Positions 1 through 64,000 are shown, numbered from the stretch's first letter. The stretch is DNA of 64,000 bases from an uncultured delta proteobacterium (GCA_963850125.1 CAWKKB010000001.1:101546-165545); one strand, 5' to 3'. The notes: generated by a model not told the origin, from the sequence alone. Numbers and translations: made by a program.

Positions 1-398
1 GAGGCATAGCGGTCGGCGTCACGAGCGCCCTCTAGGTATCCAAAGGTCAGGGTCGCGCCGCTGGAAAACGTCCACTGCTTTCTGTTCTCATTCCAATGCG
101 TGTCCCGGCGTCCGCGAAGCCAGGCGTGAGCACGGTCCATCAGCGCGTTGGGCAGCGCCAAATCAGAGAAATTCCTGCGGATAATCAGGGCGCTGTAGCC
201 GGGGACGTCGACATATTGTAATGCCGCCATCAGTAGGGCGTCCGATTTACCACCGCCGCCGGCGCCTCCATAGAAAGCCTCGAGACAATCAAGGTAAAGA
301 AACGCCGCCTGACGGGTTGTCGGCGCATGATGGATAAAGCCATTCAAGCGCGGCTCCAAACTGATATGATCCGAATCCAAAGTGTTCACGGTTTCCAT
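1..398 (-). CDS. Phage terminase large subunit, N-terminal part (runs off window)
   Basis: Own translation, not in ORF track: METVNTLDSDHISLEPRLNGFIHHAPTTRQAAFLYLDCLEAFYGGAGGGGKSDALLMAALQYVDVPGYSALIIRRNFSDL...WTFSSGATLTFGYL. Terminase-type Walker A YGGAGGGGKS. Confidence 0.85.
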   Translation of the reverse strand, partial: METVNTLDSDHISLEPRLNGFIHHAPTTRQAAFLYLDCLEAFYGGAGGGGKSDALLMAALQYVDVPGYSALIIRRNFSDLALPNALMDRAHAWLRGRRDTHWNENRKQWTFSSGATLTFGYLEGARDADRYA

Positions 399-418
399 CT
401 AATACAGCCTCACGACAT

Positions 419-934
419 TCAGCTTTCGTTTGAATTGGTTTGCAGATCTCGACTATCCGCCTTCTTTACTGGCGGCGGCGCATCTGGAACGGCATCGCTT
501 GCTTGGGAGCTTTCGTCGAATAAACCCGCTTCTCGAAGGATCTTCGCAATTCCCAGGTCGCGCGTCCGCTTTTCTTCCGACGACAGCGGCGGCGGAAGTG
601 GCGTACGTTCCGCAGCGGCCGAGCGGGAAGCCTCATGCTCCTCGATTCTTGGAATCTGATGCGCCAACAGGAGCTGCGTCGCGCGATGGTCGCCGCCAGC
701 CGCCCGGTTGACTAACTGGGTAAGGATCGCTTCGAGCTTGGTTATCTTCTTGCGGTGTCCGTTCTCTGAGACAATCACGCGCTCTTTCAGCGCCTCATCC
801 AAGAGAGTTGACGCATTTCGTGATCCACGCGGGCGCCCTTTGGGATTTCCGGACTGACCCTTCTGAAATCGTGCACTACGCGGCGGCTTGCCGTAACCGA
901 CCTCGTATATGCCTTCCTTATTGTCGTTCTCCAT
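419..934 (-). CDS. DUF5681 family protein (terminase small subunit-like position)
   Basis: YEVGYGKPPRSARFQKGQSGNPKGRPRG signature; lies between the methyltransferase and the terminase. Confidence 0.8.
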   Translation of the reverse strand: MENDNKEGIYEVGYGKPPRSARFQKGQSGNPKGRPRGSRNASTLLDEALKERVIVSENGHRKKITKLEAILTQLVNRAAGGDHRATQLLLAHQIPRIEEHEASRSAAAERTPLPPPLSSEEKRTRDLGIAKILREAGLFDESSQASDAVPDAPPPVKKADSRDLQTNSNES

Positions 935-2285
935 TTGCCTCCGCCTCCACATCTCTGAACGTTTTACCTGTTAGCCCGTGATGTGCGTTGCCCCGCGTGA
1001 ACGCCTGCCATCGGCGCACAATGGTGTCAACATAAAGTGGATCAATTTCGAACCCATAGCAGCGCCGCCCCGTGCGCTCTGCGGCAATCACAGTCGTGCC
1101 GCTGCCGAGAAATCCGTCGAGCACGATGTCGTTTCGCGATGTGCAGTCCATGATCGCGTCGGCGACTAGCGCGACAGGCTTGACGGTCGGATGCAGCGCG
1201 AGAAGATTGCCTTCCTCACCGGTTCTGCCGAAGGAGTTGATGCCCTGATAGTTCCAAACGTTTGTGCGATTGCGTCCATATTGACCGAGCATGACATTGT
1301 TTCGGTGAGGTCCGCGGCCGCTACGGAAGACTGCGATCAACTCATGCTGCGAGCGGTAAAAGCTTCCCATCCCCGCGTTGCTTTTCACCCACACACAAAG
1401 ATTCTTGAGCTCCGCGTACGCTGTGTGTCCCGCGGCCAGCAGCTCGGCGAGATGGCGCCAATCCATGCAGATAAAATGGATCGAACCGGACGCGCTGTGG
1501 TCCCGCATCAGAGAGAATGCGCGGGTCAAAAAGGCTGTGAACTCCGCCCCGCTCATGTCGCCCGAAGCCATCGCGAATTCGCGATGCCGGTGACGCCCCA
1601 ATCCGCTGACATTCCCCTCGATCGGTACATTGTACGGCGGGTCGCTGAAGACCACCGCGGCTTTGCGGTCATTCATCAGCTTCGCATAGGAAGCCGAGTC
1701 GAGAGCGCTCGCGCAATGCACCCGGTGTTCGCCCAGCGCCCATATATCGCCGACGCGAGTTACTGCCGGTCCCGTTGGGACAACCGACAGATCATCAGCG
1801 GAATCCCGATCGTCCACGGAGGGCGAGTTCAAACTCTCGATGCGAATATCAATCTCGCCCATGTCGAAACCTGTCACCTCGAGACTGAAGTCAAGGTCAA
1901 GAACAGAAAGTGTCCGAAATTGTTCCGCCAGCAGCCGATCATCCCAGACCGAAATTTCCGTCAATCGGTTGTCCGCGATCATGAAAGCGCGGGCCTGAGC
2001 TGCAGTCAGATGCTCGAGACAGATTGTTGGCACCTCTTTCAACCCGAGTAGCTTGGCCGCCTCGATGCGGCCATGCCCTGCAACCACATTGCCACAGCTA
2101 TCGATCAACACTGGAACGTTGAAACCGAAGGTTTCGATACTGCGTGCAAGCTGGCGGACCTGCCTAGCGCCGTGGACCCGTGGGTTTCCTGGGTCCGACT
2201 TGAGTTCTCCGATTGAACGATAGATTACTTCGATCCTCTCCGACTGATCCCCCTTTCCACCGCCGTTCGTCTCCCGTATCCGCAT
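918..2285 (-). CDS. ParB N-terminal domain fused to N4/N6 DNA methyltransferase (beta class)
   Basis: ParB-like NPRVH...FGFNVPVLID...AGHGRIEAA; DPPY motif before LDGFLGSGTT; HPTVKP; RBS GGAGGAG upstream of ATG 2285. Confidence 0.9.
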   Translation of the reverse strand: MRIRETNGGGKGDQSERIEVIYRSIGELKSDPGNPRVHGARQVRQLARSIETFGFNVPVLIDSCGNVVAGHGRIEAAKLLGLKEVPTICLEHLTAAQARAFMIADNRLTEISVWDDRLLAEQFRTLSVLDLDFSLEVTGFDMGEIDIRIESLNSPSVDDRDSADDLSVVPTGPAVTRVGDIWALGEHRVHCASALDSASYAKLMNDRKAAVVFSDPPYNVPIEGNVSGLGRHRHREFAMASGDMSGAEFTAFLTRAFSLMRDHSASGSIHFICMDWRHLAELLAAGHTAYAELKNLCVWVKSNAGMGSFYRSQHELIAVFRSGRGPHRNNVMLGQYGRNRTNVWNYQGINSFGRTGEEGNLLALHPTVKPVALVADAIMDCTSRNDIVLDGFLGSGTTVIAAERTGRRCYGFEIDPLYVDTIVRRWQAFTRGNAHHGLTGKTFRDVEAEANGERQ

Positions 2286-2370
2286 TACCCTCTCCTCCTG
2301 CCCTTCCGGCCTGTTAGCCGGCCGATTTCTCAAAATCAGTGGTCTCTACTTTCAGTTGTCTCCGATTCGT

Positions 2371-2604
2371 TCATGACCTTCTCTTTCGGCCGTGCCCGGC
2401 GATCACCTTTCCATCCAAATCGATCAGAACCGGAACATTGAATCCGAACGTTTCAATGCTGCGCGCTAGCAGACGCAGCTGTCTGGGACTGTGGACCCGT
2501 GGATTTTTTGGGTTCAGTTTGAGCTCGACTATTAAGCAATAGACGATTCGGATCCTGCCTGCCCGATTCACCTTTCCCGAACCACTAACTTCCAACAACC
2601 TCAT
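2371..2604 (-). pseudogene. Truncated duplicate of the ParB N-terminus of the methyltransferase
   Basis: NPRVHSPRQLRLLARSIETFGFNVPVLIDLDGKVIAGHGR then stop; the upstream RBS region also duplicates 2286-2330. Confidence 0.75.
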
Positions 2605-2661
2605 ACCATCTCCTCCTGCCCTTCCTGGCCCGTTGACCGGTCGCTTTGTTTCATTATATTC

Positions 2662-3417
2662 ATGCACGACATTTCGTGGATTGGAGTTAACGGTGTGTCG
2701 TATAATCATTCGGAAACATCTGACTTTTCAGAACGCCTGAAGGAGATCACGAGCGAATACGGGTCGCGTTATAAACTGGCGAGGGCCAGCGGGATTCCCG
2801 CAAGCACCCTGCAAAGCTATGAGGCCGGTTCCAAACCGGGAATGGACGCACTGACCACTCTCGCGCAGGTCGCAAACGTGGACATCGCCTGGCTGCTGTA
2901 CGGCCGCGGTGAAATGCGTCCGAAGGGCTCGCTTCCCGGGACCGCTTTGGGAGACGTGTTTATTGTAGATCGACTCGAATTGGGAACGGCGTTCGCGTCG
3001 TCAAGAATCGTTGGTCACATTCCCTTCAGCCGCACTTTTCTTGCAGCCAAGCTGCGCATCGGGAAGCTGACGCATGAACGGCTGCTCGCAATAGAGGCGG
3101 GTTCGAATCTGTTCGAAGTTAAACGTGGCGATTTCGTGCTGATTGACCGAGACGAATCGACTCTGGCTCGAGACGGCATCTACCTTTTTGATCTTCCGGG
3201 CACCGAGTTGCGAGGAGTTTTCCGCCGGCCCAATGGAACAGTTCGGATCGTTGGATCAGACCGCGGGCATCGCGCATCGCGCTCAGAGGGTCGTCTCGAT
3301 TTTAAAAAGCCGCGCTCAGGGGAAATCGTGATGCCGCTGAACGAGTTCCTCCTGCTTGGTCGCAGCCACGGGTCAGAAGTAATTGGAAGAGCCATGTGGA
3401 TCGGTCGCGGTCTGTAA
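2662..3417 (+). CDS. CI-like/XRE helix-turn-helix repressor with degenerate S24-like C-terminal domain
   Basis: FSERLKE...LARASGIPASTLQSYEAGSKPG...VDIAWLLYGRG HTH; GDFVLID...DGIYLF...VIGRAMWIG C-terminus. Confidence 0.75.
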   Translation: MHDISWIGVNGVSYNHSETSDFSERLKEITSEYGSRYKLARASGIPASTLQSYEAGSKPGMDALTTLAQVANVDIAWLLYGRGEMRPKGSLPGTALGDVFIVDRLELGTAFASSRIVGHIPFSRTFLAAKLRIGKLTHERLLAIEAGSNLFEVKRGDFVLIDRDESTLARDGIYLFDLPGTELRGVFRRPNGTVRIVGSDRGHRASRSEGRLDFKKPRSGEIVMPLNEFLLLGRSHGSEVIGRAMWIGRGL

Positions 3418-3782
3418 TCGCCCGACCCGCTAGTGCTTGAAGAGCGCGCTGGGCCTGCTGTCACTTCTCAAAACTTGGTCCGCATGGATTCATAAGTGAT
3501 TGCGAACGCCTGGCGATAAGCTGCATGCATGAGAACGCCGAGCGACGAAGCGGTCTCGGTCACCCTACCATGCGCGGGCATCACCGTTGCGGTGACGTCG
3601 AACGCGCGAGTATTCGCAGGAACAAGTTTTGAGAAGACACACCGGGGCCTAAGGCAGCATCATGCCTGTCGCTCCTCAAAACCTCAGCCGGGGATATGCC
3701 TCGGCCGGATGTGACGGTCCGCTCAAAGTATTCAACTGAAGCGAAGAAAACGTGAACGTGCGCTGCTTCGTCGGCTGACGCC

Positions 3783-4100
3783 TCAACCCGTCCGGGCCAC
3801 TCTGTTGAGTCTCCGTTCGTGCGGACCAAGTTTTGAGGAGCCACAGCCTGCAAGATCGTGCGCCTGTATCAGGGCTGTACCGCGAAAGAACGCAAAGGGA
3901 GACTGAAGCATCCGCCCATGCCGAATGGGGATCAGATTCTCCAGCCGATCTTCGTTAGAAGCCTCGATGAGCGCGACGATGTCGCGCTTTTCACCTTGAC
4001 CAAGAATGAACTTGCCATGTGATGCTCGAGAGCACTTTCCACGCAAGTACTTGCCCGCCTGCCCACCTTCTTCCGGTGTGCGAATCGTTAGCTTCGCCAA
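3783..4100 (-). pseudogene. DUF2252 family protein, N-terminal fragment
   Basis: RLENLIPIRHGRMLQSPFAFFRGTA motif; similarity ends after about 85 aa of a normally much longer protein. Confidence 0.7.
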
Positions 4101-4101
4101 G

Positions 4102-4557
4102 TCAGCGCTGCTCGTTCTGAAGCGAGACCGGCACCGTGTCCGTCGCGACCTGGATCTCGCCGCGATTCCCTTCGGGGAAATAGCCGAAGTAGCGCAGCGT
4201 CGCCTTCGTGATGTCCTCGCATTCGGTCGCCGGAATCACGTAACCGACGAGAATCGGACTGTTGGGTGCGGTATGCGTCCGCGTCAAGGTCTTGTAGTCG
4301 CCGATCACCACGTTGGCGTCGTTATGGAAGTTCACGTAGACGCTGGCGGTGTCCCAAGCAGTATCGGACTCGTTGAGAATCGAGATTCTCACCTGGCATC
4401 CGGTCGGAACCGTGTCGACCTTCTCGATTTCAATAGACGCGGGCGGCCGCCCGGACGATAGGCTACATGCGGAAAGCGCGCTGAGCATCAAAACCTGGCC
4501 GACGCGCAGCGCGAATTCGCCTCTTACACCTTTTACCCGGAGCTTCATCAGCACCAC
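4102..4557 (-). CDS. Hypothetical lipoprotein
   Basis: Hydrophobic stretch with lipobox LSAC followed by a beta-rich domain. Confidence 0.5.
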   Translation of the reverse strand: MVLMKLRVKGVRGEFALRVGQVLMLSALSACSLSSGRPPASIEIEKVDTVPTGCQVRISILNESDTAWDTASVYVNFHNDANVVIGDYKTLTRTHTAPNSPILVGYVIPATECEDITKATLRYFGYFPEGNRGEIQVATDTVPVSLQNEQR

Positions 4558-4789
4558 AGCATAACAGTCCCCGCATCCGCGAAGATACGAGGGGTACTTA
4601 TGAGGGCGGGTCAGTTAAATGGACGCCATTCGTATCTTCAGCCGAATGCTCCGAGGGTCCCGCCCGATGCACAGACTCCTGATTACTTGACTAACCGAGT
4701 CGATAATTTGGCAGGCGACGGGACGCTCGATGTCTTAAAGCGTATGCTTCGTATTACACGAAGTCAGGGCGCAACTATCATTATACAAG

Positions 4790-4897
4790 GACTGCCGGAC
4801 TTTCGTCGTGCGCGGCCGGCCGCCACCATCTCGGGGCTATCAATTTTGGGCGGGCTTCATCATCAGTACGTTCGGGCTTAGGGTTTTGGCAGGAACA
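4790..4897 (+). mobile_element. 3' remnant and right end of an integrase-core IS (same family as 13365-14454)
   Basis: PDFRR...ILGGLHHQYVRA* matches PDFRR...ILGGLHHQYVRL* at 14439; followed by GGTTTTGGCAGGAACA terminal repeat. Confidence 0.7.
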
Positions 4898-4902
4898 AGC
4901 GG

Positions 4903-6126
4903 TTGAGGGAAGACATCGAGAGCATTTGCTGTCGAGATCGAACTATGAATTTTGGAGCCAATCCCAAACTCGGATTTCGGTGGTGTGGAGTCGCGATGGC
5001 TCTGGCAAACGCGGGTGCCATATCGCTCGTGGCGTTGCTTTCCTTCGGAGGCTACGGCGCGGCCATGATTCTCGGGAGGGTTGGTCCGTTACGCAACGCG
5101 TATCAATTTCTCTCCCGGGCTTACGACCGGTTACTCGATCAGCTCGGCCAGGAAGTTCTGCAGGACTCTAGGGACACGCCTGCGTTACGCCTCATGGTTT
5201 CCCTTAGCCTTAGCGCCATACCAATTTTCCTGATCCAACTCGTTTTAGGAAACCCTCGACTGCTGCTCGCAGTCGCTTTCTATATTTCCCTTTATGGTCT
5301 CAAGTTCCAGCGGTCTGTGAGGATGTTCAGCACCAAACACCAGGAAGCGCACGGGCGCCAGGGCTACTTCTCGGAGAAGTACGATAGGGTCTTCGGCCGC
5401 TACGTCGAATTCTTTCTAGGATATTTGTATGGAAACGTTCCGGAACTGGATCGGACGGTTCATGTCCGTCTCCACCATAGAGAGAATGGCGGATTCGATG
5501 ACACGGCAGAGTCCAGGGGCTACGATCGAAAGAGTCGACTATATTTCCTGCGGTATCTCTCGAACAACATTTGGACAGTTTTGGGGATTGCCCCATACGC
5601 CTACTTTAAGGCTAGAGGCGATGAAGAGAACCGAAGACGCCTGTTATGGGGTATGGTGCGGTACTATGCCTACTTCGGAGCCGTCGCTATCTAAGACTGG
5701 AGAATCGGGATCATGTTCGTGTTGATTCCTCTTCTCTGCATGAACTTCATAACGGCAATAACCGCATGGGTCCAGCACGCTTTTTACGACTCGGAACGGC
5801 CCGAGGACTACTTTACGTATACCGTAACCGTTCTTGATGAGATCAACTTCATGAACGAAGGATACCACCTCTGTCATCACCACCGAGCCGGCCTGCACTG
5901 GACCGAGATGCCGGTCCATCTCGAGCGGATTCGTGACAGGATGAGAGAGTCCGGCTCCTTAGTGTTCCGCGACTTAGATTTTGTGGGACTTTTCCTCGAG
6001 TTGACCCTCCTTCGAAGAATGGATGTGCTTGCCGAGAAACTTGTCGCGTGGGAACCCATGAATCACGAGCAGAGATTGGCGTTGCTGGCCAGGAGAACTG
6101 GGGTCGGGACTTATTCATTGAGATAG
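4903..6126 (+). pseudogene. Membrane fatty acid desaturase family gene interrupted by an in-frame TAA (5692-5694)
   Basis: His boxes HQEAH, HVRLHH, HLCHHH; ORFs 4903-5694 and 5713-6126 are in the same frame. Confidence 0.8.
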
Positions 6127-6342
6127 AGGCGACGGCGGCGGTTGTCGCTTCTACCGCCTCACCCGTCAGGCTATGCAAGGTCGCTCAGATTTGCGAAGGA
6201 ATTCGAGCCGGACCATCTTTTTGAGAAGCGACCGAATGAAATTAATTAAATCCAGATTCCTGATATCGCTTTTACTGTGAAGCGCAAACCGCAAGTCCTC
6301 TTGCTCGCCGGTCCGGGAGGAGCAGGGAAAACGAGCACCGCA

Positions 6343-6399
6343 GCCTGTGTGTGGCGAATTACCGATTTCCCCGGAATTAGCAATACGCCACACGCAGGC
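6343..6399. repeat. 57-bp imperfect palindrome
   Basis: GCCTGTGTGTGGCG-AATTACCGATTTC...GGAATTAGCAATA-CGCCACACGCAGGC, paired by hand around centre 6371. Confidence 0.8.
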
Positions 6400-6598
6400 C
6401 TCTCCTTGCACTAAACGGGAACAATACGGAACAGAATCGGCTAAACCCTTGCCGAGGAAAGCCGTTCGATCTATGCAGAGAGTTGAAGTTCGAAAGTCAA
6501 AAAGGAAATTCCCGCTTGGTGACAGTGGTGCCCGGCGCGCCAGCATCGATTCGCTGAACGTGCGAAAACATCAACCTAAACTTGGAGGAGAGTGAAGG

Positions 6599-7096
6599 AT
6601 GAGACGATTTGGATTAGCGATCGGAGCGGTCGTGGCGATAGCAACCATCGTGTTGAACTTCGGCGTCAAAGCCAACGCTGCTGGTAGTGCAAAGGACGAG
6701 ATTACCGCGGTCGAAAACAAGACCATCGCTGCGACCACCACCGATGAGGCGATGAAGCCGTTCGATGAAAACATCGTCCTGTACGATGTTTTCCCGGGAT
6801 TGGAGTACAAAGGGACCGCCGCAGTCCGAGCTCATACAGACGAGTTCTTCAGCAATGCCACCGACGTCAAGGGCGAATTCGTCGAGCTGGAGGTGGTAAC
6901 GGACGGAAAGATGGGGATGGCGCGCAGCATTCAGCACTTCACATGGAAGGATAAAGCCGGCAAAGCTCAGGAAGCTACGCTCCGCGTGACCGACGTTTAC
7001 CACAAAGTCAATGGCGAATGGAAAATCTTCCATTCCCACGTCTCGGCACCAGTTGATCCGAAGACCGGCCAGGGCCAGATGAATCTAAAGTCGTAG
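6599..7096 (+). CDS. Secreted SnoaL/NTF2-like (YybH family) protein
   Basis: Signal peptide; RVTDVYHKVNGEWKIFHSHVSAPVD motif; RBS GGAG. Confidence 0.85.
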   Translation: MRRFGLAIGAVVAIATIVLNFGVKANAAGSAKDEITAVENKTIAATTTDEAMKPFDENIVLYDVFPGLEYKGTAAVRAHTDEFFSNATDVKGEFVELEVVTDGKMGMARSIQHFTWKDKAGKAQEATLRVTDVYHKVNGEWKIFHSHVSAPVDPKTGQGQMNLKS

Positions 7097-7360
7097 GGCC
7101 AATCGCCCGGAGCGGTAAGTCACTCGACAAGAACTGAAACGAACTCTGACCGTTCTGACCTGGCCTGGGTTAATATTATCCGCTCGGGCCAGAAGCCCGA
7201 TTCAGAGTCGTTGTGGGGGCCCTTTTTCACATCCTGCTAGGTGTCAATGCTGCTCGAGAGCCGGGCCGCTCCGTATCGCGTAGTAACTGAAATCAAGCCG
7301 TCGAGGCACTCCGCGCTCGGTAGATCCGAGCGCGGAGCGTCTTTAACGCGGAGCCCATTT

Positions 7361-8689
7361 TTAGTGGTGCGGCCCCTCCATCAGCTGGATCACGCCAAAG
7401 AGTCCCGCAGAGTACTGATAAGTGTCACTCGGCGGGTTGCCGGGTGTCGTGGATGGTCCTGCATCAAAGAAGAGAGAATTACTGGAACCGTTGGCACGAG
7501 AGTCATAACCGAACGCCAAGCCCCATAGTCCTGGAACGGCAAATGGGGTTCCGTTCTTAAGAGTTAGTGTGCCAAGCAGCTTGCCACTGCGAGGATCGAA
7601 GGCGTGGATCAATCCGTTATCCACGTTGCCTATCAGCAGAGTGTTGCTGAGAGGGCCGAAGTCCCAGGGCGCGAGAACCATACCCCATGGCGACTCGAGC
7701 GACGGCGAGGGCTCCGGAGTGCATGTCGGACTTGAGGGGCCCTCACATGTCGTGTCGATGATTCTCTGGCAGAAAAGAGTGGTGGTGCTGGTGCGCAAGT
7801 CGCACACATCTACGAGGCCGTTGCCGGAGGGATAAAATATCGCGTAATAGGTGACGTAAAGTTTGTCTCCGATCGCCTGAATGCCATAGGGAACAAAAGG
7901 TTGTTCAACAGTCGGCAGGCTCGAAATGTCGGCATCGGCGGCGAAAGAACCCACGTAGTTGAATCTCTTATCGAACACATCAACTTCGCTGAACAGGTTT
8001 GTGGCGTAGAGGTGCGGGTCATTGGGAGGACCGGCGATTGCAAGCCCTTGATAACTGGTACAGCTCCCAGGCCCAAAGGGAGGGCTGGTACAACTTAGGA
8101 ATTGATTTGCTTCAACGACCGCGTTATCTCCGTTGGCCGGGTTCCATGCGACAATCAGCCCATCCAGCGTAGTGTAGATAAACTGCGCCGGCTGTCCGTT
8201 CGCTTCTCGGAAGGCTCCGGGATACGGATTCGCGACAATTCCTGATGGCCCGCTACCGAATGGAGCCGTGAAAGGTATCGCGGCAGGATTGTTGGGCTCA
8301 AAGATGGCGCCCGGCGGAATAATGCAAGGCACGGTGGTTGCGCCGGTGGTCGTGTCAGTGACGCAGGGAATATCGACCAGCAAGTGCTCGATAGTGCCGT
8401 TGGCATTGTAAAGCGGGCTGCTGACGGTGTTTTGCGCGGCGATCCACCAGGGGCCGTCAGGGAGCGCCGCCAAACCCCAGCCATTGATAAGGTTCGGATC
8501 GACGTTGACAGGGTCGAACTGCGTGGTGTTGCCGACCAGGTTAATCTGCCTGTATTGCGCCCAGGCGCGAGGCGCAAGGCAAACGACGCTCAACACGACG
8601 GCAACCGCCATCGAGAGCATGGCTTTCGACAACTTATGCCATTGGGATCGTGCGGTAGGACCATCAAATAGCTGTTTATCGAGTTTCAT
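7361..8689 (-). CDS. TIGR03118 family secreted protein
   Basis: Signal peptide ending AWA-Q; YRQINLV, DPNLINGWGLA, PWGMVLAP.DFGPLS, PGLWGLAFG, LFFDAGP motifs; RBS AGGAGG. Confidence 0.85.
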   Translation of the reverse strand: MKLDKQLFDGPTARSQWHKLSKAMLSMAVAVVLSVVCLAPRAWAQYRQINLVGNTTQFDPVNVDPNLINGWGLAALPDGPWWIAAQNTVSSPLYNANGTIEHLLVDIPCVTDTTTGATTVPCIIPPGAIFEPNNPAAIPFTAPFGSGPSGIVANPYPGAFREANGQPAQFIYTTLDGLIVAWNPANGDNAVVEANQFLSCTSPPFGPGSCTSYQGLAIAGPPNDPHLYATNLFSEVDVFDKRFNYVGSFAADADISSLPTVEQPFVPYGIQAIGDKLYVTYYAIFYPSGNGLVDVCDLRTSTTTLFCQRIIDTTCEGPSSPTCTPEPSPSLESPWGMVLAPWDFGPLSNTLLIGNVDNGLIHAFDPRSGKLLGTLTLKNGTPFAVPGLWGLAFGYDSRANGSSNSLFFDAGPSTTPGNPPSDTYQYSAGLFGVIQLMEGPHH

Positions 8690-8753
8690 AGATTTTTTTC
8701 CTCCTACCTCGGCTGTATGCGCGCACCTTAGGAGCGATCGAATCACCCGACAA

Positions 8754-8802
8754 TGGAGAAAAAATGAAGTCTTTCTGTAGGATTTGTGTAGTAGAATTTG
8801 AG
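8754..8802. promoter_or_regulatory. Five T(G/T)NAG boxes phased at exactly 11 bp in a divergent intergenic region
   Basis: TGGAG 8754, TGAAG 8765, TGTAG 8776, TGTAG 8787, TTGAG 8798. Confidence 0.55.
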
Positions 8803-8874
8803 CCGGCTTAGGTGCTAGTTCGATAAGCTGCTACGCCTTGCAAGAATCCGGACTGCTGCCTTGGGGAGCTCGCG

Positions 8875-11751
8875 ATGGCGGCGGAATTGTTGCGGTTTCT
8901 CGATTTCGAACTCGACCGCGGGGCCTATCAGCTTCGTCATAAGGGCCGGAATGTGCGGCTCGAACGGATCCCGCTTGATCTGCTTTTTCTAATGGCAGAG
9001 CGGCGTGGACACCTTGTAACCCGCGAGGAAATCCTGCAGCGAATCTGGGGCAAAGACGTCTTCCTCGATACCGATAATGCGATCAACACAGCGGTGCGGA
9101 AGATCCGACGCGCCTTGCACGACGATTCCGATCGGCCGCGCTTCGTCATAACTGTCCCCACCAAGGGTTACCGCTTCGTTGCGCCAATGCTCGAGACGGT
9201 GCCGGTGTCTGAGTCCGCACCGCCTCGGCCTCCGCAGGGCGTCTTTGTAGGCCGCGTGCACGAAATTGCCCGGCTGCGTGGCGGTCTTGAGGAAGCCGCC
9301 GCCGGACACGGACGCTTGGCGTTGATCTCCGGCGTGCCGGGCGTAGGGAAGACGCGGCTTGCGCAGGAACTCGCCGAATCGGCGCGTGAGCTCGGGATGA
9401 GGACGATGCTCGGCCGCTGCGACGATCACGACCAGGCGGTGCCCTATCTCCCGTTCGTTGAAATACTGGAGAGCTGCGTCGAGCGGACACTAAAGACGGA
9501 ACAACTGCGGACGCTCCTGGGTGGCGAGAGCGCCGAGCTGGCATGCCTGATGCCGAAGCTCAGGCGATTGGTTCCGAATCTTCCTCCGCCGCTTGAGTTG
9601 CCTGCCGAGCAGGCGCGCCGTCATATGTTCAACAGCTTTTGCGACTTTCTGACGCGCATCGCCGGAGAGCAGCCGAGCTTGCTCATCCTTGACGACCTTC
9701 ACTGGGCCGACGATTCGACCCTGTCGCTGCTTCGTCACCTGGCGCTACGCTTGCCCTCTCTACCGATGCTGATTGTCGCGGCATACCGCGACGGCGAAAT
9801 TCAGACTTCGGATCGGTTGGCAAAGACCCTCGAAGATTTACTCCGCACTCGCGCCGCCATTCCGATTCGCCTGACTGGCCTCGGCCATGCGGAAGTCGGC
9901 CAGATGTTGACCGGCTTCAGCGGGCAGGCGCCGCCCGCCGCGGTGGTGAACGAGATCTTTCGCGAGACCGAAGGAAATCCGTTCTTCGTCGAGGAATTGT
10001 ATCTGCATCTCGAGGAGGAGAACCGGCTCTACGATGCGATCGGAAGCTTTCACCCGAATCTCGAAGTCGGCGACCTCGAGATCCCGGAAAGTGTCCGCCT
10101 GGTCCTAGGGCGAAGGCTAAGGCGCCTGAGCGCGTCGACCCGCGCGATGCTCGCTTGCGCGGCGGCGATCGGACATTCGTTTGAGTTGAAAGTTCTCGAG
10201 GCTGCGGCCAGGGCCGATAACATGCTGGAGAGCCTCGACGAAGCACAAAAGACCGGGATGATCTTCGCCAGCGCCGAAAGTCCGGAACTCCGTTTCGAAT
10301 TCTCCCATGAACTCATCCGCCAGACTGTCCTGAGCGATCTATCGGCGGCGCGTCGCCAGCAACTCCATCTCGATGTGGCTGGCACCGTTGAACGCGTCTA
10401 TTCCGACTCGACGGAAGAGCACGCGGTCGAATTGGCCCACTACTATCGCCTTGGCGGTAACATCAACAAAGCTGTCTCCTATCTGTGGCGGAGCGGAGTG
10501 CAGGCCGCGGAGCGCTACGCCAATTTGGAAGCGATCACGGCTTTCAGCCGCGCTTTGGAACTGCTGAAAAAGTTGCCTGACGATGAACATCGGGCCCGCG
10601 ACGAACTGAAGATACAAACCGAACTGACGCAAAGCTGGTGGGTTGTGGGCAGCCAGTCGGCTCCCGAGGCTCGGGCTGCAACCGAGCGATCGTTTGAGCT
10701 CAGTGAGAGGCTCGGAGACAGCTTTCCGCTTTACGTCGCACTCAACACGATGGTCTCCACCTACATGGATAGGGACGCACCGAAAGCGCGCGGGCTAGCG
10801 GAGCGTCAGCTGGCTCTCGCCACGCAAGGCGGCGACCGTAAGCAGATTGGGTTTGCTCACGCTGCGGCGATGGGACACGTTCTGGTGCTTCAAGGCGAGT
10901 TCGTGTCCGCGCGCGAGCATCTCGAAAAAGGGCTGGCAACCCTCGGGGTCGAATGGCGTCCGGGTAAGAGAGAGAACTGGGCTTCCTGGGCACAGAGTCC
11001 CGGCCTGTCACTTCTCGCGTGGGACTTATGGTTCCTTGGCTATCCCGACCAGGCGCTGAACCACCTGGCTCGAGCACTCAACGCGACCGAGGGCGACTCT
11101 GATCCGTACTGGCGATCATCAGGATGGTACTACGCTCTGCGCGTGTATGTATGCCTGCGCCATAAGCAAACCCTCGACCTGGCGCAAACGTTGGTCACTT
11201 ATTTGAAAGAACAGGGACTTCGTCATCTGGGCGGAATCGCTCCTCTCTTTGCGCTGTGGGCCCAGGCTTATCAAGGCCGGGCGGTTGAAGCAGTGAGCAG
11301 GATTGACGTCGCCAAAGCCGAGACCTATCGCAAAGAGCCGGTCGTAGGTTGGGTCTCTCTCATGATGGCCGACATGTTTGCCAAGGCCGGGAACGCGGCC
11401 GACGGACTCACGATGGTCGCGCGCGCCCTGCGCTTCTCCGGTGAGTCTGGGGTGTTAAGCCATCAGGCAGAAGTGCATCGGCTCAACGGCGAATTGCTGC
11501 TGATGCGGGATCGCGCGAAAATAGCCGCGGCCGAGCGCTGTTTCCGCGCCGCGATCGAGGTCGCGCAAAAGCAAAGCGCCAAATCATGGGAGTTGCGCGC
11601 CACCACGAGCCTCGCGCGATTGCTGCGCGATACCAATCGCCGCGACGAGGCGCGCGCGATGCTCGCGGAAATCTACAACTGGTTCACCGAGGGCTTCGAC
11701 ACCGCCGACCTGAAAGACGCCAAGGCGCTGCTCGACGACCTAAGCGCTTAA
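8875..11751 (+). CDS. OmpR-type winged-helix + STAND (AAA_16) NTPase + TPR regulator
   Basis: Trans_reg_C N-terminus (RFVITVPTKGYRF); Walker A GVPGVGKT; LILDDLHWAD; GNPFFVEE; C-terminal ELRATTSLARL...EGFDTADL. Confidence 0.9.
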   Translation: MAAELLRFLDFELDRGAYQLRHKGRNVRLERIPLDLLFLMAERRGHLVTREEILQRIWGKDVFLDTDNAINTAVRKIRRALHDDSDRPRFVITVPTKGYRFVAPMLETVPVSESAPPRPPQGVFVGRVHEIARLRGGLEEAAAGHGRLALISGVPGVGKTRLAQELAESARELGMRTMLGRCDDHDQAVPYLPFVEILESCVERTLKTEQLRTLLGGESAELACLMPKLRRLVPNLPPPLELPAEQARRHMFNSFCDFLTRIAGEQPSLLILDDLHWADDSTLSLLRHLALRLPSLPMLIVAAYRDGEIQTSDRLAKTLEDLLRTRAAIPIRLTGLGHAEVGQMLTGFSGQAPPAAVVNEIFRETEGNPFFVEELYLHLEEENRLYDAIGSFHPNLEVGDLEIPESVRLVLGRRLRRLSASTRAMLACAAAIGHSFELKVLEAAARADNMLESLDEAQKTGMIFASAESPELRFEFSHELIRQTVLSDLSAARRQQLHLDVAGTVERVYSDSTEEHAVELAHYYRLGGNINKAVSYLWRSGVQAAERYANLEAITAFSRALELLKKLPDDEHRARDELKIQTELTQSWWVVGSQSAPEARAATERSFELSERLGDSFPLYVALNTMVSTYMDRDAPKARGLAERQLALATQGGDRKQIGFAHAAAMGHVLVLQGEFVSAREHLEKGLATLGVEWRPGKRENWASWAQSPGLSLLAWDLWFLGYPDQALNHLARALNATEGDSDPYWRSSGWYYALRVYVCLRHKQTLDLAQTLVTYLKEQGLRHLGGIAPLFALWAQAYQGRAVEAVSRIDVAKAETYRKEPVVGWVSLMMADMFAKAGNAADGLTMVARALRFSGESGVLSHQAEVHRLNGELLLMRDRAKIAAAERCFRAAIEVAQKQSAKSWELRATTSLARLLRDTNRRDEARAMLAEIYNWFTEGFDTADLKDAKALLDDLSA

Positions 11752-11781
11752 CTCACCAAGGTACTGGGCGGAACAATTACA

Positions 11782-11967
11782 ATGCTTCAAGCCATCGCCA
11801 AGCATGAGCTACCCGCGATCAAGCATCTCTATCAGAATGCGCTTACTGACAGCGTGCGCTGGAATTTTGTGCCGCTCCGCGACGGCGACACCATCGTCAC
11901 CACCTCGTACAAGGCCGGTTCTAGGATGCAAACCATTGTTGCGAATCTCATTTTCGGGGGACGGTGA
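11782..11967 (+). pseudogene. Sulfotransferase N-terminal fragment
   Basis: DSVRWNF..RDGDTIVTTSYKAG(S)..MQTIVANLIF resembles the PAPS-binding KAGTTW region; only 61 aa. Confidence 0.65.
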
Positions 11968-13247
11968 CAGCCGTGAGCACCCAAGCCGTGGAGCCACTGG
12001 GTCTCGACACGCTCGACATTATCTCGCCGGATCACTACGCGCAAAACGGCTACCCGTACCGTGAATGGACTTACCTGCGCCGGCATGCCCCAGTCTACTT
12101 CTATGATCGCCCAAACGTCCGTCCGTTCTGGGCAATAACCAAACATGCTGACATCATTCAGATCTCGCGGCAGCCAAAGCTTTTCATTAACGCGCCGCAA
12201 CTACTGATCGCGACGCGTGACGTCGAGCTCAGTCCCCAAAGAAAACGCGCTGTCCGCCATCTGCTAAATATGGATCCGCCGGAGCACGCCAAGTATCGCG
12301 ACCTGGTAAACCGCCGCTTCACCCCGCGCGCGGTGCGGGCGCTAGAGGCCGAGGTCAGCGAGATCGCCGAACAGGTGGTGCAGGAAATCAGGCGCACGAA
12401 CAGCTTCACCGACAGCGCGCTCGAGTGCGACTTCGTCACCGATGTCGCATCTCGGATACCAATCGACGTGATTGCGGCGTTGCTCGGTGTGCCCAAGGCG
12501 GATCGGCCGCAACTCTTTCGGTGGACCAACCAGACCATCGGCTCAGCGGATCCCGAGTTCCAGCAGGGCGCCACTGCGCAGGAAACGATTCGTCTGTCCC
12601 GCGAAGCTCTCTTTGCCTACTTCGCTGACCTGGTCGAGAAGCGTCGCAAGGATCCTCAAGACGATCTCACGAGCGTCTTGGTACGTTCGAGCCTGGACGG
12701 AGATCCGCTGCCGTTCCCTGAGATGGCGTCCTATTTCCTTTTGCTGGTGGTTGCAGGTAACGAGACCACGCGCAATGCGACCTCCGGCGGCCTGCTTGCG
12801 TTTATCGAAAATCCGCATCAGTGGATTCTGCTGAAGCACAATCCCGGACTGCTGCTTAGCGCAGTTGAAGAGATCCTGCGCTGGACCTCGCCGGTGATCC
12901 AGTTCGCGCGCACGGCAGTGCAGGACCACGAGCTTCACGGCCAGAAGATCAAGGCCGGCGATTCGCTGGCGCTGTTCTACCCCTCAGCAAACCGCGACGA
13001 CGATGTTTTCGAGGAGCCGATCAGGTTTGACATCTCCCGCGATCCGAACCTCCACCTCGCCTTTGGGACCGGCGAGCACTTCTGCTTGGGCGCCAATCTA
13101 GCGCGCCTAGAGCTGGAGGTAATCTTCCGCGAGCTGGTAAAGCGCGTGGACTACGCCGAGCTGATGGGCCCTGTCGAGCGGCTGCGGTCGAGCTTCGCCG
13201 GTGGCATCAAGCACATGCCGGTCCGGCTCCACCTCTCTCAGGCCTAG
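11964..13247 (+). CDS. Cytochrome P450 (CYP125/CYP142-like)
   Basis: AGNETT I-helix, EEILRW (ExxR), FGTGEHFCLG heme ligand. Confidence 0.95.
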   Translation: MTAVSTQAVEPLGLDTLDIISPDHYAQNGYPYREWTYLRRHAPVYFYDRPNVRPFWAITKHADIIQISRQPKLFINAPQLLIATRDVELSPQRKRAVRHLLNMDPPEHAKYRDLVNRRFTPRAVRALEAEVSEIAEQVVQEIRRTNSFTDSALECDFVTDVASRIPIDVIAALLGVPKADRPQLFRWTNQTIGSADPEFQQGATAQETIRLSREALFAYFADLVEKRRKDPQDDLTSVLVRSSLDGDPLPFPEMASYFLLLVVAGNETTRNATSGGLLAFIENPHQWILLKHNPGLLLSAVEEILRWTSPVIQFARTAVQDHELHGQKIKAGDSLALFYPSANRDDDVFEEPIRFDISRDPNLHLAFGTGEHFCLGANLARLELEVIFRELVKRVDYAELMGPVERLRSSFAGGIKHMPVRLHLSQA

Positions 13248-13364
13248 TGTCGCGAGACTACTGCCTGTTACTCGGACTTGAGAGATACGGCTACGGCTGG
13301 TTCACCGGAGGGCTTCGGCTCTGCAGCCAAGCGATGGATGACAGAAAACGGCGGGCATGGTAGG

Positions 13365-14454
13365 TGTCGCTACCGAAAACCTCGTCCGGGGTGACGGAGT
13401 GCGATAGCTGTGCTAGTGGGGGGCGCAATGTTTGCACTCCTGACCAAAATCCTGCTCGTCGTACGATCCCGCCTGAAGTCACGGGCGAGACTCGAGGCCG
13501 AAAACATCGTCCTGCGTCAGCAGGTGATCGTCCTGAGCCGCAAGTCCCAATCGCGAGTGTGGTTCAGAAATATCGACCGGCTGATCGTCGTCTCGATGTC
13601 CCGACTGTTTCCCTCGATTCTGAACGCGATCACAGTGGTCAAGCCCGAGACCGTGATCCGCTGGCATCAGCGCGGCTTTAGGGCCTATTGGCAGTGGAAG
13701 TCTCGCCGACGTGGCGGCCGCCCCCGAATCGACCGCGAGATCCGCGATCTCATCCGACGGATGAGCAAGGAAAACCCACTGTGGGGCGCGCCGCGGATAC
13801 ACGGCGAGCTGCTGATGCTCGGCATCGCAGTCGCCCAATCAACGGTGGCTAGATATATGACGAGGCTACTGGGCCCACCTTCCCAGGGTTGGAAGACATT
13901 CCTGCGTAATCACGCAGGCGGGATTGCGTCCCTCGATTTGTTCGTAGTGCGAACGATCTCGTTCAAGTTGCTCTATGGCTTGGTCATTCTTCGCCACGCC
14001 CGAAGGCGCCTAGTGACTATTAGCGTGACGAGCAATCCGTCTGCAGAATGGATTGCAGGTCAAGTTACCGACGCCTTTCCCTGGGACGAAGCTCCGCGTC
14101 ACCTGATCCGTAACTGTGACGGAGCTTATGGTCCAGGCCCGCCGCATTCGTGCAATGGAGATCAGAGATCGGCCTACGGCGCCACGCTCGCCTTGGCAGA
14201 ACGGCCACGTTGAAAGGCTGATCGGATCGATACGTCGCGAATCTCTCGACCACCTCGTCGTGTTCAGCGAAGCGCACTTGCGCGCTGTCGTAAAGGCTTA
14301 CGCTTCGTACTACAATCAGGTCCGGACCCATCTCTCATTGGAGAAAGATGCTCCGGATTTTCGCAGGATCCAGAAGGTTGGCCGCATCGCATCGATTCCA
14401 ATCCTCGGCGGGCTCCATCATCAATATGTCCGACTCTAATTTTGAGTAGGCACA
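13365..14454 (+). mobile_element. Insertion sequence with integrase-core (DDE) transposase and TGT...ACA ends
   Basis: Left end TGTCGCTACCGAAAA; right end reverse complement TGTGCCTACTCAAAA; encloses transposase ORFs. Confidence 0.75.
13428..14439 (+). pseudogene. Frameshifted integrase-core transposase
   Basis: ENPLWGAPRIHGELL and WKTFLRNH in one frame; SPWQNGHVERLIGSIRRE in another; break near 14135. Confidence 0.85.
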
Positions 14455-14815
14455 GGATGCGCAACTCAGATTGACGCGGAGTGCTTACGAATTCCTTTCA
14501 GCCCGAATATCCGCTCAGTAAAAGAGTCGGCAGCGCCGACCCGCCTCCTCGTCGACGGCTACGTGATCGCGATCGCGGCCGCGCACGTGCCAGATATTGC
14601 AACGCAGGAATGCATGGTTCGAGCGGCGTGCGCCGGCGGACGGCGTGACCTGGCTCTACGACAGCACGGCCGGACCACGCATAAGAGGGTTCGAGGGGCG
14701 GTGAGTCCTCCTTAAGGGAAGTGATCGCTGATCAGCTTGCAGCAGCGGCGAAGAAGATTTTCGCGGGCCGTTCGCGAACGACTCTCACTCAGAATTTCGA
14801 ATCACTCGATCTCGG

Positions 14816-15583
14816 TCATTGCGCCATGAAGCCGCCATCTACCGGCATCGGCAGGCCCGTCACGTACGATGCGTGATCCGAGCACAGCCACGCGACTGTC
14901 TCGCCGATTTCCGAGGGCTCGCCGAGACGCCGCAGCGGGCCGCCACGCGCGAAACGCTCCTCGGCCTCGGGCCGCTTGCCGAGCAAGCGATCCATCATCG
15001 GAGTACGAATGGGACCGGGGCATACGGCGTTGACGCGGATGCCATGCTTGCCGTATTCGATCGCGGCTGCGCGCGTCAATCCCGCGACGCCATGCTTCGC
15101 CGCCACGTAGGCCGGCATTCCGCGGACTCCGGCCAGTCCCGCGCCCGACGACGTATTGACGATCGCGCCGCCCTTGCCTTGCTTGAGCATCTGCGCGAGC
15201 TCGGCCTTCATGCACAACCACACGCCGGTCAAGTTGATCGCCAGGACGCGGTCCCAGTTGTCGCGCTCGCACTCGTGAGTGAGGCCGTTTTTGCCCTCGA
15301 TGCCTGCGTTGTTGAACGCGCAATCGAGCTGTCCGTAGGTCGCGACCGCCTTCACGATCGCCGCTTCGACATCCTCGGTCTTCGAAACATCGGCCTTGAT
15401 GAAGATGGCGTCGTGATGTCCAGTGTCGGCGAGCATCGCGAGGGTTTGCTTGCCGCCGTCTTCGACAACGTCGGCAAGCACGAGCTTGGCGCCCTCGCGC
15501 GCGAAGATTCTCGAAGTTGCGCGACCGATACCAGAACCCGCGCCGGTAATGAGCGCGACTCTTCCTTCCAGGATTCCTGCCAT
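14816..15583 (-). CDS. Short-chain dehydrogenase/reductase
   Basis: TGAGSGIG, NNAG, YVAAK motifs. Confidence 0.95.
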   Translation of the reverse strand: MAGILEGRVALITGAGSGIGRATSRIFAREGAKLVLADVVEDGGKQTLAMLADTGHHDAIFIKADVSKTEDVEAAIVKAVATYGQLDCAFNNAGIEGKNGLTHECERDNWDRVLAINLTGVWLCMKAELAQMLKQGKGGAIVNTSSGAGLAGVRGMPAYVAAKHGVAGLTRAAAIEYGKHGIRVNAVCPGPIRTPMMDRLLGKRPEAEERFARGGPLRRLGEPSEIGETVAWLCSDHASYVTGLPMPVDGGFMAQ

Positions 15584-15588
15584 GTCAG

Positions 15589-16023
15589 TTATTCCTCTCG
15601 CTGTTGCATCGCGAAGCTGGTGAACTTGCGCGAGGCGAATTTCCACTTGCCGTCAACCTTCACATATTCGTCGTCATAGAAGCCGGTACCGATCCATTCG
15701 AAATTCTTCTTCGCGCTGCGCAGCTCGACGTAGCATCGCCCGCTCGCGGTGGTCTTGCTTTTCAAATCGACCACGTGATTGTGGATGTAGGGCCGCGGAT
15801 TGACCTCGCCGAGCGCGCCCGCATACATCTTACGCAACTCCGCGTGGCCTTTGCTGATGAACTCGCGCTTGCGCCCCTTGGAGATGAACTGCCCGTCCTT
15901 GGCGAACAGATCGATCATCGCGTCGAGGGCGTTCTGCCACACGCAATCGCAATAGCGCACCGGCAGGTCGCGGATAGCCTCGCGATCTGTGAGTTCCGTT
16001 AGCAATTCTTCATATCCGGGCAT
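15589..16023 (-). CDS. SnoaL-like/NTF2 family protein
   Basis: DREAIRDL..RYCDCV...GFYDDEYVKVDGKWKFASR. Confidence 0.85.
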   Translation of the reverse strand: MPGYEELLTELTDREAIRDLPVRYCDCVWQNALDAMIDLFAKDGQFISKGRKREFISKGHAELRKMYAGALGEVNPRPYIHNHVVDLKSKTTASGRCYVELRSAKKNFEWIGTGFYDDEYVKVDGKWKFASRKFTSFAMQQREE

Positions 16024-16148
16024 GCTCGATCCTCCATTTTTCGTTCCACGGAGTTAGTGGCGCCATTCAAGACACAGCAAAAAATCTGTGCAACAAATGC
16101 TCCTCCTTGGGTTCCCTCTTCTGCGGAGAGAGAAGTTCGGGGTGAGGC

Positions 16149-17315
16149 CTACAGCGCGGCGTAGAATGCGTCGAATAGAGCCGCCGCGCGCGTATCGATC
16201 AGCAATCCATTCGCCATCTGGTTCATGGTGTAACCGAAGCCAACTTTCTTGATCGGATCAGCGAATCCCAGCGAGCCGCCCGCGCCCGGGTGCCCGAACG
16301 CCTTGATGTTGGGACCGAAGCCCATCCCAGGCTGCGACAGCATGAAGCCCATCGAGAAGCGCGTCGGCATCTGCATCAGGGTCTGGTCGGGACCGAACGA
16401 TTGCTCAGCCCAGAAGCGCTCGATCGATTCCGGCCGCACGATACGATAGCCATCGACCTCGCCGCCGCGCGCGAGCGCGCCGTACATACGCGCCAGCGAG
16501 CGCGCCGTCGTATGCGCATTGGCACCGCCGATTTCCGCGCCGCGCCAGGCGCGCGAGTTGGGCACGTTAGGCTTGGTCAGGATGGGAGGATTCATGAACG
16601 CCGCGTAAGTCGGTCCCTTGGGATCCTTCTGCGCTTCCTCAAACAGATTTGGCATGCCGGGTTCCGGCGGCGGCGCCGGCAGGATGTCGGTCACCCGCGG
16701 ATCATGTTTCGCGTCAAGACCGATATGCGCATCGAGACCCAGCGGCTCGGCAATCTCGTTACGGAAATAAGTGCCGAGGCCCTTACCGCTAATGCGCCGA
16801 ATAACCTCTCCCACCAGCCATCCAATAGTGATCGCATGGTATCCGTGCTTGGTGCCGGGTTGCCAAAAGGGCGTGTGCTCGGCCAGTGCGGAAGCCATTG
16901 TGTCCCAGTTATAGATGTCCTCATCCTTCAGTGGCTTGGTGATCCCGGGCAGGCCCGCGCGATGGCTCAGGATGTAGCGTACCGGCAGATCCTTCTTGCC
17001 GGCCTGTGCGAACTCGGGCCAGTACTTCGAAACCGGCTCATCGGGATCGAGCTTGCGCTGATCGATCAAACGATGGGCGCAGGTCGCCGTGAGACCTTTG
17101 GTCGTAGAGTAGACGTTGACCAGCGTGTCGCGCTGCCATGGTTTGGTCTTCAATTTGTCGGTATGACCGCCCCAGATATCGACAACCGGCTTGCCGTCGA
17201 GCACGATTGAGCATGCGGCGCCGAGTTCTCCGCGTTTTTCCAGATTCTCCGCAAACGCTTTGCGCACACCCTCGAAGCGCTTGTCGATTTCACCTTCAAT
17301 TTTATAGTCGGCCAT
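16149..17315 (-). CDS. Serine hydrolase, beta-lactamase family (EstB-like esterase)
   Basis: SxxK (STTK), LSHRAGL, GYHA, FGHPGAGGS. Confidence 0.95.
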   Translation of the reverse strand: MADYKIEGEIDKRFEGVRKAFAENLEKRGELGAACSIVLDGKPVVDIWGGHTDKLKTKPWQRDTLVNVYSTTKGLTATCAHRLIDQRKLDPDEPVSKYWPEFAQAGKKDLPVRYILSHRAGLPGITKPLKDEDIYNWDTMASALAEHTPFWQPGTKHGYHAITIGWLVGEVIRRISGKGLGTYFRNEIAEPLGLDAHIGLDAKHDPRVTDILPAPPPEPGMPNLFEEAQKDPKGPTYAAFMNPPILTKPNVPNSRAWRGAEIGGANAHTTARSLARMYGALARGGEVDGYRIVRPESIERFWAEQSFGPDQTLMQMPTRFSMGFMLSQPGMGFGPNIKAFGHPGAGGSLGFADPIKKVGFGYTMNQMANGLLIDTRAAALFDAFYAAL

Positions 17316-17522
17316 CTGAAAGCCTCCCGCTTCGAATCCTATAGCACCGAAAACTCGAACTCTTCCAACCAGCCATGGGACCGAGCGGCCAAGCCTGACC
17401 GGTGGGTTGCCTGATCCTTTCCGGTTAGGCGCAATTCAATCGAATTACCAATTTCCCCGTCGGTTCTGGATCGTGGCATCGGAGTGAAGCCTAGGACGGT
17501 GTGGCGTGTGGCGAATTACTGG

Positions 17523-17720
17523 TTTCCCTGATCCGCCCTGTAAAATTCCCTGATCTGCAGAAATAATTCCCTGTTTCGCGATTAAAATTCCCTGTTCGGT
17601 TGAGTAGGGAATTTGCAGGAAAATCGCCGGCGGTTCCTCAGCTTTTCTGACATCAGTTGCCGGGATCAAGCCCTGAAATTCAAGAAATTCCCTGTTGTTT
17701 CCCTGTTTATCAGGGAATTT
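17523..17720. repeat. Array of (AA)TTCCCTG direct and inverted repeats
   Basis: CCCTG cores at 17526, 17548, 17569, 17590 (spacing 22/21/21), also 17536, 17671, 17690, 17701; inverted AGGGAATTT at 17606 and 17712. Confidence 0.8.
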
Positions 17721-17731
17721 GCCACAGAGAA

Positions 17732-17760
17732 GGGTTCGATCCAGACTGCGCCATCCGCCA
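17732..17760 (+). other. Degenerate tRNA-3'-like / att-like sequence
   Basis: GGGTTCGATCCAGACTGCGCCATCCGCCA: T-loop-like start and TCCGCCA end, about 257 bp from the recombinase stop. Confidence 0.45.
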
Positions 17761-18016
17761 CACAGTTTGTAGGATTCACATACAATTCGGAGAAGGCGGC
17801 AAATTGGCGCGTGGACGGGCCGATTCGCTCAATCCGTGGCACCGGAGAGACGGAGCAATGCTCATAAATTGCCAATTCAGCGCAATCCTCTCTGTTTCGA
17901 AAAGACTCGGTGCCACGGGCCGAGCCCTCCTAGCTGGCCCCTTGGACGCTTGATCTTTCGCCAGAATCGATGGGGCCTGGAGGTCTCAGAAGGGAGAAGG
18001 AAAAGGGGGGACGTTT

Positions 18017-19699
18017 CTACTCCGCCAGCAGTCGCTGCTGTGCATCCCATTCGATAGGAACGCCGGCCAGAACCTTGAGGCGCTCGGCTGAGAGGCAGAC
18101 GCCTTGCCGCCCGGCGCAGATAGATTCAACGATTGCTGGAGCGAGCAGGGCTAGCGGCACCATATGACGCACATAGCTGTCGCTCACACCTTCTCGAATG
18201 GCGATCTGACTGGTTGAAGTGGCAGTTCCTGCCGCGAGTTCGCCGAACCACTGGTGACCGCGGGCCAACGCTCGAAGCAAGGCAGGATCGGTCCGAGGTG
18301 TTGCGAGCGCTTCACCCGGGAGCACCAGACGCGTCTCGACGCCACGACGCCTCATCTGCAGAGGGACAAGACGGGTCATCCGAGGATCGGCTCCGCCAAC
18401 GGGGAATCGGTCAACCGGGAGCAGCGCTCGAAGGTTGAGTGTGATCTGCATGGCATCCCGCCTAAGCTCCACTCGGTCGATGAGAGGACCGGTGTCTTCC
18501 GTCGTCTCGATCTGCTCGAACGATTTGACCTTGGCATCTACTGTTTCGATGGCCCGCTTGAGTTCCGCAGCAGCGAAACCAAGAGCCTTGAGGGTCGAGG
18601 CCAGTGCGCCGCGATCCGACACGATCTGTCGTATGCCGGCAACTACGGCTCGTTCCATGCGTTCAGCGGGCAGACGCCACCCGCGGTCATCAGGCTTTGT
18701 GTTCCCCCTGACCAGTCTCTTCGAAACCAAATATCGGTAGCGCCGCTGTCCCTTCTTCGCCCAGCAGGAATAGAGCGGCTCGCCGCTCTCATCGAACAGT
18801 TTGCCCATGAGCAGGCCAGGGCCCTTTCTAACTGTCCGTCCCCGCGGGTGAGCGGCCTTCTGGCTCAGCATCTCCTGAACTCGCAGCCAGGTTGCTCGCT
18901 CAATAATGGCCTCGTGCTGACCCGGGTAGGCAACGGACTTGTGCCGGATCTCGCCCCGATAGATAGGGTTGGCGAGCAGGTGGTAGAGCGCGCCGCGTCC
19001 GAAGGAGAATCCGCCGTGCTGTATGCTTCCCCTTGATAACCACCGCTTAGAGACGATCGACCTGCGGTTCAGTTCCTCTCTGACTTTGCGCAGCGTCTTG
19101 AGCTCAAGATAAAGCCGGAATATCAGGCGCACCGTCTTGGCTTCGCCCTCATTTATTACCAGGCGACGATCGCGCAGATCGTAGCCTAGCGGCGGCGTGC
19201 CGCCCATCCACATTCCCTTCTGCTTGGAGGCCGCGATCTTGTCGCGGATGCGCTCGCCAGTAACCTCGCGTTCGAACTGCGCAAACGAGAGCAGCACGTT
19301 CAGGGTCAATCGGCCCATCGAGGTGGTGGTATTAAATTGCTGGGTGACTGCAACAAACGAAACTCCGTGGGCATCGAAGATCTCCACGATCTTGGCGAAG
19401 TCAGCCAGCGATCGGGTGAGGCGATATACCTTGTAGACGACGACCACGTCGATGCGCTTTTCCTTGATCTGTTCAAGCAAGGCTTTGAGCGCCGGTCGCT
19501 CCATCGTCCCGCCGGAGAAGCCGCCGTCGTCATACGCGGTCTTAATCAGGCGCCAGCCCTCGCCGGCTTGGCTCCTGACGAATGCTTCGCAAGCCTGGCG
19601 TTGCGCATGCAACGAGTTGAAGTTCTGGTCCAGACCTTCCTCTGAGGACTTGCGCGTGTAGATTGCGCAGCGCTTGGGAACGCCGTCACTTCGAGCCAT
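18017..19699 (-). CDS. Large serine recombinase (copy 1; DRLxR motif altered to YRLTR)
   Basis: CAIYTRKS catalytic Ser; QQFNTTTSMGRLTLNVLLSFAQFERE; PLGY recombinase domain. Confidence 0.95.
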   Translation of the reverse strand: MARSDGVPKRCAIYTRKSSEEGLDQNFNSLHAQRQACEAFVRSQAGEGWRLIKTAYDDGGFSGGTMERPALKALLEQIKEKRIDVVVVYKVYRLTRSLADFAKIVEIFDAHGVSFVAVTQQFNTTTSMGRLTLNVLLSFAQFEREVTGERIRDKIAASKQKGMWMGGTPPLGYDLRDRRLVINEGEAKTVRLIFRLYLELKTLRKVREELNRRSIVSKRWLSRGSIQHGGFSFGRGALYHLLANPIYRGEIRHKSVAYPGQHEAIIERATWLRVQEMLSQKAAHPRGRTVRKGPGLLMGKLFDESGEPLYSCWAKKGQRRYRYLVSKRLVRGNTKPDDRGWRLPAERMERAVVAGIRQIVSDRGALASTLKALGFAAAELKRAIETVDAKVKSFEQIETTEDTGPLIDRVELRRDAMQITLNLRALLPVDRFPVGGADPRMTRLVPLQMRRRGVETRLVLPGEALATPRTDPALLRALARGHQWFGELAAGTATSTSQIAIREGVSDSYVRHMVPLALLAPAIVESICAGRQGVCLSAERLKVLAGVPIEWDAQQRLLAE

Positions 19700-20171
19700 G
19701 ACTCGCCTCCTGCGGACGTCTTCCCCGCAGACCGAAGAAGTGCGGCCCGTTCCTGTGCGCGCCGGTGATCAACTGGGCTACTTCAGTCAGCGACCGGTAG
19801 CGCTTTCGTTTGTACAGCACTCCGCGATCCAGCACCCTGACCTCGTGATTGACGCCGTGCCAATCGCGCATCAATACGGTCCCGGCTGAAGCTGCCGAGG
19901 ATGGCTCAGGTTTTAGCGGGCGTCCTGAGAGCGCGTCGGTGGCCAGCCGAATGAGCAGTCTTCGGGTCGATGGCTTGAGTCCCCCGTAAACTTGCTCCTG
20001 AATTCGGTAGGCCACGGCACGGGTCAAAAGCTCGCGACTGATGCGATGTGGTGGATCGGAGTGGTAGAGCGCCTGCCACCGCTGTTTCAGCTCGGCGACC
20101 GAATACGACTTCAGCCTTGCGATCCGCTGTGGGATCGGCTCCGGCGACCTGAAAGATCTCTCGTCCTGCAT
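19686..20171 (-). CDS. DUF2924 domain protein (copy 1)
   Basis: AYRIQEQVYGGL, GTVLMRDWHG, YRSLTEVAQLITG..NGPHFFGL; overlaps the recombinase start. Confidence 0.9.
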   Translation of the reverse strand: MQDERSFRSPEPIPQRIARLKSYSVAELKQRWQALYHSDPPHRISRELLTRAVAYRIQEQVYGGLKPSTRRLLIRLATDALSGRPLKPEPSSAASAGTVLMRDWHGVNHEVRVLDRGVLYKRKRYRSLTEVAQLITGAHRNGPHFFGLRGRRPQEASHGSK

Positions 20172-20206
20172 GTGTGCCTCGCCTCCTCGCGCGGGCAGAC
20201 ACACAC

Positions 20207-20330
20207 ATCGCTCTGGTTGGCACCGGAAGCCAGTCGCGCTGTTCGCGCCTCATTCGCCTTCCCATCGCCTTTGAGGGTACGAGAAAATGTGCGCTTGGCG
20301 CTCGCTTCGTCGCCGCGTCAGAGCAAACAT
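20207..20330. promoter_or_regulatory. Divergent pair of CT(C/G)GCTTC-N10-CAGAGC boxes
   Basis: Minus strand CTGGCTTC-CGGTGCCAAC-CAGAGC (20210-20233); plus strand CTCGCTTC-GTCGCCGCGT-CAGAGC (20301-20324). Confidence 0.6.
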
Positions 20331-20367
20331 CCGATGCCAGCCGATATGGCTGAAGGAGATCGTGAAA

Positions 20368-20607
20368 ATGGAACACGCGAAATTGGTCGGCGCCAAGAAA
20401 ACTGGGGCGCTAAATACCAGGTCTGGGAGAACGCCAGTGAAGAAGGCGGAGGGCAAGCCCAAAGCAGAGAAGCTCATGTGCCGCTACTGCGGGAGTGACG
20501 ATCTCGCTCCGAGCTTCATCAAGCGACGCGATCGCCGCTGCCGGAAGTGTTTCGGCAAACGGTACGGCTCGGCGTCGCGGACCAAGACGACGAAGACCAA
20601 GAAGTAG
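20368..20607 (+). CDS. Small basic CxxC-x16-CxxC (putative zinc-ribbon) protein, copy 1
   Basis: AAGGAG RBS; KLMCRYCGSDDLAPSFIKRRDRRCRKCF core nearly identical in copy 2; terminator follows. Confidence 0.8.
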   Translation: MEHAKLVGAKKTGALNTRSGRTPVKKAEGKPKAEKLMCRYCGSDDLAPSFIKRRDRRCRKCFGKRYGSASRTKTTKTKK

Positions 20608-20624
20608 TGCCGGGAGCTACAGGA

Positions 20625-20661
20625 GGGATCGGGCGCTCAAACGCTCGGTCCCTTTCCTTTT
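20625..20661 (+). terminator. Intrinsic terminator
   Basis: GGGATCGGGCG-loop-CGCTCGGTCCC followed by TTTCCTTTT. Confidence 0.65.
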
Positions 20662-20784
20662 GCGCAATATTCTCGGTCCTCGCGTCGCCATGTCAGAGGC
20701 CGTTCTTGTTTTTCAATTCGCTTCTCTGGACAGGGGACAACTCAGTGTCACAGGGGCTAAAGACCAGCCGGCTCAAAACCCCTG

Positions 20785-21798
20785 CTACGGCTTGGTGGCG
20801 AGGATCAGCGGCGAAGGCAGCGCCGCCGACTTGATGATTTTGAGCGCACCGAAGCCCGCCTCTTTGAGCCACTCGCGATACTCACGCATCGTAAAGGTCG
20901 CGCCGGCCGGCGTGTGCAGCATCATGTTCAAATCGAACAGCATCGGTATTGCGGGGCCGGTTCGCGCGTCGTTCGGGATCAACTCCGCGATGAGGAGCAT
21001 GCCCTTGCTGCGCAGCGCCGCGGCACATCGCGCGATGAGCCGCTTGCCCCATTCGGCGCCCTCGCCATGGATGATGTGGCCGAGGACTACGAGGTCGAAT
21101 TGTTCCGCGCCGAAGTCCACTTCGCGGAAGTCGCCCTCGCGATAATCGAAGCGGTCTGCGACTCCATAGCGCTCTGTATATTGGCGAGCGACCGGAACGA
21201 CCTCCGGCAAATCCACCAGCGTCACGCGCGCGCCGGGGATATCCTGGGCAATTGAAATCGACCATGACGCGGCGCCGCCGCCGACATCGAGGACTTTCCT
21301 GATTCGCTTGCGCGTCTGGGGCGCCATCCCGCGCGCCGCGATTTTTCCGGCGGCGTAACTCTGCGGGAAGATGCTCTTCACCAGCACCGCGAAAAACTCT
21401 CCACGGGATGCTCCGCCCTGGACAGCAGGATGTCCGTCGCGAACGGCCTGCGCCAATTGCTGCCAGCTCGTCGAGAGCATTCTCACAACCTGGTCGATGC
21501 CTTCCATGAACAGGTCGCTCTTGCGGGAAAGGAACGTTCGCGCCGCTGGGCTTAACTCGTATTGCTCTCCGCGACGCGCCAGGTACTTCATCGCGACCAG
21601 AACATCGAGCAGCCGCCGGACCGTGGACGCGTTCGCGCCGGCGCGTGACGCCACCGCGTCGGCGGTTTGCTTGCCTTCATCGATCGCGGTGAAGACGTCA
21701 AGTTCGACCGCCGCCGCGAGCGCTGAGGTTCGCCACGCTGCCCACTGGTCGGCGTAAATCTGCATCGGCGACGGAATTGGGCGTGATTTTGCTGCCAT
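20785..21798 (-). CDS. SAM-dependent O-methyltransferase with dimerisation domain
   Basis: ALAAAVELDVF, VLDVGGG, GDF, HIIH motifs; RBS GGAGGAG. Confidence 0.9.
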   Translation of the reverse strand: MAAKSRPIPSPMQIYADQWAAWRTSALAAAVELDVFTAIDEGKQTADAVASRAGANASTVRRLLDVLVAMKYLARRGEQYELSPAARTFLSRKSDLFMEGIDQVVRMLSTSWQQLAQAVRDGHPAVQGGASRGEFFAVLVKSIFPQSYAAGKIAARGMAPQTRKRIRKVLDVGGGAASWSISIAQDIPGARVTLVDLPEVVPVARQYTERYGVADRFDYREGDFREVDFGAEQFDLVVLGHIIHGEGAEWGKRLIARCAAALRSKGMLLIAELIPNDARTGPAIPMLFDLNMMLHTPAGATFTMREYREWLKEAGFGALKIIKSAALPSPLILATKP

Positions 21799-22329
21799 GG
21801 CTCCTCCGGAGATATTTAAGTCTGTTTCAATTGAGCTGCTTCGACGATCGAAAGACGATACCAGACTCAAAGATAGAGTAAGAAACAGCAGTGGGGTGAG
21901 AGTTGGCCCGTGCCTTAATCAGTCATCCCAAACCAGATTGTGCAGCTGGTTCGGGAACACAGCGCGGAAACTCGCTGAAAGATCTCAGCATCGATGAGCT
22001 ACAGACTCTTGCCAGTTCGCGCAACTATACGATCGACGTCTTATCTGCTGTTCCAGTTCGGAGCTTTAGCTGAACTCCGCAGATGCGCGCGATGCGGACC
22101 GGAGAACAGAATGTGGAGGCGAATGCCGGGCGATAATGTTCGCTGCAGCTCAGCAAGATCGCCTCGAACAGCGGAGAACTTCAAAGGACACGTCGAAAAC
22201 ATCCTCGCATTACAACGTAACAAACCATCGAACCCGTTCGTTCAGTCCTAAATTACGCCTCCTTTGCAGAAGCCCGAAAGGGCGAAGGAAGTAAGACGGT
22301 CATGGCTTCCACGATGAACGAACGGGTGT

Positions 22330-22482
22330 TTGATCAGCACGCCGGCGACAGTCGAGCAGGCCGAAGTCAGTGAAGGTCTGGGGATCGCTCGCTACCGCGC
22401 GTTGGAAGAGTTCCCTAGCCTGGTATTCGGCGTCATGACGATAGCGTACATCGTCATGTCGTTTGCCAAGCTCGCACTCTGA
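22330..22482 (+). CDS. Small membrane protein (probably frameshifted from ATG 22302/22314)
   Basis: LISTPATVEQAEVSEGLGIARYRALEEFPSLVFGVMTIAYIVMSFAKLAL*; its 3' end is repeated at 29798. Confidence 0.4.
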   Translation: MISTPATVEQAEVSEGLGIARYRALEEFPSLVFGVMTIAYIVMSFAKLAL

Positions 22483-22556
22483 TGCGCGGAGACACTAACA
22501 GAGGTAGCCCCAGGCCACCCCGAGGCTCCCGACCAACTCTTTCAATACGAATTAGC
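22454..22556 (+). repeat. About 100-bp imperfect direct repeat, copy A (copy B 29798-29898)
   Basis: GTCGTTTGCCAAGCT.GC.CTCTGATGCG...CTAACA...CTCCC.ACCAACTCTTTCA..ACGAA.TAGC shared. Confidence 0.8.
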
Positions 22557-22601
22557 CGCGAACGGACGAGGCTAATTTTTAGAAGGTGGTCGGTGGGTTG
22601 G

Positions 22602-25600
22602 CTATGCTCCCAGCTGTTCCAGCAGGGCCTTGGCGTCTTTCAGGTCGGCGGTGTCGAAGCCCTCGGTGAACCAGTTGTAGATTTCCGCGAGCATTGCGCG
22701 CGCCTCCTCGCGATGACCTTGCTTCGACAGCAAGCGGGCCATGCTGGTGGTCGCGCGCAGCTCCCACGACTTAGCGTCACGTTTCCGGGAATGTTCGATC
22801 GCCGTCCGAAAACAGAGCTCGGCCTCAGGGGCGTAGGCCGCATCCTGCGCGAGTAATACCTCGCCTTTTATACGATGCAACTCCGGCTCAAATGCGGCTT
22901 CCCCGGTTTCGTTCTCCGCCGTCAATGCCGCTGCTATGAGTCTCACCGCTTCCATAGTCTGTCCCACCTGTCCACACGCTTCGGCCATTGGGCCAAGAGT
23001 CGGACCCGTATTTTTCGCACCTGTGGCCACGGAAGCTTCGGCCCCTACCTTCATGAGCGCGATTCCCTCCGTGACTTCGCCGGACTGCGCGAGCGCTTTG
23101 CCCAACTGGAAGGTGCAGAACGCCTTCCACAGGGCAAATCCGTGTTCGTTTGACAGAGCTAGTCCCTCCTCCGCGAACTTTTTTGCAATCCGCGCCTCTC
23201 GACGAAGGGCATACCCCGCAGCCGCATGATGCAACGCCATAGTAGTACTGCTGTGGTGCCCCCGCTCCTGGGCCAGCAATAGTGTGCGTTTGATCCTTTC
23301 GAGCGCCTGCTCGGGATAGCCGAGCATCCAAAGCGCCCAGGCCGCATAGCCCGAAACGCCGGTTGCAACATCCATCCCATAGATTACCGCGAGATGCCGT
23401 TGGCGCGGAGCATCAAAAAGCGACGCAGACTGCTCGAAATGCGAGTGGGCAAGCGCCAAGTCGCCCGTCCAGAACAGGATTATCCCCATCATTCCGTGAG
23501 CGAACATCCGTTTGGATGAATCATCTGAAGACTGCGCGAGGTCGAGAAGTTGACTCCCTATAGTGTGCGCCGTCTTGAACTGTCCACCAACCATGTAATG
23601 CAGAAACAATCCGCCTTGTGCCCAAAATGTCTGCTGGTCGTCACCCACCCGTTGGCTAAGCTCCATAGCACGCGCGTATGCAGCCTGGGTTTCTGGCGCG
23701 GCATCGCCTTTGGTTTCCATCAGCGAGGGCCCGAGCGCGAATTGCAACGCGAGCTCGTACCGATCGCGTTCAAGCGTTTCCGGCAGTTTCGTAAGCAGAT
23801 CCAATCCCGTGCTCAAGTTGGCGACGGCCTCAACGTAAGCTGCACGCTTGCCCGCCTGCTGGCCCGCCAGATTCAGGTATTCAACGGCCTTATAAGCGTT
23901 GCCGGCGCGTTGATAGTGATGGGCCAATTCGTTGAGGTGATCCTCAAGTCGCTCGGCATAGAGCGACTCCATTGCGCGGGCGGTTCGCTCATGGAGTGAT
24001 CTTTGCCGCTCACTGAGCATCGAGTTCAGCGCTACTTCCTGCGTAAGGGCGTGCTTGAAGCTGTATTCGATGTCATTGGCGCTGAGCTGCTCGAAGATGA
24101 ACTCTCGTTTCTCCAACTCGGTCAGCATCGGACCGAGAGTCTCGTCCGGCTGGGCAGTTACCTCCCGTGCGAGGCTGAGCGGGAACTGCTTGCCGATTAT
24201 CGCAAGCGTCTGCAGGAGCTGCTTCTCGTCCACGGGCAGCCGATCGATACGTGAGGCGAGTATTGCCTGCACGGTCGGCGGGATCCGCAGGTGGGCCGGA
24301 GACGCGGCGGTCTTGATCTCTCCGTCGCGGATCAGCGCGCCCTCTTCGAACAGGGCCTGCACCGTCTCTTCCATAAAGAACGGATTTCCGCCAGCGGTCT
24401 CCAAAATCTGGCGCCGCAATGGCTGCACCTCGCGCGTATCGCCTATCAACGCAGTGAGCATCTCGGCGGCGCTCTCCTGGCCCAGCGGTTCCAGGCGCAA
24501 TTGGGTGTACGACGATTGATTGCCCCATTCGTGCCGGTATTCGGGACGGTAATTAACAAGAAGCAGCACTCTCGCGGCACCGATCGAGTCAGCCAGGAGA
24601 TTGAGCAGAGCCTGCGTCTCGCCATCGATCCAGTGCAGGTCTTCGAAGATGACCATCAGCGGCTGATCGCGAGCTTCGCGCATCATGATGCGCTTAATCG
24701 CATCGAACGTCCTGCGCCGCCACGTCTGCCCATCGGTCTGCGCCAAGGGGTCATCACCTTCGACGATACCCAGGAGGCCGAAGAGGTACGGCAACGCGTC
24801 TTCCAGCGAGCGGTCGAGTGTATAGATTCTGCCGCTTACCTTCTCGCGCCGCCGGCGCGGATCGTCGCTGATCTCAATACCAAAGTAAGAACTCATCAGG
24901 TCGATAAGCGGCGCGTAGGGGTTGGCCTTTCCGTGCGAGACCGAGAATGCTTCCATCACGGTCCAGCCGCGCTGATAGCGAACCTTGAACTCGTAGAACA
25001 GGCGCGACTTGCCGACCCCCGGCTCGGCCACCGCCGCGACGATTTGTCCGTGACCTTGTTTCGCCTGCTCGGCCGCGCTGCTCGTCGCTTGCATCTCGCG
25101 ATCGCGACCCACGAATTTCGTGTAGCCGCGGATGGCGGCGCGCTGAAGCTTAGTGCGAAGTGGTCCGAGACCGGTCACTTCGTACACGTTGACCGTCTCT
25201 GTCACACCCTTGATTTTTGTCGGTCCGAGCGACTTCAGCCCAAAATATCCGTCGACCAGTTTCTGCATCGCTCCAGAAATCGCGATCGATCCGATCGGCG
25301 CCAGAGCCTGCAGACGCGACGCGAGGCTCGCTGAATGACCAATTGGCGTGTATTCAGTGTGCTCATCGTCGGTGCGTATGGTGCGGACCACCACTTCACC
25401 CGTGTTCGCCCCGATGCGAGCCTGGAGCGGGGGTTTGCCCTCGCTTCTCAACCTGGCGGAGTAACGCCTGATGTCCTCCTGCATGCGCAGCGCCGCATGC
25501 AACGCGCGCTGCGGATGGTCTTCGTGAGCAACGGGAGCGCCGAACAGCGCGAAGATTCCGTCGCCCGTCGACTGAACGACGTAGCCGCCGAAACGATGGG

Positions 25601-25976
25601 CTGCGTCGATCATGAGCTTGATTGCGGGATCGAAGATTGCGCCCGCCTCTTCCGGGTCGATGTCTTCCATTAGGTCCATCGAGCCTTTGATATCGGCTGA
25701 GAGGACCGTGACTGTTTTCCGTTCTCCGTCCAGTGAAGTTGGTTCGAGGTCGGAGTTGAGGGCGTCAATAACCGATACTTTGGTGCTCTCGCCGCGGTTC
25801 GAGGGCGGCCCGGCTCCGCGCCCAGTCAGCTGGGTGCCGCATTGAGCGCAGAATCTGCCCCCGGGCGCACTCTCGGCTCCGCACTTCTCGCACCGCCGAT
25901 TTACCAAAGCTCCGCATTGCGAGCAGAACTTCGAGCCCGCAGCGATCTCGGTTCGGCAATTTGAGCAAAGCATCAA
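22602..25976 (-). CDS. Double zinc ribbon + class III nucleotidyl cyclase + STAND NTPase + TPR protein
   Basis: Four N-terminal CxxC; ERKTVTVLSADIKGS, TGDGIFALFG; AEPGVGKS; FEDLHWID; conserved C-terminal cap. Confidence 0.92.
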   Translation of the reverse strand: MMLCSNCRTEIAAGSKFCSQCGALVNRRCEKCGAESAPGGRFCAQCGTQLTGRGAGPPSNRGESTKVSVIDALNSDLEPTSLDGERKTVTVLSADIKGSMDLMEDIDPEEAGAIFDPAIKLMIDAAHRFGGYVVQSTGDGIFALFGAPVAHEDHPQRALHAALRMQEDIRRYSARLRSEGKPPLQARIGANTGEVVVRTIRTDDEHTEYTPIGHSASLASRLQALAPIGSIAISGAMQKLVDGYFGLKSLGPTKIKGVTETVNVYEVTGLGPLRTKLQRAAIRGYTKFVGRDREMQATSSAAEQAKQGHGQIVAAVAEPGVGKSRLFYEFKVRYQRGWTVMEAFSVSHGKANPYAPLIDLMSSYFGIEISDDPRRRREKVSGRIYTLDRSLEDALPYLFGLLGIVEGDDPLAQTDGQTWRRRTFDAIKRIMMREARDQPLMVIFEDLHWIDGETQALLNLLADSIGAARVLLLVNYRPEYRHEWGNQSSYTQLRLEPLGQESAAEMLTALIGDTREVQPLRRQILETAGGNPFFMEETVQALFEEGALIRDGEIKTAASPAHLRIPPTVQAILASRIDRLPVDEKQLLQTLAIIGKQFPLSLAREVTAQPDETLGPMLTELEKREFIFEQLSANDIEYSFKHALTQEVALNSMLSERQRSLHERTARAMESLYAERLEDHLNELAHHYQRAGNAYKAVEYLNLAGQQAGKRAAYVEAVANLSTGLDLLTKLPETLERDRYELALQFALGPSLMETKGDAAPETQAAYARAMELSQRVGDDQQTFWAQGGLFLHYMVGGQFKTAHTIGSQLLDLAQSSDDSSKRMFAHGMMGIILFWTGDLALAHSHFEQSASLFDAPRQRHLAVIYGMDVATGVSGYAAWALWMLGYPEQALERIKRTLLLAQERGHHSSTTMALHHAAAGYALRREARIAKKFAEEGLALSNEHGFALWKAFCTFQLGKALAQSGEVTEGIALMKVGAEASVATGAKNTGPTLGPMAEACGQVGQTMEAVRLIAAALTAENETGEAAFEPELHRIKGEVLLAQDAAYAPEAELCFRTAIEHSRKRDAKSWELRATTSMARLLSKQGHREEARAMLAEIYNWFTEGFDTADLKDAKALLEQLGA

Positions 25977-26042
25977 CCCGTCTCAAAATCAGCTCGTACG
26001 CTCGTAAACCCCTGCGTTGAACTCGAGTCAGCGGAGCGACCC

Positions 26043-26660
26043 TCAATACGGATGACTCGGAAGCTCGAGAACTCCCTCAGCGTGCAGCAGCAGAGGTCCG
26101 GAGGGATTGGCGAAGTTGTCGCTCCATGAGAACCCTCCAGCCGCGCCGCTGAGATGTCCTGTCCCTCCAGTGATCACGCTCGAATCGTGGTTCACGGACG
26201 GCAGTCCGGCCGTGCAGACTGTTGCAGCGCAACAACTGAGTCCTTGAAAGTTGCTGGTCAGAGTGCTCCCGTCTTCGAATTTGTCCTTTTCGGTCCCTAG
26301 CTCAGGAAAACAAAACTCGGTCGGCGTGCCGTCGGAATCGTGCGCACCGTTTGGGCTGGCAGCTCCGATTAGGACTGTGGCATTCAGCGTGGCAGTGAAG
26401 GGCCCCAGGGCAGAGTTCCAGCCCGAAGACTCGGCTCCGAGATTGTAAAACTCACAGCCTGCACCCGTCACAGTGTCGCATCCCGCCGGACCGCCAAAGA
26501 CCAAACTGGTAATGGTTATCTGGCCCACTGCCTCGGTGTGAATCAGGTTCGGGGCGGTCGTTTGTCCGGCGCTAGCAAACGGCATTCGATAACTCCCGAT
26601 CGAAAAAAAGCTGATGGCGACGATCACGACTTGCTGTTTAGTAAATCTCAAGAACCTCAT
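26043..26660 (-). CDS. Hypothetical secreted Cys-containing beta-rich protein
   Basis: Signal-like N-terminus, RBS GGAGG, ITGGTGHLSGAAG motif, six Cys. Confidence 0.65.
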   Translation of the reverse strand: MRFLRFTKQQVVIVAISFFSIGSYRMPFASAGQTTAPNLIHTEAVGQITITSLVFGGPAGCDTVTGAGCEFYNLGAESSGWNSALGPFTATLNATVLIGAASPNGAHDSDGTPTEFCFPELGTEKDKFEDGSTLTSNFQGLSCCAATVCTAGLPSVNHDSSVITGGTGHLSGAAGGFSWSDNFANPSGPLLLHAEGVLELPSHPY

Positions 26661-26745
26661 ATGGTTGCCCCTCCACGGTGTTTTGGGTCCCTCCGAATAG
26701 CTAGTGCACCTTGGAGAACATTAGCCGCGACGGTGCGCGGCGTCA

Positions 26746-26784
26746 TAAAAGGACAATTTAATTCCGCTATAATTACGATTTAAT
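26746..26784. promoter_or_regulatory. TWWAAT boxes phased at 11 bp in a divergent intergenic region
   Basis: TAAAAG 26746, TTTAAT 26757, TATAAT 26768, TTTAAT 26779. Confidence 0.5.
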
Positions 26785-26802
26785 CCTTGCTAACCATGGT
26801 CT

Positions 26803-29700
26803 GTGACTGCGAAGTTGAGCGTGTTCGCGCCCTTCAGGCTCGATACGAGTAACGAGCAGTTGTGGCGCGGCTCAGAAGAAATTCGCCTTAGACGCAAAAC
26901 CTTTGCCGTCTTGCGTTACTTGGTCGAACATCCAGGCCAATTGGTAACCAAGGCGACATTGCTTGACGCCGTCTGGTCAGACGTCGCCGTCAGCGACTCG
27001 ATGCCTGCGATTTCGGTGCGCGAAGTACGCGAAGCACTGGGCGACGATGTCAGCGCGCCGCGCTTCATCGAGACGGTCCGAGGCAGGGGGTATCGCTTCA
27101 TCGCCAACGTCGCAAACGAAGTCGGTGACAACACGACTTCCGTGGGCGGGCGCGCAACCCATACCGAGCCAGGGCCCCGATTCAATTCCTTTGTGGGGCG
27201 AAAACACGAGTGGTCTCAGATGCTCGCCGCTTTGGCCGATGCAACTTCAGGGCAGGGCCGGCTTTGCCTGATTTCCGGGGAGCCGGGAATTGGCAAGACC
27301 CGGCTCTGCGCCGAACTGGCCCTCGAGGCTCAAGCTGGAGGCGCAGCCCTGGTAGAGGGCCACTGCGCCGAGCAAGAAGCGACGCCTTATCTGCCATTCA
27401 TCGAAATCCTTGAAAAGTACATCGATCGCGCCTCGGATCCGGACGCAGTCAGGAGGTTACTCGGGGATGAGGCCTCTGACCTCGCACGCCTGCTGCCCAA
27501 ATTGAATCGTCTTCTGCCTGATTTGCCGATCACACTCAATTTGCCCGCCGATCTGGCGCGCCGACAGCTCTTCAACAGCTTCAGCAACTTCATCGCACAC
27601 CGCGCTCGCGAACGGCCAATACTGTTGGTAATCGAGGATCTCCATTGGGCTGACGAATCCACCCTCGCTCTCACGCGCCACCTGTCCGAGCGAATATCTG
27701 ACGTCCCCGTATTAGTGATTGGCACGTATCGCGAGACCGAAGTGGATGTGGGTCCCGCGCTATCAAGAACCCTGGATGACCTGATCCGGGAAAGGCTCGC
27801 GCTTCAAATAAGACTCAAAGGTCTGCCATCCGGCGATGTAGCGCAGATGTTGGAAACGCTGAGCGGTAAGACCGTTCCTGCGATGGTGGTCGGCGAGTTC
27901 ATGGCTGAAACCGACGGAAACCCATTCTTTGTCGAGGAGTTGTTCCGGCATCTCGATGAAGAGGACCGGCTTTACGACTCGACCGGTCAATTTCGCGCGC
28001 GACTGAAGATCGATGAGCTGAATGTCCCGCCCAATGTGCGATTGGTTGTTGGTCGACGAGTTACACGGCTCGACGAGGATACCCGCAAAATTCTCGCTGT
28101 GGCCGCGGTGATCGGGCGTTCTTTCGCGTTCGAGCTTCTTGAGGCCGCGTCCCGGAAGGAGTCGCCAGCGCTACTGAATTGCCTGGATGAGGCGCTGGCG
28201 GTGGGACTGATTCGCTCCAGTGTCGAGCAGCCGCGCGCCCGGTTTGAGTTTTGCCACGAACTGACTCGACAGGCGATCCTGACGCCGCTCTCCGTTGCGA
28301 GACGCCATCGACTCCATCTCGACGTAGCCGAGGCGATCGAGGAAACGTATTCCGCCACGTTGGACGTCTATGCCAGCGAGCTGGCGTATCACTATGTTCG
28401 GACGGATAAAACCTGGAAGGCTGTAAAATACCTGAATCTAGCGGGCAAGCAGGCAAGCCGGCAGTCAGCGCATATCGAGGCGTTAGACAAGTTGAGTGCG
28501 GCTATCGCGCTGTTGAAGAATCTGCCCGAAAATCCTGAACGCGACCAGGAAGAGCTCTCTTTGCTGCTCTCGATAGGTACTTCAGTAATAGCTGTTAAAG
28601 GATTCTCAGACCTGGAAGTGGAGCGTACCTACGTTCGCGCGTCGGAACTCTGCCATCGTTGCAGTGACACAAGGCATCTCGCTCAGGCGCAACAGGGATT
28701 GGCAGCCCATTACTTGCTGAGATCACGGATCCGCCAATCACAAGAAATGGCTAAGAAAGTTCTCGATCTCGTTCGCCGTACGAACTCTCCATATCCCGCG
28801 CTATCGGTCGCCATTTTCTACTTCGCGATGCCTACATTCTGGCTTGGAGAGCTGGAGATCTCTCGCTCTGATCTTGAGGAAGCAGTCGCACTTATCGAAG
28901 AGCGACCTCCACAAAAACCGTACGACATTCACGACTCCCTCACCGGCTCATTGCAGTACTTGGCCTGGAACCTGTGGTACCTGGGGTATCCCGAAAAGGC
29001 TCGAATCGTTGCCCAACGCTCGCTCGCAGAAGCCCGAGAACGAAAGGACCTCTTCCTTCTGGCATGCGCGCTGAACCAGGTCGCCAGATTTTACGTCCTT
29101 CGTCGCGAAGCGAAGATTGCCCAAGAACTCGCATGCGAAGGACTGGCGCTGGGCAATCAGCAAGGCTTTCCAACTTGGTCAGCGGAAAGCATGCTGGTCC
29201 AAGGTTGGGCGATGGTCCACACCGGCCACGTAGCAAATGGTATCGTTCGCTTGCGAGAAGGCCTCGCCGCTCGCTGGGCAATCGGGGAAGCGGGCGCGCA
29301 ACCGCACTATATCGGGTGGCTGGCTGAAGCGTTGGGGAAAGTGGGCGGGCATGAAGAGGGCCTGAAGTTGCTGGACGAGGTACTGGAGCCCGAGCATGAA
29401 GTTCTCGTGTATGAGCCCGAACTATATTGGATCAAGGGCGGACTGTTGCTCTCGCAAGACAGCTCGAACACGTCGCAAGTTGAAGACGCCTTCTGCACCG
29501 CGATTGACATCGCGCGGAAGCACCGCTCGAGATCGATGGAACTGCGTGCAACAACCAGCCTCGCCGTTCTCTTCGCGAAAAATGGCCGCCGTGATGACGC
29601 GCGGGCGATGCTCACGGAAATCTACAACTGGTTCAGCGAAGGCTTTGAGACCGCCGATCTGCTGAATGCCAAGGCGCTCCTCGATTTACTGAACGAGTAG
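26803..29700 (+). CDS. OmpR-type winged-helix + STAND NTPase + TPR regulator
   Basis: PRFIETVRGRGYRF; GEPGIGKT; IEDLHWAD; GNPFFVEE; conserved C-terminal cap. Confidence 0.92.
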   Translation: MTAKLSVFAPFRLDTSNEQLWRGSEEIRLRRKTFAVLRYLVEHPGQLVTKATLLDAVWSDVAVSDSMPAISVREVREALGDDVSAPRFIETVRGRGYRFIANVANEVGDNTTSVGGRATHTEPGPRFNSFVGRKHEWSQMLAALADATSGQGRLCLISGEPGIGKTRLCAELALEAQAGGAALVEGHCAEQEATPYLPFIEILEKYIDRASDPDAVRRLLGDEASDLARLLPKLNRLLPDLPITLNLPADLARRQLFNSFSNFIAHRARERPILLVIEDLHWADESTLALTRHLSERISDVPVLVIGTYRETEVDVGPALSRTLDDLIRERLALQIRLKGLPSGDVAQMLETLSGKTVPAMVVGEFMAETDGNPFFVEELFRHLDEEDRLYDSTGQFRARLKIDELNVPPNVRLVVGRRVTRLDEDTRKILAVAAVIGRSFAFELLEAASRKESPALLNCLDEALAVGLIRSSVEQPRARFEFCHELTRQAILTPLSVARRHRLHLDVAEAIEETYSATLDVYASELAYHYVRTDKTWKAVKYLNLAGKQASRQSAHIEALDKLSAAIALLKNLPENPERDQEELSLLLSIGTSVIAVKGFSDLEVERTYVRASELCHRCSDTRHLAQAQQGLAAHYLLRSRIRQSQEMAKKVLDLVRRTNSPYPALSVAIFYFAMPTFWLGELEISRSDLEEAVALIEERPPQKPYDIHDSLTGSLQYLAWNLWYLGYPEKARIVAQRSLAEARERKDLFLLACALNQVARFYVLRREAKIAQELACEGLALGNQQGFPTWSAESMLVQGWAMVHTGHVANGIVRLREGLAARWAIGEAGAQPHYIGWLAEALGKVGGHEEGLKLLDEVLEPEHEVLVYEPELYWIKGGLLLSQDSSNTSQVEDAFCTAIDIARKHRSRSMELRATTSLAVLFAKNGRRDDARAMLTEIYNWFSEGFETADLLNAKALLDLLNE

Positions 29701-29797
29701 TTTGCGAAGAGCCGGAACAGGATACGGACGGAAAAATCGATCAGAACTATGACACCGTCATGATTCAGAAGCGGACCATGCCCAAGCGCGTGCACCA

Positions 29798-29898
29798 TCA
29801 AGTCGTTTGCCAAGCTGGCGCTCTGATGCGGGAAACGCTAACAAAACGAGCCGCAAGCCGTCCAGCGCTCCCAACCAACTCTTTCACCACGAAATAGC
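29798..29898 (+). repeat. About 100-bp imperfect direct repeat, copy B
   Basis: Aligns by eye to 22454-22556. Confidence 0.8.
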
Positions 29899-30112
29899 TG
29901 ACTAGCTGACTATCCTCCCACTAGGAGGGATTCGAACTGCAAATCTTCGGCTGATGTTATACATGCTAGGCATCAGCACAGCGAAGGAAGGGACCCGGAG
30001 AGCTTCGAAGAGCCGAACCGAGGACGAACATATTCTCTCCAACACTGATGCTTTTATTCAGGGAGAATAGTGCGCCAAAACTCGGGCCGAATTCCGCCCA
30101 TGAAAGAACTCG

Positions 30113-30149
30113 GGGCACTGGAGTTTCGAATCCCCCCCCCTCTCCGCCA
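30113..30149 (+). other. tRNA-Ser-like 3' half remnant (att-like)
   Basis: GGGCACTGGAGTTTCGAATCCCCCCCCCTCTCCGCCA; no 5' half found. Confidence 0.65.
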
Positions 30150-30381
30150 TACAGTCTGACATGTTTCCATACATTATGGAGAAGCGATAAAATCGGCGCA
30201 TGGGGCGCGATTCACGCGCGGTCGTGGACGCGGAGAATGCCAATGGTGGCGGCTGAGCGCAAATTCCGCGCAAGATTCTCTGTTCGCGATTTTCGCATGT
30301 CCATCTGCGAACCGGCCGCCATTTTGCGGGGAAGCGTCCTCGCGAAGAAGGCCTGACGCAGGCAACTACGCCCGCGTGTGT

Positions 30382-32070
30382 CTATCGGGGTTCCAGAGCT
30401 TGCTCCTGCGCAGTCCAGAGCGGGGGCAGTTCGATTCTTTGGGTAATCGCTATAGCCCTGAGGTCTGCGGGCTGCCGGCCTTGGGCGATTGCCTCAACGA
30501 TCCTTGGCGCCAGAAACGCCAGTCGCATCACGCGCCGCACGTGACGGCCTGTAACATGTTCTCGCCTGGCGATCTCGCCGATCGATTGCGCCCGGCCAGC
30601 CAGCAGATCGTTGGACCATCGATACGCACGAGCGGTCGCGTTGAGCAGTGGTAGATCAACGCGTGGCAGGGATGCAGCGTCACCATTAATGATCAGGCGC
30701 ATCTCAACGCCGCGCCGCTTTATCCGCATCGGAACGAATCGACTTAGCGCAAGTTCGGGCGGAGTCGCGGTATCACGTCCTTCATCGGATGGGATCGGCA
30801 ATTTAATGGAAACCTGGATGCCGCTCTCCTTGAGTCCAACGCGTTCGATCAGCCGGATGAGCGTCGATGAGGCTTCCGATTCGGACCGCAGGCTTTTAAT
30901 CCAGGCTTCGGCGACCTTGAATATCGAAGGCAATCGGCTCGCATCGATGTTGAGTTCTTCAATCGCTCCCGCGATTGCCACTCGATCACCGAGAATCTGC
31001 CGAGTCGCAGCGCGGACGGCTCGCTCAAGCTCCGGTGCAGCTACGCGCCACCCGCGCTGGTCATCCTGTAATGATCCCCTGACCAATCCGCGCGAGACGT
31101 AGTAGCGATAGTGGCGCGCGCCTTTTACCCCACCCTGCACATATAGGGGCTCGCCGTTCTCGTCGAACAGTTTACCCGCAAGCGGGCTGGAAGGCGCTTT
31201 GGTCGGGCGTTCGCGATGGGCGGCGGCTTGATCGCGCAAGCGCTGCTGGACCTTCTCCCACAGTTCCCGGCCCACTATCGACTGGTGTTGCCCTGGATAG
31301 CGTACCTTCTTGTGACGAATTTCGCCCAGGTAGATCGGGTTCGACAGCAGCTCGTAAAGAGCGCCGCGCGAAAATTGCCGGCCTCCCGATCGCACTCCGT
31401 TTTTCGACACCCGGATTTTGGAGTTGATCTCAAGGCGCTCCAAATCATTTCTCAGGAGCCGAACGGAACAGAGTTCGAGATATCGCTCATAGATGTGTTT
31501 CACCGTCGCGGCTTCGGCCCGATTGACTACCAGCCGGCGATCGCGGACGTCGTAGCCCAGTGGCGGCACTCCGCCCATCCACATGCCCTTGCGCTTGGAG
31601 GCGGTGATCTTGTCCCGGATCCGCTCGCCCGTTACCTCCCGCTCGAATTGTGCGAAGGACAGTAGGACGTTGAGTGTAAGTCGGCCCATTGAGGTAGTGG
31701 TGTTGAACTGCTGGGTGACTGCGACAAACGAAATGCCGTGCGCGTCGAACACCTCAACCATCTTGGCGAAGTCGGCGAGCGAGCGGGTCAGGCGATCGAC
31801 TTTATAGACGACCACAACGTCGACGAGTCTGCGCCTTATATCTTCCAACAGGCGTTGAAGGGCGGGACGCTCCATGGTCCCACCTGAAAGGCCTCCATCA
31901 TCATAAGCGGTCTTGACGAGCCGCCAGCCCTCGCCCGTTTGGCTCTTGATGAACGCCTCACACGCCTCGCGCTGCGCGTGCAGCGAGTTGAAGTCCTGCT
32001 CCAGTCCTTCCTCGGAAGATTTGCGGGTGTAGATCGCGCAGCGCCTTGTTCGCGGCTTAGCGCGTTCCAT
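30382..32070 (-). CDS. Large serine recombinase (copy 2, motifs intact)
   Basis: CAIYTRKS, VYKVDRLTRS, SFAQFERE, PLGY. Confidence 0.95.
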   Translation of the reverse strand: MERAKPRTRRCAIYTRKSSEEGLEQDFNSLHAQREACEAFIKSQTGEGWRLVKTAYDDGGLSGGTMERPALQRLLEDIRRRLVDVVVVYKVDRLTRSLADFAKMVEVFDAHGISFVAVTQQFNTTTSMGRLTLNVLLSFAQFEREVTGERIRDKITASKRKGMWMGGVPPLGYDVRDRRLVVNRAEAATVKHIYERYLELCSVRLLRNDLERLEINSKIRVSKNGVRSGGRQFSRGALYELLSNPIYLGEIRHKKVRYPGQHQSIVGRELWEKVQQRLRDQAAAHRERPTKAPSSPLAGKLFDENGEPLYVQGGVKGARHYRYYVSRGLVRGSLQDDQRGWRVAAPELERAVRAATRQILGDRVAIAGAIEELNIDASRLPSIFKVAEAWIKSLRSESEASSTLIRLIERVGLKESGIQVSIKLPIPSDEGRDTATPPELALSRFVPMRIKRRGVEMRLIINGDAASLPRVDLPLLNATARAYRWSNDLLAGRAQSIGEIARREHVTGRHVRRVMRLAFLAPRIVEAIAQGRQPADLRAIAITQRIELPPLWTAQEQALEPR

Positions 32071-32539
32071 CACGGCTCTCTTCTGGTGATCGCTTGAGTC
32101 CGAAGAATAAGGGACCCGACCATCGAGTCCCGGTGATCTCTCGCGCAACTTCCGAGAGCGAACGGTAACGCTTGCCCCCGAAAGAAAATCCCTTTTCGAG
32201 AACGCTTACCTGATGGCTGATGCCGCGCCATTCACGCACCAGCACCACGCCGGGCTGCACGATTCGAGACGGTGCCGCAGCGAAAGCCGACCCGTTAGCG
32301 CCGTCATGGGCGAACTCTGCCAGCAGGCGCTGCGTCGACGGCTTGAGGCCGCCGAAAGCTTCCTCCTGGAGCCGATATGCGATCGCGCGCGTCAGAAACG
32401 ACCGGCGGATATCGCGCGACGGCGCCTTGCCGAACATGGCTTTCCAGCCCGCGCGAAGGTCCTTGGTACTAGCCTTTGACAGGCCCGCAATCTCCGCAGG
32501 AAGCGCATCTCGGTTCAGAACCTGCGCCCGTCGCTTCAT
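32057..32539 (-). CDS. DUF2924 domain protein (copy 2)
   Basis: AYRLQEEAFGGL, LVREWRG, YRSLSEVAREITGTRWSGPLFFGL. Confidence 0.9.
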   Translation of the reverse strand: MKRRAQVLNRDALPAEIAGLSKASTKDLRAGWKAMFGKAPSRDIRRSFLTRAIAYRLQEEAFGGLKPSTQRLLAEFAHDGANGSAFAAAPSRIVQPGVVLVREWRGISHQVSVLEKGFSFGGKRYRSLSEVAREITGTRWSGPLFFGLKRSPEESRDGTR

Positions 32540-32637
32540 GATCCTTTCTCTCGGTATTTCGGGATTTTCAGCTCAGCATCCAACCTCATATCTGGTCCTC
32601 CTTAAGGTCGGCGATTCGCCTCCCCCAATGACACACA

Positions 32638-32840
32638 CATTGCTCGATTCGCGGCACGGAGCCAGTCGTGCGAGAGAGATTTTGGGCAATATCGCGCTTA
32701 CCCAGGTCTCGTCCTCTCAGCTGCATTCCCCATTCGCCTTCCAATCGCCCTGGTCGCGCAGACCCTCGATGTGCGCCGATAGCGGGGCTCCTTTCTGTGC
32801 GAGGAAACCGCTCGCTTCACGCGCCAACCAGAGCGAACAT
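32638..32840. promoter_or_regulatory. Divergent pair of CT(C/G)GCT(T/C)C-N10-(CA/TC)GAGC boxes
   Basis: Minus strand CTGGCTCC-GTGCCGCGAA-TCGAGC (32642-32665); plus strand CTCGCTTC-ACGCGCCAAC-CAGAGC (32811-32834). Confidence 0.6.
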
Positions 32841-32877
32841 CCCGACGAGCCTTTACGGCTCAAGGAGATTCAGAGCG

Positions 32878-33159
32878 ATGGAACAAGCGAAACTGGCGAA
32901 GGGAAGCGAGCATAAGCCGATCGGAAATTCCTCAACATCGGCCCCGAAAAAGGCCACTAGAAAAAGGGCTGAGTCAGCAGGGCCGCTCTGGAAGGAGATC
33001 GGGAGCAAGTCGAAATCAGACAAACTGCTTTGCCGCTATTGCGGGAGCGATGACCTGGCTCCGAGTTTCATCAAGCGGCGGGATCGCCGATGCCGGAAGT
33101 GTTTTACTAAGCGCTATGGATCAGCGGCACGCACGCGGAAGGCGAAGGTCAAGAAATAG
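32878..33159 (+). CDS. Small basic CxxC-x16-CxxC (putative zinc-ribbon) protein, copy 2
   Basis: AAGGAG RBS; KLLCRYCGSDDLAPSFIKRRDRRCRKCFTKRYGS. Confidence 0.8.
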   Translation: MEQAKLAKGSEHKPIGNSSTSAPKKATRKRAESAGPLWKEIGSKSKSDKLLCRYCGSDDLAPSFIKRRDRRCRKCFTKRYGSAARTRKAKVKK

Positions 33160-33180
33160 TTAGACTCCCGACTTGAGATG

Positions 33181-33214
33181 AGGGTCCGGGCTCGAAAGGG
33201 CTCGGCCCTTTTTT
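33181..33214 (+). terminator. Intrinsic terminator
   Basis: AGGGTCCGGGCTC-GAAA-GGGCTCGGCCC followed by T6. Confidence 0.7.
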
Positions 33215-33299
33215 GCGACTTGAGCTATTCAGAATAATATGGCAAACCCCCCTTCCGCCGATCGATCGCAGGATGACGAAACCAGATGGTATCGCCCGA

Positions 33300-36200
33300 T
33301 CAGCCGAGCTTGTCGAGCAGGGCCTTGGCGTCTTTGAGGTCGGCAGTGTCGAAGCCTTCGGTGAACCAGTTGTAGATTTCGGCGAGCATCGCCCGCGCTT
33401 CGTCGCGCTTGCCTTGCTTGACGAGCAGCCGCGCGAGGCTTGTGGTCGCGCGCAACTCGTATGATTTGGACTCCTGGCCGCGAGCGATCAAGATCGCTTC
33501 GCTGAAGAGATCCTCGGCCTTGCGCTCGCTGCAGCGCCCAGCCTCGAGCTGCAGCTCACCTTGCATGCACTTCACAGGCGAGGAGAACCTCGGCGTCCAG
33601 GTGGTCTGGTCCAACAGGGCCAGCGCTTCATCGAATCGGCGGAGTTTCCTGTACGCCACGAACACATCGAAAAGGGCACCGCCACCCGCCAAGCCCATCG
33701 CGCGCCGCGCGGCCAATGATCGCTGAACCTCGTTGAGCCCTTCCTCGACGCTGCCCTTTTTCACCAAGCACCAAGCGCGCCAGTAAGTTCCCTCCTCTCT
33801 GTAGAACCCGAACCCGTGCTCATCCGCCAGCACGCGCATCTCATTCGCCGCTTCCTCAAGCGCAGAGACTTCGCCGCGATATCGGTAGACCGTACAGACG
33901 CCCGAATACGCCGAGCATAACGGAAAGGGCCTCCCGAGCCTGCGCGCCAGCGTCAGCGCTTCGCGGCAACGCTCAAGAGCCTGGTCCGGAAAACCGAGGG
34001 ACCAAAGAATTTCGCCGAGAACGTCGAGGGCCGTAATGCGCGGATCCGCAACCGGAAAGACAGTGTGCTCCGCAATAGCGGGAATGAGAGCGATGGCTTT
34101 CTCGAGATGCGCGCGGGCGTCACGGTGCCTGCCCTGGTATTCGAGGCTTTCTCCAAGCGCGGTGTTCGCCCATAGCAGCCTTGCGGGGCCGGGTTCACGC
34201 TCGGCCAGCGCAACGAGCTGTTGCGAAGTCTCGAGGTCGTTCTGCCATTGGCTCTTGAAATTGTAGAAGAACCTGAGGCCCAGCAGCACGCGGAAGGTCC
34301 GCCGGGTGTCGCCAAGCTGCGTGCAGAGATCCCGGGCGCGCGCGAACGCCGCGCCCATCTCGTCATCGGCGAGACCTCTAGCGGCGGCTGCAGCCTCCGC
34401 AAACGTGATTTGCAGGCTCGCTTCCTCGCGACGGCGCTCGTCGTCCTCGGGCAGGCTTTTTAGCAATTGGAGTGCGGCGTTCAGATGGACGATTGCTTCG
34501 CTGTGGGCGAAGCGCCGATGAGCCTGCTGGCCCGCCAGGCCCAGATATTCCAGCGCCTTTCGGACGTTGGCGCTGCGGCCGTAGTGGTAAGCGAGTTGGC
34601 TCAGATGATCGTCGATTGACTGAGCGAATGACGCTTCCATGGCGGAACCGATTCGTTCGTGCAGCAGCTTTCTGCGCTCGACCAGCACCGACTTGTAGGC
34701 GACATCGTGGGTGAGCGCGTGCTTGAAGATGTACTCGATGTCGCCGACCGCAGGCTGCTCATAGATGAACTCGCCGAGCTGCAAGTCATTGAGCATGCGG
34801 CTTAGTTCGTCGTCGGATTTCGGGACGACGGCACGAATCAACGAGAGCGAAAACTCCCTACCGATGACGGCCAGCGCTTGCAGCAGGTCCTTGGACTCCG
34901 GGGGCAACTGGTCGATGCGCGCGGCGATGATTCCTTGCACGGTGGGAGGAATTTTGAGATCGCCGAGCGGCCGGGTGAGTCGCGTAATGCTGCCGTCGCG
35001 AACCAATGAGCCTTCGTCCAGCAGGACCTGCACGGTCTCTTCCATAAAGAAGGGATTGCCTTCGGTGCGTTCTATGATCACGCGCTTGAGCGGCACCAGA
35101 TCCTTGCCGTCGCCGAGCAGCGCCGACAGCATCTCGTCGGCGCTCTCCTTGCCGAGCGGGTCGAGCCGAAGCTGCGTGTAACAGGTCTTGCTGTTCCACT
35201 GATGCGAGTATTCGGGCCGGTAGTTCACCAGCATCAGAATTTTGGAATTCGGAATCGAATCCGCGAGAAGATTGAGCAGCGCCTGAGTCTCTTCATCGAT
35301 CCAGTGCAGGTCCTCGAAGATCACCATCAGCGGCTGGTTGAGCGACTCGCGAACCAGGATGCGCTTGATCGCATCGAGGGTGCGCCGCTTGCGGACCTGC
35401 GCGTCCATCTGCGCCAACGGATCGTCTCCCTCGACGATTCCGAGCAGCGCGAACAGATACGGCAGGGTGTCCTCCTGTGCGCGGTCGAGCATCAGCACTT
35501 TGCCACCGATCTTCTCGCGCCGCGCACGGGCGTCGTCGTCACCGATGATTTTGAAGTAACCGTGCAATAGGTCGAGAACCGGCAGGAACGCCGATGCCTT
35601 GCCATGCGAGACCGAAAAGGCTTCGAGCACCATCCAGCCCGATTGATTTTTGACCTTGAACTCGTAAAACAGCCGCGACTTGCCGGTGCCGGCCTCGGCC
35701 ATCGCCGCGACGAGTTGCCCGCGACCGGCCGTCGCTCGCTCCGCCGCGGCTTTCATTGCGTCCATCTCGCGCTCGCGGCCAACGAACTTGGTCAGACCGC
35801 GGCCTGCCGATCGTTGCAGCCGCGTGCGCAGCGGCCCGAGGCCGGTGACTTCGTAAACGTTGACCGGCTCACTGACGCCTTTGACCTTGGTCGGTCCGAG
35901 CGGTTTGAGCGCGAAATAGCCCTCGACCAGCTTGCGCGTCTGCTCGCTGATCGCGATCGAGCTGGTCGGCGCGAGCGCCTGCATCCGCGACGCGAGATTG
36001 GTCGTGTGCCCGATCGGGGTGTATTCGTTGTGTCCGCCGCCCGTCGCGATCGAACGAACCACAACCTCGCCTGTATTCACGCCGACGCGCGCCTCGATCG
36101 GCAGGTTGCCCGCTTCGCGCAATCTTGCCGAATAGCGTTTCAGCTCCTCCTGCATCCGCAGCCCCGCATACAGCGCGCGCTGCGGATGATCCTCGTGCGC

Positions 36201-36638
36201 GACCGGTGCGCCAAACAGCGCGAAGATACCGTCGCCAGTCGATTGCACGATGTAGCCGTCGTAGCGGCGGACAGCGTCGATCATCAGCTTGAGTGCGGGA
36301 TCAACAATTGCGCGCGCCTCTTCGGGATCGAGGTCCTGCTCCAGCTCGGTCGATCCTTTGATATCCGCGAACAGCGCCGTGACCGTCTTGCGTTCGCCCT
36401 CGAGATTCTCGGGTGAGCTACTCTCCGCCGCGACACGTACGTCGGAGGCCGACCCTCGCGGCGGTGAAGTTGACGGCGCGGTGTTAGGAGCTAGCGCGGT
36501 ACCGCAGTCCTCGCAGAATGCCGATGAAGGTGCGTTTTCAGCGCCACACTTCGGGCATCGATTGGAAATTGGGCTGCCGCACACTGCGCAGAACTTCTTG
36601 CCGGTCTTGCTTTCGGTTCCGCACTTCGAGCAACGCAT
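33300..36638 (-). CDS. Double zinc ribbon + class III nucleotidyl cyclase + STAND NTPase + TPR protein
   Basis: Four CxxC; FADIKGST, TGDG, NLASR; AEAGTGKS; FEDLHWID; conserved cap. Confidence 0.92.
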   Translation of the reverse strand: MRCSKCGTESKTGKKFCAVCGSPISNRCPKCGAENAPSSAFCEDCGTALAPNTAPSTSPPRGSASDVRVAAESSSPENLEGERKTVTALFADIKGSTELEQDLDPEEARAIVDPALKLMIDAVRRYDGYIVQSTGDGIFALFGAPVAHEDHPQRALYAGLRMQEELKRYSARLREAGNLPIEARVGVNTGEVVVRSIATGGGHNEYTPIGHTTNLASRMQALAPTSSIAISEQTRKLVEGYFALKPLGPTKVKGVSEPVNVYEVTGLGPLRTRLQRSAGRGLTKFVGREREMDAMKAAAERATAGRGQLVAAMAEAGTGKSRLFYEFKVKNQSGWMVLEAFSVSHGKASAFLPVLDLLHGYFKIIGDDDARARREKIGGKVLMLDRAQEDTLPYLFALLGIVEGDDPLAQMDAQVRKRRTLDAIKRILVRESLNQPLMVIFEDLHWIDEETQALLNLLADSIPNSKILMLVNYRPEYSHQWNSKTCYTQLRLDPLGKESADEMLSALLGDGKDLVPLKRVIIERTEGNPFFMEETVQVLLDEGSLVRDGSITRLTRPLGDLKIPPTVQGIIAARIDQLPPESKDLLQALAVIGREFSLSLIRAVVPKSDDELSRMLNDLQLGEFIYEQPAVGDIEYIFKHALTHDVAYKSVLVERRKLLHERIGSAMEASFAQSIDDHLSQLAYHYGRSANVRKALEYLGLAGQQAHRRFAHSEAIVHLNAALQLLKSLPEDDERRREEASLQITFAEAAAAARGLADDEMGAAFARARDLCTQLGDTRRTFRVLLGLRFFYNFKSQWQNDLETSQQLVALAEREPGPARLLWANTALGESLEYQGRHRDARAHLEKAIALIPAIAEHTVFPVADPRITALDVLGEILWSLGFPDQALERCREALTLARRLGRPFPLCSAYSGVCTVYRYRGEVSALEEAANEMRVLADEHGFGFYREEGTYWRAWCLVKKGSVEEGLNEVQRSLAARRAMGLAGGGALFDVFVAYRKLRRFDEALALLDQTTWTPRFSSPVKCMQGELQLEAGRCSERKAEDLFSEAILIARGQESKSYELRATTSLARLLVKQGKRDEARAMLAEIYNWFTEGFDTADLKDAKALLDKLG

Positions 36639-36921
36639 TGATCCGTACCGCCTCCTCAGGACAACGCGATCTTGTATCACCAGCGGCCCGCTTGCGGACA
36701 TCGCCGACTGTCTGCCTAGCAGGGGAAAATTTGAACTCGGAACTATTAGCCTGGTTATTGGCCTCTACAATATGCGGGCCTCGGACCTCGACCGAAGGGG
36801 GACCGGAGATGGGTCAAGCACAGCCGAATCACTGGCGAAGAATATCTCTACAGCATTGCTGCTTTATCTTGGGACTGAATAATGCGCCAATGTTGGGCAC
36901 ATTTCTGGCGCTCGATTGCCA

Positions 36922-36959
36922 AAAGGGTACCGGGGGTTCGAATTCACTCCTCTCCGCCA
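36922..36959 (+). other. tRNA-Ser-like 3' half remnant (att-like)
   Basis: AAAGGGTACCGGGGGTTCGAATTCACTCCTCTCCGCCA: variable-arm, T-arm and acceptor-like sequence; no 5' half. Confidence 0.7.
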
Positions 36960-37213
36960 GCGAGTCTCAGGTTTGAGGGATTCTGCGGGGAAGTGCGCAA
37001 ACTGCGCGCGTGCAGTGGCGATTCGCACGGGTCATCGGGAACGGAGAGCGCTCAAAGGAGCGCGGTGCCGCGTCGCTTCGATTTTCTCTCTCTGGGCGAG
37101 TAATTCGGTCCCGATGCCTGCGGTTGGCGAAGGCAACTTCAGGGCTGAACCCACCGATGTCGCGAGCGGCGCTAAGGGCGCCTCAAGCTTCCGATGAGAG
37201 AAAGGCGTTGCCA

Positions 37214-37350
37214 ATGAGCATCGCCTTCTGAAGCGTCGCCACGTCCGTTGGGAACCAGAGCGCAAGTGCGAATTTTCTCGGCTACTCAACGTTCAGAACG
37301 GTTCTCTGCGTGCCAGGAGAGCGGAAGCTCGATGCGTCGGGTGAGAGCTT
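37214..37350 (-). repeat. Recombinase 3'-end remnant; direct repeat of 39801-39940
   Basis: Minus strand reads LTRRIELPLSW..., compare ITQRIELPPLW at the end of recombinase copy 2; near-identical to 39801-39940. Confidence 0.8.
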
Positions 37351-37354
37351 CAGA

Positions 37355-37505
37355 AGGTGTGGGACCATTGACTGCTGCCTGTCTGATCGCAGAGCTCGGA
37401 GATCCGGCACGATCGCGAGCTATGTTGGCGTGATCCCTCGCATCCGGCAATCGGGTAAGAAACGCTTCACGAAGGGGCCGGCGATCCCGTTAGGGAACGC
37501 TGACC
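37355..37505 (+). pseudogene. IS110 family transposase fragment
   Basis: GVGPLTAACLIAELGDPAR / IASYVGVIPRIRQSGK...GNA across a frameshift. Confidence 0.7.
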
Positions 37506-37833
37506 GATTTTTTGATGTTCGCCATCGATTCGGTGCTTCAAGATTGGCCGCGAAAACAGCGGGGGTTGTTCGGCTCCTAGTGCTCTCCAGAATGCACCTA
37601 CCAAACTGCATGCAGCGCCGCCACTGCGCGTGCCCGACGGTAAACTCATTTATGCATTGGTCTTTCGCGGATGGCATCGTGGTTGCTCACTGAAGTTCAG
37701 CATTGGCAATAGATGGGAATGACGCCCAACCTTCGGCGCCCAAGCTCATCGTGCGAAAGCTAAGTAAGAGCTTCGGGGCGCGAGTTGCGGCCTACGCCCG
37801 CAGGTGTCGCAATGAGACTGCGCGAAAGGATCG

Positions 37834-39708
37834 TTGATGAATAGAAGAACATTCCTCAAAGCAATCGGAGCATCGGCGTTGTTGCCTATGTTGCCGCATT
37901 CAGTTTCGGCGGCGGCTAACGCAAAGTTCACGCGAGTTCGTCCTTCCGATCCAGCGTGGCCGTCTCAAGCGGCGTGGAAGCAGCTCAGCGAAGCTGTCGG
38001 CGGCAATCTTATTCCCGTCCAGTTTCCTCTCTCGATTCTCAAGACCGATCCGACCAGCGATGCGGCCAAACAGCTGCTGCAGAACATCAAAAACCCCTAC
38101 TACATCGGCGATCAGCCTGGCCTCACGGAGACCTTCGGATGGCTCGATGGGTGGGCCACCAAACCAAGCGTCTACGCGGTCGCGGCCAGAAATGCCCAGG
38201 ATATTGCTGCCGCCGTCAACTTTGCTCGCGACAACAATTTGCGCCTCGCGATCAAGGGAGGAGGTCATAGTTACCAAGGCACCTCGAACGCGCCGGACTC
38301 ACTGCTGATTTGGACGCGCCAAATGCACGATATCGAGATGCATGATGCCTTCGTTCCGCACGGATGCGAACAAGTACTCAAGCCGCAACCGGCCGTGACC
38401 GTGGGCGCCGGAACGATCGGCATGCAGGCTTACCAGGCGGTTACAACCAAGGGCGGGAAATATATTCAAGGCGGCGGATGCACTACGGTGTGCCTCGGCG
38501 GACTGGTTCAAAGCGGCGGCTTCAGCACTTTCTCCAGGCACTATAGCACGGCTGCCGCTAGCTTGCTCGAGGCCGAAGTTGTCACCGCCGACGGCCAGAT
38601 TCGGATCGCCAACGCATGCTCCAATCCCGACCTGTTTTGGGCACTGAAAGGCGGCGGAGGCGGAACCTTCGGCGTCGTCAGCAAGATGACACTTAAGCTG
38701 CACGATCTGCCCGAGTTCTTCGGCACGGCGGTCTTCAACGTCAAAGCGAAGTCCGATGAGGCGTATCGGCGTTTGATTCTCAAGTTTGTCAGCTTCTACC
38801 GCGACCATCTCTTCAACGACATTTGGAGCGAACTGGCTCGCTTCAGGCCTGACAACGTTCTCGAGATCGAGATGCTTGCACACGGATTGGACATCCAACA
38901 GGCAAGGAAAGACTGGGAGCCGTTTCTGGATTGGCTCGATCGCTCGTCTGACTATTCGGTGAAATCCCCGGCAATCGGGAGCATACCTGCGCGGCATTAC
39001 TGGGATGCACAATGGTGGAAAGAACATTGGCCCGAAATTATTTTTCCCCGAAACGGCTGGGTACGCGGGCTGTTTGACGACGTCCTGCTGGAATTGCTCC
39101 CCGAGCCGTCTTTCAATCTAGATGATCGTCCCGGCGCGGGAGCTGACAGTTTTTGGTGGAAGGGCGACGGAGGTCAGGTAGCCTGGTTCCTATGGGGAGC
39201 TGAGTCGCTGTGGTTGCCCGCAACTCTGCTCGAAGAGAGCGCGCAACAGACTCTCGCGGATGCGATGTTTTCGGCATCTCGGCATTCGAGTTTCGAAATA
39301 CAGTTCAGTAAGGGACTCGCCGGAGCGCCGCCGGAGGCGATCGCCGCTGCGCGCGACACCGCGACGAATCCCGCGGTGCTCACCGCCTTTGCCTTGGCGA
39401 TCGTCGGCAGTGCGCAAGGACCGGCATATCCGGGAATTCCCGGTTACGAGCCCTCAGTTGACGCGGGGCGCAAAGGCGCGGCGCGCGTCGCTCAGTGCAT
39501 GAATCAACTTCGTTCACTGGTGCCAAACGGAGGAGCTTACGTGAGCGAGAGCAACTACTTCCAAAAAGATTTCCAGCGAGCGTACTGGGGCGGCAACTAT
39601 GCGCGCCTGGCTGAAATCAAGAAAAAGTACGATCCCGACGGACTATTCATTGTCCACAATGGAGTCGGCTCGGAACAGTGGAGCGCCGATGGTTTCACCA
39701 GGCTCTGA
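37834..39708 (+). CDS. Tat-exported FAD-linked oxidase (berberine-bridge/VAO family)
   Basis: RRTFLK Tat motif; KGGGHSY; GGGCTTV; DLFWALKGGGG; YWGGNYARL..IKKKYDP. Confidence 0.92.
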   Translation: MMNRRTFLKAIGASALLPMLPHSVSAAANAKFTRVRPSDPAWPSQAAWKQLSEAVGGNLIPVQFPLSILKTDPTSDAAKQLLQNIKNPYYIGDQPGLTETFGWLDGWATKPSVYAVAARNAQDIAAAVNFARDNNLRLAIKGGGHSYQGTSNAPDSLLIWTRQMHDIEMHDAFVPHGCEQVLKPQPAVTVGAGTIGMQAYQAVTTKGGKYIQGGGCTTVCLGGLVQSGGFSTFSRHYSTAAASLLEAEVVTADGQIRIANACSNPDLFWALKGGGGGTFGVVSKMTLKLHDLPEFFGTAVFNVKAKSDEAYRRLILKFVSFYRDHLFNDIWSELARFRPDNVLEIEMLAHGLDIQQARKDWEPFLDWLDRSSDYSVKSPAIGSIPARHYWDAQWWKEHWPEIIFPRNGWVRGLFDDVLLELLPEPSFNLDDRPGAGADSFWWKGDGGQVAWFLWGAESLWLPATLLEESAQQTLADAMFSASRHSSFEIQFSKGLAGAPPEAIAAARDTATNPAVLTAFALAIVGSAQGPAYPGIPGYEPSVDAGRKGAARVAQCMNQLRSLVPNGGAYVSESNYFQKDFQRAYWGGNYARLAEIKKKYDPDGLFIVHNGVGSEQWSADGFTRL

Positions 39709-39800
39709 CCAGCCGCCGCCCGAGATAGGCCGTTCATTTGCGGCTGCTGTATAGGGACAATGCCCTCTTGGACGGTAGGCGAGCTAGTCGAGCAAATTGC

Positions 39801-40040
39801 ATGAGCTCGCCTCCTGAAGCGTCGTCACGTCCGTTGGGAACCAGAGGCGCATGTGCGAATTTTTCCCGGCTACTCAACGTTTAGAACGGTTCTCTGCGCG
39901 CACCAGGAGAGCGGAAGCTCGATGCGCCGGGTAAGTACTTCTGCGGTAACCAGGAAAGCCAAGCGGATCAATCGGCCTACGTAGCGGACGTTTAGGTCCT
40001 CGCGCGCAGCGATCACAGCAAGAGATCGTGCCTTGCCGGT
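39801..40040 (-). pseudogene. Large serine recombinase C-terminal remnant plus downstream flank
   Basis: GKARSLAVIAAREDLNVRYVGRLIRLAFL...LTRRIELPLSW aligns with GRAQSIGEIARREHVTGRHVRRVMRLAFL of copy 2. Confidence 0.8.
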
Positions 40041-40140
40041 GCAGATACCCGATGTCGACGAAAACGGCAATCCACATAGCGTTCAACCTGTTACGACGAG
40101 TTTCACATATTCACCTCATGTAGAGTTGACAAGTAGTGTC

Positions 40141-40169
40141 TTGACATTCTTGGATGATTTATGTACTTT
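40141..40169 (+). promoter_or_regulatory. Sigma-70-type promoter for the tad cassette
   Basis: TTGACA-17 bp-TACTTT; a second TTGACA at 40126. Confidence 0.55.
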
Positions 40170-40229
40170 TAGTAGCGAATCGCCCGACCGTAGATGTGAG
40201 TTTTTATCATCGTTGCTTGGGAGGATTCC

Positions 40230-41613
40230 TTGATGAGCCGTTTACGTAGCTATCAGCGTGGTCAAGTCCTGGTGTTGGCGAGGCATAAAAAGTTCGCGGG
40301 CAAACGGAGGTCCGAATCAGGACAGGTTGCGGTGCTGGCCGCGGCTGCGATGGTCATAATGATCGGGTTCGCCGCGCTGGTAGTTGACGTGGGCTTTCTC
40401 TACGCGACACAGCAGAACATGCAGACGGCAGCCGATGCGGCGGCCGTCGCCGGAGCTAACGCGCTATTGAACGGAGCTACATGTGCTGCTGGCGGCTGTC
40501 CGGCCGCCACGGATGTGGCTACGCTGAATGGCTATACCGGCGGTGTGAATGGCGTGACCGTAACGGTGGGACCGCCGGCAACTCCCCCCAACCCGAGCGA
40601 CGGGACCTACGTCCAGGTTGCTGTTTCGGAAGCCGTGCCGACATTTTTTATGAGTGCGCTTGGCTTCCCCACGGTGAAGGTGGCCGCAACGGCGGTTGCC
40701 GGATATGTCGCCACGCCCACCTGCGTGGTTGCATTCGACCCAACTGCGCAGAATGCGCTGGTCGTGAGCGGCTCAGGCAACCTGACGGCGACGAATTGCA
40801 ACATTGCGGTTGACTCTGTCAGCAACAGTGGCCTCGTAGTCAGCGGCAGCGGGGTTGTCGCAGGGTCGGTTGGAGTTGCCGCGAGTAGTGAAAGCCAAGC
40901 GGATGTGGCCTCGTCCCCCCGGGTCGCCAGGCGTTAGCCCCGCTTACGTGACTAATATGGCGAATGTTCCGGATCCGTTGGCCAACCAGGCTCCGCCGGC
41001 GCCCTGCTCCTCAGGCGGAGGTTGCACTGCTACTTGCAATACTCTTACTGCGAGTGGAAAGGGTTTGACGGTTACTTCGAACCAAACTATCAGCGCAGGC
41101 GTGTACTGCGGCGGAATTACCGTGAACAAGCCTGCCACGCTGACGGTTGGCGCCGGTACCTACATTCTGCTCGGTGGGGGCCTCACCGTGCAGGGTGGGG
41201 GTACTATCACTGACAACGGAGCCGGGGTCACCTTTTACAATACGTATCCTACGGGGAGCCCAAACCAATACAGCACCATTAATATAACCGGTGGCAGCAC
41301 GGCGAATCTTAGCGACCCGGTCAGCGGTTCGACCTCGGGGATTCCGGGTATTCTTTTCTTTCAGGACCGGTCGTCCAGTGGTTCCAATCCACACAACCAA
41401 AAGAATGTGATCTCAGCCAGCAACGGGACTCTCTCCGGAGCTTTGTATTTCCCCACCCAGAATCTGGTGTTTTCGGGAAACACCACAGTCAGTATCGCGA
41501 ATGTGAGTCTAATGGCCGATACGATTACCATCAGCGGTGCCGCCGATGTGGGAACCGGTGGGTCACCCTCAGTCGAAACGACCGGAATAGCAACAACCAA
41601 ACTTTATGAATAG
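40230..41613 (+). pseudogene. tadG: TadG-like pilus tip protein, +1 frameshift probably at the C6 run 40915-40920
   Basis: ESGQVAVL..LVVDVG..QTAADAAAVAGA N-terminus; VPDPL..GVYCGG..GILFFQDR..GALYFP C-terminus in the +1 frame. Confidence 0.8.
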
Positions 41614-42121
41614 CAAGCCGTTCCAAACACAAAAACCAAAAGAGCAGAGTTGCTGGTTTTCTGAAAAAGGCCAGAGCGCAGTCGAGTTTGCGTTGATCGT
41701 GCCCGTCTTGGTGCTCACGCTGGTGGTGATTTCAGACTTCGGCAGAATTTTCTTCATCAGCATCGCCGTAAACAATGCTGCTCGCGCGGGGGCGCAATAC
41801 GGATCGCAGACTAACACCACCGCGGCTGATTCGGCCGGCATGCTGTCGGAGGCTTCGACCGATGGCGCTGACATTCCCAATTTTAATACGCCAACCGCGT
41901 CACAGTGCACCTGTGGGACCCCCAACCCACCGACTACTCCGGCGTGCTCTACAATCTCCTCGATTTATTGTGCAGACGCCTCGTCCAATGCGGTGTTCGT
42001 AACCGTCGATACTTCGGCAACCTTTAACACTATCTTGAGTTATCCCGGAGTTCCTTCATCGATGACACTGAAAGGGCAGGCGATAATGCAGGTGCAGGAG
42101 ACCTATCAGAAAAATGAATAA
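41606..42121 (+). CDS. tadE: TadE family pseudopilin
   Basis: GQSAVEFALIVP...NAARAGAQYG. Confidence 0.9.
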   Translation: MNSKPFQTQKPKEQSCWFSEKGQSAVEFALIVPVLVLTLVVISDFGRIFFISIAVNNAARAGAQYGSQTNTTAADSAGMLSEASTDGADIPNFNTPTASQCTCGTPNPPTTPACSTISSIYCADASSNAVFVTVDTSATFNTILSYPGVPSSMTLKGQAIMQVQETYQKNE

Positions 42122-42536
42122 GCGGTTTCCATTGCTGAGTGCGAGACCTTCCGGCCAGGCGCTTCCCGAGTTTGCGCAGGTAGCGATTGTCTTCTTCCTC
42201 TTAGTTTTTGCAATTACGGAGATGGGTGTGGTTGTTTATCAATACGCCACCATTTCGATGGCAGCGCGTGAAGCTACTCGCTACGCGGCTGTCCATAGTA
42301 CTACCAGCGAGAACCCGGCCACCATCGCGCAGATTCAAGCTGTCGCGACAAATTTTGCGCCGTTCCTGAGCGCGGCCGATGTTGCGGTTAGTTTTCCCGC
42401 CGACACGACCCCTCACATTAACAATCAGAACGATGCGCTGGTCACGATCACGTACAACTATACGCAACAAATTCCGTTCATGTCGCCGGTCTCGCTGACC
42501 TTGACCAGCAGCTCCCAGATGCTCGTGTCACAGTAG
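42114..42536 (+). CDS. tadE: TadE family pseudopilin
   Basis: GQALPEFA...AAREATRYA. Confidence 0.88.
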   Translation: MNKRFPLLSARPSGQALPEFAQVAIVFFLLVFAITEMGVVVYQYATISMAAREATRYAAVHSTTSENPATIAQIQAVATNFAPFLSAADVAVSFPADTTPHINNQNDALVTITYNYTQQIPFMSPVSLTLTSSSQMLVSQ

Positions 42537-42607
42537 CGATTCGTTTCACCGGACCGACAGGGACAGAGATCAGTTTCGGCAAAAAAACACAGAAGGAGAA
42601 TAGGAGA

Positions 42608-42778
42608 ATGAATATGATTACAAGAATGGTTGTGAAGGCCCGTGAGTTTCATCACGGCCAAACGATGGCCGAGTACGCATTGATAATGGCGGCGGTCGCG
42701 GTGGTAGTCTTCGTGGGATACCAAACGATGGGTACGACGATCACCACGTTGCTCGGTACTGTTGACACCAGCCTCTAG
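42608..42778 (+). CDS. flp: Flp family type IVb pilin (56 aa, below ORF-track cutoff)
   Basis: MNMITRMVVKAREFHHG/QTMAEYALIMAAVAVVVFVGYQTMGTTITTLLGTVDTSL; AGGAG RBS. Confidence 0.9.
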   Translation: MNMITRMVVKAREFHHGQTMAEYALIMAAVAVVVFVGYQTMGTTITTLLGTVDTSL

Positions 42779-42800
42779 TCGTCATGCGCAACTGCGTGCT

Positions 42801-42836
42801 CTCTTAGCGGGGGGCCTGACCAGCCCCCGCTAGGAG
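42801..42836 (+). terminator. Hairpin after flp
   Basis: CTCTTAGCGGGGG...CCCCCGCTAGGAG. Confidence 0.5.
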
Positions 42837-42970
42837 GGTTCGCCGCCAAGTAGCACGGCGTCTCGTACAGCAGCGTCGCAGCAGCAGATGGATCAGAAAC
42901 GCTACCATCGGCCGCTTCCATTACCATACGGCCACGAGCGCATCATCCCGGATTAGGTTTTCGGGAGGCA

Positions 42971-43004
42971 CAGGTGCCGATGCGCGCATTGCGCATCGGC
43001 ACCT
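42971..43004 (-). terminator. Hairpin after katG
   Basis: AGGTGCCGATGCGC-GCATT-GCGCATCGGCACCT perfect 14-bp stem. Confidence 0.6.
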
Positions 43005-43038
43005 TCGGATAGCCGGTTAAACTCTCTTTCCGCCGAGC

Positions 43039-45847
<2,809 letters not shown>

Positions 45848-46045
45848 TTGCCACTCCTGTCCAATCAACGACTCGGAGCTCGACCAACAACCACGCCCGG
45901 GAAAAACAGCAGATGACGGCTGACAAATCGGATAATCTGCCGGTTCACCTGATATCTGCTCTCACCCGCAACTGACTACTAACGCGTACTGCAAATCATG
46001 TAAGATTGTCAACCCTTCAGGTCTCACGCTCGCCGGGACTAACAA

Positions 46046-46435
46046 CTACCGGATCCGGTAACGGTGAAACTGAAGCAAATACTTCGGCGGCCGGGTGAGG
46101 AGCGTAAAGATGATCGGTACTTCGGGCAATTCTGTCGAGCTGGCGTCGAAGCCGCTCTGGCTGAACTCCTCTGCGTGTTCCTTGTAGTTCTTGCCGACGC
46201 AGAAGACATTGCGCCGTGGAGTTAAGATTGGCGCCAGCAGCCGCACCTCGGAAAGTTTCAGCGCGGGTCCGCGAGAGATGAGATCGACCGACAGTTCGCC
46301 GTAACTCTCGGCCAGATTCGACATGTCGCCGCTGAAGGCGAGCGGTCCGTCGCCCAGCGGCCGTATCAGTCCTTCTGATGGCCAAACCGCGCCGACTTCA
46401 GGAGGGCCTCCACGGCTGAAGGTTGCGAACCGCAC
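46046..46435 (-). pseudogene. Fumarylacetoacetate hydrolase family protein, C-terminally truncated
   Basis: NVFCVGKNYKEHAEE...PIIFT, then similarity stops (no DYEGEL). Confidence 0.8.
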
Positions 46436-46439
46436 CTGA

Positions 46440-48002
46440 CTAGTTCCAACTCCGCTTGACCGCCGGTCGATCCGGATTGATCAGGTCGCTCGAGGTCCAT
46501 CCATTGAGATCGTATTCCGAGAGGCACTTATCGACGAACGCCTTGAGTTCGTCGATACGTCCAGATGCCGTCGACATCGGAATGTTTTCAACCCTGACCG
46601 CCTCGTAGCTGCCCGCGTAGTTGCGCTCATACAGCTCGTGACGGGCGCCGAATTCGGTACCGACCGAATCCCACATAAGCTTCAGCAGTTTAACTCTTTG
46701 CTCTGCCGTATTTCCGCCCGAACCGCGAATATATTTGTCGATCAAGGGCCGCATTTCGGGATTGAAGAAATCCGCGGAACTCGAATTCAGATAGATGAGT
46801 CCGCTACCCATCGCCTGCTGCAGAATTTCCCTGATGCGCGGATACGCGGTCGGCGCCATGACGCGATAGGCGGAGCCCGCTTCCAGATTCGGGAGCATGG
46901 TTCCGTTGACCCATGGTTCAGGCTTTCGAGCCATCGCCTCGGTCAACGACCAGAACAGATGCCGCCACGCGAGCATCTCGCCGATCAGCACCTGGATGTT
47001 CTTCATATCCTTCGAGCCGGTCATTTCGACGCCATGCAGTAGCAATCCGGTCAGAAAGTCGAGCTTGACCGCGAAACGCGTGCAGCCGTGCAGCATGAAT
47101 CGATGGGAAAAACCGGAGCCAGCGTAGAAATTGTTCGCAGCCTCAATGTCGCGATAAACGAACAAGTCCTCCCACGGGATCAGGACCTTGTCGAAGATCA
47201 AGATAGCGTCGTTCTCGTCCATCCGGCTGGACAGGGGATAGTCGAACGGCGAGCCGACCATACTGGAGGTGAGTTCGTACGAAGTGCGGCAGATAAGTTT
47301 CATACCCGGACTGCCCATCGGGATCATCGCGAAGATAGCCATGTCCGGTGAGTTCAGCGGAGTCGGTCCGTAGAAGCCGATGAAGTTGGCGTGGGTCAGG
47401 GCCGAATTGGTAGCGACCACTTTGGCGCCGCTGACGATTACGCCCTTATCGGTCTCTTTTTCCGCGCGTACGTAGACGTCGCGCACCGACTCGGGCGGCG
47501 AACCCTTGTCGACCGGCGGATTCACGATCGCGTGGTTCAGGAAGAGGACCTGTTCCTGCGTGCGCTTATACCACTTCTCCGCGTTGGCCTGGTAAGGTTT
47601 GTAGAACTCGGAATTCGGTCCGAGGGTGCCGGTAAAGCTGGCCTTATAGTCCGGCGATCGGCCCATCCATCCGTATGAAATCTTCGCCCACTGCGCGATC
47701 GCGTCCCGATCGCCCAGGACTTCCTCAGCCGATCGTGGGACCCGGAAAAAACGGTGCGTGAAGCCGCCATTGCCGGTGTCAGTAGGACAGGTGATCACAT
47801 CTTTGGTTGCTGGGTCGTGCAGTGCGTCGTACATCCTAGCAACCATGCGAGCAGTGTTGCGGAACGCCGGATGCACGGTGACGTCTTTGACCCGCTCGCC
47901 ATAGATATATACCTCGCGATCGTCGCGAAGGCTTTCCAGGTACTCCTTACCGGTCATGGGCCGGACGTCTGACTTGACCGCTGCCGCTGGTGATGCGCTC
48001 AA
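46440..48002 (-). CDS. hpaB: 4-hydroxyphenylacetate 3-hydroxylase family flavin monooxygenase, oxygenase component
   Basis: [50 protein letters not shown]. Confidence 0.92.
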
Positions 48003-48057
48003 TTTCGATCCTCCGATGATTCGAATGCCGCCAGTCCCGATCGAGCAGGTTTTTTCA

Positions 48058-48480
48058 TCAAGCCGCTGCTATGGCTTCGATCTCGACGAGAAATTCCTTC
48101 TCTACCAGTTGGTTCACGACAAGGAGCGTGTTAGGCGGGCATTTTCCGTTTGGATACAGTTCCTCGAACAGTTGGCGGCGGGCGTTCATAAACTTCGGAA
48201 TATTGTCCGCACCCACCAGGTAGGTGTTGAACTTAACCACATTGCCGAAGGTGAGGGATTCCGATTTGAGCGCTTCGGACAGATTCGCAAAGACCTGTCG
48301 CGCCTGCCCGACAAGATCATCGCCGCCAACCAGTGCGCCGTTGCGGTCCACCGCGACCTGTCCCGCGATGAAAACAAATTCCGAGCACCGGACTCTGCTC
48401 ACGTGACTGTAGAGTCCGAGCGGACTCGCCAAGGTTTTAGGGTTGCCGAACTTCACAGTGCTTTCCGGTTGATTCGCCAC
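48058..48480 (-). CDS. RidA family protein
   Basis: [18 protein letters not shown]. Confidence 0.9.
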
Positions 48481-48487
48481 ACCGACC

Positions 48488-49852
48488 TCATACTGCCAGC
48501 CGCCGCTTGCGCGGCATCAACTCGTTGATTCTTTGTTGAGTGTAGACTTCGTTCCACATTTGGTACGAAAATTCCGAGCGCAGGCGCTTCGCATTTGGAT
48601 TGAGCGCCAGCTCTACCTTCTCGCCACCCAGGTAGATGGCCTTCAATCGCGACTTGTCCTGCAGAATCGCGATGTCCTGGAGCGGATCGCCATCGACCAC
48701 GATGAAGTCAGCGAGACGGCCCGCCTGCAACGTTCCGGTTCTTGCGCCATCGCGTAGGAGGCCTGCCTCGGCATTCACCTTGGTGGTGCAGCGCAGCGCT
48801 TCTTCGGGCGAGAAGCCGAGATATCTGACTAAGTGTTCCAGCTCACGAGCGTGCCATTCGCCGTATGGAGTCACGGCAAATCCCGCATCGCTGCCAACCA
48901 TGAACGGAACGCCGGCAGCCTTGGCCTTGGGAAGAACCTTGCAAGCCGATTCCAATTCCCGTTTGTGCGCGTCCGGGAAGTCGGGATAACAGCCATCGGC
49001 CGCTTGCGTGAAATCAATATCGTTCACAACCAGGCTTAGGGTTGGACACAAATGGCAGCCGTTCTTGACTACCCACTCCAATCCTTCCTCATCCATCCAT
49101 GATGCGTGGAAGATGATATCGGCGCCCGCCTTGGCAGCGTAACGGATCGCTTCCGCACCGCGTGCGTGAGTAATGACCTTGCGCCCGAGGCGATGGGCCT
49201 CGGTGATCATCGCGGTGGTCTCCTCCTGGGTGAATCCGGCGCTCAGGCCGGTGGCGGGATTCATTGCGTCGCCGTCCATGGCGATCTTGATAAAGTCGAC
49301 GCCGTCCTTGATCTGGCATCGAATCTCTTCGATACCTTCGGCAGCGTTGCGGACTAGGACGCCGATCGACGTACTCGGCACTCCGACCCAGCGTGGATAC
49401 CAATCCGACAAGCCCTGGCGCCCGGTTATCTGGCGTCCGGACGAGGTTATTCTCGGACCTACGAACAAACCGGCTTCAACCGCGTCGCGAATCGCCGGAG
49501 TGACGAGGCTGGTGGTGGCGGGATCCGCGAGAGAGGTATAACCCGCCATCAGGACTTTCTGCGCCGCTTCCATTCCTCGCAGCGCCCGAAACTCGACGGA
49601 GGCGTAAAGGTCGATGTCTTCTTCAGTCTTCGCGTTTCCGTACGAGAGATGGACGTGGATGTCGATCAAGCCGGGCGTTACGAAGAAGCGCGAGTAGTCG
49701 GTGACAGTGTCGCCCGGTCCCGGCTGCAGGCCGGGGGAGAGTGATCCGGCATGAGTGATCGAGCCTCCTTCAACGACCAGGTACTGGTCTCCCGGGCCGT
49801 TCGCCATGGCGTTGCCGGTAAACAATTTGCCGCATTTTATAAATTGTTTCAC
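48488..49852 (-). CDS. Metal-dependent amidohydrolase (prolidase-like)
   Basis: PGLIDIHVH, DFIK, THA, GSDAG, G.LADFIVVDGDPL. Confidence 0.9.
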   Translation of the reverse strand: MKQFIKCGKLFTGNAMANGPGDQYLVVEGGSITHAGSLSPGLQPGPGDTVTDYSRFFVTPGLIDIHVHLSYGNAKTEEDIDLYASVEFRALRGMEAAQKVLMAGYTSLADPATTSLVTPAIRDAVEAGLFVGPRITSSGRQITGRQGLSDWYPRWVGVPSTSIGVLVRNAAEGIEEIRCQIKDGVDFIKIAMDGDAMNPATGLSAGFTQEETTAMITEAHRLGRKVITHARGAEAIRYAAKAGADIIFHASWMDEEGLEWVVKNGCHLCPTLSLVVNDIDFTQAADGCYPDFPDAHKRELESACKVLPKAKAAGVPFMVGSDAGFAVTPYGEWHARELEHLVRYLGFSPEEALRCTTKVNAEAGLLRDGARTGTLQAGRLADFIVVDGDPLQDIAILQDKSRLKAIYLGGEKVELALNPNAKRLRSEFSYQMWNEVYTQQRINELMPRKRRLAV

Positions 49853-49892
49853 AATTCCCCTCGCTGAAGATCTTTGTAAGACCCAACCTCCC

Positions 49893-50699
49893 TCAGCAGA
49901 AAACCATTTTAGCTATGTCCAGGAATTTACCGGGATGTTCCACCGCCGGGCTGTGACCGCACTGGCCGAGCAGCACCACATCCGCATTGGGGATCAGACC
50001 GCCGATACTGACGCTATTTTCCATCGCCGGTATCGGCTTGTCGTCGCGGCCGTGAACCATCGCGACCTGGCATTTGAGCCCTCGAAGTTCGCTCGGGTCT
50101 AGCACGCAGGCATCGATGTACTCTTGCTTGTTGCCGGCGAACATTTCGCCGAAGTAGCCGGCATAGCCGTTGGAACCGAGCAGGGTCATGCGGTTGTCGA
50201 GCAGCGGGTCGGTTATCAATGAATGATCGTAGATTAGCGATTGCATCGCTTGCCGCAGATCGGCGCGAGTCCGGGGAACGCTCCAGGTCAGTTCGAGTTC
50301 GTGATTGGCGACGAACTTGCCGCCCATCGCTCCCGTCGTCATCACCCTAGTGACGCGCGGAATAGCAGCCGCCAATTTAAGCGCGAGCACGGCAGAGACG
50401 GAGTGACCGATGATTCCGACCTCGCCGTCGCCGAGCAGATTCAGGGCGAAACGCGCTTGTCGAAGCCACAGATCGAGATCGAAGTAAGGCTTGGCGGGTT
50501 TCCGAGACGACTCGCCGAATCCGATCAAATCAATCGCGAGAATTCGAAAAGAGCGCTCCAAGTCTTCCAGCACCAGGCGGAAATTGCCCCAGGCGGAGAC
50601 GCCGGGTCCGGATCCATGCAGCATCAGCAAAGGAAAGCCAGAACCTCCAGTCAGCGCGGAGAAGCGCATCGATTCGAATTCGAATTCAGTTCTTTCCAT
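49893..50699 (-). CDS. Alpha/beta hydrolase (meta-cleavage product hydrolase-like)
   Basis: LHGSGPGVSAWGN, DLIGFGES, GHS, HGRDD, CGH. Confidence 0.88.
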   Translation of the reverse strand: MERTEFEFESMRFSALTGGSGFPLLMLHGSGPGVSAWGNFRLVLEDLERSFRILAIDLIGFGESSRKPAKPYFDLDLWLRQARFALNLLGDGEVGIIGHSVSAVLALKLAAAIPRVTRVMTTGAMGGKFVANHELELTWSVPRTRADLRQAMQSLIYDHSLITDPLLDNRMTLLGSNGYAGYFGEMFAGNKQEYIDACVLDPSELRGLKCQVAMVHGRDDKPIPAMENSVSIGGLIPNADVVLLGQCGHSPAVEHPGKFLDIAKMVFC

Positions 50700-50786
50700 G
50701 GGGAGGCTTCCGTATACAATCAAGTTCTGTGCCGCGCGACAACTGCAAATATAGAAGCCTAACTGAGCTTTTCCCTGAAGTAGTAA

Positions 50787-51584
50787 CGGATCCGCATCGC
50801 ATCGGGCGTGCTCCTGATGCCCTTCCACAATCCCGTTCGCCTCGCTGAAGATATCGCGGTAGTCGATGTGATCTCCGGCGGACGCTTCGATCTCGGCGTC
50901 GGGGTCGGCTTCAAGCACGAGGAGTTCGAAGGCTTCGGTGTCCCGTTCAAAGAGCGCGGCGCACGGACTAATCAGTCGATCGAAATCACACGTCGTCTCC
51001 TGAGTGGAGAGACTGTTACCTTCAAAAGCGAATTCTTCGACTTCAAGAACGTCAAAGTGACACCCGAGCCTATTCAGAAACCCCATCCCCCAGTCTGGCT
51101 AGGTGGCTTTACCCCTGCTGCCCTGCGCCGAGCCGCTCGTTATGGCGATGGTTTCACCGTTCCAGGCGCGACCCGCGAGGTATACGACAATTATGTAACC
51201 GAGTTGAAGAAGCAGAATCGGCCCACCGAGAATATTCGATTCGCCAGCGCCTTTTGGTGCCTGATCGTATCCAAGGATCCCGAGAAGACCTTCGCCGAAG
51301 CCGCCGACCATCTAATCCAACAGGCCAACAATTACTCGAAATGGCTATCTGCGGCAGGACTTAGTCCCCTTTCCGAGCATCTGCAAAATCACGAACAACT
51401 GCGCAAAAGCGGATTGCTCCAGGTCGTCGCTCCCGAGGCCGCGGTAAAAATGATTCGGGACTTCGCCAACAACGTCCCCATCACCCACTTCTATTCGTGG
51501 ACGCTACCGCCTGGATTGCCGCCGCGATGGGCTCAAACGCATCTCGAGCTCTTCGCATCCGAGGTGATCCCGGCGTTTCGCTGA
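50787..51584 (+). pseudogene. LLM-class flavin-dependent oxidoreductase, N-terminally truncated
   Basis: RIRIASGVLLMPFHNPVRLAED..SGGRFDLGVG..QKPHPPVWLGG; in-frame TAG TAA immediately upstream. Confidence 0.8.
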
Positions 51585-51666
51585 AATCGGGGGACGCCGT
51601 GACGAAATCGGCTGTGGCATCCAAAGCGCTTCAGCGCCTTCAGGCAGTGCAGCGGATTTTCGAGAC

Positions 51667-54600
51667 TTACTCTTGCCGACGTGCAGCTCGGTCGAGGAGC
51701 GCCTGAGTCATCTCGATGTGGCGAGGCATTCCGATTTGCGTATAAGTCTCAAGCGCTTCATTGAGCAGCGTTTGCGCTTTGTCGCGATCACCTAGAGCGG
51801 CGCGATCGATTAGCATCATGGCGTGGAAGCGCCGTATCTCCGTCTGTTCGAGATGATCGGGATAGGTCTCTGCCTGCTCAAGCGCGATCTGAAAGTGATC
51901 TTCAGCGGCTTCCCACTGACGAGCCGCTGCGGCGGCGATACCGGCGATCGTACGGGCGAAGCGGCGGATTGGCCAGAGGGCTACTGCTCCAGTGTCGAGC
52001 AAATCACCAACAAGTGAATAAAGTTCTGCGGCTTGCGCTTGCGCGCCGAGCATGGCGAGACCCTCAATCACAAGCGCGAGCATAAACCATGAAGCGCGAG
52101 AGTTGTGTTGGCCACGATGAGGCAGCCAGGTGCGCTTTTGATCCAGGATCGCGAAAGCGCCGTCGCGATCGCCTGCGTAAGCTAGTTGTCGAAAAAGCGT
52201 TCCAGTGCCGAACCCCTCGGTATAGCTCGCTGGCTCGGGATCGCATGAGGCCTGGGCATGCAATAGAGCGCCTGCCCAGTCTCCGCGAATGTAATCCACC
52301 ACACTTAGTTGTACCTCGGAGTATACTTCCACAAAGGGCGGCACCTTTCGGTCAAACTTCAAAACCTGCCAGAGGCTGATTTCAAGTTTGGCGAGATCGG
52401 TCATTTTACCAAATTCGCGCCAGGCTCGAGCGCTGGCGCAGATCGCGATCGACATCGATTGCCCTATCTTTCCCGCCAGGGGTTCAAGTTCTTCCGCGAT
52501 ACTCAGCGCCTCTTCGGGGCGTCCAAGATAGAGTAATACCTGATGCAGAATTAGTAACTCTCGCCCGCGCCGCCAGGGAGAGGCTTCTGATCCGCCGGAT
52601 TGTTCGCTGCGCAAGGCATCGTCGGCAGTCTCTTGCAACCGCAGAAAGTGGTAATTTACACTCAGCTGGACATCGCGCAGTCTGGCCTCTAACTCTGGAT
52701 CGGAAAGCTGGGATGCAATGTTAAACCCTTCGCGCAGCGCCTCATCGGCCGGCGCATAGCCCACGGCGGGTGCGCAGGCGTCCGCGAAGGCAGCGAGAAG
52801 ACGCACCCGGTCAGCACTAACATCTGTCGGAAGGTAAGTAAGCCCGCGCTGTGCAGTGTCGACTGCTTCCTGTAACCGACCAACCCAGAAAAACGCTTCG
52901 GTCAACTCAATAAAGCTTCCCCCGGCCATCTCCCGGTCGCCTAGATTGGTGTAAATTTCAAGCACTTCCTGCAGGTTGGCAAGTGCCGCGTCCCAATGAT
53001 CAAGACCTCGCTCGGCCATCGCAAGGCTCGCGAGCAACTCAGCCCTTTGTCTGGGGTCAAGGGCGCCGTTACGCGACAGCGCAGATTGGAAGCTGCGCCG
53101 CGCTTCCTCAAATGCCGCAGCCTCGAGAGCGCTCTTGCCGGCCATCGTCAGGTAACTCACCAGTCTCCCGCCGTCGGCAAACGAACCTGCCTTGAGGAGA
53201 TGGTCCGCGATGTCTCCGGCCCGCTCGTTCGGGGCACCGGGATAGAGCCGGTCGATAGCGTCGGCGACGCGGGAGTGCAATTGCTGTCGGCGGGGAGCCG
53301 AGATGCCCGCAAGTAACGTCTGACGCACCAGTTCGTGGGCGAAGGTAAAGGGCGTCTCGGGTCCCTCGGAGCTCGGGACGATTATCCCCATCCTCTGCGC
53401 TTTCTCGATGACGGTGAAAAGTTCGTCAACCTCGGTCTGGCTGACCTCTGTCAGGAGCCGGAAGCTAAAGCTACGCCCGATCACCGTGGCAGCCGCCAGC
53501 GCGCGTCTTTCATTCTCGCCGAGACGCTCCAGCCGGCGACTGATGATTAACCGCACGTTTTCCGGGACGTCGCTCTCATCGAGTTCGACATCGGTACGGA
53601 ACTGACCAGCCGCATCGAAGACTTTGCCCTCTTCGCTCAGATGCCGGTACACCTCCTCGACGAAGAACGGGTAACCCTGGCTTTCCTCAAAGATGAGGCG
53701 CAGAAGACTTTCCGGAGCTTCACGCTGGCTTAGCCCTTGTAGCATCTGCCCGACCGCGTCTTTGGATAGACCGCTGAGCTTTTGCGGACGAACCCCCATC
53801 CGAATCAGCTCTTCCAGACTCCTGACCAACGCCGGATTAGTATCGGAATATCCGCTCCGGTAGGTCGCGATAATTACAACCGGGAGTTCACCGACGCGGT
53901 TGGCCAGGTGAATCAAAAGCGCCAGCGTTGACTCGTCTGCCCAGTGCAGGTCCTCAAGTATGTACAGCTGCGAAAGTGTTTGAGCCGAGCGGGCCAGCAG
54001 CTCTGAAACACTTTGGAAGAGGTAGTGGCGCCGCTGGGCCGGTGGCAGTTCGAGCGGTTTGGGAAGATCGGGAAAAATTCGCCGCAGCCTTGGAGCGATC
54101 TGGGCCAGTTCGGCCCCATTGTCTCCCATCCGGCGACGGTAATCATCCGGGCTTGCCGCCTGCGCCAGATTGCTTTCGATGATCTCGGCGAACGGGACGT
54201 AGGGTACCGGTTCATCTCTTTCGTAGCAGCGGCCCACAGAGCATCGGAAGCCGCGGTGCGAAGCGTATTCCGCCATCTCCATCGCGAGCCGGGTTTTGCC
54301 CACGCCGGGTCCATCGTAGAGCATGACAATCGATCCGTGGCCGGCGCGCGCTCGATCGATGACCGCGCGAATCGCGCTAACCTCAGACTCCCGTCCCGCA
54401 AAAGCGGTTCGTTCCGCCAGCGAGAACAGAGAAATGTTTGGCACCACTGGCGGGATTTGCGGATCATCGGCACGCCCTGAAGCGCGGTCGCCGCTTGAGG
54501 CTGGCTGCCCGACTGGCTCGATAGTTGCCGCGGCGAACTCCCACGCAATCGGAAATTCGGGGTCAGGCTGGTAGGAGCAGAAGTTGCCGGTCTTGATGCT

Positions 54601-55230
54601 TCGCGCGAACAGCTCCGCCAGCCCTGCGTCGCTCTCGGCGATTCTGTCCAGTACCGACTTGATGGTCTTGCCGATGCTCTGCCGCGCTCGTTCCGAAGCT
54701 GAAGCCGCCTTACGATTACGGCCTCCGAGTCCGACGGCGCGAGACAGTTCTCTCGTCAGTGCATCGATCTCCTGTTCCGCCTGCTCAGCGCGTTCGACGT
54801 TTCCCCGCTCCTTGGCTTCTTCGAGTTCCTCGCGCAGCTCGGAGAGCCGGCGCCGGTACGCAACCTTGGCTTGATCGTCGAGCATCTCGCCCGCGTCCCC
54901 CACGCTGCCGATATGAATCCCCGCCTTTTCGAGATCTTCCTCCCCACGCGGCAGGCCGCGCGCCGATTGACCGGTTTCATCATCATCGCGCTGGCCCGCG
55001 ATGCCACCTGCCAAATCAAGCACATGGAATTCGACCCCGGGATGACGCAACAAATGCGCGAGATACCCGAGCCCTTTGCTGTCCTTTAGACGAAAGGATT
55101 TTTCGCCGTAGCCTACGGTCCAGTATTCGCCCTCTTTGCGGAACACTCCTTTTTGGACAGCACGGATGCTTGGCTTGGCGTCGCCAACACCAGTCAGGCC
55201 AAGTCCATCGCTTCGCGTTTCACGTGGCAT
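51667..55230 (-). CDS. STAND NTPase + TPR protein with atypical N-terminal winged-helix/coiled-coil domain
   Basis: FRKEGEYW..DSKGL.YL..LL..P..EFHVLDL...ERAR...IKTG.FCSY.P; DGPGVGKT; LEDLHWAD. Confidence 0.88.
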   Translation of the reverse strand: MPRETRSDGLGLTGVGDAKPSIRAVQKGVFRKEGEYWTVGYGEKSFRLKDSKGLGYLAHLLRHPGVEFHVLDLAGGIAGQRDDDETGQSARGLPRGEEDLEKAGIHIGSVGDAGEMLDDQAKVAYRRRLSELREELEEAKERGNVERAEQAEQEIDALTRELSRAVGLGGRNRKAASASERARQSIGKTIKSVLDRIAESDAGLAELFARSIKTGNFCSYQPDPEFPIAWEFAAATIEPVGQPASSGDRASGRADDPQIPPVVPNISLFSLAERTAFAGRESEVSAIRAVIDRARAGHGSIVMLYDGPGVGKTRLAMEMAEYASHRGFRCSVGRCYERDEPVPYVPFAEIIESNLAQAASPDDYRRRMGDNGAELAQIAPRLRRIFPDLPKPLELPPAQRRHYLFQSVSELLARSAQTLSQLYILEDLHWADESTLALLIHLANRVGELPVVIIATYRSGYSDTNPALVRSLEELIRMGVRPQKLSGLSKDAVGQMLQGLSQREAPESLLRLIFEESQGYPFFVEEVYRHLSEEGKVFDAAGQFRTDVELDESDVPENVRLIISRRLERLGENERRALAAATVIGRSFSFRLLTEVSQTEVDELFTVIEKAQRMGIIVPSSEGPETPFTFAHELVRQTLLAGISAPRRQQLHSRVADAIDRLYPGAPNERAGDIADHLLKAGSFADGGRLVSYLTMAGKSALEAAAFEEARRSFQSALSRNGALDPRQRAELLASLAMAERGLDHWDAALANLQEVLEIYTNLGDREMAGGSFIELTEAFFWVGRLQEAVDTAQRGLTYLPTDVSADRVRLLAAFADACAPAVGYAPADEALREGFNIASQLSDPELEARLRDVQLSVNYHFLRLQETADDALRSEQSGGSEASPWRRGRELLILHQVLLYLGRPEEALSIAEELEPLAGKIGQSMSIAICASARAWREFGKMTDLAKLEISLWQVLKFDRKVPPFVEVYSEVQLSVVDYIRGDWAGALLHAQASCDPEPASYTEGFGTGTLFRQLAYAGDRDGAFAILDQKRTWLPHRGQHNSRASWFMLALVIEGLAMLGAQAQAAELYSLVGDLLDTGAVALWPIRRFARTIAGIAAAAARQWEAAEDHFQIALEQAETYPDHLEQTEIRRFHAMMLIDRAALGDRDKAQTLLNEALETYTQIGMPRHIEMTQALLDRAARRQE

Positions 55231-55470
55231 TCTGAAATGTCCCCGGACCGTCCGAGCGAATTTCTGGTGAATCGAAAAACGCATTATCGCCCCGACCCTC
55301 AGCCTGCGACAACCCCGGAAGCCTCACAATTTGAGCGGTCATTTTTCACATCTTCCGGGCGGATATTCTTCACGCCTTTGGGGTCGAAGTCGGAGCGCGG
55401 TTCCCTGACTGAAGTTCGCGGAGAACCGACAGTTCAAGCGGACAGCGATGGCAGCAAAGGAGAAGATCTG

Positions 55471-55610
55471 ATGGCTTCCAATCACGGAGTGGTTTATCTC
55501 GGGCCAGGCAAAGTCGAGGTAAAGAGCATCGATTACCCCCAATTGAAGACGCCGCAGGGCAAGAAAATCGACCACGGCGTCATCATCAAGCCGATCACAA
55601 CCAACATCAG
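55471..55610 (+). pseudogene. fdhA: Glutathione-independent formaldehyde dehydrogenase N-terminal fragment
   Basis: MASNHGVVYLGPGKVEVKSIDYP...HGVIIK..TTNI, broken just before the expected CGSD. Confidence 0.75.
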
Positions 55611-55737
55611 TCGTTCGATTCGGGCGCTGCGAAGAAATTCGTCATCGATCCGCATCACAGCGTGGGGAGTTTGAGGCCATTGCCGGTGACCACCGACACA
55701 CACATATGAAAGATGCTGATGGATAAGGAGTTCTCAA

Positions 55738-57210
55738 ATGGATCAACCAAAAAAATTAACCACTGAGAGCGGCGCACCCGTTGCAGACAATCAGAACTCG
55801 CTGACCGCCGGCCCGCGCGGACCGCTGCTGGTGCAGGACTGGCAACTGTTCGAGAAGCACGCCCTCTTCAACCGCGAGCGCATTCCCGAGCGCGTCGTCC
55901 ATGCCAAGGGCTCCGGCGCTTACGGTACGCTCAAGATCACTGGCGATATCAGCCGCTATACAAAGGCCAAGGCCTTGCAGCCGGGTGCGCAATGCGAGTG
56001 TTTCGTGCGTTTCTCGTACGTCGCCGGGGAGCGCGGGGCGGCCGACGCCGAGCGCGACCTTCGGGGTTTCGCAATCAAGGTTTATACCGAAGAAGGCAAC
56101 TGGGACCTGGTCGGCAACAACACACCCATTTTCTGGGTGCGTGACGCCTATAAGTTTCCCGACTTCATCCGCCAACAGAAGCGCGACCCCAAGACCAACC
56201 TCAAAAATCCCACAGCGGTGTGGGATTGGTTTTCGCTATTGCCAGAGACTCTGCATCAGGTGACCTGGCTGATGGGCGATCGAGGTCGGCCGAAGACCCA
56301 CCGGCACATGAACGGCTACGGGTCCCACACTTACAGCTTGATCAACGAGAAGAACGAGCGCGTCTGGGTGAAGTTTCACTTCAAGACCATGCAGGGCATC
56401 CAGTGCATGACCGACGAGGAGGCCGCAGTAGTCATCGGCGCTGATCGTGACAGCCAACAGCGCGACCTCTTTGGATCGATCGAGCGCGGTGACTATCCGA
56501 AGTGGCGCTTCAGCGTCCAAATCATGCCGGAGACGGATGCCGAGAAGACGCCTTACAATCCTTTCGACCTGACCAAAGTCTGGCCGCATGGGGATTATCC
56601 GCTGATCGATGTCGGCGTCATGGAATTGAACCGGAATCCCGAGAACTACTTCGCCGAAGTCGAGCAGTCGGCATTCGCGCCCTCGAACGTGGTACCGGGT
56701 ATCAGCTTCTCGCCCGACAAGATGCTGCAGTTCCGCATCTTCTCCTACGCCGACGCTCATCGCTATCGGCTCGGCTCACCCAACTACCAGGAGCTGCCGG
56801 TAAACAGGCCGCGCTGTCCGGTGCACACCTATAGCCGCGATGGCGTCATGCGCTTCGACGGCAATTACGGTGGCGAGGTCAACTACGAGCCCAATAGCTT
56901 CGGCGGGCCGGTGGAAGATCACCGATTCAAGGAACCGCCGTTCAAGATCTCGGGCGACGCCGACCGCTACGACCGCTACGACCAGCGCCCGGGCGATGAC
57001 GACTACACGCAGGCCGGCAACCTGTTCCGCCTGATGTCGAAGGACGAGAAGCAAAGGCTGTTTGCGAACACCGATCGCGCGATGAAAGGTGTGCCTGAGG
57101 AAATCAAGCTGCGCTGGATTCGCCTCTGCGCAAAGGCGGACGCCGAATACGGAAGCGGACTGGCGAAGCAACTCGGCATCGAGCCAGATAAGGCCCTGGC
57201 TGCTGCCTGA
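55738..57210 (+). CDS. katA: Monofunctional heme catalase (small subunit)
   Basis: [35 protein letters not shown]. Confidence 0.96.
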
Positions 57211-57239
57211 TAGGTTCGTGCCAAGGTCTAACTGCCGCC

Positions 57240-57277
57240 CTCGAATAGGGCACAGTAACTCGAATAGGGCACAGTAA
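57240..57277 (+). repeat. Perfect 2 x 19-bp tandem duplication
   Basis: CTCGAATAGGGCACAGTAA twice. Confidence 0.95.
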
Positions 57278-57712
57278 GTGGAGAATCCTCTTATGGCGGA
57301 GAAATATCATTGCCAGCGCTTCAAGCCGAGCGAGATCGCCCGGTCTTTTCCAGCGACTGCTGACACACGGCTAATCGATACCTATCTGACCAACGAACCG
57401 GCTGCGAGCGCCCGAGTCTGGCGGGTCTATCGCGAGCTGCCTCCGCACTATCATGCGGTCTGCGACGAGTATCTCTATGTTCTCTCGGGAAGAGGGATCT
57501 TCTGGATGGGCGACGCCTCGAACGCAGCGGAGTTCGCTCCTGGCGATCTCCTCTTCTTCAAAAGCAAAACCGTTCATGCGCTCCCTAAGATTCTTGACGA
57601 GCCGGTGGTCTTTCTCTCGTTCGACACACCGAGACGCGACCCGAAAGACGTCATCTTTGTCAACCCTGAGGACGGCACACCCGAAACCTTTGTACGAGGG
57701 AAAGAGCTATGA
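57278..57712 (+). CDS. Cupin domain protein
   Basis: PHYH..CDEYLYVLSGRG...PGDLLFF...VHA. Confidence 0.9.
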   Translation: MENPLMAEKYHCQRFKPSEIARSFPATADTRLIDTYLTNEPAASARVWRVYRELPPHYHAVCDEYLYVLSGRGIFWMGDASNAAEFAPGDLLFFKSKTVHALPKILDEPVVFLSFDTPRRDPKDVIFVNPEDGTPETFVRGKEL

Positions 57713-58473
57713 AGTCTGTAGACAACGTTCAGACCCGCAACTCGTCGATCAAACCCTCGGACGTGCCGATGGCAGACGCGCGACCCGCCTTCCGGCGCCC
57801 TAAGATCGTTCTGCCTGTTCCGACCCCAGCGCTGAAGTTCCAAAAAGTGCAGCCCGAAGTTCCAGACACACAGCTCACGCGGGAGGCAACCGGGCTCCTC
57901 CATGAGTTCAGCACTCCGGTCCTCTTCAACCACTCTCATCGCGTCTTCTTCTGGGCCAACGAGCTGGGGCGACAGACCGGACAGCCGTTCGATGTCGAGC
58001 TGCTGTTCGTCTGCGCGGCATTTCATGATCTCGGCCTGCTGAAGAAGTTCAGCAGTGCTGATGACCGCTTCGAGGTAGACAGCGCCAACGCCGTTCGCCA
58101 GTTCCTCGAGCACCACGACGTCCCTGCCGCCCGGATTCAAGTAGCTTGGGACGCAATCGCTCTGCACACCACTCCGGGTATCGCAGCGTACAAGCCACTC
58201 GAGGTGGAGCTTCTGTACAACGGTGTGGGGCTCGATGTGCTGGGCATCGGTTATGAGCACTTTCCTCAAGATTTGAAAAAGAAGATCGTTGATCTATACC
58301 CTCGGATCAACTTTAGACAGGATATTGCGAAGGCTTTTCTCGATGGTTTCGAGCATAAGACCCAGACGACCGAAGGCACCTGCAACGAGGATATTTGTTC
58401 GCATTTCATTCGCAACTATAAGCGGAGCAACTTCTACGATCAGATTCAGGATTCACAATTCGAGAATTCGTAG
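57709..58473 (+). CDS. HD domain protein
   Basis: NHSHRV, FHDLGL, RFEVDSA, WDAIALH. Confidence 0.88.
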   Translation: MKSVDNVQTRNSSIKPSDVPMADARPAFRRPKIVLPVPTPALKFQKVQPEVPDTQLTREATGLLHEFSTPVLFNHSHRVFFWANELGRQTGQPFDVELLFVCAAFHDLGLLKKFSSADDRFEVDSANAVRQFLEHHDVPAARIQVAWDAIALHTTPGIAAYKPLEVELLYNGVGLDVLGIGYEHFPQDLKKKIVDLYPRINFRQDIAKAFLDGFEHKTQTTEGTCNEDICSHFIRNYKRSNFYDQIQDSQFENS

Positions 58474-58534
58474 AGGAAGCGATCCAAAGCTTGATCATCA
58501 AGAGCAAACGTAGAAATCGAAAGGAGCCCGGACA

Positions 58535-59029
58535 ATGGAGAAAAAGAGAATGGCCGAGACGCCAACCGACCTGAGCGGCGATGCCGTCGTAGAGATCTCC
58601 GGCGAGCTGCGCATATTGCTCGCCGATGTGTTTGCTCTCTACGTCAAGACCAAGAATTTCCACTGGCACATGAGCGGCCCGCATTTCCGCGATTACCATC
58701 TGCTGCTCGATGATCAGGGTACTCAAATCTTCGCGATGACGGACGATATCGCCGAGCGGGCGCGCAAACTCGGCGGAACCACAATCAAATCCATCAGCGA
58801 TGTCTCGAAGCATCAGCGGCTCAAAGACAACAACGCTGAACGCGTGCCGCCTGAGGATATGCTGGCCGAGCTTCGCGCGGACAATCTGGAACTGACGCGA
58901 AACCTGCGTGCAACGCACGAGACGTGTGAAAAGTACAACGACGTCGCTACCGCCAGTCTGATCGAAGTCTGGATCGACGAGACCGAGCGCCGCACCTGGT
59001 TCTTGTCCGAAATCGTGGGTGGGCCTTAA
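58535..59029 (+). CDS. dps: Dps family DNA protection protein
   Basis: KNFHWHMSGPHFRDYHLLLD, DDIAERAR, ERRTWFL. Confidence 0.95.
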   Translation: MEKKRMAETPTDLSGDAVVEISGELRILLADVFALYVKTKNFHWHMSGPHFRDYHLLLDDQGTQIFAMTDDIAERARKLGGTTIKSISDVSKHQRLKDNNAERVPPEDMLAELRADNLELTRNLRATHETCEKYNDVATASLIEVWIDETERRTWFLSEIVGGP

Positions 59030-59570
59030 TCGCGGTGAGAGATTGAAATACGACAAGAATCGACGACATACACCGTAGATTTTTGACGCGAAGAGAACTT
59101 CGGCCGATGTTAACTCGCCCGAGGATCTTGAACCAGTAACCACTTAATGATTCAAATCTCGCGCCGTTCTCGCTCGCCGCTTGCGCGCAGCAACGGACGC
59201 GTCGCTGCGTAGTGTTTGCCCGCATATTCTGCGTCGCCGGCGGCGCTATGCAGGTCTCAAACCTGTGCCCGATCTCCAGAATGAGTGCTGTCGGCTGAGG
59301 TCGCCCCATCCCGAGCCGATCACGTTGACCATGGCATGAAGGGCTAGCGCCTGACGCCCGATGGTCTGTGCGATTCGGCCACGATTGCCAGTATCAATAT
59401 CGATTTTGTGCGATCCAGTCTCACACCTGATTGCTTCGGTCTCACGCCTACAGAATAGACCGTCGCAAGTGTGGATCGAGAAGGATCATGCGTTTTTTCA
59501 CGTCTACGGCTCGGAACGCGGAGGTCTTGAAGAGACTAGATAACAAGCAACGCGGATTAGCACGCAGGGC

Positions 59571-60857
59571 TTGGCAATGGATAAGAATGGAAGTCATCGC
59601 ATCCCTGGTACAGAGGTAGAGGAAAGTACAGCCACGCATCACAAAGAAGCGGACTTGACGGGACCTTCAGTATCGGAACAGCAAAATAACCTTCATGAAG
59701 AAGTTGAGCGGCTGCGGGTCGAAGTTGAGTACTTGCTCGACCAGCAGAAAGCCCTTCAGAAAACTCCGCAATCGAACGAGCCACAAATCGGTGATGAGGT
59801 CGAGAACCACGAAGGCGATGACTCCAGCACAAGGAATCCCGCTGGTCGCCGCGGTGTTCTCAATCGGCGTCCGGTCAGACTGGTCCTGGTGCTGGTCGTT
59901 GCTGCGCTGCTGTGCGTGGGCGGGATGCGCTTCTGGAATTACCTGCAATCGTACCAATGGACCGACGATGCCGAGATCGATGGCCATCTCGATCCCATCA
60001 GCACGCGCATAAACGACACCGTCGTTCGGGTCTACGTCGAGAACACCTATCGAGTAAAAGACGGCCAGCCTTTGGTCGATCTCGACCCGCGCGACTACCG
60101 GGTCGCGCTCGAAAACGCTGAGGCCAACCTCGCCCAGGCCAGGCAGGGCGTGAAAGCGGCGCAGCAGAACTACGAGCTGGCCGTTGCCAATCTCAACGCG
60201 GCGATCGCAACGAACTTCAAGGCGCAACTGGATGTGAAGCGCTATGGCGAACTGTTCCAGCAGGCGGTGATTTCGCGCGAGACTGACGATGAAATCGTGA
60301 TGACAGGCAGGGTCGATGCGGCCGCCGTCAACTCGGACCGCGCGGAGGTCGGAGCGACGGCCCAGATGGTCGGCCAGGCGCAAGCCGCGGTGCAAGCCGC
60401 TCAAGCTTCGTTGGATCAGGCCGAGCTCAACCTGAGCTATACGCATATCGTCGCGCCTGCCACCGGAGTGGTCGGCGACAAAACCGTGCAGGTCGGACAG
60501 CGGGTGCAACCGGGCGAACAACTGCTTAGTGTCGTTCCGCTCAACGATATCTGGATCACCGCCGACTTTCGCGAGACCCAGCTGCGCAAGATGCGTCGCG
60601 GCCAACCCGTCACGGTTCACGTCGATACCACCGGACGCGACTACAACGGTTACATCGAAGGCTTGCCCGGCGCGACCGGTGAACTCGACAGTCTGCTGCC
60701 TCCGGAAAACGCGACCGGCAACTACGTCAAGGTCGTGCAGCGATTGCCGGTGAGGATTCGCCTCTACCCGGGAGAGGATCCGGACCATCGGCTGCGCCCC
60801 GGAATCTCGGTCGAGCCGACGGTGTGGGTGACTGGCCAGTCGCAGACTCTATGGTGA
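59571..60857 (+). CDS. emrA: HlyD/EmrA family membrane fusion protein
   Basis: TDDAEIDG, LSYTHIVAP, LLPPENATGNYVKVVQRLPVRI. Confidence 0.93.
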   Translation: MAMDKNGSHRIPGTEVEESTATHHKEADLTGPSVSEQQNNLHEEVERLRVEVEYLLDQQKALQKTPQSNEPQIGDEVENHEGDDSSTRNPAGRRGVLNRRPVRLVLVLVVAALLCVGGMRFWNYLQSYQWTDDAEIDGHLDPISTRINDTVVRVYVENTYRVKDGQPLVDLDPRDYRVALENAEANLAQARQGVKAAQQNYELAVANLNAAIATNFKAQLDVKRYGELFQQAVISRETDDEIVMTGRVDAAAVNSDRAEVGATAQMVGQAQAAVQAAQASLDQAELNLSYTHIVAPATGVVGDKTVQVGQRVQPGEQLLSVVPLNDIWITADFRETQLRKMRRGQPVTVHVDTTGRDYNGYIEGLPGATGELDSLLPPENATGNYVKVVQRLPVRIRLYPGEDPDHRLRPGISVEPTVWVTGQSQTLW

Positions 60858-60861
60858 GACG

Positions 60862-62475
60862 ATGGCAGCCGCGCCAAAAATTATCGGTCCGCCCGGTTCG
60901 TCGACTCCCGCAAAGTGTCGGATCAATCCATGGGTGATCGCGGCGGTCGTCTCATTGGCCGCATTCATGGAGGTGCTCGACACCAGCATCGCCAACGTCG
61001 CGTTGCCTTATATTGCTGGTGGATTGGCCTCCAGCCTCGACGACGCTAGCTGGGTGCTGACCTCCTACCTGGTCGCCAACGCGGTGGTACTGCCTATCAG
61101 CGGATGGCTCTCAATCCGGTTCGGACGCAAACGTTTCTACATGATTTGCGTCGTAATCTTCACAGTCAGTTCATTCTTGTGCGGGATCGCACCATCGCTC
61201 GGGATGTTGATCCTGTTTCGCATTATACAGGGCGCCGGCGGCGGCGGTTTGCAGCCGGTATCGCAGGCAATCTTGCGGGACACTTTTCCACCAGAGCAGT
61301 TGGGCGCTGCGTTTGCGGTGTATGGAATGGTGGTCGTGATGGCGCCGGCGATCGGGCCGACGATCGGCGGTTGGATCACGGACAACTATCAGTGGCGCTG
61401 GATCTTCTACATGAACGTGCCGGTCGGGATCCTTTCGCTGCTGCTGGTATCGCGCTTGATTGAAGATCCCGAGTATCTCCGTACCCAACTCAAGAAGCTG
61501 CGCGGACACATGAGGATCGATTACATCGGTATCGGCTTTCTCGCGCTATGCCTTGGCGCGTTGCAGGTCGTGCTCGACAAGGGCCAGGAAGACAACTGGT
61601 ACTATTCGCCAATGATTGCGACCCTTGAGGTGATCTTTCCCGTCGCGCTGGTGCTGTTCATCGCCTGGGAATTGACCCGCTCGAAGCCCGTGATGGACCT
61701 GCGGATGTTCAAGAACCGCAACTTCGCGGCTGCGGCGGCGATGATTTTTGCTTACGGCGTAGTGGTCTATGGAATGACCGTTTTTACGCCGCAATACGTC
61801 CAGGCGTTCATGGGTTATGACGCGGAGTTGGCAGGCAAGACCCAGTTGTTCGGGGCCTCGCTGTTAATCCTGTTGATGCCTTTGACGGCCAGGCTGATCA
61901 GGTTCATCGAGGCCCGCTGGCTAATCGCAGTGGGCTTTCTGCTAACCGCTCTTGCATCGTTCTATGTCACCACCAACCTCGATCTTCAGATCGATTTTTA
62001 CACCGCCGCCATGTACCGCGTCTGGTTATCGTTCGGCCTTGCGCTGCTGTTCGTGCCGATCAACACCGCCTCCTATGTTGACGTGCCCGAAGAAAAGGGC
62101 GGCGAGGTTTCCGGCACGATCAATCTGCTCCGCAACATCGGCGGAAGCGTCGGCATCTCGATGGTCGAGACCATGATTGCGCGGCGTGACCAATTCCATC
62201 AGGACGTACTCAGTGCGCATGTGACTCACGCCCGACAGGCTTATCGCAACGTGACGAGCGGCTTGAGCGCGGATCTCTTTCATCGCGGCCTCACCCAGCC
62301 TCAGGCGGCGGCACAAACTACCTTGCGCATATACAACTCCGTCATCACCCAGGCCAACGTGCTGTCGTACATCGACGTTGCGTGGCTCATCGGTGTGATG
62401 TGCCTCTTGATGATTCCACTTGTTCTGATGCTTAAGCGGAACAACCCTAAAGCGGCAGTGGCGAGCGCGGAATGA
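60862..62475 (+). CDS. emrB: DHA2 family MFS efflux permease
   Basis: FMEVLDTSIANVALP, WVLTSYL, WRWIFYMNVPVG, RNIGGSVG. Confidence 0.95.
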   Translation: MAAAPKIIGPPGSSTPAKCRINPWVIAAVVSLAAFMEVLDTSIANVALPYIAGGLASSLDDASWVLTSYLVANAVVLPISGWLSIRFGRKRFYMICVVIFTVSSFLCGIAPSLGMLILFRIIQGAGGGGLQPVSQAILRDTFPPEQLGAAFAVYGMVVVMAPAIGPTIGGWITDNYQWRWIFYMNVPVGILSLLLVSRLIEDPEYLRTQLKKLRGHMRIDYIGIGFLALCLGALQVVLDKGQEDNWYYSPMIATLEVIFPVALVLFIAWELTRSKPVMDLRMFKNRNFAAAAAMIFAYGVVVYGMTVFTPQYVQAFMGYDAELAGKTQLFGASLLILLMPLTARLIRFIEARWLIAVGFLLTALASFYVTTNLDLQIDFYTAAMYRVWLSFGLALLFVPINTASYVDVPEEKGGEVSGTINLLRNIGGSVGISMVETMIARRDQFHQDVLSAHVTHARQAYRNVTSGLSADLFHRGLTQPQAAAQTTLRIYNSVITQANVLSYIDVAWLIGVMCLLMIPLVLMLKRNNPKAAVASAE

Positions 62476-62975
62476 TCACAATCCAGAATATTGTCCGAAA
62501 GGCTTTGACCTGCACATTTCTTCTAGTCGTGCTGGCGGCCCAATTGACTCTTTTCGCGACGACCGCATCGGCGCAGAACTACGGAACCGGCATGGCGTCA
62601 GCTCCGTATTCCAGCGCGACCGCAAATCCAATGAGTTCTGGCAGGTATGGCCTGCCGACTCCGCCGATTGGAACCATCAATCCAAGTCAGGCGGCCCCCA
62701 ATGCCAGTTTGCTGGCGGTGCCTGTCTTCGGAACGGCGCCGCTCACGGTCGACTTCTATGTCGGATTAGCGAATACCTCCGGTTCGGTCCTCGATGAATG
62801 GGCCTTCGGCGATGGCGTGGTATTGTTCCTGCCAGCTCAACCCTTCATGCTCCACGTCTATCAGAATCCGGGGACCTACACGTGCGAGCTTGGATTGATC
62901 AATGCGCAAGGGATCACAACAACGGTTTTCGCGACAATAAGGGTGAAACCCTCGGATAGCCAGAACGGATCGTGA
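62472..62975 (+). CDS. Secreted PKD domain protein
   Basis: Signal peptide; GTAPLTVDF..WAFGDG..HVYQNPGTYT. Confidence 0.8.
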   Translation: MITIQNIVRKALTCTFLLVVLAAQLTLFATTASAQNYGTGMASAPYSSATANPMSSGRYGLPTPPIGTINPSQAAPNASLLAVPVFGTAPLTVDFYVGLANTSGSVLDEWAFGDGVVLFLPAQPFMLHVYQNPGTYTCELGLINAQGITTTVFATIRVKPSDSQNGS

Positions 62976-63066
62976 GATTCGACATCGCCCGACTCGGAAG
63001 CCGAGTCCACCAACCGGGGCGATGATCGCAAAGCTCGTCGGCTCGTAGTCTCCCAAGAGTCGGAAA

Positions 63067-64000
63067 TCAGTCCTGCACCAGATTTCGAAAATTTTCTGTG
63101 AAGAAGCGCGCCTTGGTCGACTCAGGATAGTCGGCAATGCTGGCGTTGAATCTGCCGATCGGATCGCGGCCGCCCTCAGCATGCGGATAGTCGGTCGAGA
63201 ACATAAACAGCCGATCGTTGGATTGGCGGATGAGTTCGCCGATGTCTTCGAAAGGATAGGGCGTAAAGCGCACTTGGTCGTCGATCTGTTCCGAAGGCCG
63301 CCGTTGCATTTCGCGCAAATGCGGCTCGGGCTTTGACCATATATTAACGATATGATCGAGGCGTCGGCGCATCGCCGGAACCCAACCGGCACCGAGCTCG
63401 ATACATCCACCGCGCAGAGTGCGAAATCGATCGAGCACACCATCGAGGATCAGCACCGAGAGAAATAGCTCCGCGGTGTGAAAGATGCAGGTCATGTCCT
63501 TGGAGCCTACGACCTCGGCGCCGCCGCGCGCGGTCTTGCGATTCGGGAACCCATCGATCATCCATTCGGGGTCAATCGACAGCTTGCTGCTTCCGACGTG
63601 CAGCACGAATGACGCGCGCGCTTCGGCGAGTCGGGCCCAAATCGGATCGTGAGTGCAATGTCCCGGTGATCGTCCGGGCGCATCCGAAGGCAGCATAAAC
63701 ATCCGCAATCCTTCAGCCAGCGCGCGATCGAGTTCAGCCGCCGAGCGCTCGGGGTCGTCCAACACGAGAATACCGGTTGGCACCAGGCGCGGTTCATCGG
63801 CCACGAACGCCTTCATCGCACGATTGAATGCCCTGACACCTCCGTAGCGGACCTCGCGATCCTTGCACGCGAACAGCGTGGCCGCGGCGAACGAAGAAAA
63901 GATGACCTGACGCTGGATTCCCAGCGCGTCCAGCACGGCGCCGCGCTCCTTGCTGTTGAATGCGCCGAGTGCGGCGTACCATTTCGGCCCGCGCAGGATT
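63067..64000 (-). CDS. Amidohydrolase_2 family protein (5' end beyond window)
   Basis: LDALGI, HDPIWA, ELGAGW, MFSTDYPHAEG. Confidence 0.88.
   Translation of the reverse strand, partial: ILRGPKWYAALGAFNSKERGAVLDALGIQRQVIFSSFAAATLFACKDREVRYGGVRAFNRAMKAFVADEPRLVPTGILVLDDPERSAAELDRALAEGLRMFMLPSDAPGRSPGHCTHDPIWARLAEARASFVLHVGSSKLSIDPEWMIDGFPNRKTARGGAEVVGSKDMTCIFHTAELFLSVLILDGVLDRFRTLRGGCIELGAGWVPAMRRRLDHIVNIWSKPEPHLREMQRRPSEQIDDQVRFTPYPFEDIGELIRQSNDRLFMFSTDYPHAEGGRDPIGRFNASIADYPESTKARFFTENFRNLVQD

Follow-up and report, generated by a model that had tools for sequence, protein, structure and literature searches.

What do three tRNA-Ser-like 3' ends signify when each is followed by a similar non-coding spacer and then by the 3' end of a recombinase gene? 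The recombinases here are serine recombinases, an enzyme type that, to our knowledge, textbooks do not link to tRNA sites. The answer favoured here, with a probability of roughly 80%, is that the window (the whole 64,000-nucleotide stretch of DNA that was analysed) holds part of an array of elements that use a large serine recombinase (LSR), together with a DUF2924 partner, to insert at the 3' tip of tRNA-Ser genes. By sequence comparison, the three sites are the seams of this head-to-tail array of integrative elements, of which the LSR with DUF2924 appears to be the only recombinase.

On the plus strand, TCCGCCA stands at 17754-17760, 30143-30149 and 36953-36959, and closes in each case a T-arm-like stretch (GGGTTCGATCC.. 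at 17732, GGAGTTTCGAATCC.. at 30120 and GGGGGTTCGAATTC.. at 36931). The heptamer alone proves little, as the window contains 24 copies against 13.2 +/- 3.3 expected. An nhmmer profile of the following DNA, termed the tail, was built from 12 copies from elsewhere, with the window's three left out. It matched 30143-30319 (E 1.7e-40), 17754-17920 (E 4.2e-26) and 36953-37123 (E 9.8e-14), with no further match anywhere in the window. A stricter profile of four distant copies found site 1 (E 3.9e-5) and site 3 (E 0.0034) and missed site 2. The three ends named in a sequence-only reading of this DNA (17760, 30149 and 36959) are all real, since a profile built without them recovers exactly these. The similar spacer described after each is also borne out: its six named blocks (AGTYT, GGRGAAG, GCGC, CGATTC, CGGAGA and TCTCT) are conserved columns of the three-way alignment, which has a mean column identity of 61% and on whose significance that reading had staked itself; the leave-out profile matches all three sites (E about 4e-26, 2e-40 and 1e-13 for sites 1, 2 and 3). 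The sites and the flanking ends are as follows.

17524..17717, plus strand: seven TTCCCTG repeats at the right end of E3, the unit upstream; a series of four at a spacing of about 21 nt, followed by a direct pair and an inverted copy
17732..17760, plus strand: site 1, weak T-arm look-alike and TCCGCCA core, E3/E4 seam by sequence comparison
17761..17925, plus strand: left tail of E4, starting with CAGT; two GAGA boxes (+30, +85) and one TCTC box (+129); profile match
29982..30149, plus strand: right end of E4, ending in site 2 (look-alike 30120-30149 and core); 66% identity over 174 nt to the E5 right end
30150..30319, plus strand: left tail of E5; profile E 1.7e-40; within an 87%-identical 2401-nt block common to the G002 element
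36511..36959, plus strand: right end of E5, ending in site 3 (look-alike 36931-36959 and core); 88% identity to the G002 right end
36960..37123, plus strand: left tail of decayed unit E6; profile E 9.8e-14; of the type of the L035 and L021 tails

The limits of one unit are given by E5 (30150-36959), which is collinear from end to end with an 8.4-kb element of G002, another Binatia genome. This element is placed between an intact tRNA-Ser(GGA) and a 29-nt repeat (28/29) of the T-arm-to-CCA end of that tRNA; its identity to E5 is 87% over 2401 nt from the T-arm, 72% in the cargo and 88% at the right end, and the homology ends 7 nt beyond CCA on both sequences (36966 in the window). By this correspondence, the boundaries agree with the sites first noted; boundaries mapping elsewhere in related genomes had been named as grounds for abandoning those sites, and the ends of the G002 element map to them. 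Elements of G001 and G003 likewise have an intact tRNA and a far-end copy. At their right ends, E5 and the G002 element both carry CCaC where the tRNA has CCCC; this stretch would therefore be owned by the element, with the exchange 3' of CCaC. Since such variant bases are common to site 3 and the G002 right end and absent from the tRNA, the tRNA-like pieces are, on this comparison, T-arm look-alikes at the right end of each element and not displaced or duplicated host tRNA ends, contrary to their first description as tRNA 3' duplications. The two ends of a 22-kb element of G003 have only TCCGCCAC in common, and the crossover is known as a sequence bracket, namely a common block of 8 nt (G003) or at most 13 nt (G002 and E5).

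The genes between the sites, and those beyond site 3, are listed below.

18017..19699, minus strand: LSR of E4, 560 aa; PF00239 E 7.7e-38, PF07508 E 1.8e-15
19686..20204, minus strand: DUF2924 gene of E4; PF11149 E 1.5e-41; overlaps the LSR start by 14 nt
20785..29700: E4 cargo, from domain matches; O-methyltransferase, zinc-ribbon/cyclase/AAA_16/TPR protein, 205-aa unknown protein and Trans_reg_C/AAA_16 regulator
30382..32148, minus strand: LSR of E5, ORF of 588 aa with probable start at residue 27 (32070); PF00239/PF07508 and homologue alignment
32057..32539, minus strand: DUF2924 gene of E5; PF11149 E 4.4e-46; overlaps the LSR start
33300..36701, minus strand: E5 cargo, zinc-ribbon/cyclase/AAA_16/TPR protein of 1133 aa; 72% nucleotide identity to the G002 cargo gene
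37304..37387, minus strand: C-terminal remnant of the E6 LSR, about 32 residues; matches residues 528-559 of the L035 LSR at 50% identity, E 0.004 from a small search
37310..37693, plus strand: IS110-family transposase fragment; PF02371 at 22.0 bits (cut-off 21.3), E 2.2e-4
39873..40046, minus strand: second remnant of an LSR C-terminus, of 74 residues; matches residues 493-566 of the L035 LSR at 59% identity (E 4.4e-17)

The distances of 257, 233 and 323 bp first given from the sites to recombinase stops are correct. The first two lead to full-length minus-strand genes, with stops at 18017 and 30382, while the third leads not to a gene but to the remnant of about 32 residues. To judge from this remnant, the E6 recombinase gene is dead, and the IS110-family fragment may have cut it; a paralogue of the remnant is found on contig C2. 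No tail was found beside the second remnant. The resolvase-type catalytic domain PF00239 (E 7.7e-38 and 1.2e-38) and the recombinase domain PF07508 (E 1.8e-15 and 5.6e-14) are present in both intact LSRs, and the E5 protein shares 495 of 562 residues with the G002 LSR in an alignment that begins at residue 27. A profile of five paralogous LSRs matches the catalytic domain of TP901-1 integrase (E 2.1e-24). The residues Y14 T15 R16 K17 S18 are invariant in all five and align with AIYTRVST of TP901-1; S18 of this YTRKS motif is taken to be the serine nucleophile. The C-terminal fragment of A118 integrase (4kis) aligns to LSR residues 170-351 (E 1.1e-9). The zinc ribbon PF13408 scores 14.2 bits (E 0.06, cut-off 25.3) in a match that spans positions 2-58 of the 58 in the profile, and was not matched on the whole LSR protein at E 0.01. 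The C-terminus carries about 90 extra conserved residues, and a fold model supports binding of the E4 DUF2924 protein to the LSR C-terminus. The DUF2924 proteins themselves score 142.3 and 157.0 bits with PF11149, against a cut-off of 31.2.

Relatives of this LSR are tied to tRNA genes well beyond the window. Of the 79 loci that encode relatives, 39 have an opposite-strand tRNA gene downstream, so placed that it faces the LSR. They are distributed amongst tRNAs for Ser (22), Gln (9), Ala (3), Met (3), Lys (1) and Arg (1), and the LSR stop lies 186-620 nt from the tRNA end in 29 of the 39. In one genome, LSRs that are 92% identical (509/551) are found at tRNA-Ser(CGA) and tRNA-Ser(GCT), and the E5 LSR is 88% identical to an LSR at tRNA-Ser(GGA). 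These GGA, CGA and GCT targets have in common the T-arm and the acceptor 3' strand. Within the family, the LSR occurs sporadically: 15 of the 41 genomes have it, at 1 to 18 matches per genome, many of them broken. No tyrosine integrase (PF00589) was detected among the scanned ORFs of E4 and E5 (20 of the 83 ORFs of at least 80 aa listed for 15-40 kb) or among the five inner ORFs of the G002 element (LSR, DUF2924, DUF924, cyclase-STAND and GST). The association of these tRNA-like ends with serine and not tyrosine recombinases, proposed from the sequence alone, is upheld by the scanned ORFs and by the tRNA-facing loci.

The array would arise as follows. Each element would begin directly after the CCA of the tRNA with the tail of about 165 nt, followed by the convergent LSR and DUF2924 genes and the cargo, and its right end would close in a stretch resembling the T-arm and acceptor strand of the tRNA. 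Once circular and free, the element would have its two ends joined at the TCCGCCA core, forming attP, and crossover with the identical heptamer that ends the tRNA gene would restore a complete tRNA at the left and place the look-alike at the right. A further element entering the rebuilt tRNA would shift the older one downstream, giving the seam order of the newer unit's look-alike, TCCGCCA and the older unit's tail. Site 1 would thus be the seam of E3 and E4, site 2 that of E4 and E5, and site 3 that of E5 and the decayed E6. Of this scheme, the anatomy, homology, boundaries and tRNA association are shown by the sequences, and the crossover position, the succession of events and the roles of the tail, repeats and DUF2924 are inferred. 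The first suggestion that each copy carries a site usable by the next is an inference; entry of a newcomer is more likely at the intact tRNA, where the left end of the resident would supply the far half. The well-studied serine integrases are not known to act on attP together with attL, the site once occupied, so that serial entry would require either heterologous enzymes or some relaxation of the far half-site.

The array exceeds the window. Five LSR-DUF2924 pairs are present in the genome, four of them co-oriented on this contig, where two further LSR units and two tyrosine-integrase units lie upstream. The tandem accretion of one element family first suggested is thus wider than noted, with paralogous LSRs each accompanied by DUF2924 and with E5 equivalent to the G002 element. 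An intact tRNA-Ser, which had been expected at the island edge, is absent from the window (ARAGORN found no whole tRNA there) and is found on contig C4 as tRNA-Ser(GCT), beside a tyrosine integrase; the head of the array is consequently not assembled in one piece. Tyrosine integrases are encoded at C4:83290-84561 and C1:6870-8138, and exact 60-nt 3' fragments of tRNA-Ser(GCT) lie at C1:6775-6834, 30029-30088 and 65362-65421 and at C10:737693-737752. Two upstream seams carry this exact 60-nt 3' part together with the right-end type of the tyrosine-integrase units. A second recombinase family is evidently active at the same tRNA-Ser(GCT), and E2 is possibly a composite unit.

Segmental duplication or homologous recombination among elements at different tRNA-Ser genes might also build such an array in place of serial site-specific integration. 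This origin is improbable, even though the site 2 look-alike is closer to tRNA-Ser(GGA) than to GCT, relatives of E5 are found at GGA, CGA and GCT genes, IS elements lie within the array, and contig C2 has, with an LSR fragment, a stretch 96% identical to nucleotides 1-47 of the site 3 tail. The units differ in cargo and their paralogous recombinases are only 56% identical between E4 and E5, so they are not recent duplicates; the order of right end, core and left end is identical at every seam, and G001, G002 and G003 likewise have tandem or relic flanks after their elements.

The spacer could alternatively be a structured host RNA, produced with tRNA-Ser as a trailer or small RNA, beside which recombinase elements land or which they copy. 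The tail is non-coding, and only five of its 21 copies in the whole genome have an LSR beside them, which counts against the favoured reading; three LSR-less copies come after intact tRNAs (Ser-GGA, Ser-CGA and Ala-CGC), but at least ten follow T-arm look-alikes instead. The tails of L035 and L021 adjoin LSR genes, that of L035 also abutting tRNA-Ser(GCT). Across 40 sequences, 76.4% of the cells in the proposed tail helices are paired, against 60.8 +/- 1.3% when shuffled (0 of 500 reach it) and 40-47% when slid, and all ten outer pairs vary on both sides. The E4 tail has an 11-bp outer inverted repeat (CCGTGGCACCG/CGGTGCCACGG). An RNA-library contig of a relative spans 30137-30243. G·T mismatches (40) nevertheless equal A·C mismatches (38), favouring neither strand as RNA, RNAalifold returned no consensus (0 pairs) for the tail, and an Rfam search over 17000-38000 with E up to 1 gave no tail match and only two unrelated weak ones. 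The tail also lies inside the repeat-bounded G002 element and accompanies the LSR beside Gln, Ala, Met and Arg tRNAs in other phyla. The RNA reading is accordingly quite improbable. With its fixed GAGA/TCTC boxes, the tail looks constrained at the DNA level, because its inverted repeat covaries without G·U bias. That the ends are ordinary tRNA 3' fragments displaced by tyrosine integrases, with the serine recombinases as passengers such as resolvases or invertases, is highly improbable: tyrosine-integrase islands with exact 60-nt fragments do use the same tRNA-Ser(GCT), but sites 1-3 resemble the tRNA from the T-arm or over the last 7 nt only and not from the anticodon loop, the scanned ORFs of E4, E5 and the G002 element contain no such integrase, and the tRNA-facing LSR loci extend across phyla.

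Under integration by the LSR and DUF2924, a tentative and rather doubtful extension is that the attachment site is compound, in contrast to the minimal sites that PhiC31 and Bxb1 use. Its core would be the universal tRNA tip (T-loop look-alike and ..CCA), its left arm four phased GAGA/TCTC boxes with the covarying inverted repeat, and its right arm, in one subtype, the seven TTCCCTG repeats, the arms being read by the extra C-terminal domain of the LSR and by DUF2924. The window has 14 matches to TTCCCTG (7.2 expected), seven of them in 17524..17717, and two other genomes have elements at tRNA-Ser(CGA) whose right ends show the same layout; the repeats are probably accessory protein-binding sites. 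If such a site exists, the clade could hop between tRNA species, control direction and enter occupied sites, islands could pile into arrays of more than 100 kb, and short LSR-less units could ride in trans.

Literature precedent consists of single cases, such as AcaML1 at ssrA. The 'site specific recombinase' of this Acidithiobacillus phage (Gp2/Gp3, with Gp4) aligns to the LSR over 67% of the query at 49.2% identity, and the phage also has a small gene upstream of the recombinase at the element end. The first letters of its record, CCACCA, are the end of a tRNA-like gene, and GC-rich non-coding DNA with GCGGAC...GTCCGT and CTCTCTG comes next. The attB listed for the phage is the tmRNA gene, with repeats of 10 nt (PMC3826726, Table 2). 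AcaML1 is, however, a 59-kb tailed phage and not a small cargo island, and its recombinase is annotated in two pieces. We know of no tandem array of it. The integrases of PhiC31, Bxb1, A118 and TP901-1 share the resolvase catalytic and recombinase domains, a gene beside the attachment site and short site identity. They use mostly protein-coding or intergenic targets and an attP of about 50 bp without accessory DNA, whereas here the target is a tRNA tip, the zinc ribbon is barely detectable, and the extra C-terminal residues, constant DUF2924 partner and long conserved core flanks are added. In the res sites of Tn3 and gamma-delta, the crossover site of a serine recombinase is flanked by further inverted-repeat sites. 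This likeness is one of working only, as the boxes differ, the enzymes here are large integrases and not small resolvases, and an accessory role here is a guess. Tyrosine-integrase islands of the Islander/TIGER type, two of which lie within this array, likewise rebuild the tRNA, leave a far-end fragment or look-alike and stack at one tRNA, but they differ in recombinase family and in a common block of 45-60 nt from the anticodon or T loop, against 7-29 nt at the extreme 3' end here. Paracoccus phage vB_PamS_Pami6 is reported to be the sole serine-recombinase phage of its survey with a predicted tRNA-Met site, and the survey's account of that site describes neither DUF2924 nor a tail (PMC6536676).

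No excision circle or empty site was seen, and in the runs, which consist of short contigs only, no clean joint between sites appeared. One contig of run X5 follows 17508-17760 and is unlike the window beyond that point, and contigs of runs X5 and X6 stop at 36958 and 36954, at the end of site 3.

The heptamer TCCGCCA is found on the plus strand at 17754-17760, 30143-30149 and 36953-36959 (motif search of the window; sites 1, 2 and 3, respectively), and a stretch resembling a T-arm and acceptor strand ends in each of these copies. The heptamer by itself is weak evidence, as the window contains 24 copies against 13.2 +/- 3.3 expected. The approximately 165 nt that follow each core, here termed the tail, are mutually alignable, and all the blocks named in the sequence-only reading are conserved columns of the three-way alignment. 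An independent nhmmer profile, built from 12 tail copies elsewhere with sites 1 to 3 left out, matched site 2 (E 1.7e-40), site 1 (E 4.2e-26) and site 3 (E 9.8e-14), with no further tail match in the window. A profile of four distant copies recovered site 1 (E 3.9e-5) and site 3 (E 0.0034) and missed site 2. The three tRNA-like ends with similar spacers are thus real, alignment and independent profile picking exactly these places, and the interpretation first put on them is largely right. A TTCGAATTC...CATCCGCCA stretch at 10294-10322, within the ORF 8875-11751 (Trans_reg_C/AAA_16), is probably a chance match, since no tail follows it.

Three small ORFs lie over the spacers.

Small ORFs over the three spacers
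17657-17953, plus strand: over spacer 1, not conserved as protein
30048-30356, plus strand: over spacer 2, not conserved as protein
36916-37197, plus strand: over spacer 3, not conserved as protein

A coding role was rejected, as their translations are unlike one another (identity 22 and 32%, interrupted by long gaps), and the conservation of the spacers is therefore non-coding. A promoter and terminator scan of two spacers identified no terminator and no promoter in common.

The successive units are designated E3 to E6, site 1 being the E3/E4 seam, site 2 the E4/E5 seam and site 3 that between E5 and the decayed E6. The minus-strand ORFs stopping 257 and 233 nt past sites 1 and 2, noted earlier as recombinases, are intact large serine recombinase (LSR) genes with both resolvase and recombinase domains. 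Searched as a profile, the paralogues hit the integrase structures of TP901-1 and A118, and the zinc-ribbon domain typical of LSRs is a weak match (14.2 bits, cut-off 25.3). The LSRs of E4 and E5 are 56% identical. Ahead of each LSR gene lies one for DUF2924, with a 14-nt overlap at the LSR start; in E5 this presumes that the LSR begins at ORF residue 27, as suggested by alignment to the LSR of a related genome (G002). For the C-terminal 121 residues of either LSR, Pfam gave no family, even at E 10. The third recombinase proposed earlier stands in part: an LSR C-terminus does lie past site 3, beside an IS110-like fragment, but only about 32 residues of it are left (E 0.004). A second remnant directly follows an FAD/BBE oxidase gene, and no tail or tRNA-like end was detected next to it.

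LSR C-terminal regions and remnant
18020-18382, minus strand: C-terminal ~120 residues of the E4 LSR, conserved among five paralogues
30385-30747, minus strand: C-terminal ~120 residues of the E5 LSR, conserved among five paralogues
39873-40046, minus strand: LSR C-terminal remnant, 74 residues, E 4.4e-17

Binding of DUF2924 to the LSR is supported by the complex model, which scored 0.73 against 0.00 for the best of three controls; among solved complexes 116 of 157 attained that level, and among mismatched pairs 2 of 215, a rough guide for the five-row alignments used here. The runs share at least 58% of contacts, with partner pLDDT of at least 67, and the predicted contact, between LSR residues 475-551 and DUF2924 residues 24-91, falls entirely in the last ~120 LSR residues. 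DUF2924 modelled alone (five-row alignment) has a mean pLDDT of 66.9, and its fold gave no Foldseek match in the PDB at E 0.001 or better. The domain is described, in one passage of a published article, as partly like the RAMA DNA-binding domain (PMC11342252). By name, DUF2924 was encountered in three papers of the open-access literature searched, all of them on Wolbachia.

The element boundaries find their counterpart in G002. The LSR there is 88% identical to the E5 enzyme, and 232 nt separate it from an intact tRNA-Ser(GGA), whose last 29 nt are repeated (28/29) 8.4 kb further on. Homology between E5 and the G002 element spans the T-arm (30125) to 36966, 7 nt beyond the CCA of site 3, and then stops; identity is 87% over tail, LSR and DUF2924, 72% in the cyclase gene and 88% at the right end, the side bearing the T-arm look-alike. 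This end-to-end match identifies sites 2 and 3 as true ends of a mobile unit. The five inner ORFs of the G002 element encode LSR, DUF2924, DUF924, a cyclase-STAND protein and GST, so that the LSR is the only recombinase there. The right ends of E4 and E5 are 66% identical. That of E3, which bears the TTCCCTG repeats described below, has homologues of 72% in a 22-kb element (genome G003) and 67% in a 37-kb element (G001), both located at right ends; the two elements begin at an intact tRNA-Ser(CGA) with an LSR. Contigs from unrelated soil sequencing runs break off or become dissimilar at 17760 and at 36954-36958. A BLAST search around five further elements, reaching 40 kb (10 kb for the one in G005), detected no direct repeat of the tRNA end longer than 11 nt, and two of these right ends were recovered instead through right-end homology. 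A loose T-arm regular expression was of no use as a site finder, its 644 genome matches being mostly chance. Four of 20 runs, all of them short contigs, gave fragmentary cover with many paralogue joints at 90% likeness and no clean site-to-site joint; no excision product was observed, and, as contigs only, the runs are uninformative on activity. A single low-depth record (3.1) connects 30101 with 36926 through 12 foreign letters, and its most likely source is the right end of a related element.

The tRNA-like pieces had been taken for duplicated tRNA 3' ends. That view does not hold: E5 and the G002 element both have CCaC at the right end where the tRNA reads CCCC, which marks the look-alike as DNA of the element rather than a displaced piece of the host tRNA. 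In a second type of right end (site 1, G003 and G001) the likeness is reduced to GTTCG and the final TCCGCCA. The two ends of the G002 element have no more than 13 nt in common, the final stretch of the tRNA past the variant base, and those of the G003 element only TCCGCCAC. If the clade cuts at one place, the crossover would lie within the last 7 nt of the tRNA gene, a putative bracket of 7-8 nt. Phage AcaML1, whose LSR is 49% identical over 67% of the query, agrees with this bracket in that its record opens with CCACCA; the tmRNA gene is given as its attB, with repeats of 10 nt (PMC3826726, in Table 2). Each window seam is thus one unit's right end, the core and the next unit's left tail. 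Seven TTCCCTG repeats are located at 17524-17717, four about 21 nt apart followed by two direct and one inverted, the last three 43-72 nt ahead of the core, and this layout recurs at element right ends in two other genomes. Copies of CAGGGAAT are present in the tail of an alphaproteobacterial element at tRNA-Arg.

Genome-wide, 21 tail copies were identified at E below 1e-8, 8 of which were in the profile. LSR and DUF2924 genes stand behind five of the 21, and most of the others come after T-arm look-alikes. Contig C2 contains two further decayed arrays, each behind a tRNA gene (loci L011-L013, 413.5-453.2 kb).

Decayed arrays on C2
413.7, 384.8 and 371.7 kb, minus strand: seams of the array behind tRNA-Ser(GGA)
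419390-419463: tRNA-Ala(CGC), with an array behind it, tails at 419.5, 422.7, 425.0, 451.7 and 453.0 kb

Some C2 units measure 1.4-3.2 kb; these possess no recombinase and might be mobile in trans. The short LSR-less units encode recurrent ORFs of about 190 amino acids, for which Pfam gave one weak PagL match. The unit at C2:369.9-371.7 kb has the first 47 nt of the site 3 tail at 96%, lacks about 100 nt of the tail core and carries the same LSR C-terminal remnant together with an LSR N-terminal fragment of 53-57 residues; it is a paralogue of the dead unit E6.

Four short boxes recur in the tails at fixed positions.

Boxes in 25 tails, positions counted from CCA
+6 or +22: TCTC, 14/25 tails
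about +30: GAGA, 16/25 tails
about +85: GAGA, 24/25 tails, the 25th being cut at its 5' end
about +128: TCTC, 20/25 tails

The +85 and +128 boxes are 39-41 nt apart, also in distant phyla. An arm of 6-12 bp just ahead of the +85 box pairs with an arm 15-17 nt past the +128 box, and the paired arms differ in sequence among subtypes. Pairing was tested on a structure-blind alignment of 40 tails selected on the box pair rather than the arms: 76.4% of pairing cells are complementary, compared with 60.8 +/- 1.3% after shuffling (0/500 reach the observed value) and 40-47% when slid. All ten outer pairs show changes on both sides, and the base beside GAGA covaries with its partner (GAGAG/CTCTC, GAGAC/GTCTC, GAGAA/TTCTC). 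A structured RNA was judged unlikely: mismatches in the arms are equally G·T (40) and A·C (38), RNAalifold found no consensus in 25 tails, and Rfam gave nothing relevant over 17000-38000 at E up to 1. The tail is therefore read as DNA-level sites, possibly protein-bound inverted repeats or a single-stranded DNA fold. The best guess is that its first ~25 nt (CAGTC...) form the far half of the core site, the remainder being accessory, as would be the TTCCCTG repeats of the opposite arm. A soil metatranscriptome library (X19) yielded a contig of 246 nt that spans 30137-30243, the tRNA-like end plus ~95 nt at the start of the site 2 tail. It shows 9 differences there and no likeness to the window on either side; it represents RNA or carried-over DNA, probably from a relative's tRNA-Ser and tail.

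Tandem accretion of one element family is supported by the seams, which read right end, core, left tail, and the array exceeds the window. The source genome is 86.7% complete in 15 contigs. Contig C1, of which the window is bases 101546-165545, bears two further LSR-DUF2924 pairs (30.3 and 65.7 kb) that are oriented like those of the window; the fifth is found where contig C10 ends. Upstream on C1 are a tyrosine-integrase unit and, at the contig's very start, conjugation genes. The intact tRNA-Ser expected at the island edge is absent from the 64-kb window, where ARAGORN found no whole tRNA; the sole intact tRNA-Ser(GCT) is instead 1.7 kb from the end of contig C4 and is followed by a second tyrosine integrase. 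We infer that C4 runs on into C1. Seams on C1 at 6.8, 30.1 and 65.4 kb and one on C10 carry a tRNA copy from anticodon loop to CCA (60/60 or 59/60), and the ~150 nt before it are common to all four. These copies are read as footprints of tyrosine-integrase units, to which tRNA-Ser(GCT) is also host; the 30-65 kb unit is therefore probably composite, and because several units contain the 60-nt repeat, their order is assembly-dependent. Sites 1 to 3, which share 11 nt or fewer with one another, are clear of this risk. The pseudo-tRNA at C1:6740-6834 (locus C1:1-20000) combines a foreign 5' half with 60 exact nucleotides at its 3' end and comes after relaxase, TraD and TrbI genes; the tyrosine integrase beside the intact tRNA-Ser(GCT) (C4:65001-84933) is similar.

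The association with tRNA genes belongs to the clade. Relatives of the LSRs (45-85% identity) were collected at 79 loci, assigned by record title to Binatia, Alphaproteobacteria, Acidobacteriota and others. An opposite-strand tRNA gene lies downstream of the LSR at 39 of them (Ser 22, Gln 9, Ala 3, Met 3, Lys 1, Arg 1), at 186-620 nt from LSR stop to tRNA end in the 29 measured; among the remaining 40 are short contigs, as well as seams where no whole tRNA is present. One genome possesses LSRs 92% identical at tRNA-Ser(CGA) and tRNA-Ser(GCT), with the same tail type also after tRNA-Ser(GGA), so three tRNA-Ser genes appear to be used by near-identical enzymes. Within the family of the window's genome, a search of 41 genomes found the LSR in 15, each of which has 1 to 18 matches, many of them broken.

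Integration would most likely proceed by pairing of the circle's right end, core and left tail with the tRNA tip, followed by LSR strand exchange inside ..TCCGCCA; the element would supply the tRNA's correct 3' end and leave the look-alike at the far side. For stacking, a newcomer would enter the rebuilt tRNA, whose downstream half-site would be the resident's tail. Native flanks and tails alike begin N-C-R-AGTC, and entry beside a resident tail may be tolerated for this reason. Classical serine integrases are not known to enter a site whose downstream half is a resident's tail, which makes stacking the weakest step. LSR genes would later be lost by decay (E6, the C2 arrays) while the seams remain.

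In reviews and in island-finding tools, tRNA genes count as targets of tyrosine integrases alone. A widespread serine-integrase clade at these genes implies that islands are missed or mis-bounded, with greatest effect in uncultured soil phyla, where such arrays are a large share of the flexible genome. Passages of the Islander paper and of a 2026 provirus survey state, respectively, that tRNA genes are no known target of serine recombinases (PMC4383910) and that RNA regions are preferred by tyrosine integrases (PMC13626063). The articles on AcaML1 at the tmRNA gene (PMC3826726) and Paracoccus phage Pami6 at tRNA-Met (PMC6536676) each report, in the passages concerned, a single exception. No description of the tRNA-targeting LSR-DUF2924 clade, the tail or the arrays was found in the open-access literature searched. 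In genome engineering, serine integrases are preferred tools, and enzymes landing on the conserved tRNA tip would find suitable sites already present in many organisms. The long conserved arms, like the constant DUF2924 partner, are hints of a layer of control undescribed in this enzyme class.

The cargo was not called a defence system: its cyclase domain shows weak likeness to Pycsar PycC (best E 2.6e-20, PADLOC/NCBIfam) and scores far below the cut-off of the TOMM kinase/cyclase model. Large proteins combining zinc-ribbon, nucleotide cyclase, AAA_16 and TPR domains recur as island cargo, and two further large proteins matched AAA_16 and TPR only.

Large proteins with AAA_16 and TPR domains
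22602-25976, minus strand: zinc-ribbon/nucleotide cyclase/AAA_16/TPR protein
33300-36701, minus strand: zinc-ribbon/nucleotide cyclase/AAA_16/TPR protein
51667-55284, minus strand: large protein, AAA_16 and TPR only
946-4500 of locus L003: large protein, AAA_16 and TPR only

Follow-up and report, generated by a model that had tools for sequence, protein, structure and literature searches.

The window analyzed here, a 64,000-nucleotide stretch of DNA from an uncultured delta proteobacterium, carries two copies of a gene cassette encoding a large serine recombinase (LSR), a DUF2924 protein, and a small CxxC-x16-CxxC protein. The question raised by this locus is what the cassette does, and what part the small protein plays in it. 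We conclude that the cassette serves small genomic islands as their integration module and that these islands lie stacked at tRNA gene fragments in a soil bacterium.

A three-gene module in two copies

There are five copies of the module genome-wide, two of them in the window. A sequence-only reading had described these two, here called C and D, as sharing one layout, and both were found in place by open reading frames (ORFs) and Pfam matches:

18017-19699, minus strand: LSR of copy C, 560 aa (Pfam Resolvase, E = 7.7e-38; Recombinase, E = 1.8e-15; phrog_95 integrase, 6.7e-98)
19686-20171, minus strand: DUF2924 protein of copy C (PF11149, 1.2e-41); ORF open to 20204, likely ATG at 20171
20368-20607, plus strand: small basic C4 zinc-finger protein of copy C, 79 aa
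30382-32070, minus strand: LSR of copy D, 562 aa from the likely ATG at 32070, ORF open up to 32148 (Resolvase, 1.2e-38; Recombinase, 5.6e-14)
32057-32539, minus strand: DUF2924 protein of copy D (PF11149, 4.4e-46)
32878-33159, plus strand: small basic C4 zinc-finger protein of copy D, 93 aa

The LSR start and the DUF2924 stop overlap by 14 nt in both copies, which is the overlapping operon noted before. The small gene is on the opposite strand in each case, and its product is Lys/Arg rich, as had also been noted, with K+R of 25/79 in copy C and 28/93 in copy D and a pI of ∼10.5. Copies C and D are 56% identical in the recombinase, 45% in the DUF2924 protein, and 49% in the small protein, the core of which is identical.

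The small zinc-finger protein

Among 77 distinct core sequences, codon-position entropy was 0.24, 0.24, and 1.03 bits at the first, second, and third positions, respectively; third positions of the small gene are thus about 4 times more variable than the first and second. Serine and arginine codons of the core even change between codon families. The small gene is real and under strong selection at the protein level. Relatives form 1538 clusters at 90% identity, and the core, noted as invariant in the two copies, is near-invariant over 202 representatives at 50% identity.

The sequence-only reading had recognized no family for this protein, and no entry in Pfam, NCBIfam, PHROGs, or the PDB matched it. 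When five small proteins were compared with Pfam at E ≤ 10, zf-dskA_traR (PF01258) and Ribosomal_S14 (PF00253) were both absent. Among the genomes sampled, the gene was confined to the window's own family (genomes labelled Binataceae), and no relative was found in the phage and plasmid collections. The structural model, with a pLDDT of 71 to 82 in the zinc-finger core, is a knuckle plus a helix that begins at the second Cys pair; a long N-terminal helix like that of TraR is not predicted. Foldseek searches with the small-protein and DUF2924 models gave nothing at E ≤ 0.001. The uS14 rows for the small protein had nonsignificant E values of 0.8 to 2, and Ribosomal_S14 was an Atlas look-alike with a score of 0.86. 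Of the VIA rows, only two reached a Z of 2, and both are at noise level. One is an archaeal 30S subunit chain (Z 2.1, rmsd 8.3, 49 aligned); the other is TraR in its RNA polymerase-bound form, 5w1s_M (Z 2.0, rmsd 8.5, 59 aligned). The small zinc-finger protein is an undescribed family, and it is tightly linked to the module.

Linkage to the recombinase and DUF2924 genes

Neighborhood scoring of homologs had been suggested as a check on this linkage, and homologs were not mostly unlinked: of 80 loci examined in other genomes, 68 had a recombinase and/or DUF2924 gene adjoining the small gene, the remaining 12 having neither in range. Because the genome itself holds five small genes and six DUF2924 matches, and because so many loci elsewhere are linked, the arrangement exceeds chance. 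The 68 linked loci comprise 50 divergent, 14 convergent, and 4 codirectional gene orders. The core variant RK occurs in 42 of the 50 divergent loci, and the variant AA occurs in all 14 convergent and all 4 codirectional loci. Core variants therefore track gene orders, and the linkage has survived rearrangement.

Across 151 genomes of the family, 49 carried the small gene and DUF2924, 16 the small gene only, 13 DUF2924 only, and 73 neither. DUF2924-recombinase modules without the small gene occur in 13 of these genomes, at loci L092-L097, and also in phages. Homology between cassettes stops ∼60 bp or less past the stop codon of the small gene, which is therefore part of the conserved core rather than cargo.

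Islands stacked at tRNA gene fragments

The following features delimit the islands and their cargo:

17685-17753, plus strand: degenerate tRNA-Ser 3' fragment at the island B/C junction (alignment to intact tRNA-Ser and other fragments)
17754-18016, no strand: left end of island C, from the tRNA fragment to the recombinase stop (nhmmer, E = 6e-70)
20785-29700, no strand: island C cargo (Pfam scan)
30114-30149, plus strand: degenerate tRNA-Ser 3' fragment at the island C/D junction (alignment; weak nhmmer match)
30150-30381, no strand: conserved left end of island D (nhmmer, E = 7.7e-61)
33300-36701, minus strand: island D cargo, a zinc-ribbon, cyclase, AAA_16, TPR STAND protein (Pfam scan)
36921-36959, plus strand: tRNA 3' fragment bounding island D on the right (nhmmer, E = 4.5e-4; alignment)

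The window appears to contain three islands in tandem: island B with its end only, and islands C (∼12.4 kb) and D (∼6.8 kb) in full. The limits of island C (∼17754-30113) and island D (∼30150-36920) rest on degenerate tRNA-Ser fragments, of which the one at 17685-17753 keeps the T-arm and the ...CCGCCA end. Every module sits at the tRNA-proximal end of its island, with tRNA-Ser 3' halves adjoining the recombinase end. The nhmmer profile was built from four left ends, and the left-end sequence family of island C is also found after tRNA fragments at other sites of the genome. An intact tRNA-Ser gene lay ≤500 nt from the recombinase 3' end in 17 of 60 cases, and a fragment in 8 more. Besides several tRNA-Ser isoacceptors, tRNA-Ala and tRNA-Val genes are used.

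In a relative (L012), an island at tRNA-Ser(GGA) is bounded by 45-nt direct repeats of 89% identity that lie 6801 bp apart. That 6.8-kb island shares all four genes with island D, with the STAND gene in the same place, and fits a tRNA-gene island: an intact tRNA at one end, a displaced 3' fragment at the other, and the integrase inside. A metagenome contig (X5) joins 30101 to 36926, as expected for a form without island D, weakly at a depth of 3.1; contigs X5 and X6 end at 36958 and 36954, near the right edge of that island. The cargo of island C encodes an O-methyltransferase, a cyclase-AAA_16-TPR STAND protein, a 205-aa protein of no family, and a Trans_reg_C-AAA_16 STAND protein. The tRNA-Ser fragments at the edges, the repeats in the relative, and the contig lacking island D all agree with small integrative elements that ferry STAND and metabolic cargo, as had been surmised. 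For the cargo of islands C and D, the Pfam scan covered the five large ORFs, and no recombinase family turned up among them.

Recombinase and DUF2924 proteins

The LSRs cover the full profile of the catalytic domain (PF00239), which is followed by the Recombinase domain (PF07508). The next segment, at residues ∼297 to 357 of copy C, has no Cys and is a weak match to the zinc ribbon PF13408 (16.5 bits against a cutoff of 25.3, E = 0.012, profile positions 2 to 58 of 58). Conserved cysteines are absent from this segment across 21 aligned recombinases, although it contains invariant residues, and the zinc-ribbon fold may persist without zinc. The sequence-only reading, which had seen no four-Cys zinc ribbon here, was thus right about the cysteines, but a collinear, zinc-ribbon-like domain is still present in cis. 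An extra C-terminal domain matches phrog_14161.

The DUF2924 proteins of copies C and D match PF11149 with 142 to 157 bits (gathering cutoff, 31.2). In the model, the N domain is helical and the C domain is of a beta-plus-helix type. The C domain (model residues 94 to 156) matches CcrM 6pbd_B (Z 5.7, rmsd 3.1, 59 aligned) as well as MPND 7ydt_A (Z 5.5, rmsd 3.8, 60 aligned), both of them RAMA-containing chains, and the N domain resembles Rho-N 1a62_A (Z 5.8, rmsd 2.5, 48 aligned). All of these matches are weak (Z ≤ 6.6), and a Z below 8 may mean a common arrangement only. A passage of PMC11342252 states a DUF2924-RAMA connection. The modeling hints, weakly, at two DNA-binding-like domains in DUF2924.

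Leader, intergenic region, and candidate terminators

The noncoding features of the two copies are as follows:

20172-20367, no strand: intergenic region of copy C, with three blocks kept in 5/5 genomic copies
20319-20359: small-gene leader of copy C, with CAGAGCAA at 20319-20326, a hairpin at 20338-20352, and the SD at 20353-20359
20624-20660, plus strand: hairpin and T-rich run after small gene C, where cassette homology ends
32540-32877, no strand: intergenic region and small-gene leader of copy D, with hairpin stem GAGCC/GGCTC
33186-33214, plus strand: terminator-like hairpin (33186-33205) and T-run after small gene D

The RBS assigned to the small gene is present in both copies as AAGGAGA, 8 nt upstream of the ATG. 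The terminator-like hairpins fared less evenly: that of copy D was found by scan, but that of copy C was missed by the pattern scan and seen by eye only, and the count of terminator-like sites was not above shuffles.

In 71 copies, whatever the gene order, the small gene is preceded by this leader, made up of CAGAGC[AG]A, a hairpin, and the SD. Its stems vary in sequence yet remain paired; the stem of leader D is compensatory relative to copy C, and among 23 long-type leaders compensatory changes occur in 2 of 10 pairs (CG8/AU6/GC6; GC13/CG3/AU1). The boxes that had been taken for shared promoter elements accompany the small gene in all gene orders, and they therefore make up the leader of that gene rather than a shared operator. 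The intergenic region and the left and right ends have no 8-mer in common that might act as a shared binding site.

Proposed biological function of the module

The explanation that we prefer, tentatively and at a little under an even chance, is that the cassette is the integration-excision module of an island residing at tRNA 3' ends, with the small protein as a directionality-type cofactor or switch. For insertion, the island would use a tRNA gene at its 3' end, and the LSR alone would be its recombinase and perform strand exchange, with a zinc-ribbon domain that is apparently kept despite the loss of all four cysteines. DUF2924, translationally coupled to the LSR on the same message, would be an accessory protein with SAP/Rho-N-like and RAMA-like domains. 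The small protein, a putative C4 zinc finger between Lys/Arg-rich tails with its own leader and terminator, would be made apart from the always coexpressed DUF2924-recombinase pair, bind nucleic acid at or near the module, and set the direction or timing of recombination. We infer its DNA binding, its contact with the recombinase or DUF2924, and its effect on direction.

In favor of this reading are the linkage, the selection, the island structure, and the protein features described above; moreover, for several LSRs the directionality factor is a small protein of 58 to 75 aa encoded near the integrase. Against it, known factors usually codiverge with their integrase. Here, the core is near-invariant although recombinases across elements are only ∼55% identical and DUF2924 proteins ∼45%, and a conserved target fits better, such as the recombinase catalytic domain, tRNA-gene DNA, or a host machine. 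Also against it are the DUF2924-recombinase modules that lack the small gene, the small genes with no module in range, the absence of a shared 8-mer, and the weakness of all structural matches. It is also conceivable, if improbable, that the system is a three-protein serine integrase in which a zinc-less recombinase leaves att or target recognition to DUF2924 and the invariant zinc finger. The finger would then recognize tRNA genes by their conserved T-arm and acceptor end, or it would recognize the tRNA itself. If true, this would account for the near-invariant core, the varied use of tRNA-Ser, -Ala, and -Val genes, and the targeting of tRNA genes by a serine integrase.

Other readings give the small protein a different task. 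It could be a regulator of expression rather than a recombination cofactor, binding its own leader (the RNA hairpin or the DNA) and/or the start of the neighboring operon as an autoregulated repressor or activator that sets the level of the module, akin to a prophage switch protein. The leader conserved through every gene order, its paired stems, and the three blocks between the divergent genes all suit such a role, an invariant core with an invariant leader motif being what a fixed protein-nucleic acid pair should look like; the nearest, nonsignificant structural look-alikes are RNA-binding zinc-type uS14/eS29 proteins. However, the small gene is away from the DUF2924 promoter region in 18 of the 68 linked loci, the conserved blocks go with it and not with the operon, and covariation is limited to the two stem pairs. 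In mobile elements, switch proteins usually come to differ in specificity, unlike this near-invariant core, and we regard regulation as possible but rather unlikely.

The same near-invariance could point to action on a conserved host machine, for example RNA polymerase, as for TraR, or the ribosome or tRNA, as a uS14-like zinc finger might do. Such a protein would help the island under stress or once it has been transferred, and its linkage to the module would reflect only a shared conserved island end. The two VIA rows and the Atlas look-alike lean this way, as do intact small genes in the 12 loci with no nearby recombinase and in the 16 small-gene-only genomes. On the other hand, those structural scores are at noise level, both Pfam families are absent, and the TraR-type helix is not predicted. 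Restriction to one bacterial family in the samples searched, with most loci beside the module, would be difficult to account for if the gene were not tied to it, and we judge this reading to have a small chance of being correct. Last, the small protein, with exactly four cysteines, had been proposed to supply in trans the zinc ribbon lost by a recombinase that is Cys-free at the usual positions and below the curated cutoff for PF13408. The recombinase retains a collinear, Cys-free version of that domain in cis, so nothing is missing and a trans-acting module is unlikely; moreover, the modeled knuckle and helix are not the beta-ribbon of LSRs, and DUF2924-recombinase pairs of the same type occur without the small protein. 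Such a split DNA-binding domain is very improbable.

Comparison with known systems

LSRs with a separate recombination directionality factor (RDF) include phiC31 Int/gp3, Bxb1 gp35/gp47, SPbeta SprA/SprB, and TP901-1 Int/Orf7, with PMC12286644 among the sources on such systems. The module shares with these systems the serine catalytic and recombinase domains, the integrase at the element end, and a small, separately transcribed basic protein beside the integrase. It differs in its Cys-free zinc ribbon, extra C-terminal phrog_14161 domain, translationally coupled DUF2924, and tRNA-gene target, and its candidate factor would be a C4 zinc finger outside the known RDF families.

In the temperate phages WO of Wolbachia and AcaML1 of Acidithiobacillus, DUF2924 likewise immediately precedes a resolvase-family integrase, which it abuts or overlaps, an adjacency described in PMC10299305 and PMC11376236. 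No relative of the small zinc finger was found in the phage and plasmid collections, and the phage DUF2924 proteins are only 30 to 37% identical to those of the module; the 63-aa gene upstream of DUF2924 in AcaML1 has no Cys. Islander-type islands resemble these islands in the tRNA gene, the displaced 3' fragment as a direct repeat, the tRNA-proximal integrase, and the tandem arrays, but the only recombinase seen on the present islands is a serine recombinase.

TraR/DksA and zinc-type uS14 proteins are similar to the small protein in size and in four cysteines arranged as two CxxC pairs, the second of which opens a helix. The spacing between pairs is 17 in TraR/DksA and 12 in uS14, in contrast to 16 here, and the small protein further differs in its lysine-rich tails, the lack of a predicted N-terminal coiled coil, the lack of a Pfam match at E ≤ 10, and a structural Z of ∼2.

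Cassette layout and genomic copies

The window holds two copies, C and D, of a cassette made of a large serine recombinase, a DUF2924 protein (PF11149) and a small basic CxxC-x16-CxxC protein. Both were found by open reading frame (ORF) coordinates and Pfam where the sequence-only reading had placed them.

Cassette genes in the window
18017-19699, minus strand, recombinase of copy C, Pfam Resolvase and Recombinase
19686-20204, minus strand, DUF2924 protein of copy C, PF11149
20368-20607, plus strand, small ORF of copy C, no Pfam match
30382-32148 (likely ATG at 32070), minus strand, recombinase of copy D, Pfam Resolvase and Recombinase
32057-32539, minus strand, DUF2924 protein of copy D, PF11149
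32878-33159, plus strand, small ORF of copy D, no Pfam match

As had also been described, the DUF2924-recombinase operon is overlapping, the DUF2924 stop and the recombinase start sharing 14 nt, and the small-protein core is the same in both copies despite only 49% overall identity (recombinase, 56%; DUF2924, 45%). AAGGAGA lies 8 nt upstream of the ATG in both small genes, and both small proteins have a pI of ∼10.5. The residues ME[HQR]AK begin the small proteins (20368-20385 and 32878-32895) and many recombinases (32070; loci L012 to L047 of other genomes); this common start could be chance, translation-start context, or an N-terminal signal.

The source assembly (5.46 Mb, 15 contigs, 86.7% complete) contains five small genes and six DUF2924 matches, five of them full length and one a fragment. 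Contig C1, of which the window covers 101546-165545, carries four complete cassettes within ∼105 kb, and contig C10 has a fifth, rearranged set. That fifth module (C10:818376-828484) is in two parts with ∼6.5 kb of unrelated genes between them: one part has the small gene, a ∼560-bp intergenic insertion, and a 50-residue DUF2924 N-terminal fragment, and the other, close to where the contig stops, is a full DUF2924-recombinase pair. DNA homology between the cassettes of this genome extends 120 to 300 bp beyond the recombinase stop and ends at most ∼60 bp past the small-gene stop. Judged by these alignments, the small gene belongs to the conserved cassette core. We rejected the ∼2.9-kb cassette as an IS-like element, since DNA identity among its copies is only 74 to 80% and each copy occupies the tRNA-proximal end of a larger island whose right end is conserved.

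A small-protein family without named relatives

The five paralogs of the source genome share the invariant stretch CRYCGSDDLAPSF..RRDRRCRKCF.KRYGSA. The 29-codon core was compared in 77 distinct nucleotide versions drawn from the source genome and from 80 loci in other genomes. Mean entropy was 0.24 bits at both the first and the second codon position and 1.03 bits at the third, and Ser codons switch between AGY and TCN and Arg codons between CGN and AGR. The copies were chosen by a protein-level pattern, so the selection seen here is that on those copies. On the sequence evidence, the small gene is a real, selected protein family without a name. The earlier failure to recognize a family was borne out, as Pfam (E ≤ 10), NCBIfam (E ≤ 1), PHROGs, and a PDB profile search yielded none. 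A word-indexed search gave 1538 small-protein clusters at 90% identity; among the 120 clusters listed, no Pfam domain was recorded and the source name, where given, was "hypothetical protein." HMMER against 1.84 billion representatives returned 202 at E ≤ 0.001, of which 139 reached E ≤ 1e-10, and the core varied little among the representatives listed (CRYCGSDDLAPSF[IK]KRRD[RA]RCR[KA]CF.KRYGS).

The structural model of the small protein has a mean pLDDT of 65, with residues 31 to 70 at 71 to 82. It features a CxxC knuckle, a short helix (48 to 53), a second CxxC that opens a helix (59 to 69), and disordered Lys/Arg-rich tails. Foldseek against the PDB gave nothing at E ≤ 0.001; its closest rows, all nonsignificant (E of 0.8 to 6), were zinc-type uS14/eS29 proteins and XPA/Rad14 fingers. 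A wide structure comparison with VIA gave only two rows at Z ≥ 2, an archaeal 30S chain and TraR, both with a Z of ∼2.

Distribution and linkage to the recombinase module

The small gene was found in 65 of 151 sampled genomes of the window's GTDB family, often in multiple copies, and in none of 200 other genomes across the phylum, just one of which is of the same family. PF11149 occurs in 62 of the same 151 genomes; 49 have both, 16 only the small gene, 13 only DUF2924, and 73 neither, a tally over related, nonindependent, and in many cases incomplete genomes that takes in three flagged as unpublished (G243, both; G271, small gene only; G341, DUF2924 only). There was no match to the small protein in plasmid and phage collections, and 5 short IMG/VR contigs among 2.9 million, viral by database label, match it.

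Linkage was scored by tblastn of the window recombinase, DUF2924, and small proteins against the best 80 of 143 confirmed genome stretches. Nearly all of these come from MAGs titled Binatus, Binataceae, or "delta proteobacterium"; loci L024, L026, and L060 are from MAGs titled Terriglobales, with L075 listed alongside.

Gene order at the best 80 of 143 loci
Divergent (recombinase and DUF2924 leftward, small gene rightward): 50 of 80; 3 without one partner, 1 with an extra convergent recombinase
Convergent (small gene rightward, toward the leftward recombinase and DUF2924): 14 of 80; DUF2924 detected in 7
Codirectional (small gene, DUF2924, recombinase): 4 of 80
Partner out of range: 12 of 80; 2 with partner matches elsewhere in the locus, several cut by contig ends

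The linkage of homologues to recombinase and/or DUF2924 genes, which had been proposed as a check, thus holds in 50 divergent, 14 convergent, and 4 codirectional loci. Gene order is tracked by the core: the variant D-R-R-C-R-K-C is found in 42 of the 50 divergent loci, and D-A-R-C-R-A-C in all 14 convergent and all 4 codirectional ones, which argues that the module has retained the small gene across two or more rearrangements. Some genomes of the window's family (G230, G319, and G278; loci L092 to L097) have several DUF2924-recombinase pairs and no small gene. An IS-like transposase ORF occupies the expected small-gene place in L092, and tRNA-Ser(GCU) still follows the recombinase in L094.

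Islands stacked at tRNA-Ser genes

On the downstream side of the recombinase stop, cassettes A and B of the source genome border on a 69-nt copy of the tRNA-Ser(GCU) 3' half, covering the anticodon loop through CCGCCA; contig C4 carries the intact gene (64 bits with Rfam). A conserved right end of 155 nt stands before each tRNA fragment, and after the fragment comes a conserved left end that extends to the recombinase stop.

tRNA fragments and proposed island limits (window positions unless a contig is named)
C1:6766-6834, tRNA-Ser(GCU) 3' fragment
C1:30020-30088, tRNA-Ser(GCU) 3' fragment
C1:65353-65421, tRNA-Ser(GCU) 3' fragment
C10:737685-737753, tRNA-Ser(GCU) 3' fragment
to ∼17684, end of island B
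17685-17753, degenerate tRNA fragment at cassette C
17754 to ∼30113, island C: methyltransferase, two STAND proteins, one protein without family
∼30114-30149, degenerate tRNA fragment at cassette D
30150 to ∼36920, island D: one cyclase-STAND protein
36921-36959, third tRNA remnant

The proposed integrative element with STAND and metabolic cargo is in keeping with these tRNA-associated islands, which carry methyltransferase and STAND genes. A Pfam scan limited to the five large cargo ORFs of islands C and D found no recombinase family. STAND cargo dominates (22602-25976, 26803-29700, and 33300-36701); two of these proteins are paralogs with a double zinc ribbon, an adenylate/guanylate cyclase, AAA_16, and TPR, and the third has Trans_reg_C and AAA_16. 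ARAGORN called a tRNA-Ser(GCU) at C1:6740-6834 and Rfam none; we discounted it as a gene, the stretch being a right-end pseudo 5' half fused to the true tRNA 3' half, an attR-type junction.

Beyond this genome, the comparison took in 60 recombinase 3' ends flanked by 450 nt or more: 17 have an intact tRNA-Ser within 500 nt (7 CGA, 5 GGA, 5 GCU), on the strand opposite the recombinase, 8 a fragment only, and 35 neither by a strict pattern. Convergent-order modules follow tRNA-Ala(CGC) in 4 loci and tRNA-Val in 1, and their left end is homologous to that of the tRNA-Ser type. The cleanest island form is at locus L012, where the small protein has 95% identity to that of copy D. Its tRNA-Ser(GGA) is at 3181-3272, and a 45-nt direct repeat of 89% identity (3235-3279 and 10036-10080, 6801 bp apart) encloses four genes only, those for the recombinase, DUF2924, the small protein, and one STAND protein. 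A search for the empty tRNA-Ser(GGA) site by way of the L012 right flank gave no clean attB, because the first ∼160 nt of that flank are a multicopy left-end repeat.

This left end has 11 matches in the source genome and many in the genus; copies include C1:91636-91798, C2:413520-413675, C10:737766-737921, 758436-758598, and 822762-822913, and L012:10081-10240. Some stand without a recombinase, and the one at C10:737.7k is followed by a homologue of the first cargo gene of island B; such left ends are probably stumps of decayed islands.

Among public contigs aligned on 17200-37100, one from run X5 connects 30101 with 36926 through 12 intervening nucleotides of other sequence, at a depth of 3.1. 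The joint falls on the predicted limits and weakly suggests a form without island D. Contigs from runs X5 and X6 terminate at 36958 and 36954, respectively. Most other joints were rejected as excision: they run from one paralog into another, between recombinase genes or between STAND genes, and were read as relatives or chimeras. Chimeric joints between STAND paralogs are many in metagenome contigs. The reading of the module as the part that integrates these islands at tRNA genes by means of a serine recombinase is well supported.

Recombinase and DUF2924 proteins

The catalytic and recombinase domains are clear, and an alignment of 21 relatives shows almost no variation in the catalytic domain. 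Residues ∼297 to 357 match PF13408 over profile positions 2 to 58 of 58 at 16.5 bits (cutoff, 25.3), and this segment has no conserved Cys in the 21 recombinases; the usual zinc-ribbon Cys positions presumably map to D303, G306, S326, and W341. The sequence-only reading was right that the four Cys are absent, but the full-length subthreshold match indicates that a zinc-less version of the ribbon domain is present in cis. The final ∼120 residues match phrog_14161, "recombinase."

The DUF2924 model (mean pLDDT, 75) has a helical domain at 13 to 81 and a beta-plus-helix domain at 99 to 146. Foldseek against the PDB gave nothing at E ≤ 0.001. In the wide VIA search, the C domain resembled the CcrM C-terminal region (6pbd_B; Z, 5.7; rmsd, 3.1; 59 aligned) and MPND (7ydt_A; Z, 5.5; rmsd, 3.8; 60 aligned), and the N domain resembled Rho-N (1a62_A; Z, 5.8) and SAP domains (Z, 4 to 5.5); these Z values can reflect only a common arrangement. 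Complex prediction for recombinase, DUF2924, and small protein (score, 0.00; mark, 0.32) was uninformative on binding.

The small-gene leader

In all five copies of the source genome, three blocks are conserved in the stretch that separates DUF2924 from the small gene. Upstream of the small gene among the 80 loci, block B2 is found in 48, B3b in 43, and a hairpin in 33, and convergent and codirectional loci have their own block version, likewise 5' of the small gene. Since the blocks stay upstream of the small gene in every gene order, they are its own elements and not the shared promoter boxes, or a shared operator, that had been envisaged. The leader, consisting of CAGAGC[AG]A, the hairpin, and an SD sequence, is present in 71 copies, and compensatory changes occur in 2 of 10 predicted stem pairs among 23 long-type leaders. 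The stems of copies C and D (CAGCC/GGCTG versus GAGCC/GGCTC) differ by a compensatory pair. Leaders of short-hairpin and long-hairpin types, at 20319-20359, ∼32830-32870, and in loci L013 to L090, vary in stem and keep the pairing.

Sigma-70 promoter and terminator scans gave no excess over shuffles, Rfam at gathering scores gave nothing within the window, and no 8-mer with at least 3 copies in each was common to any two of the left end, right end, intergenic, and post-small-gene stretches. In soil metatranscriptome X19, depth was 0.2 in the bin holding most of small gene D, which is uninformative on expression.

Possible role of the small protein

With confidence somewhat short of even, we take the small protein to be a candidate nucleic-acid-binding factor controlling recombination, which would act as a switch like a recombination directionality factor (RDF). 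This reading is favored by the placing of the small gene in a separate transcription unit next to a DUF2924-recombinase pair that is always coupled, by linkage outlasting rearrangement, and by its charge and zinc finger. It is weakened by the near-invariant core, RDFs usually codiverging with their integrase, and by the occurrence of modules without the small gene and of small genes without the module.

Foremost among the alternatives is a regulator whose target would be its own leader or the operon; the leader could be a site of translational or autogenous control. A host-directed factor carries less weight than such a regulator. Last comes a split zinc module, the trans-acting Zn module of the sequence-only reading, which we regard as unlikely because the recombinase already contains a zinc-less ribbon domain. 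An RDF-like control factor is our preferred reading over all three.

Comparison with known systems

The feature is real and coherent; what is new is a small-protein family without named relatives, and what is unusual is the choice of target. Three small genes and sites of ∼50 bp make a concrete, cheap test system. With it, a function could be given to DUF2924, which has no explanation in Wolbachia phage WO either, and to a family of small proteins numbering over 1500 clusters. The islands further illustrate the stacking of STAND signaling genes in tandem by an uncultured soil lineage. Large serine integrases are prized for genome engineering because only short sites are needed, and discovery of their directionality cofactors is a current bottleneck (PMC12286644).

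A 2014 survey by the Islander authors gave tRNA-gene targets as unknown for serine integrases (PMC4383910). No described case of a serine integrase at a tRNA gene was found in the portions of the literature available, with supplements and subscription journals outside the scope, and later reports may exist. No functional test of DUF2924 was found in the literature as far as it was accessible.

The cassette works like other large serine recombinase integration modules with an accessory factor, except that its recombinase is missing their four-Cys zinc-ribbon feature. In Wolbachia phage WO and phage AcaML1, DUF2924 adjoins a serine recombinase as it does here (PMC10299305, PMC11376236). However, the small gene upstream of DUF2924 in AcaML1 encodes no Cys, unlike the small protein described here. 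The present lineage sets itself apart by its zinc-less DNA-binding domain, coupled DUF2924, extremely conserved zinc-finger protein, and tRNA-gene targets.
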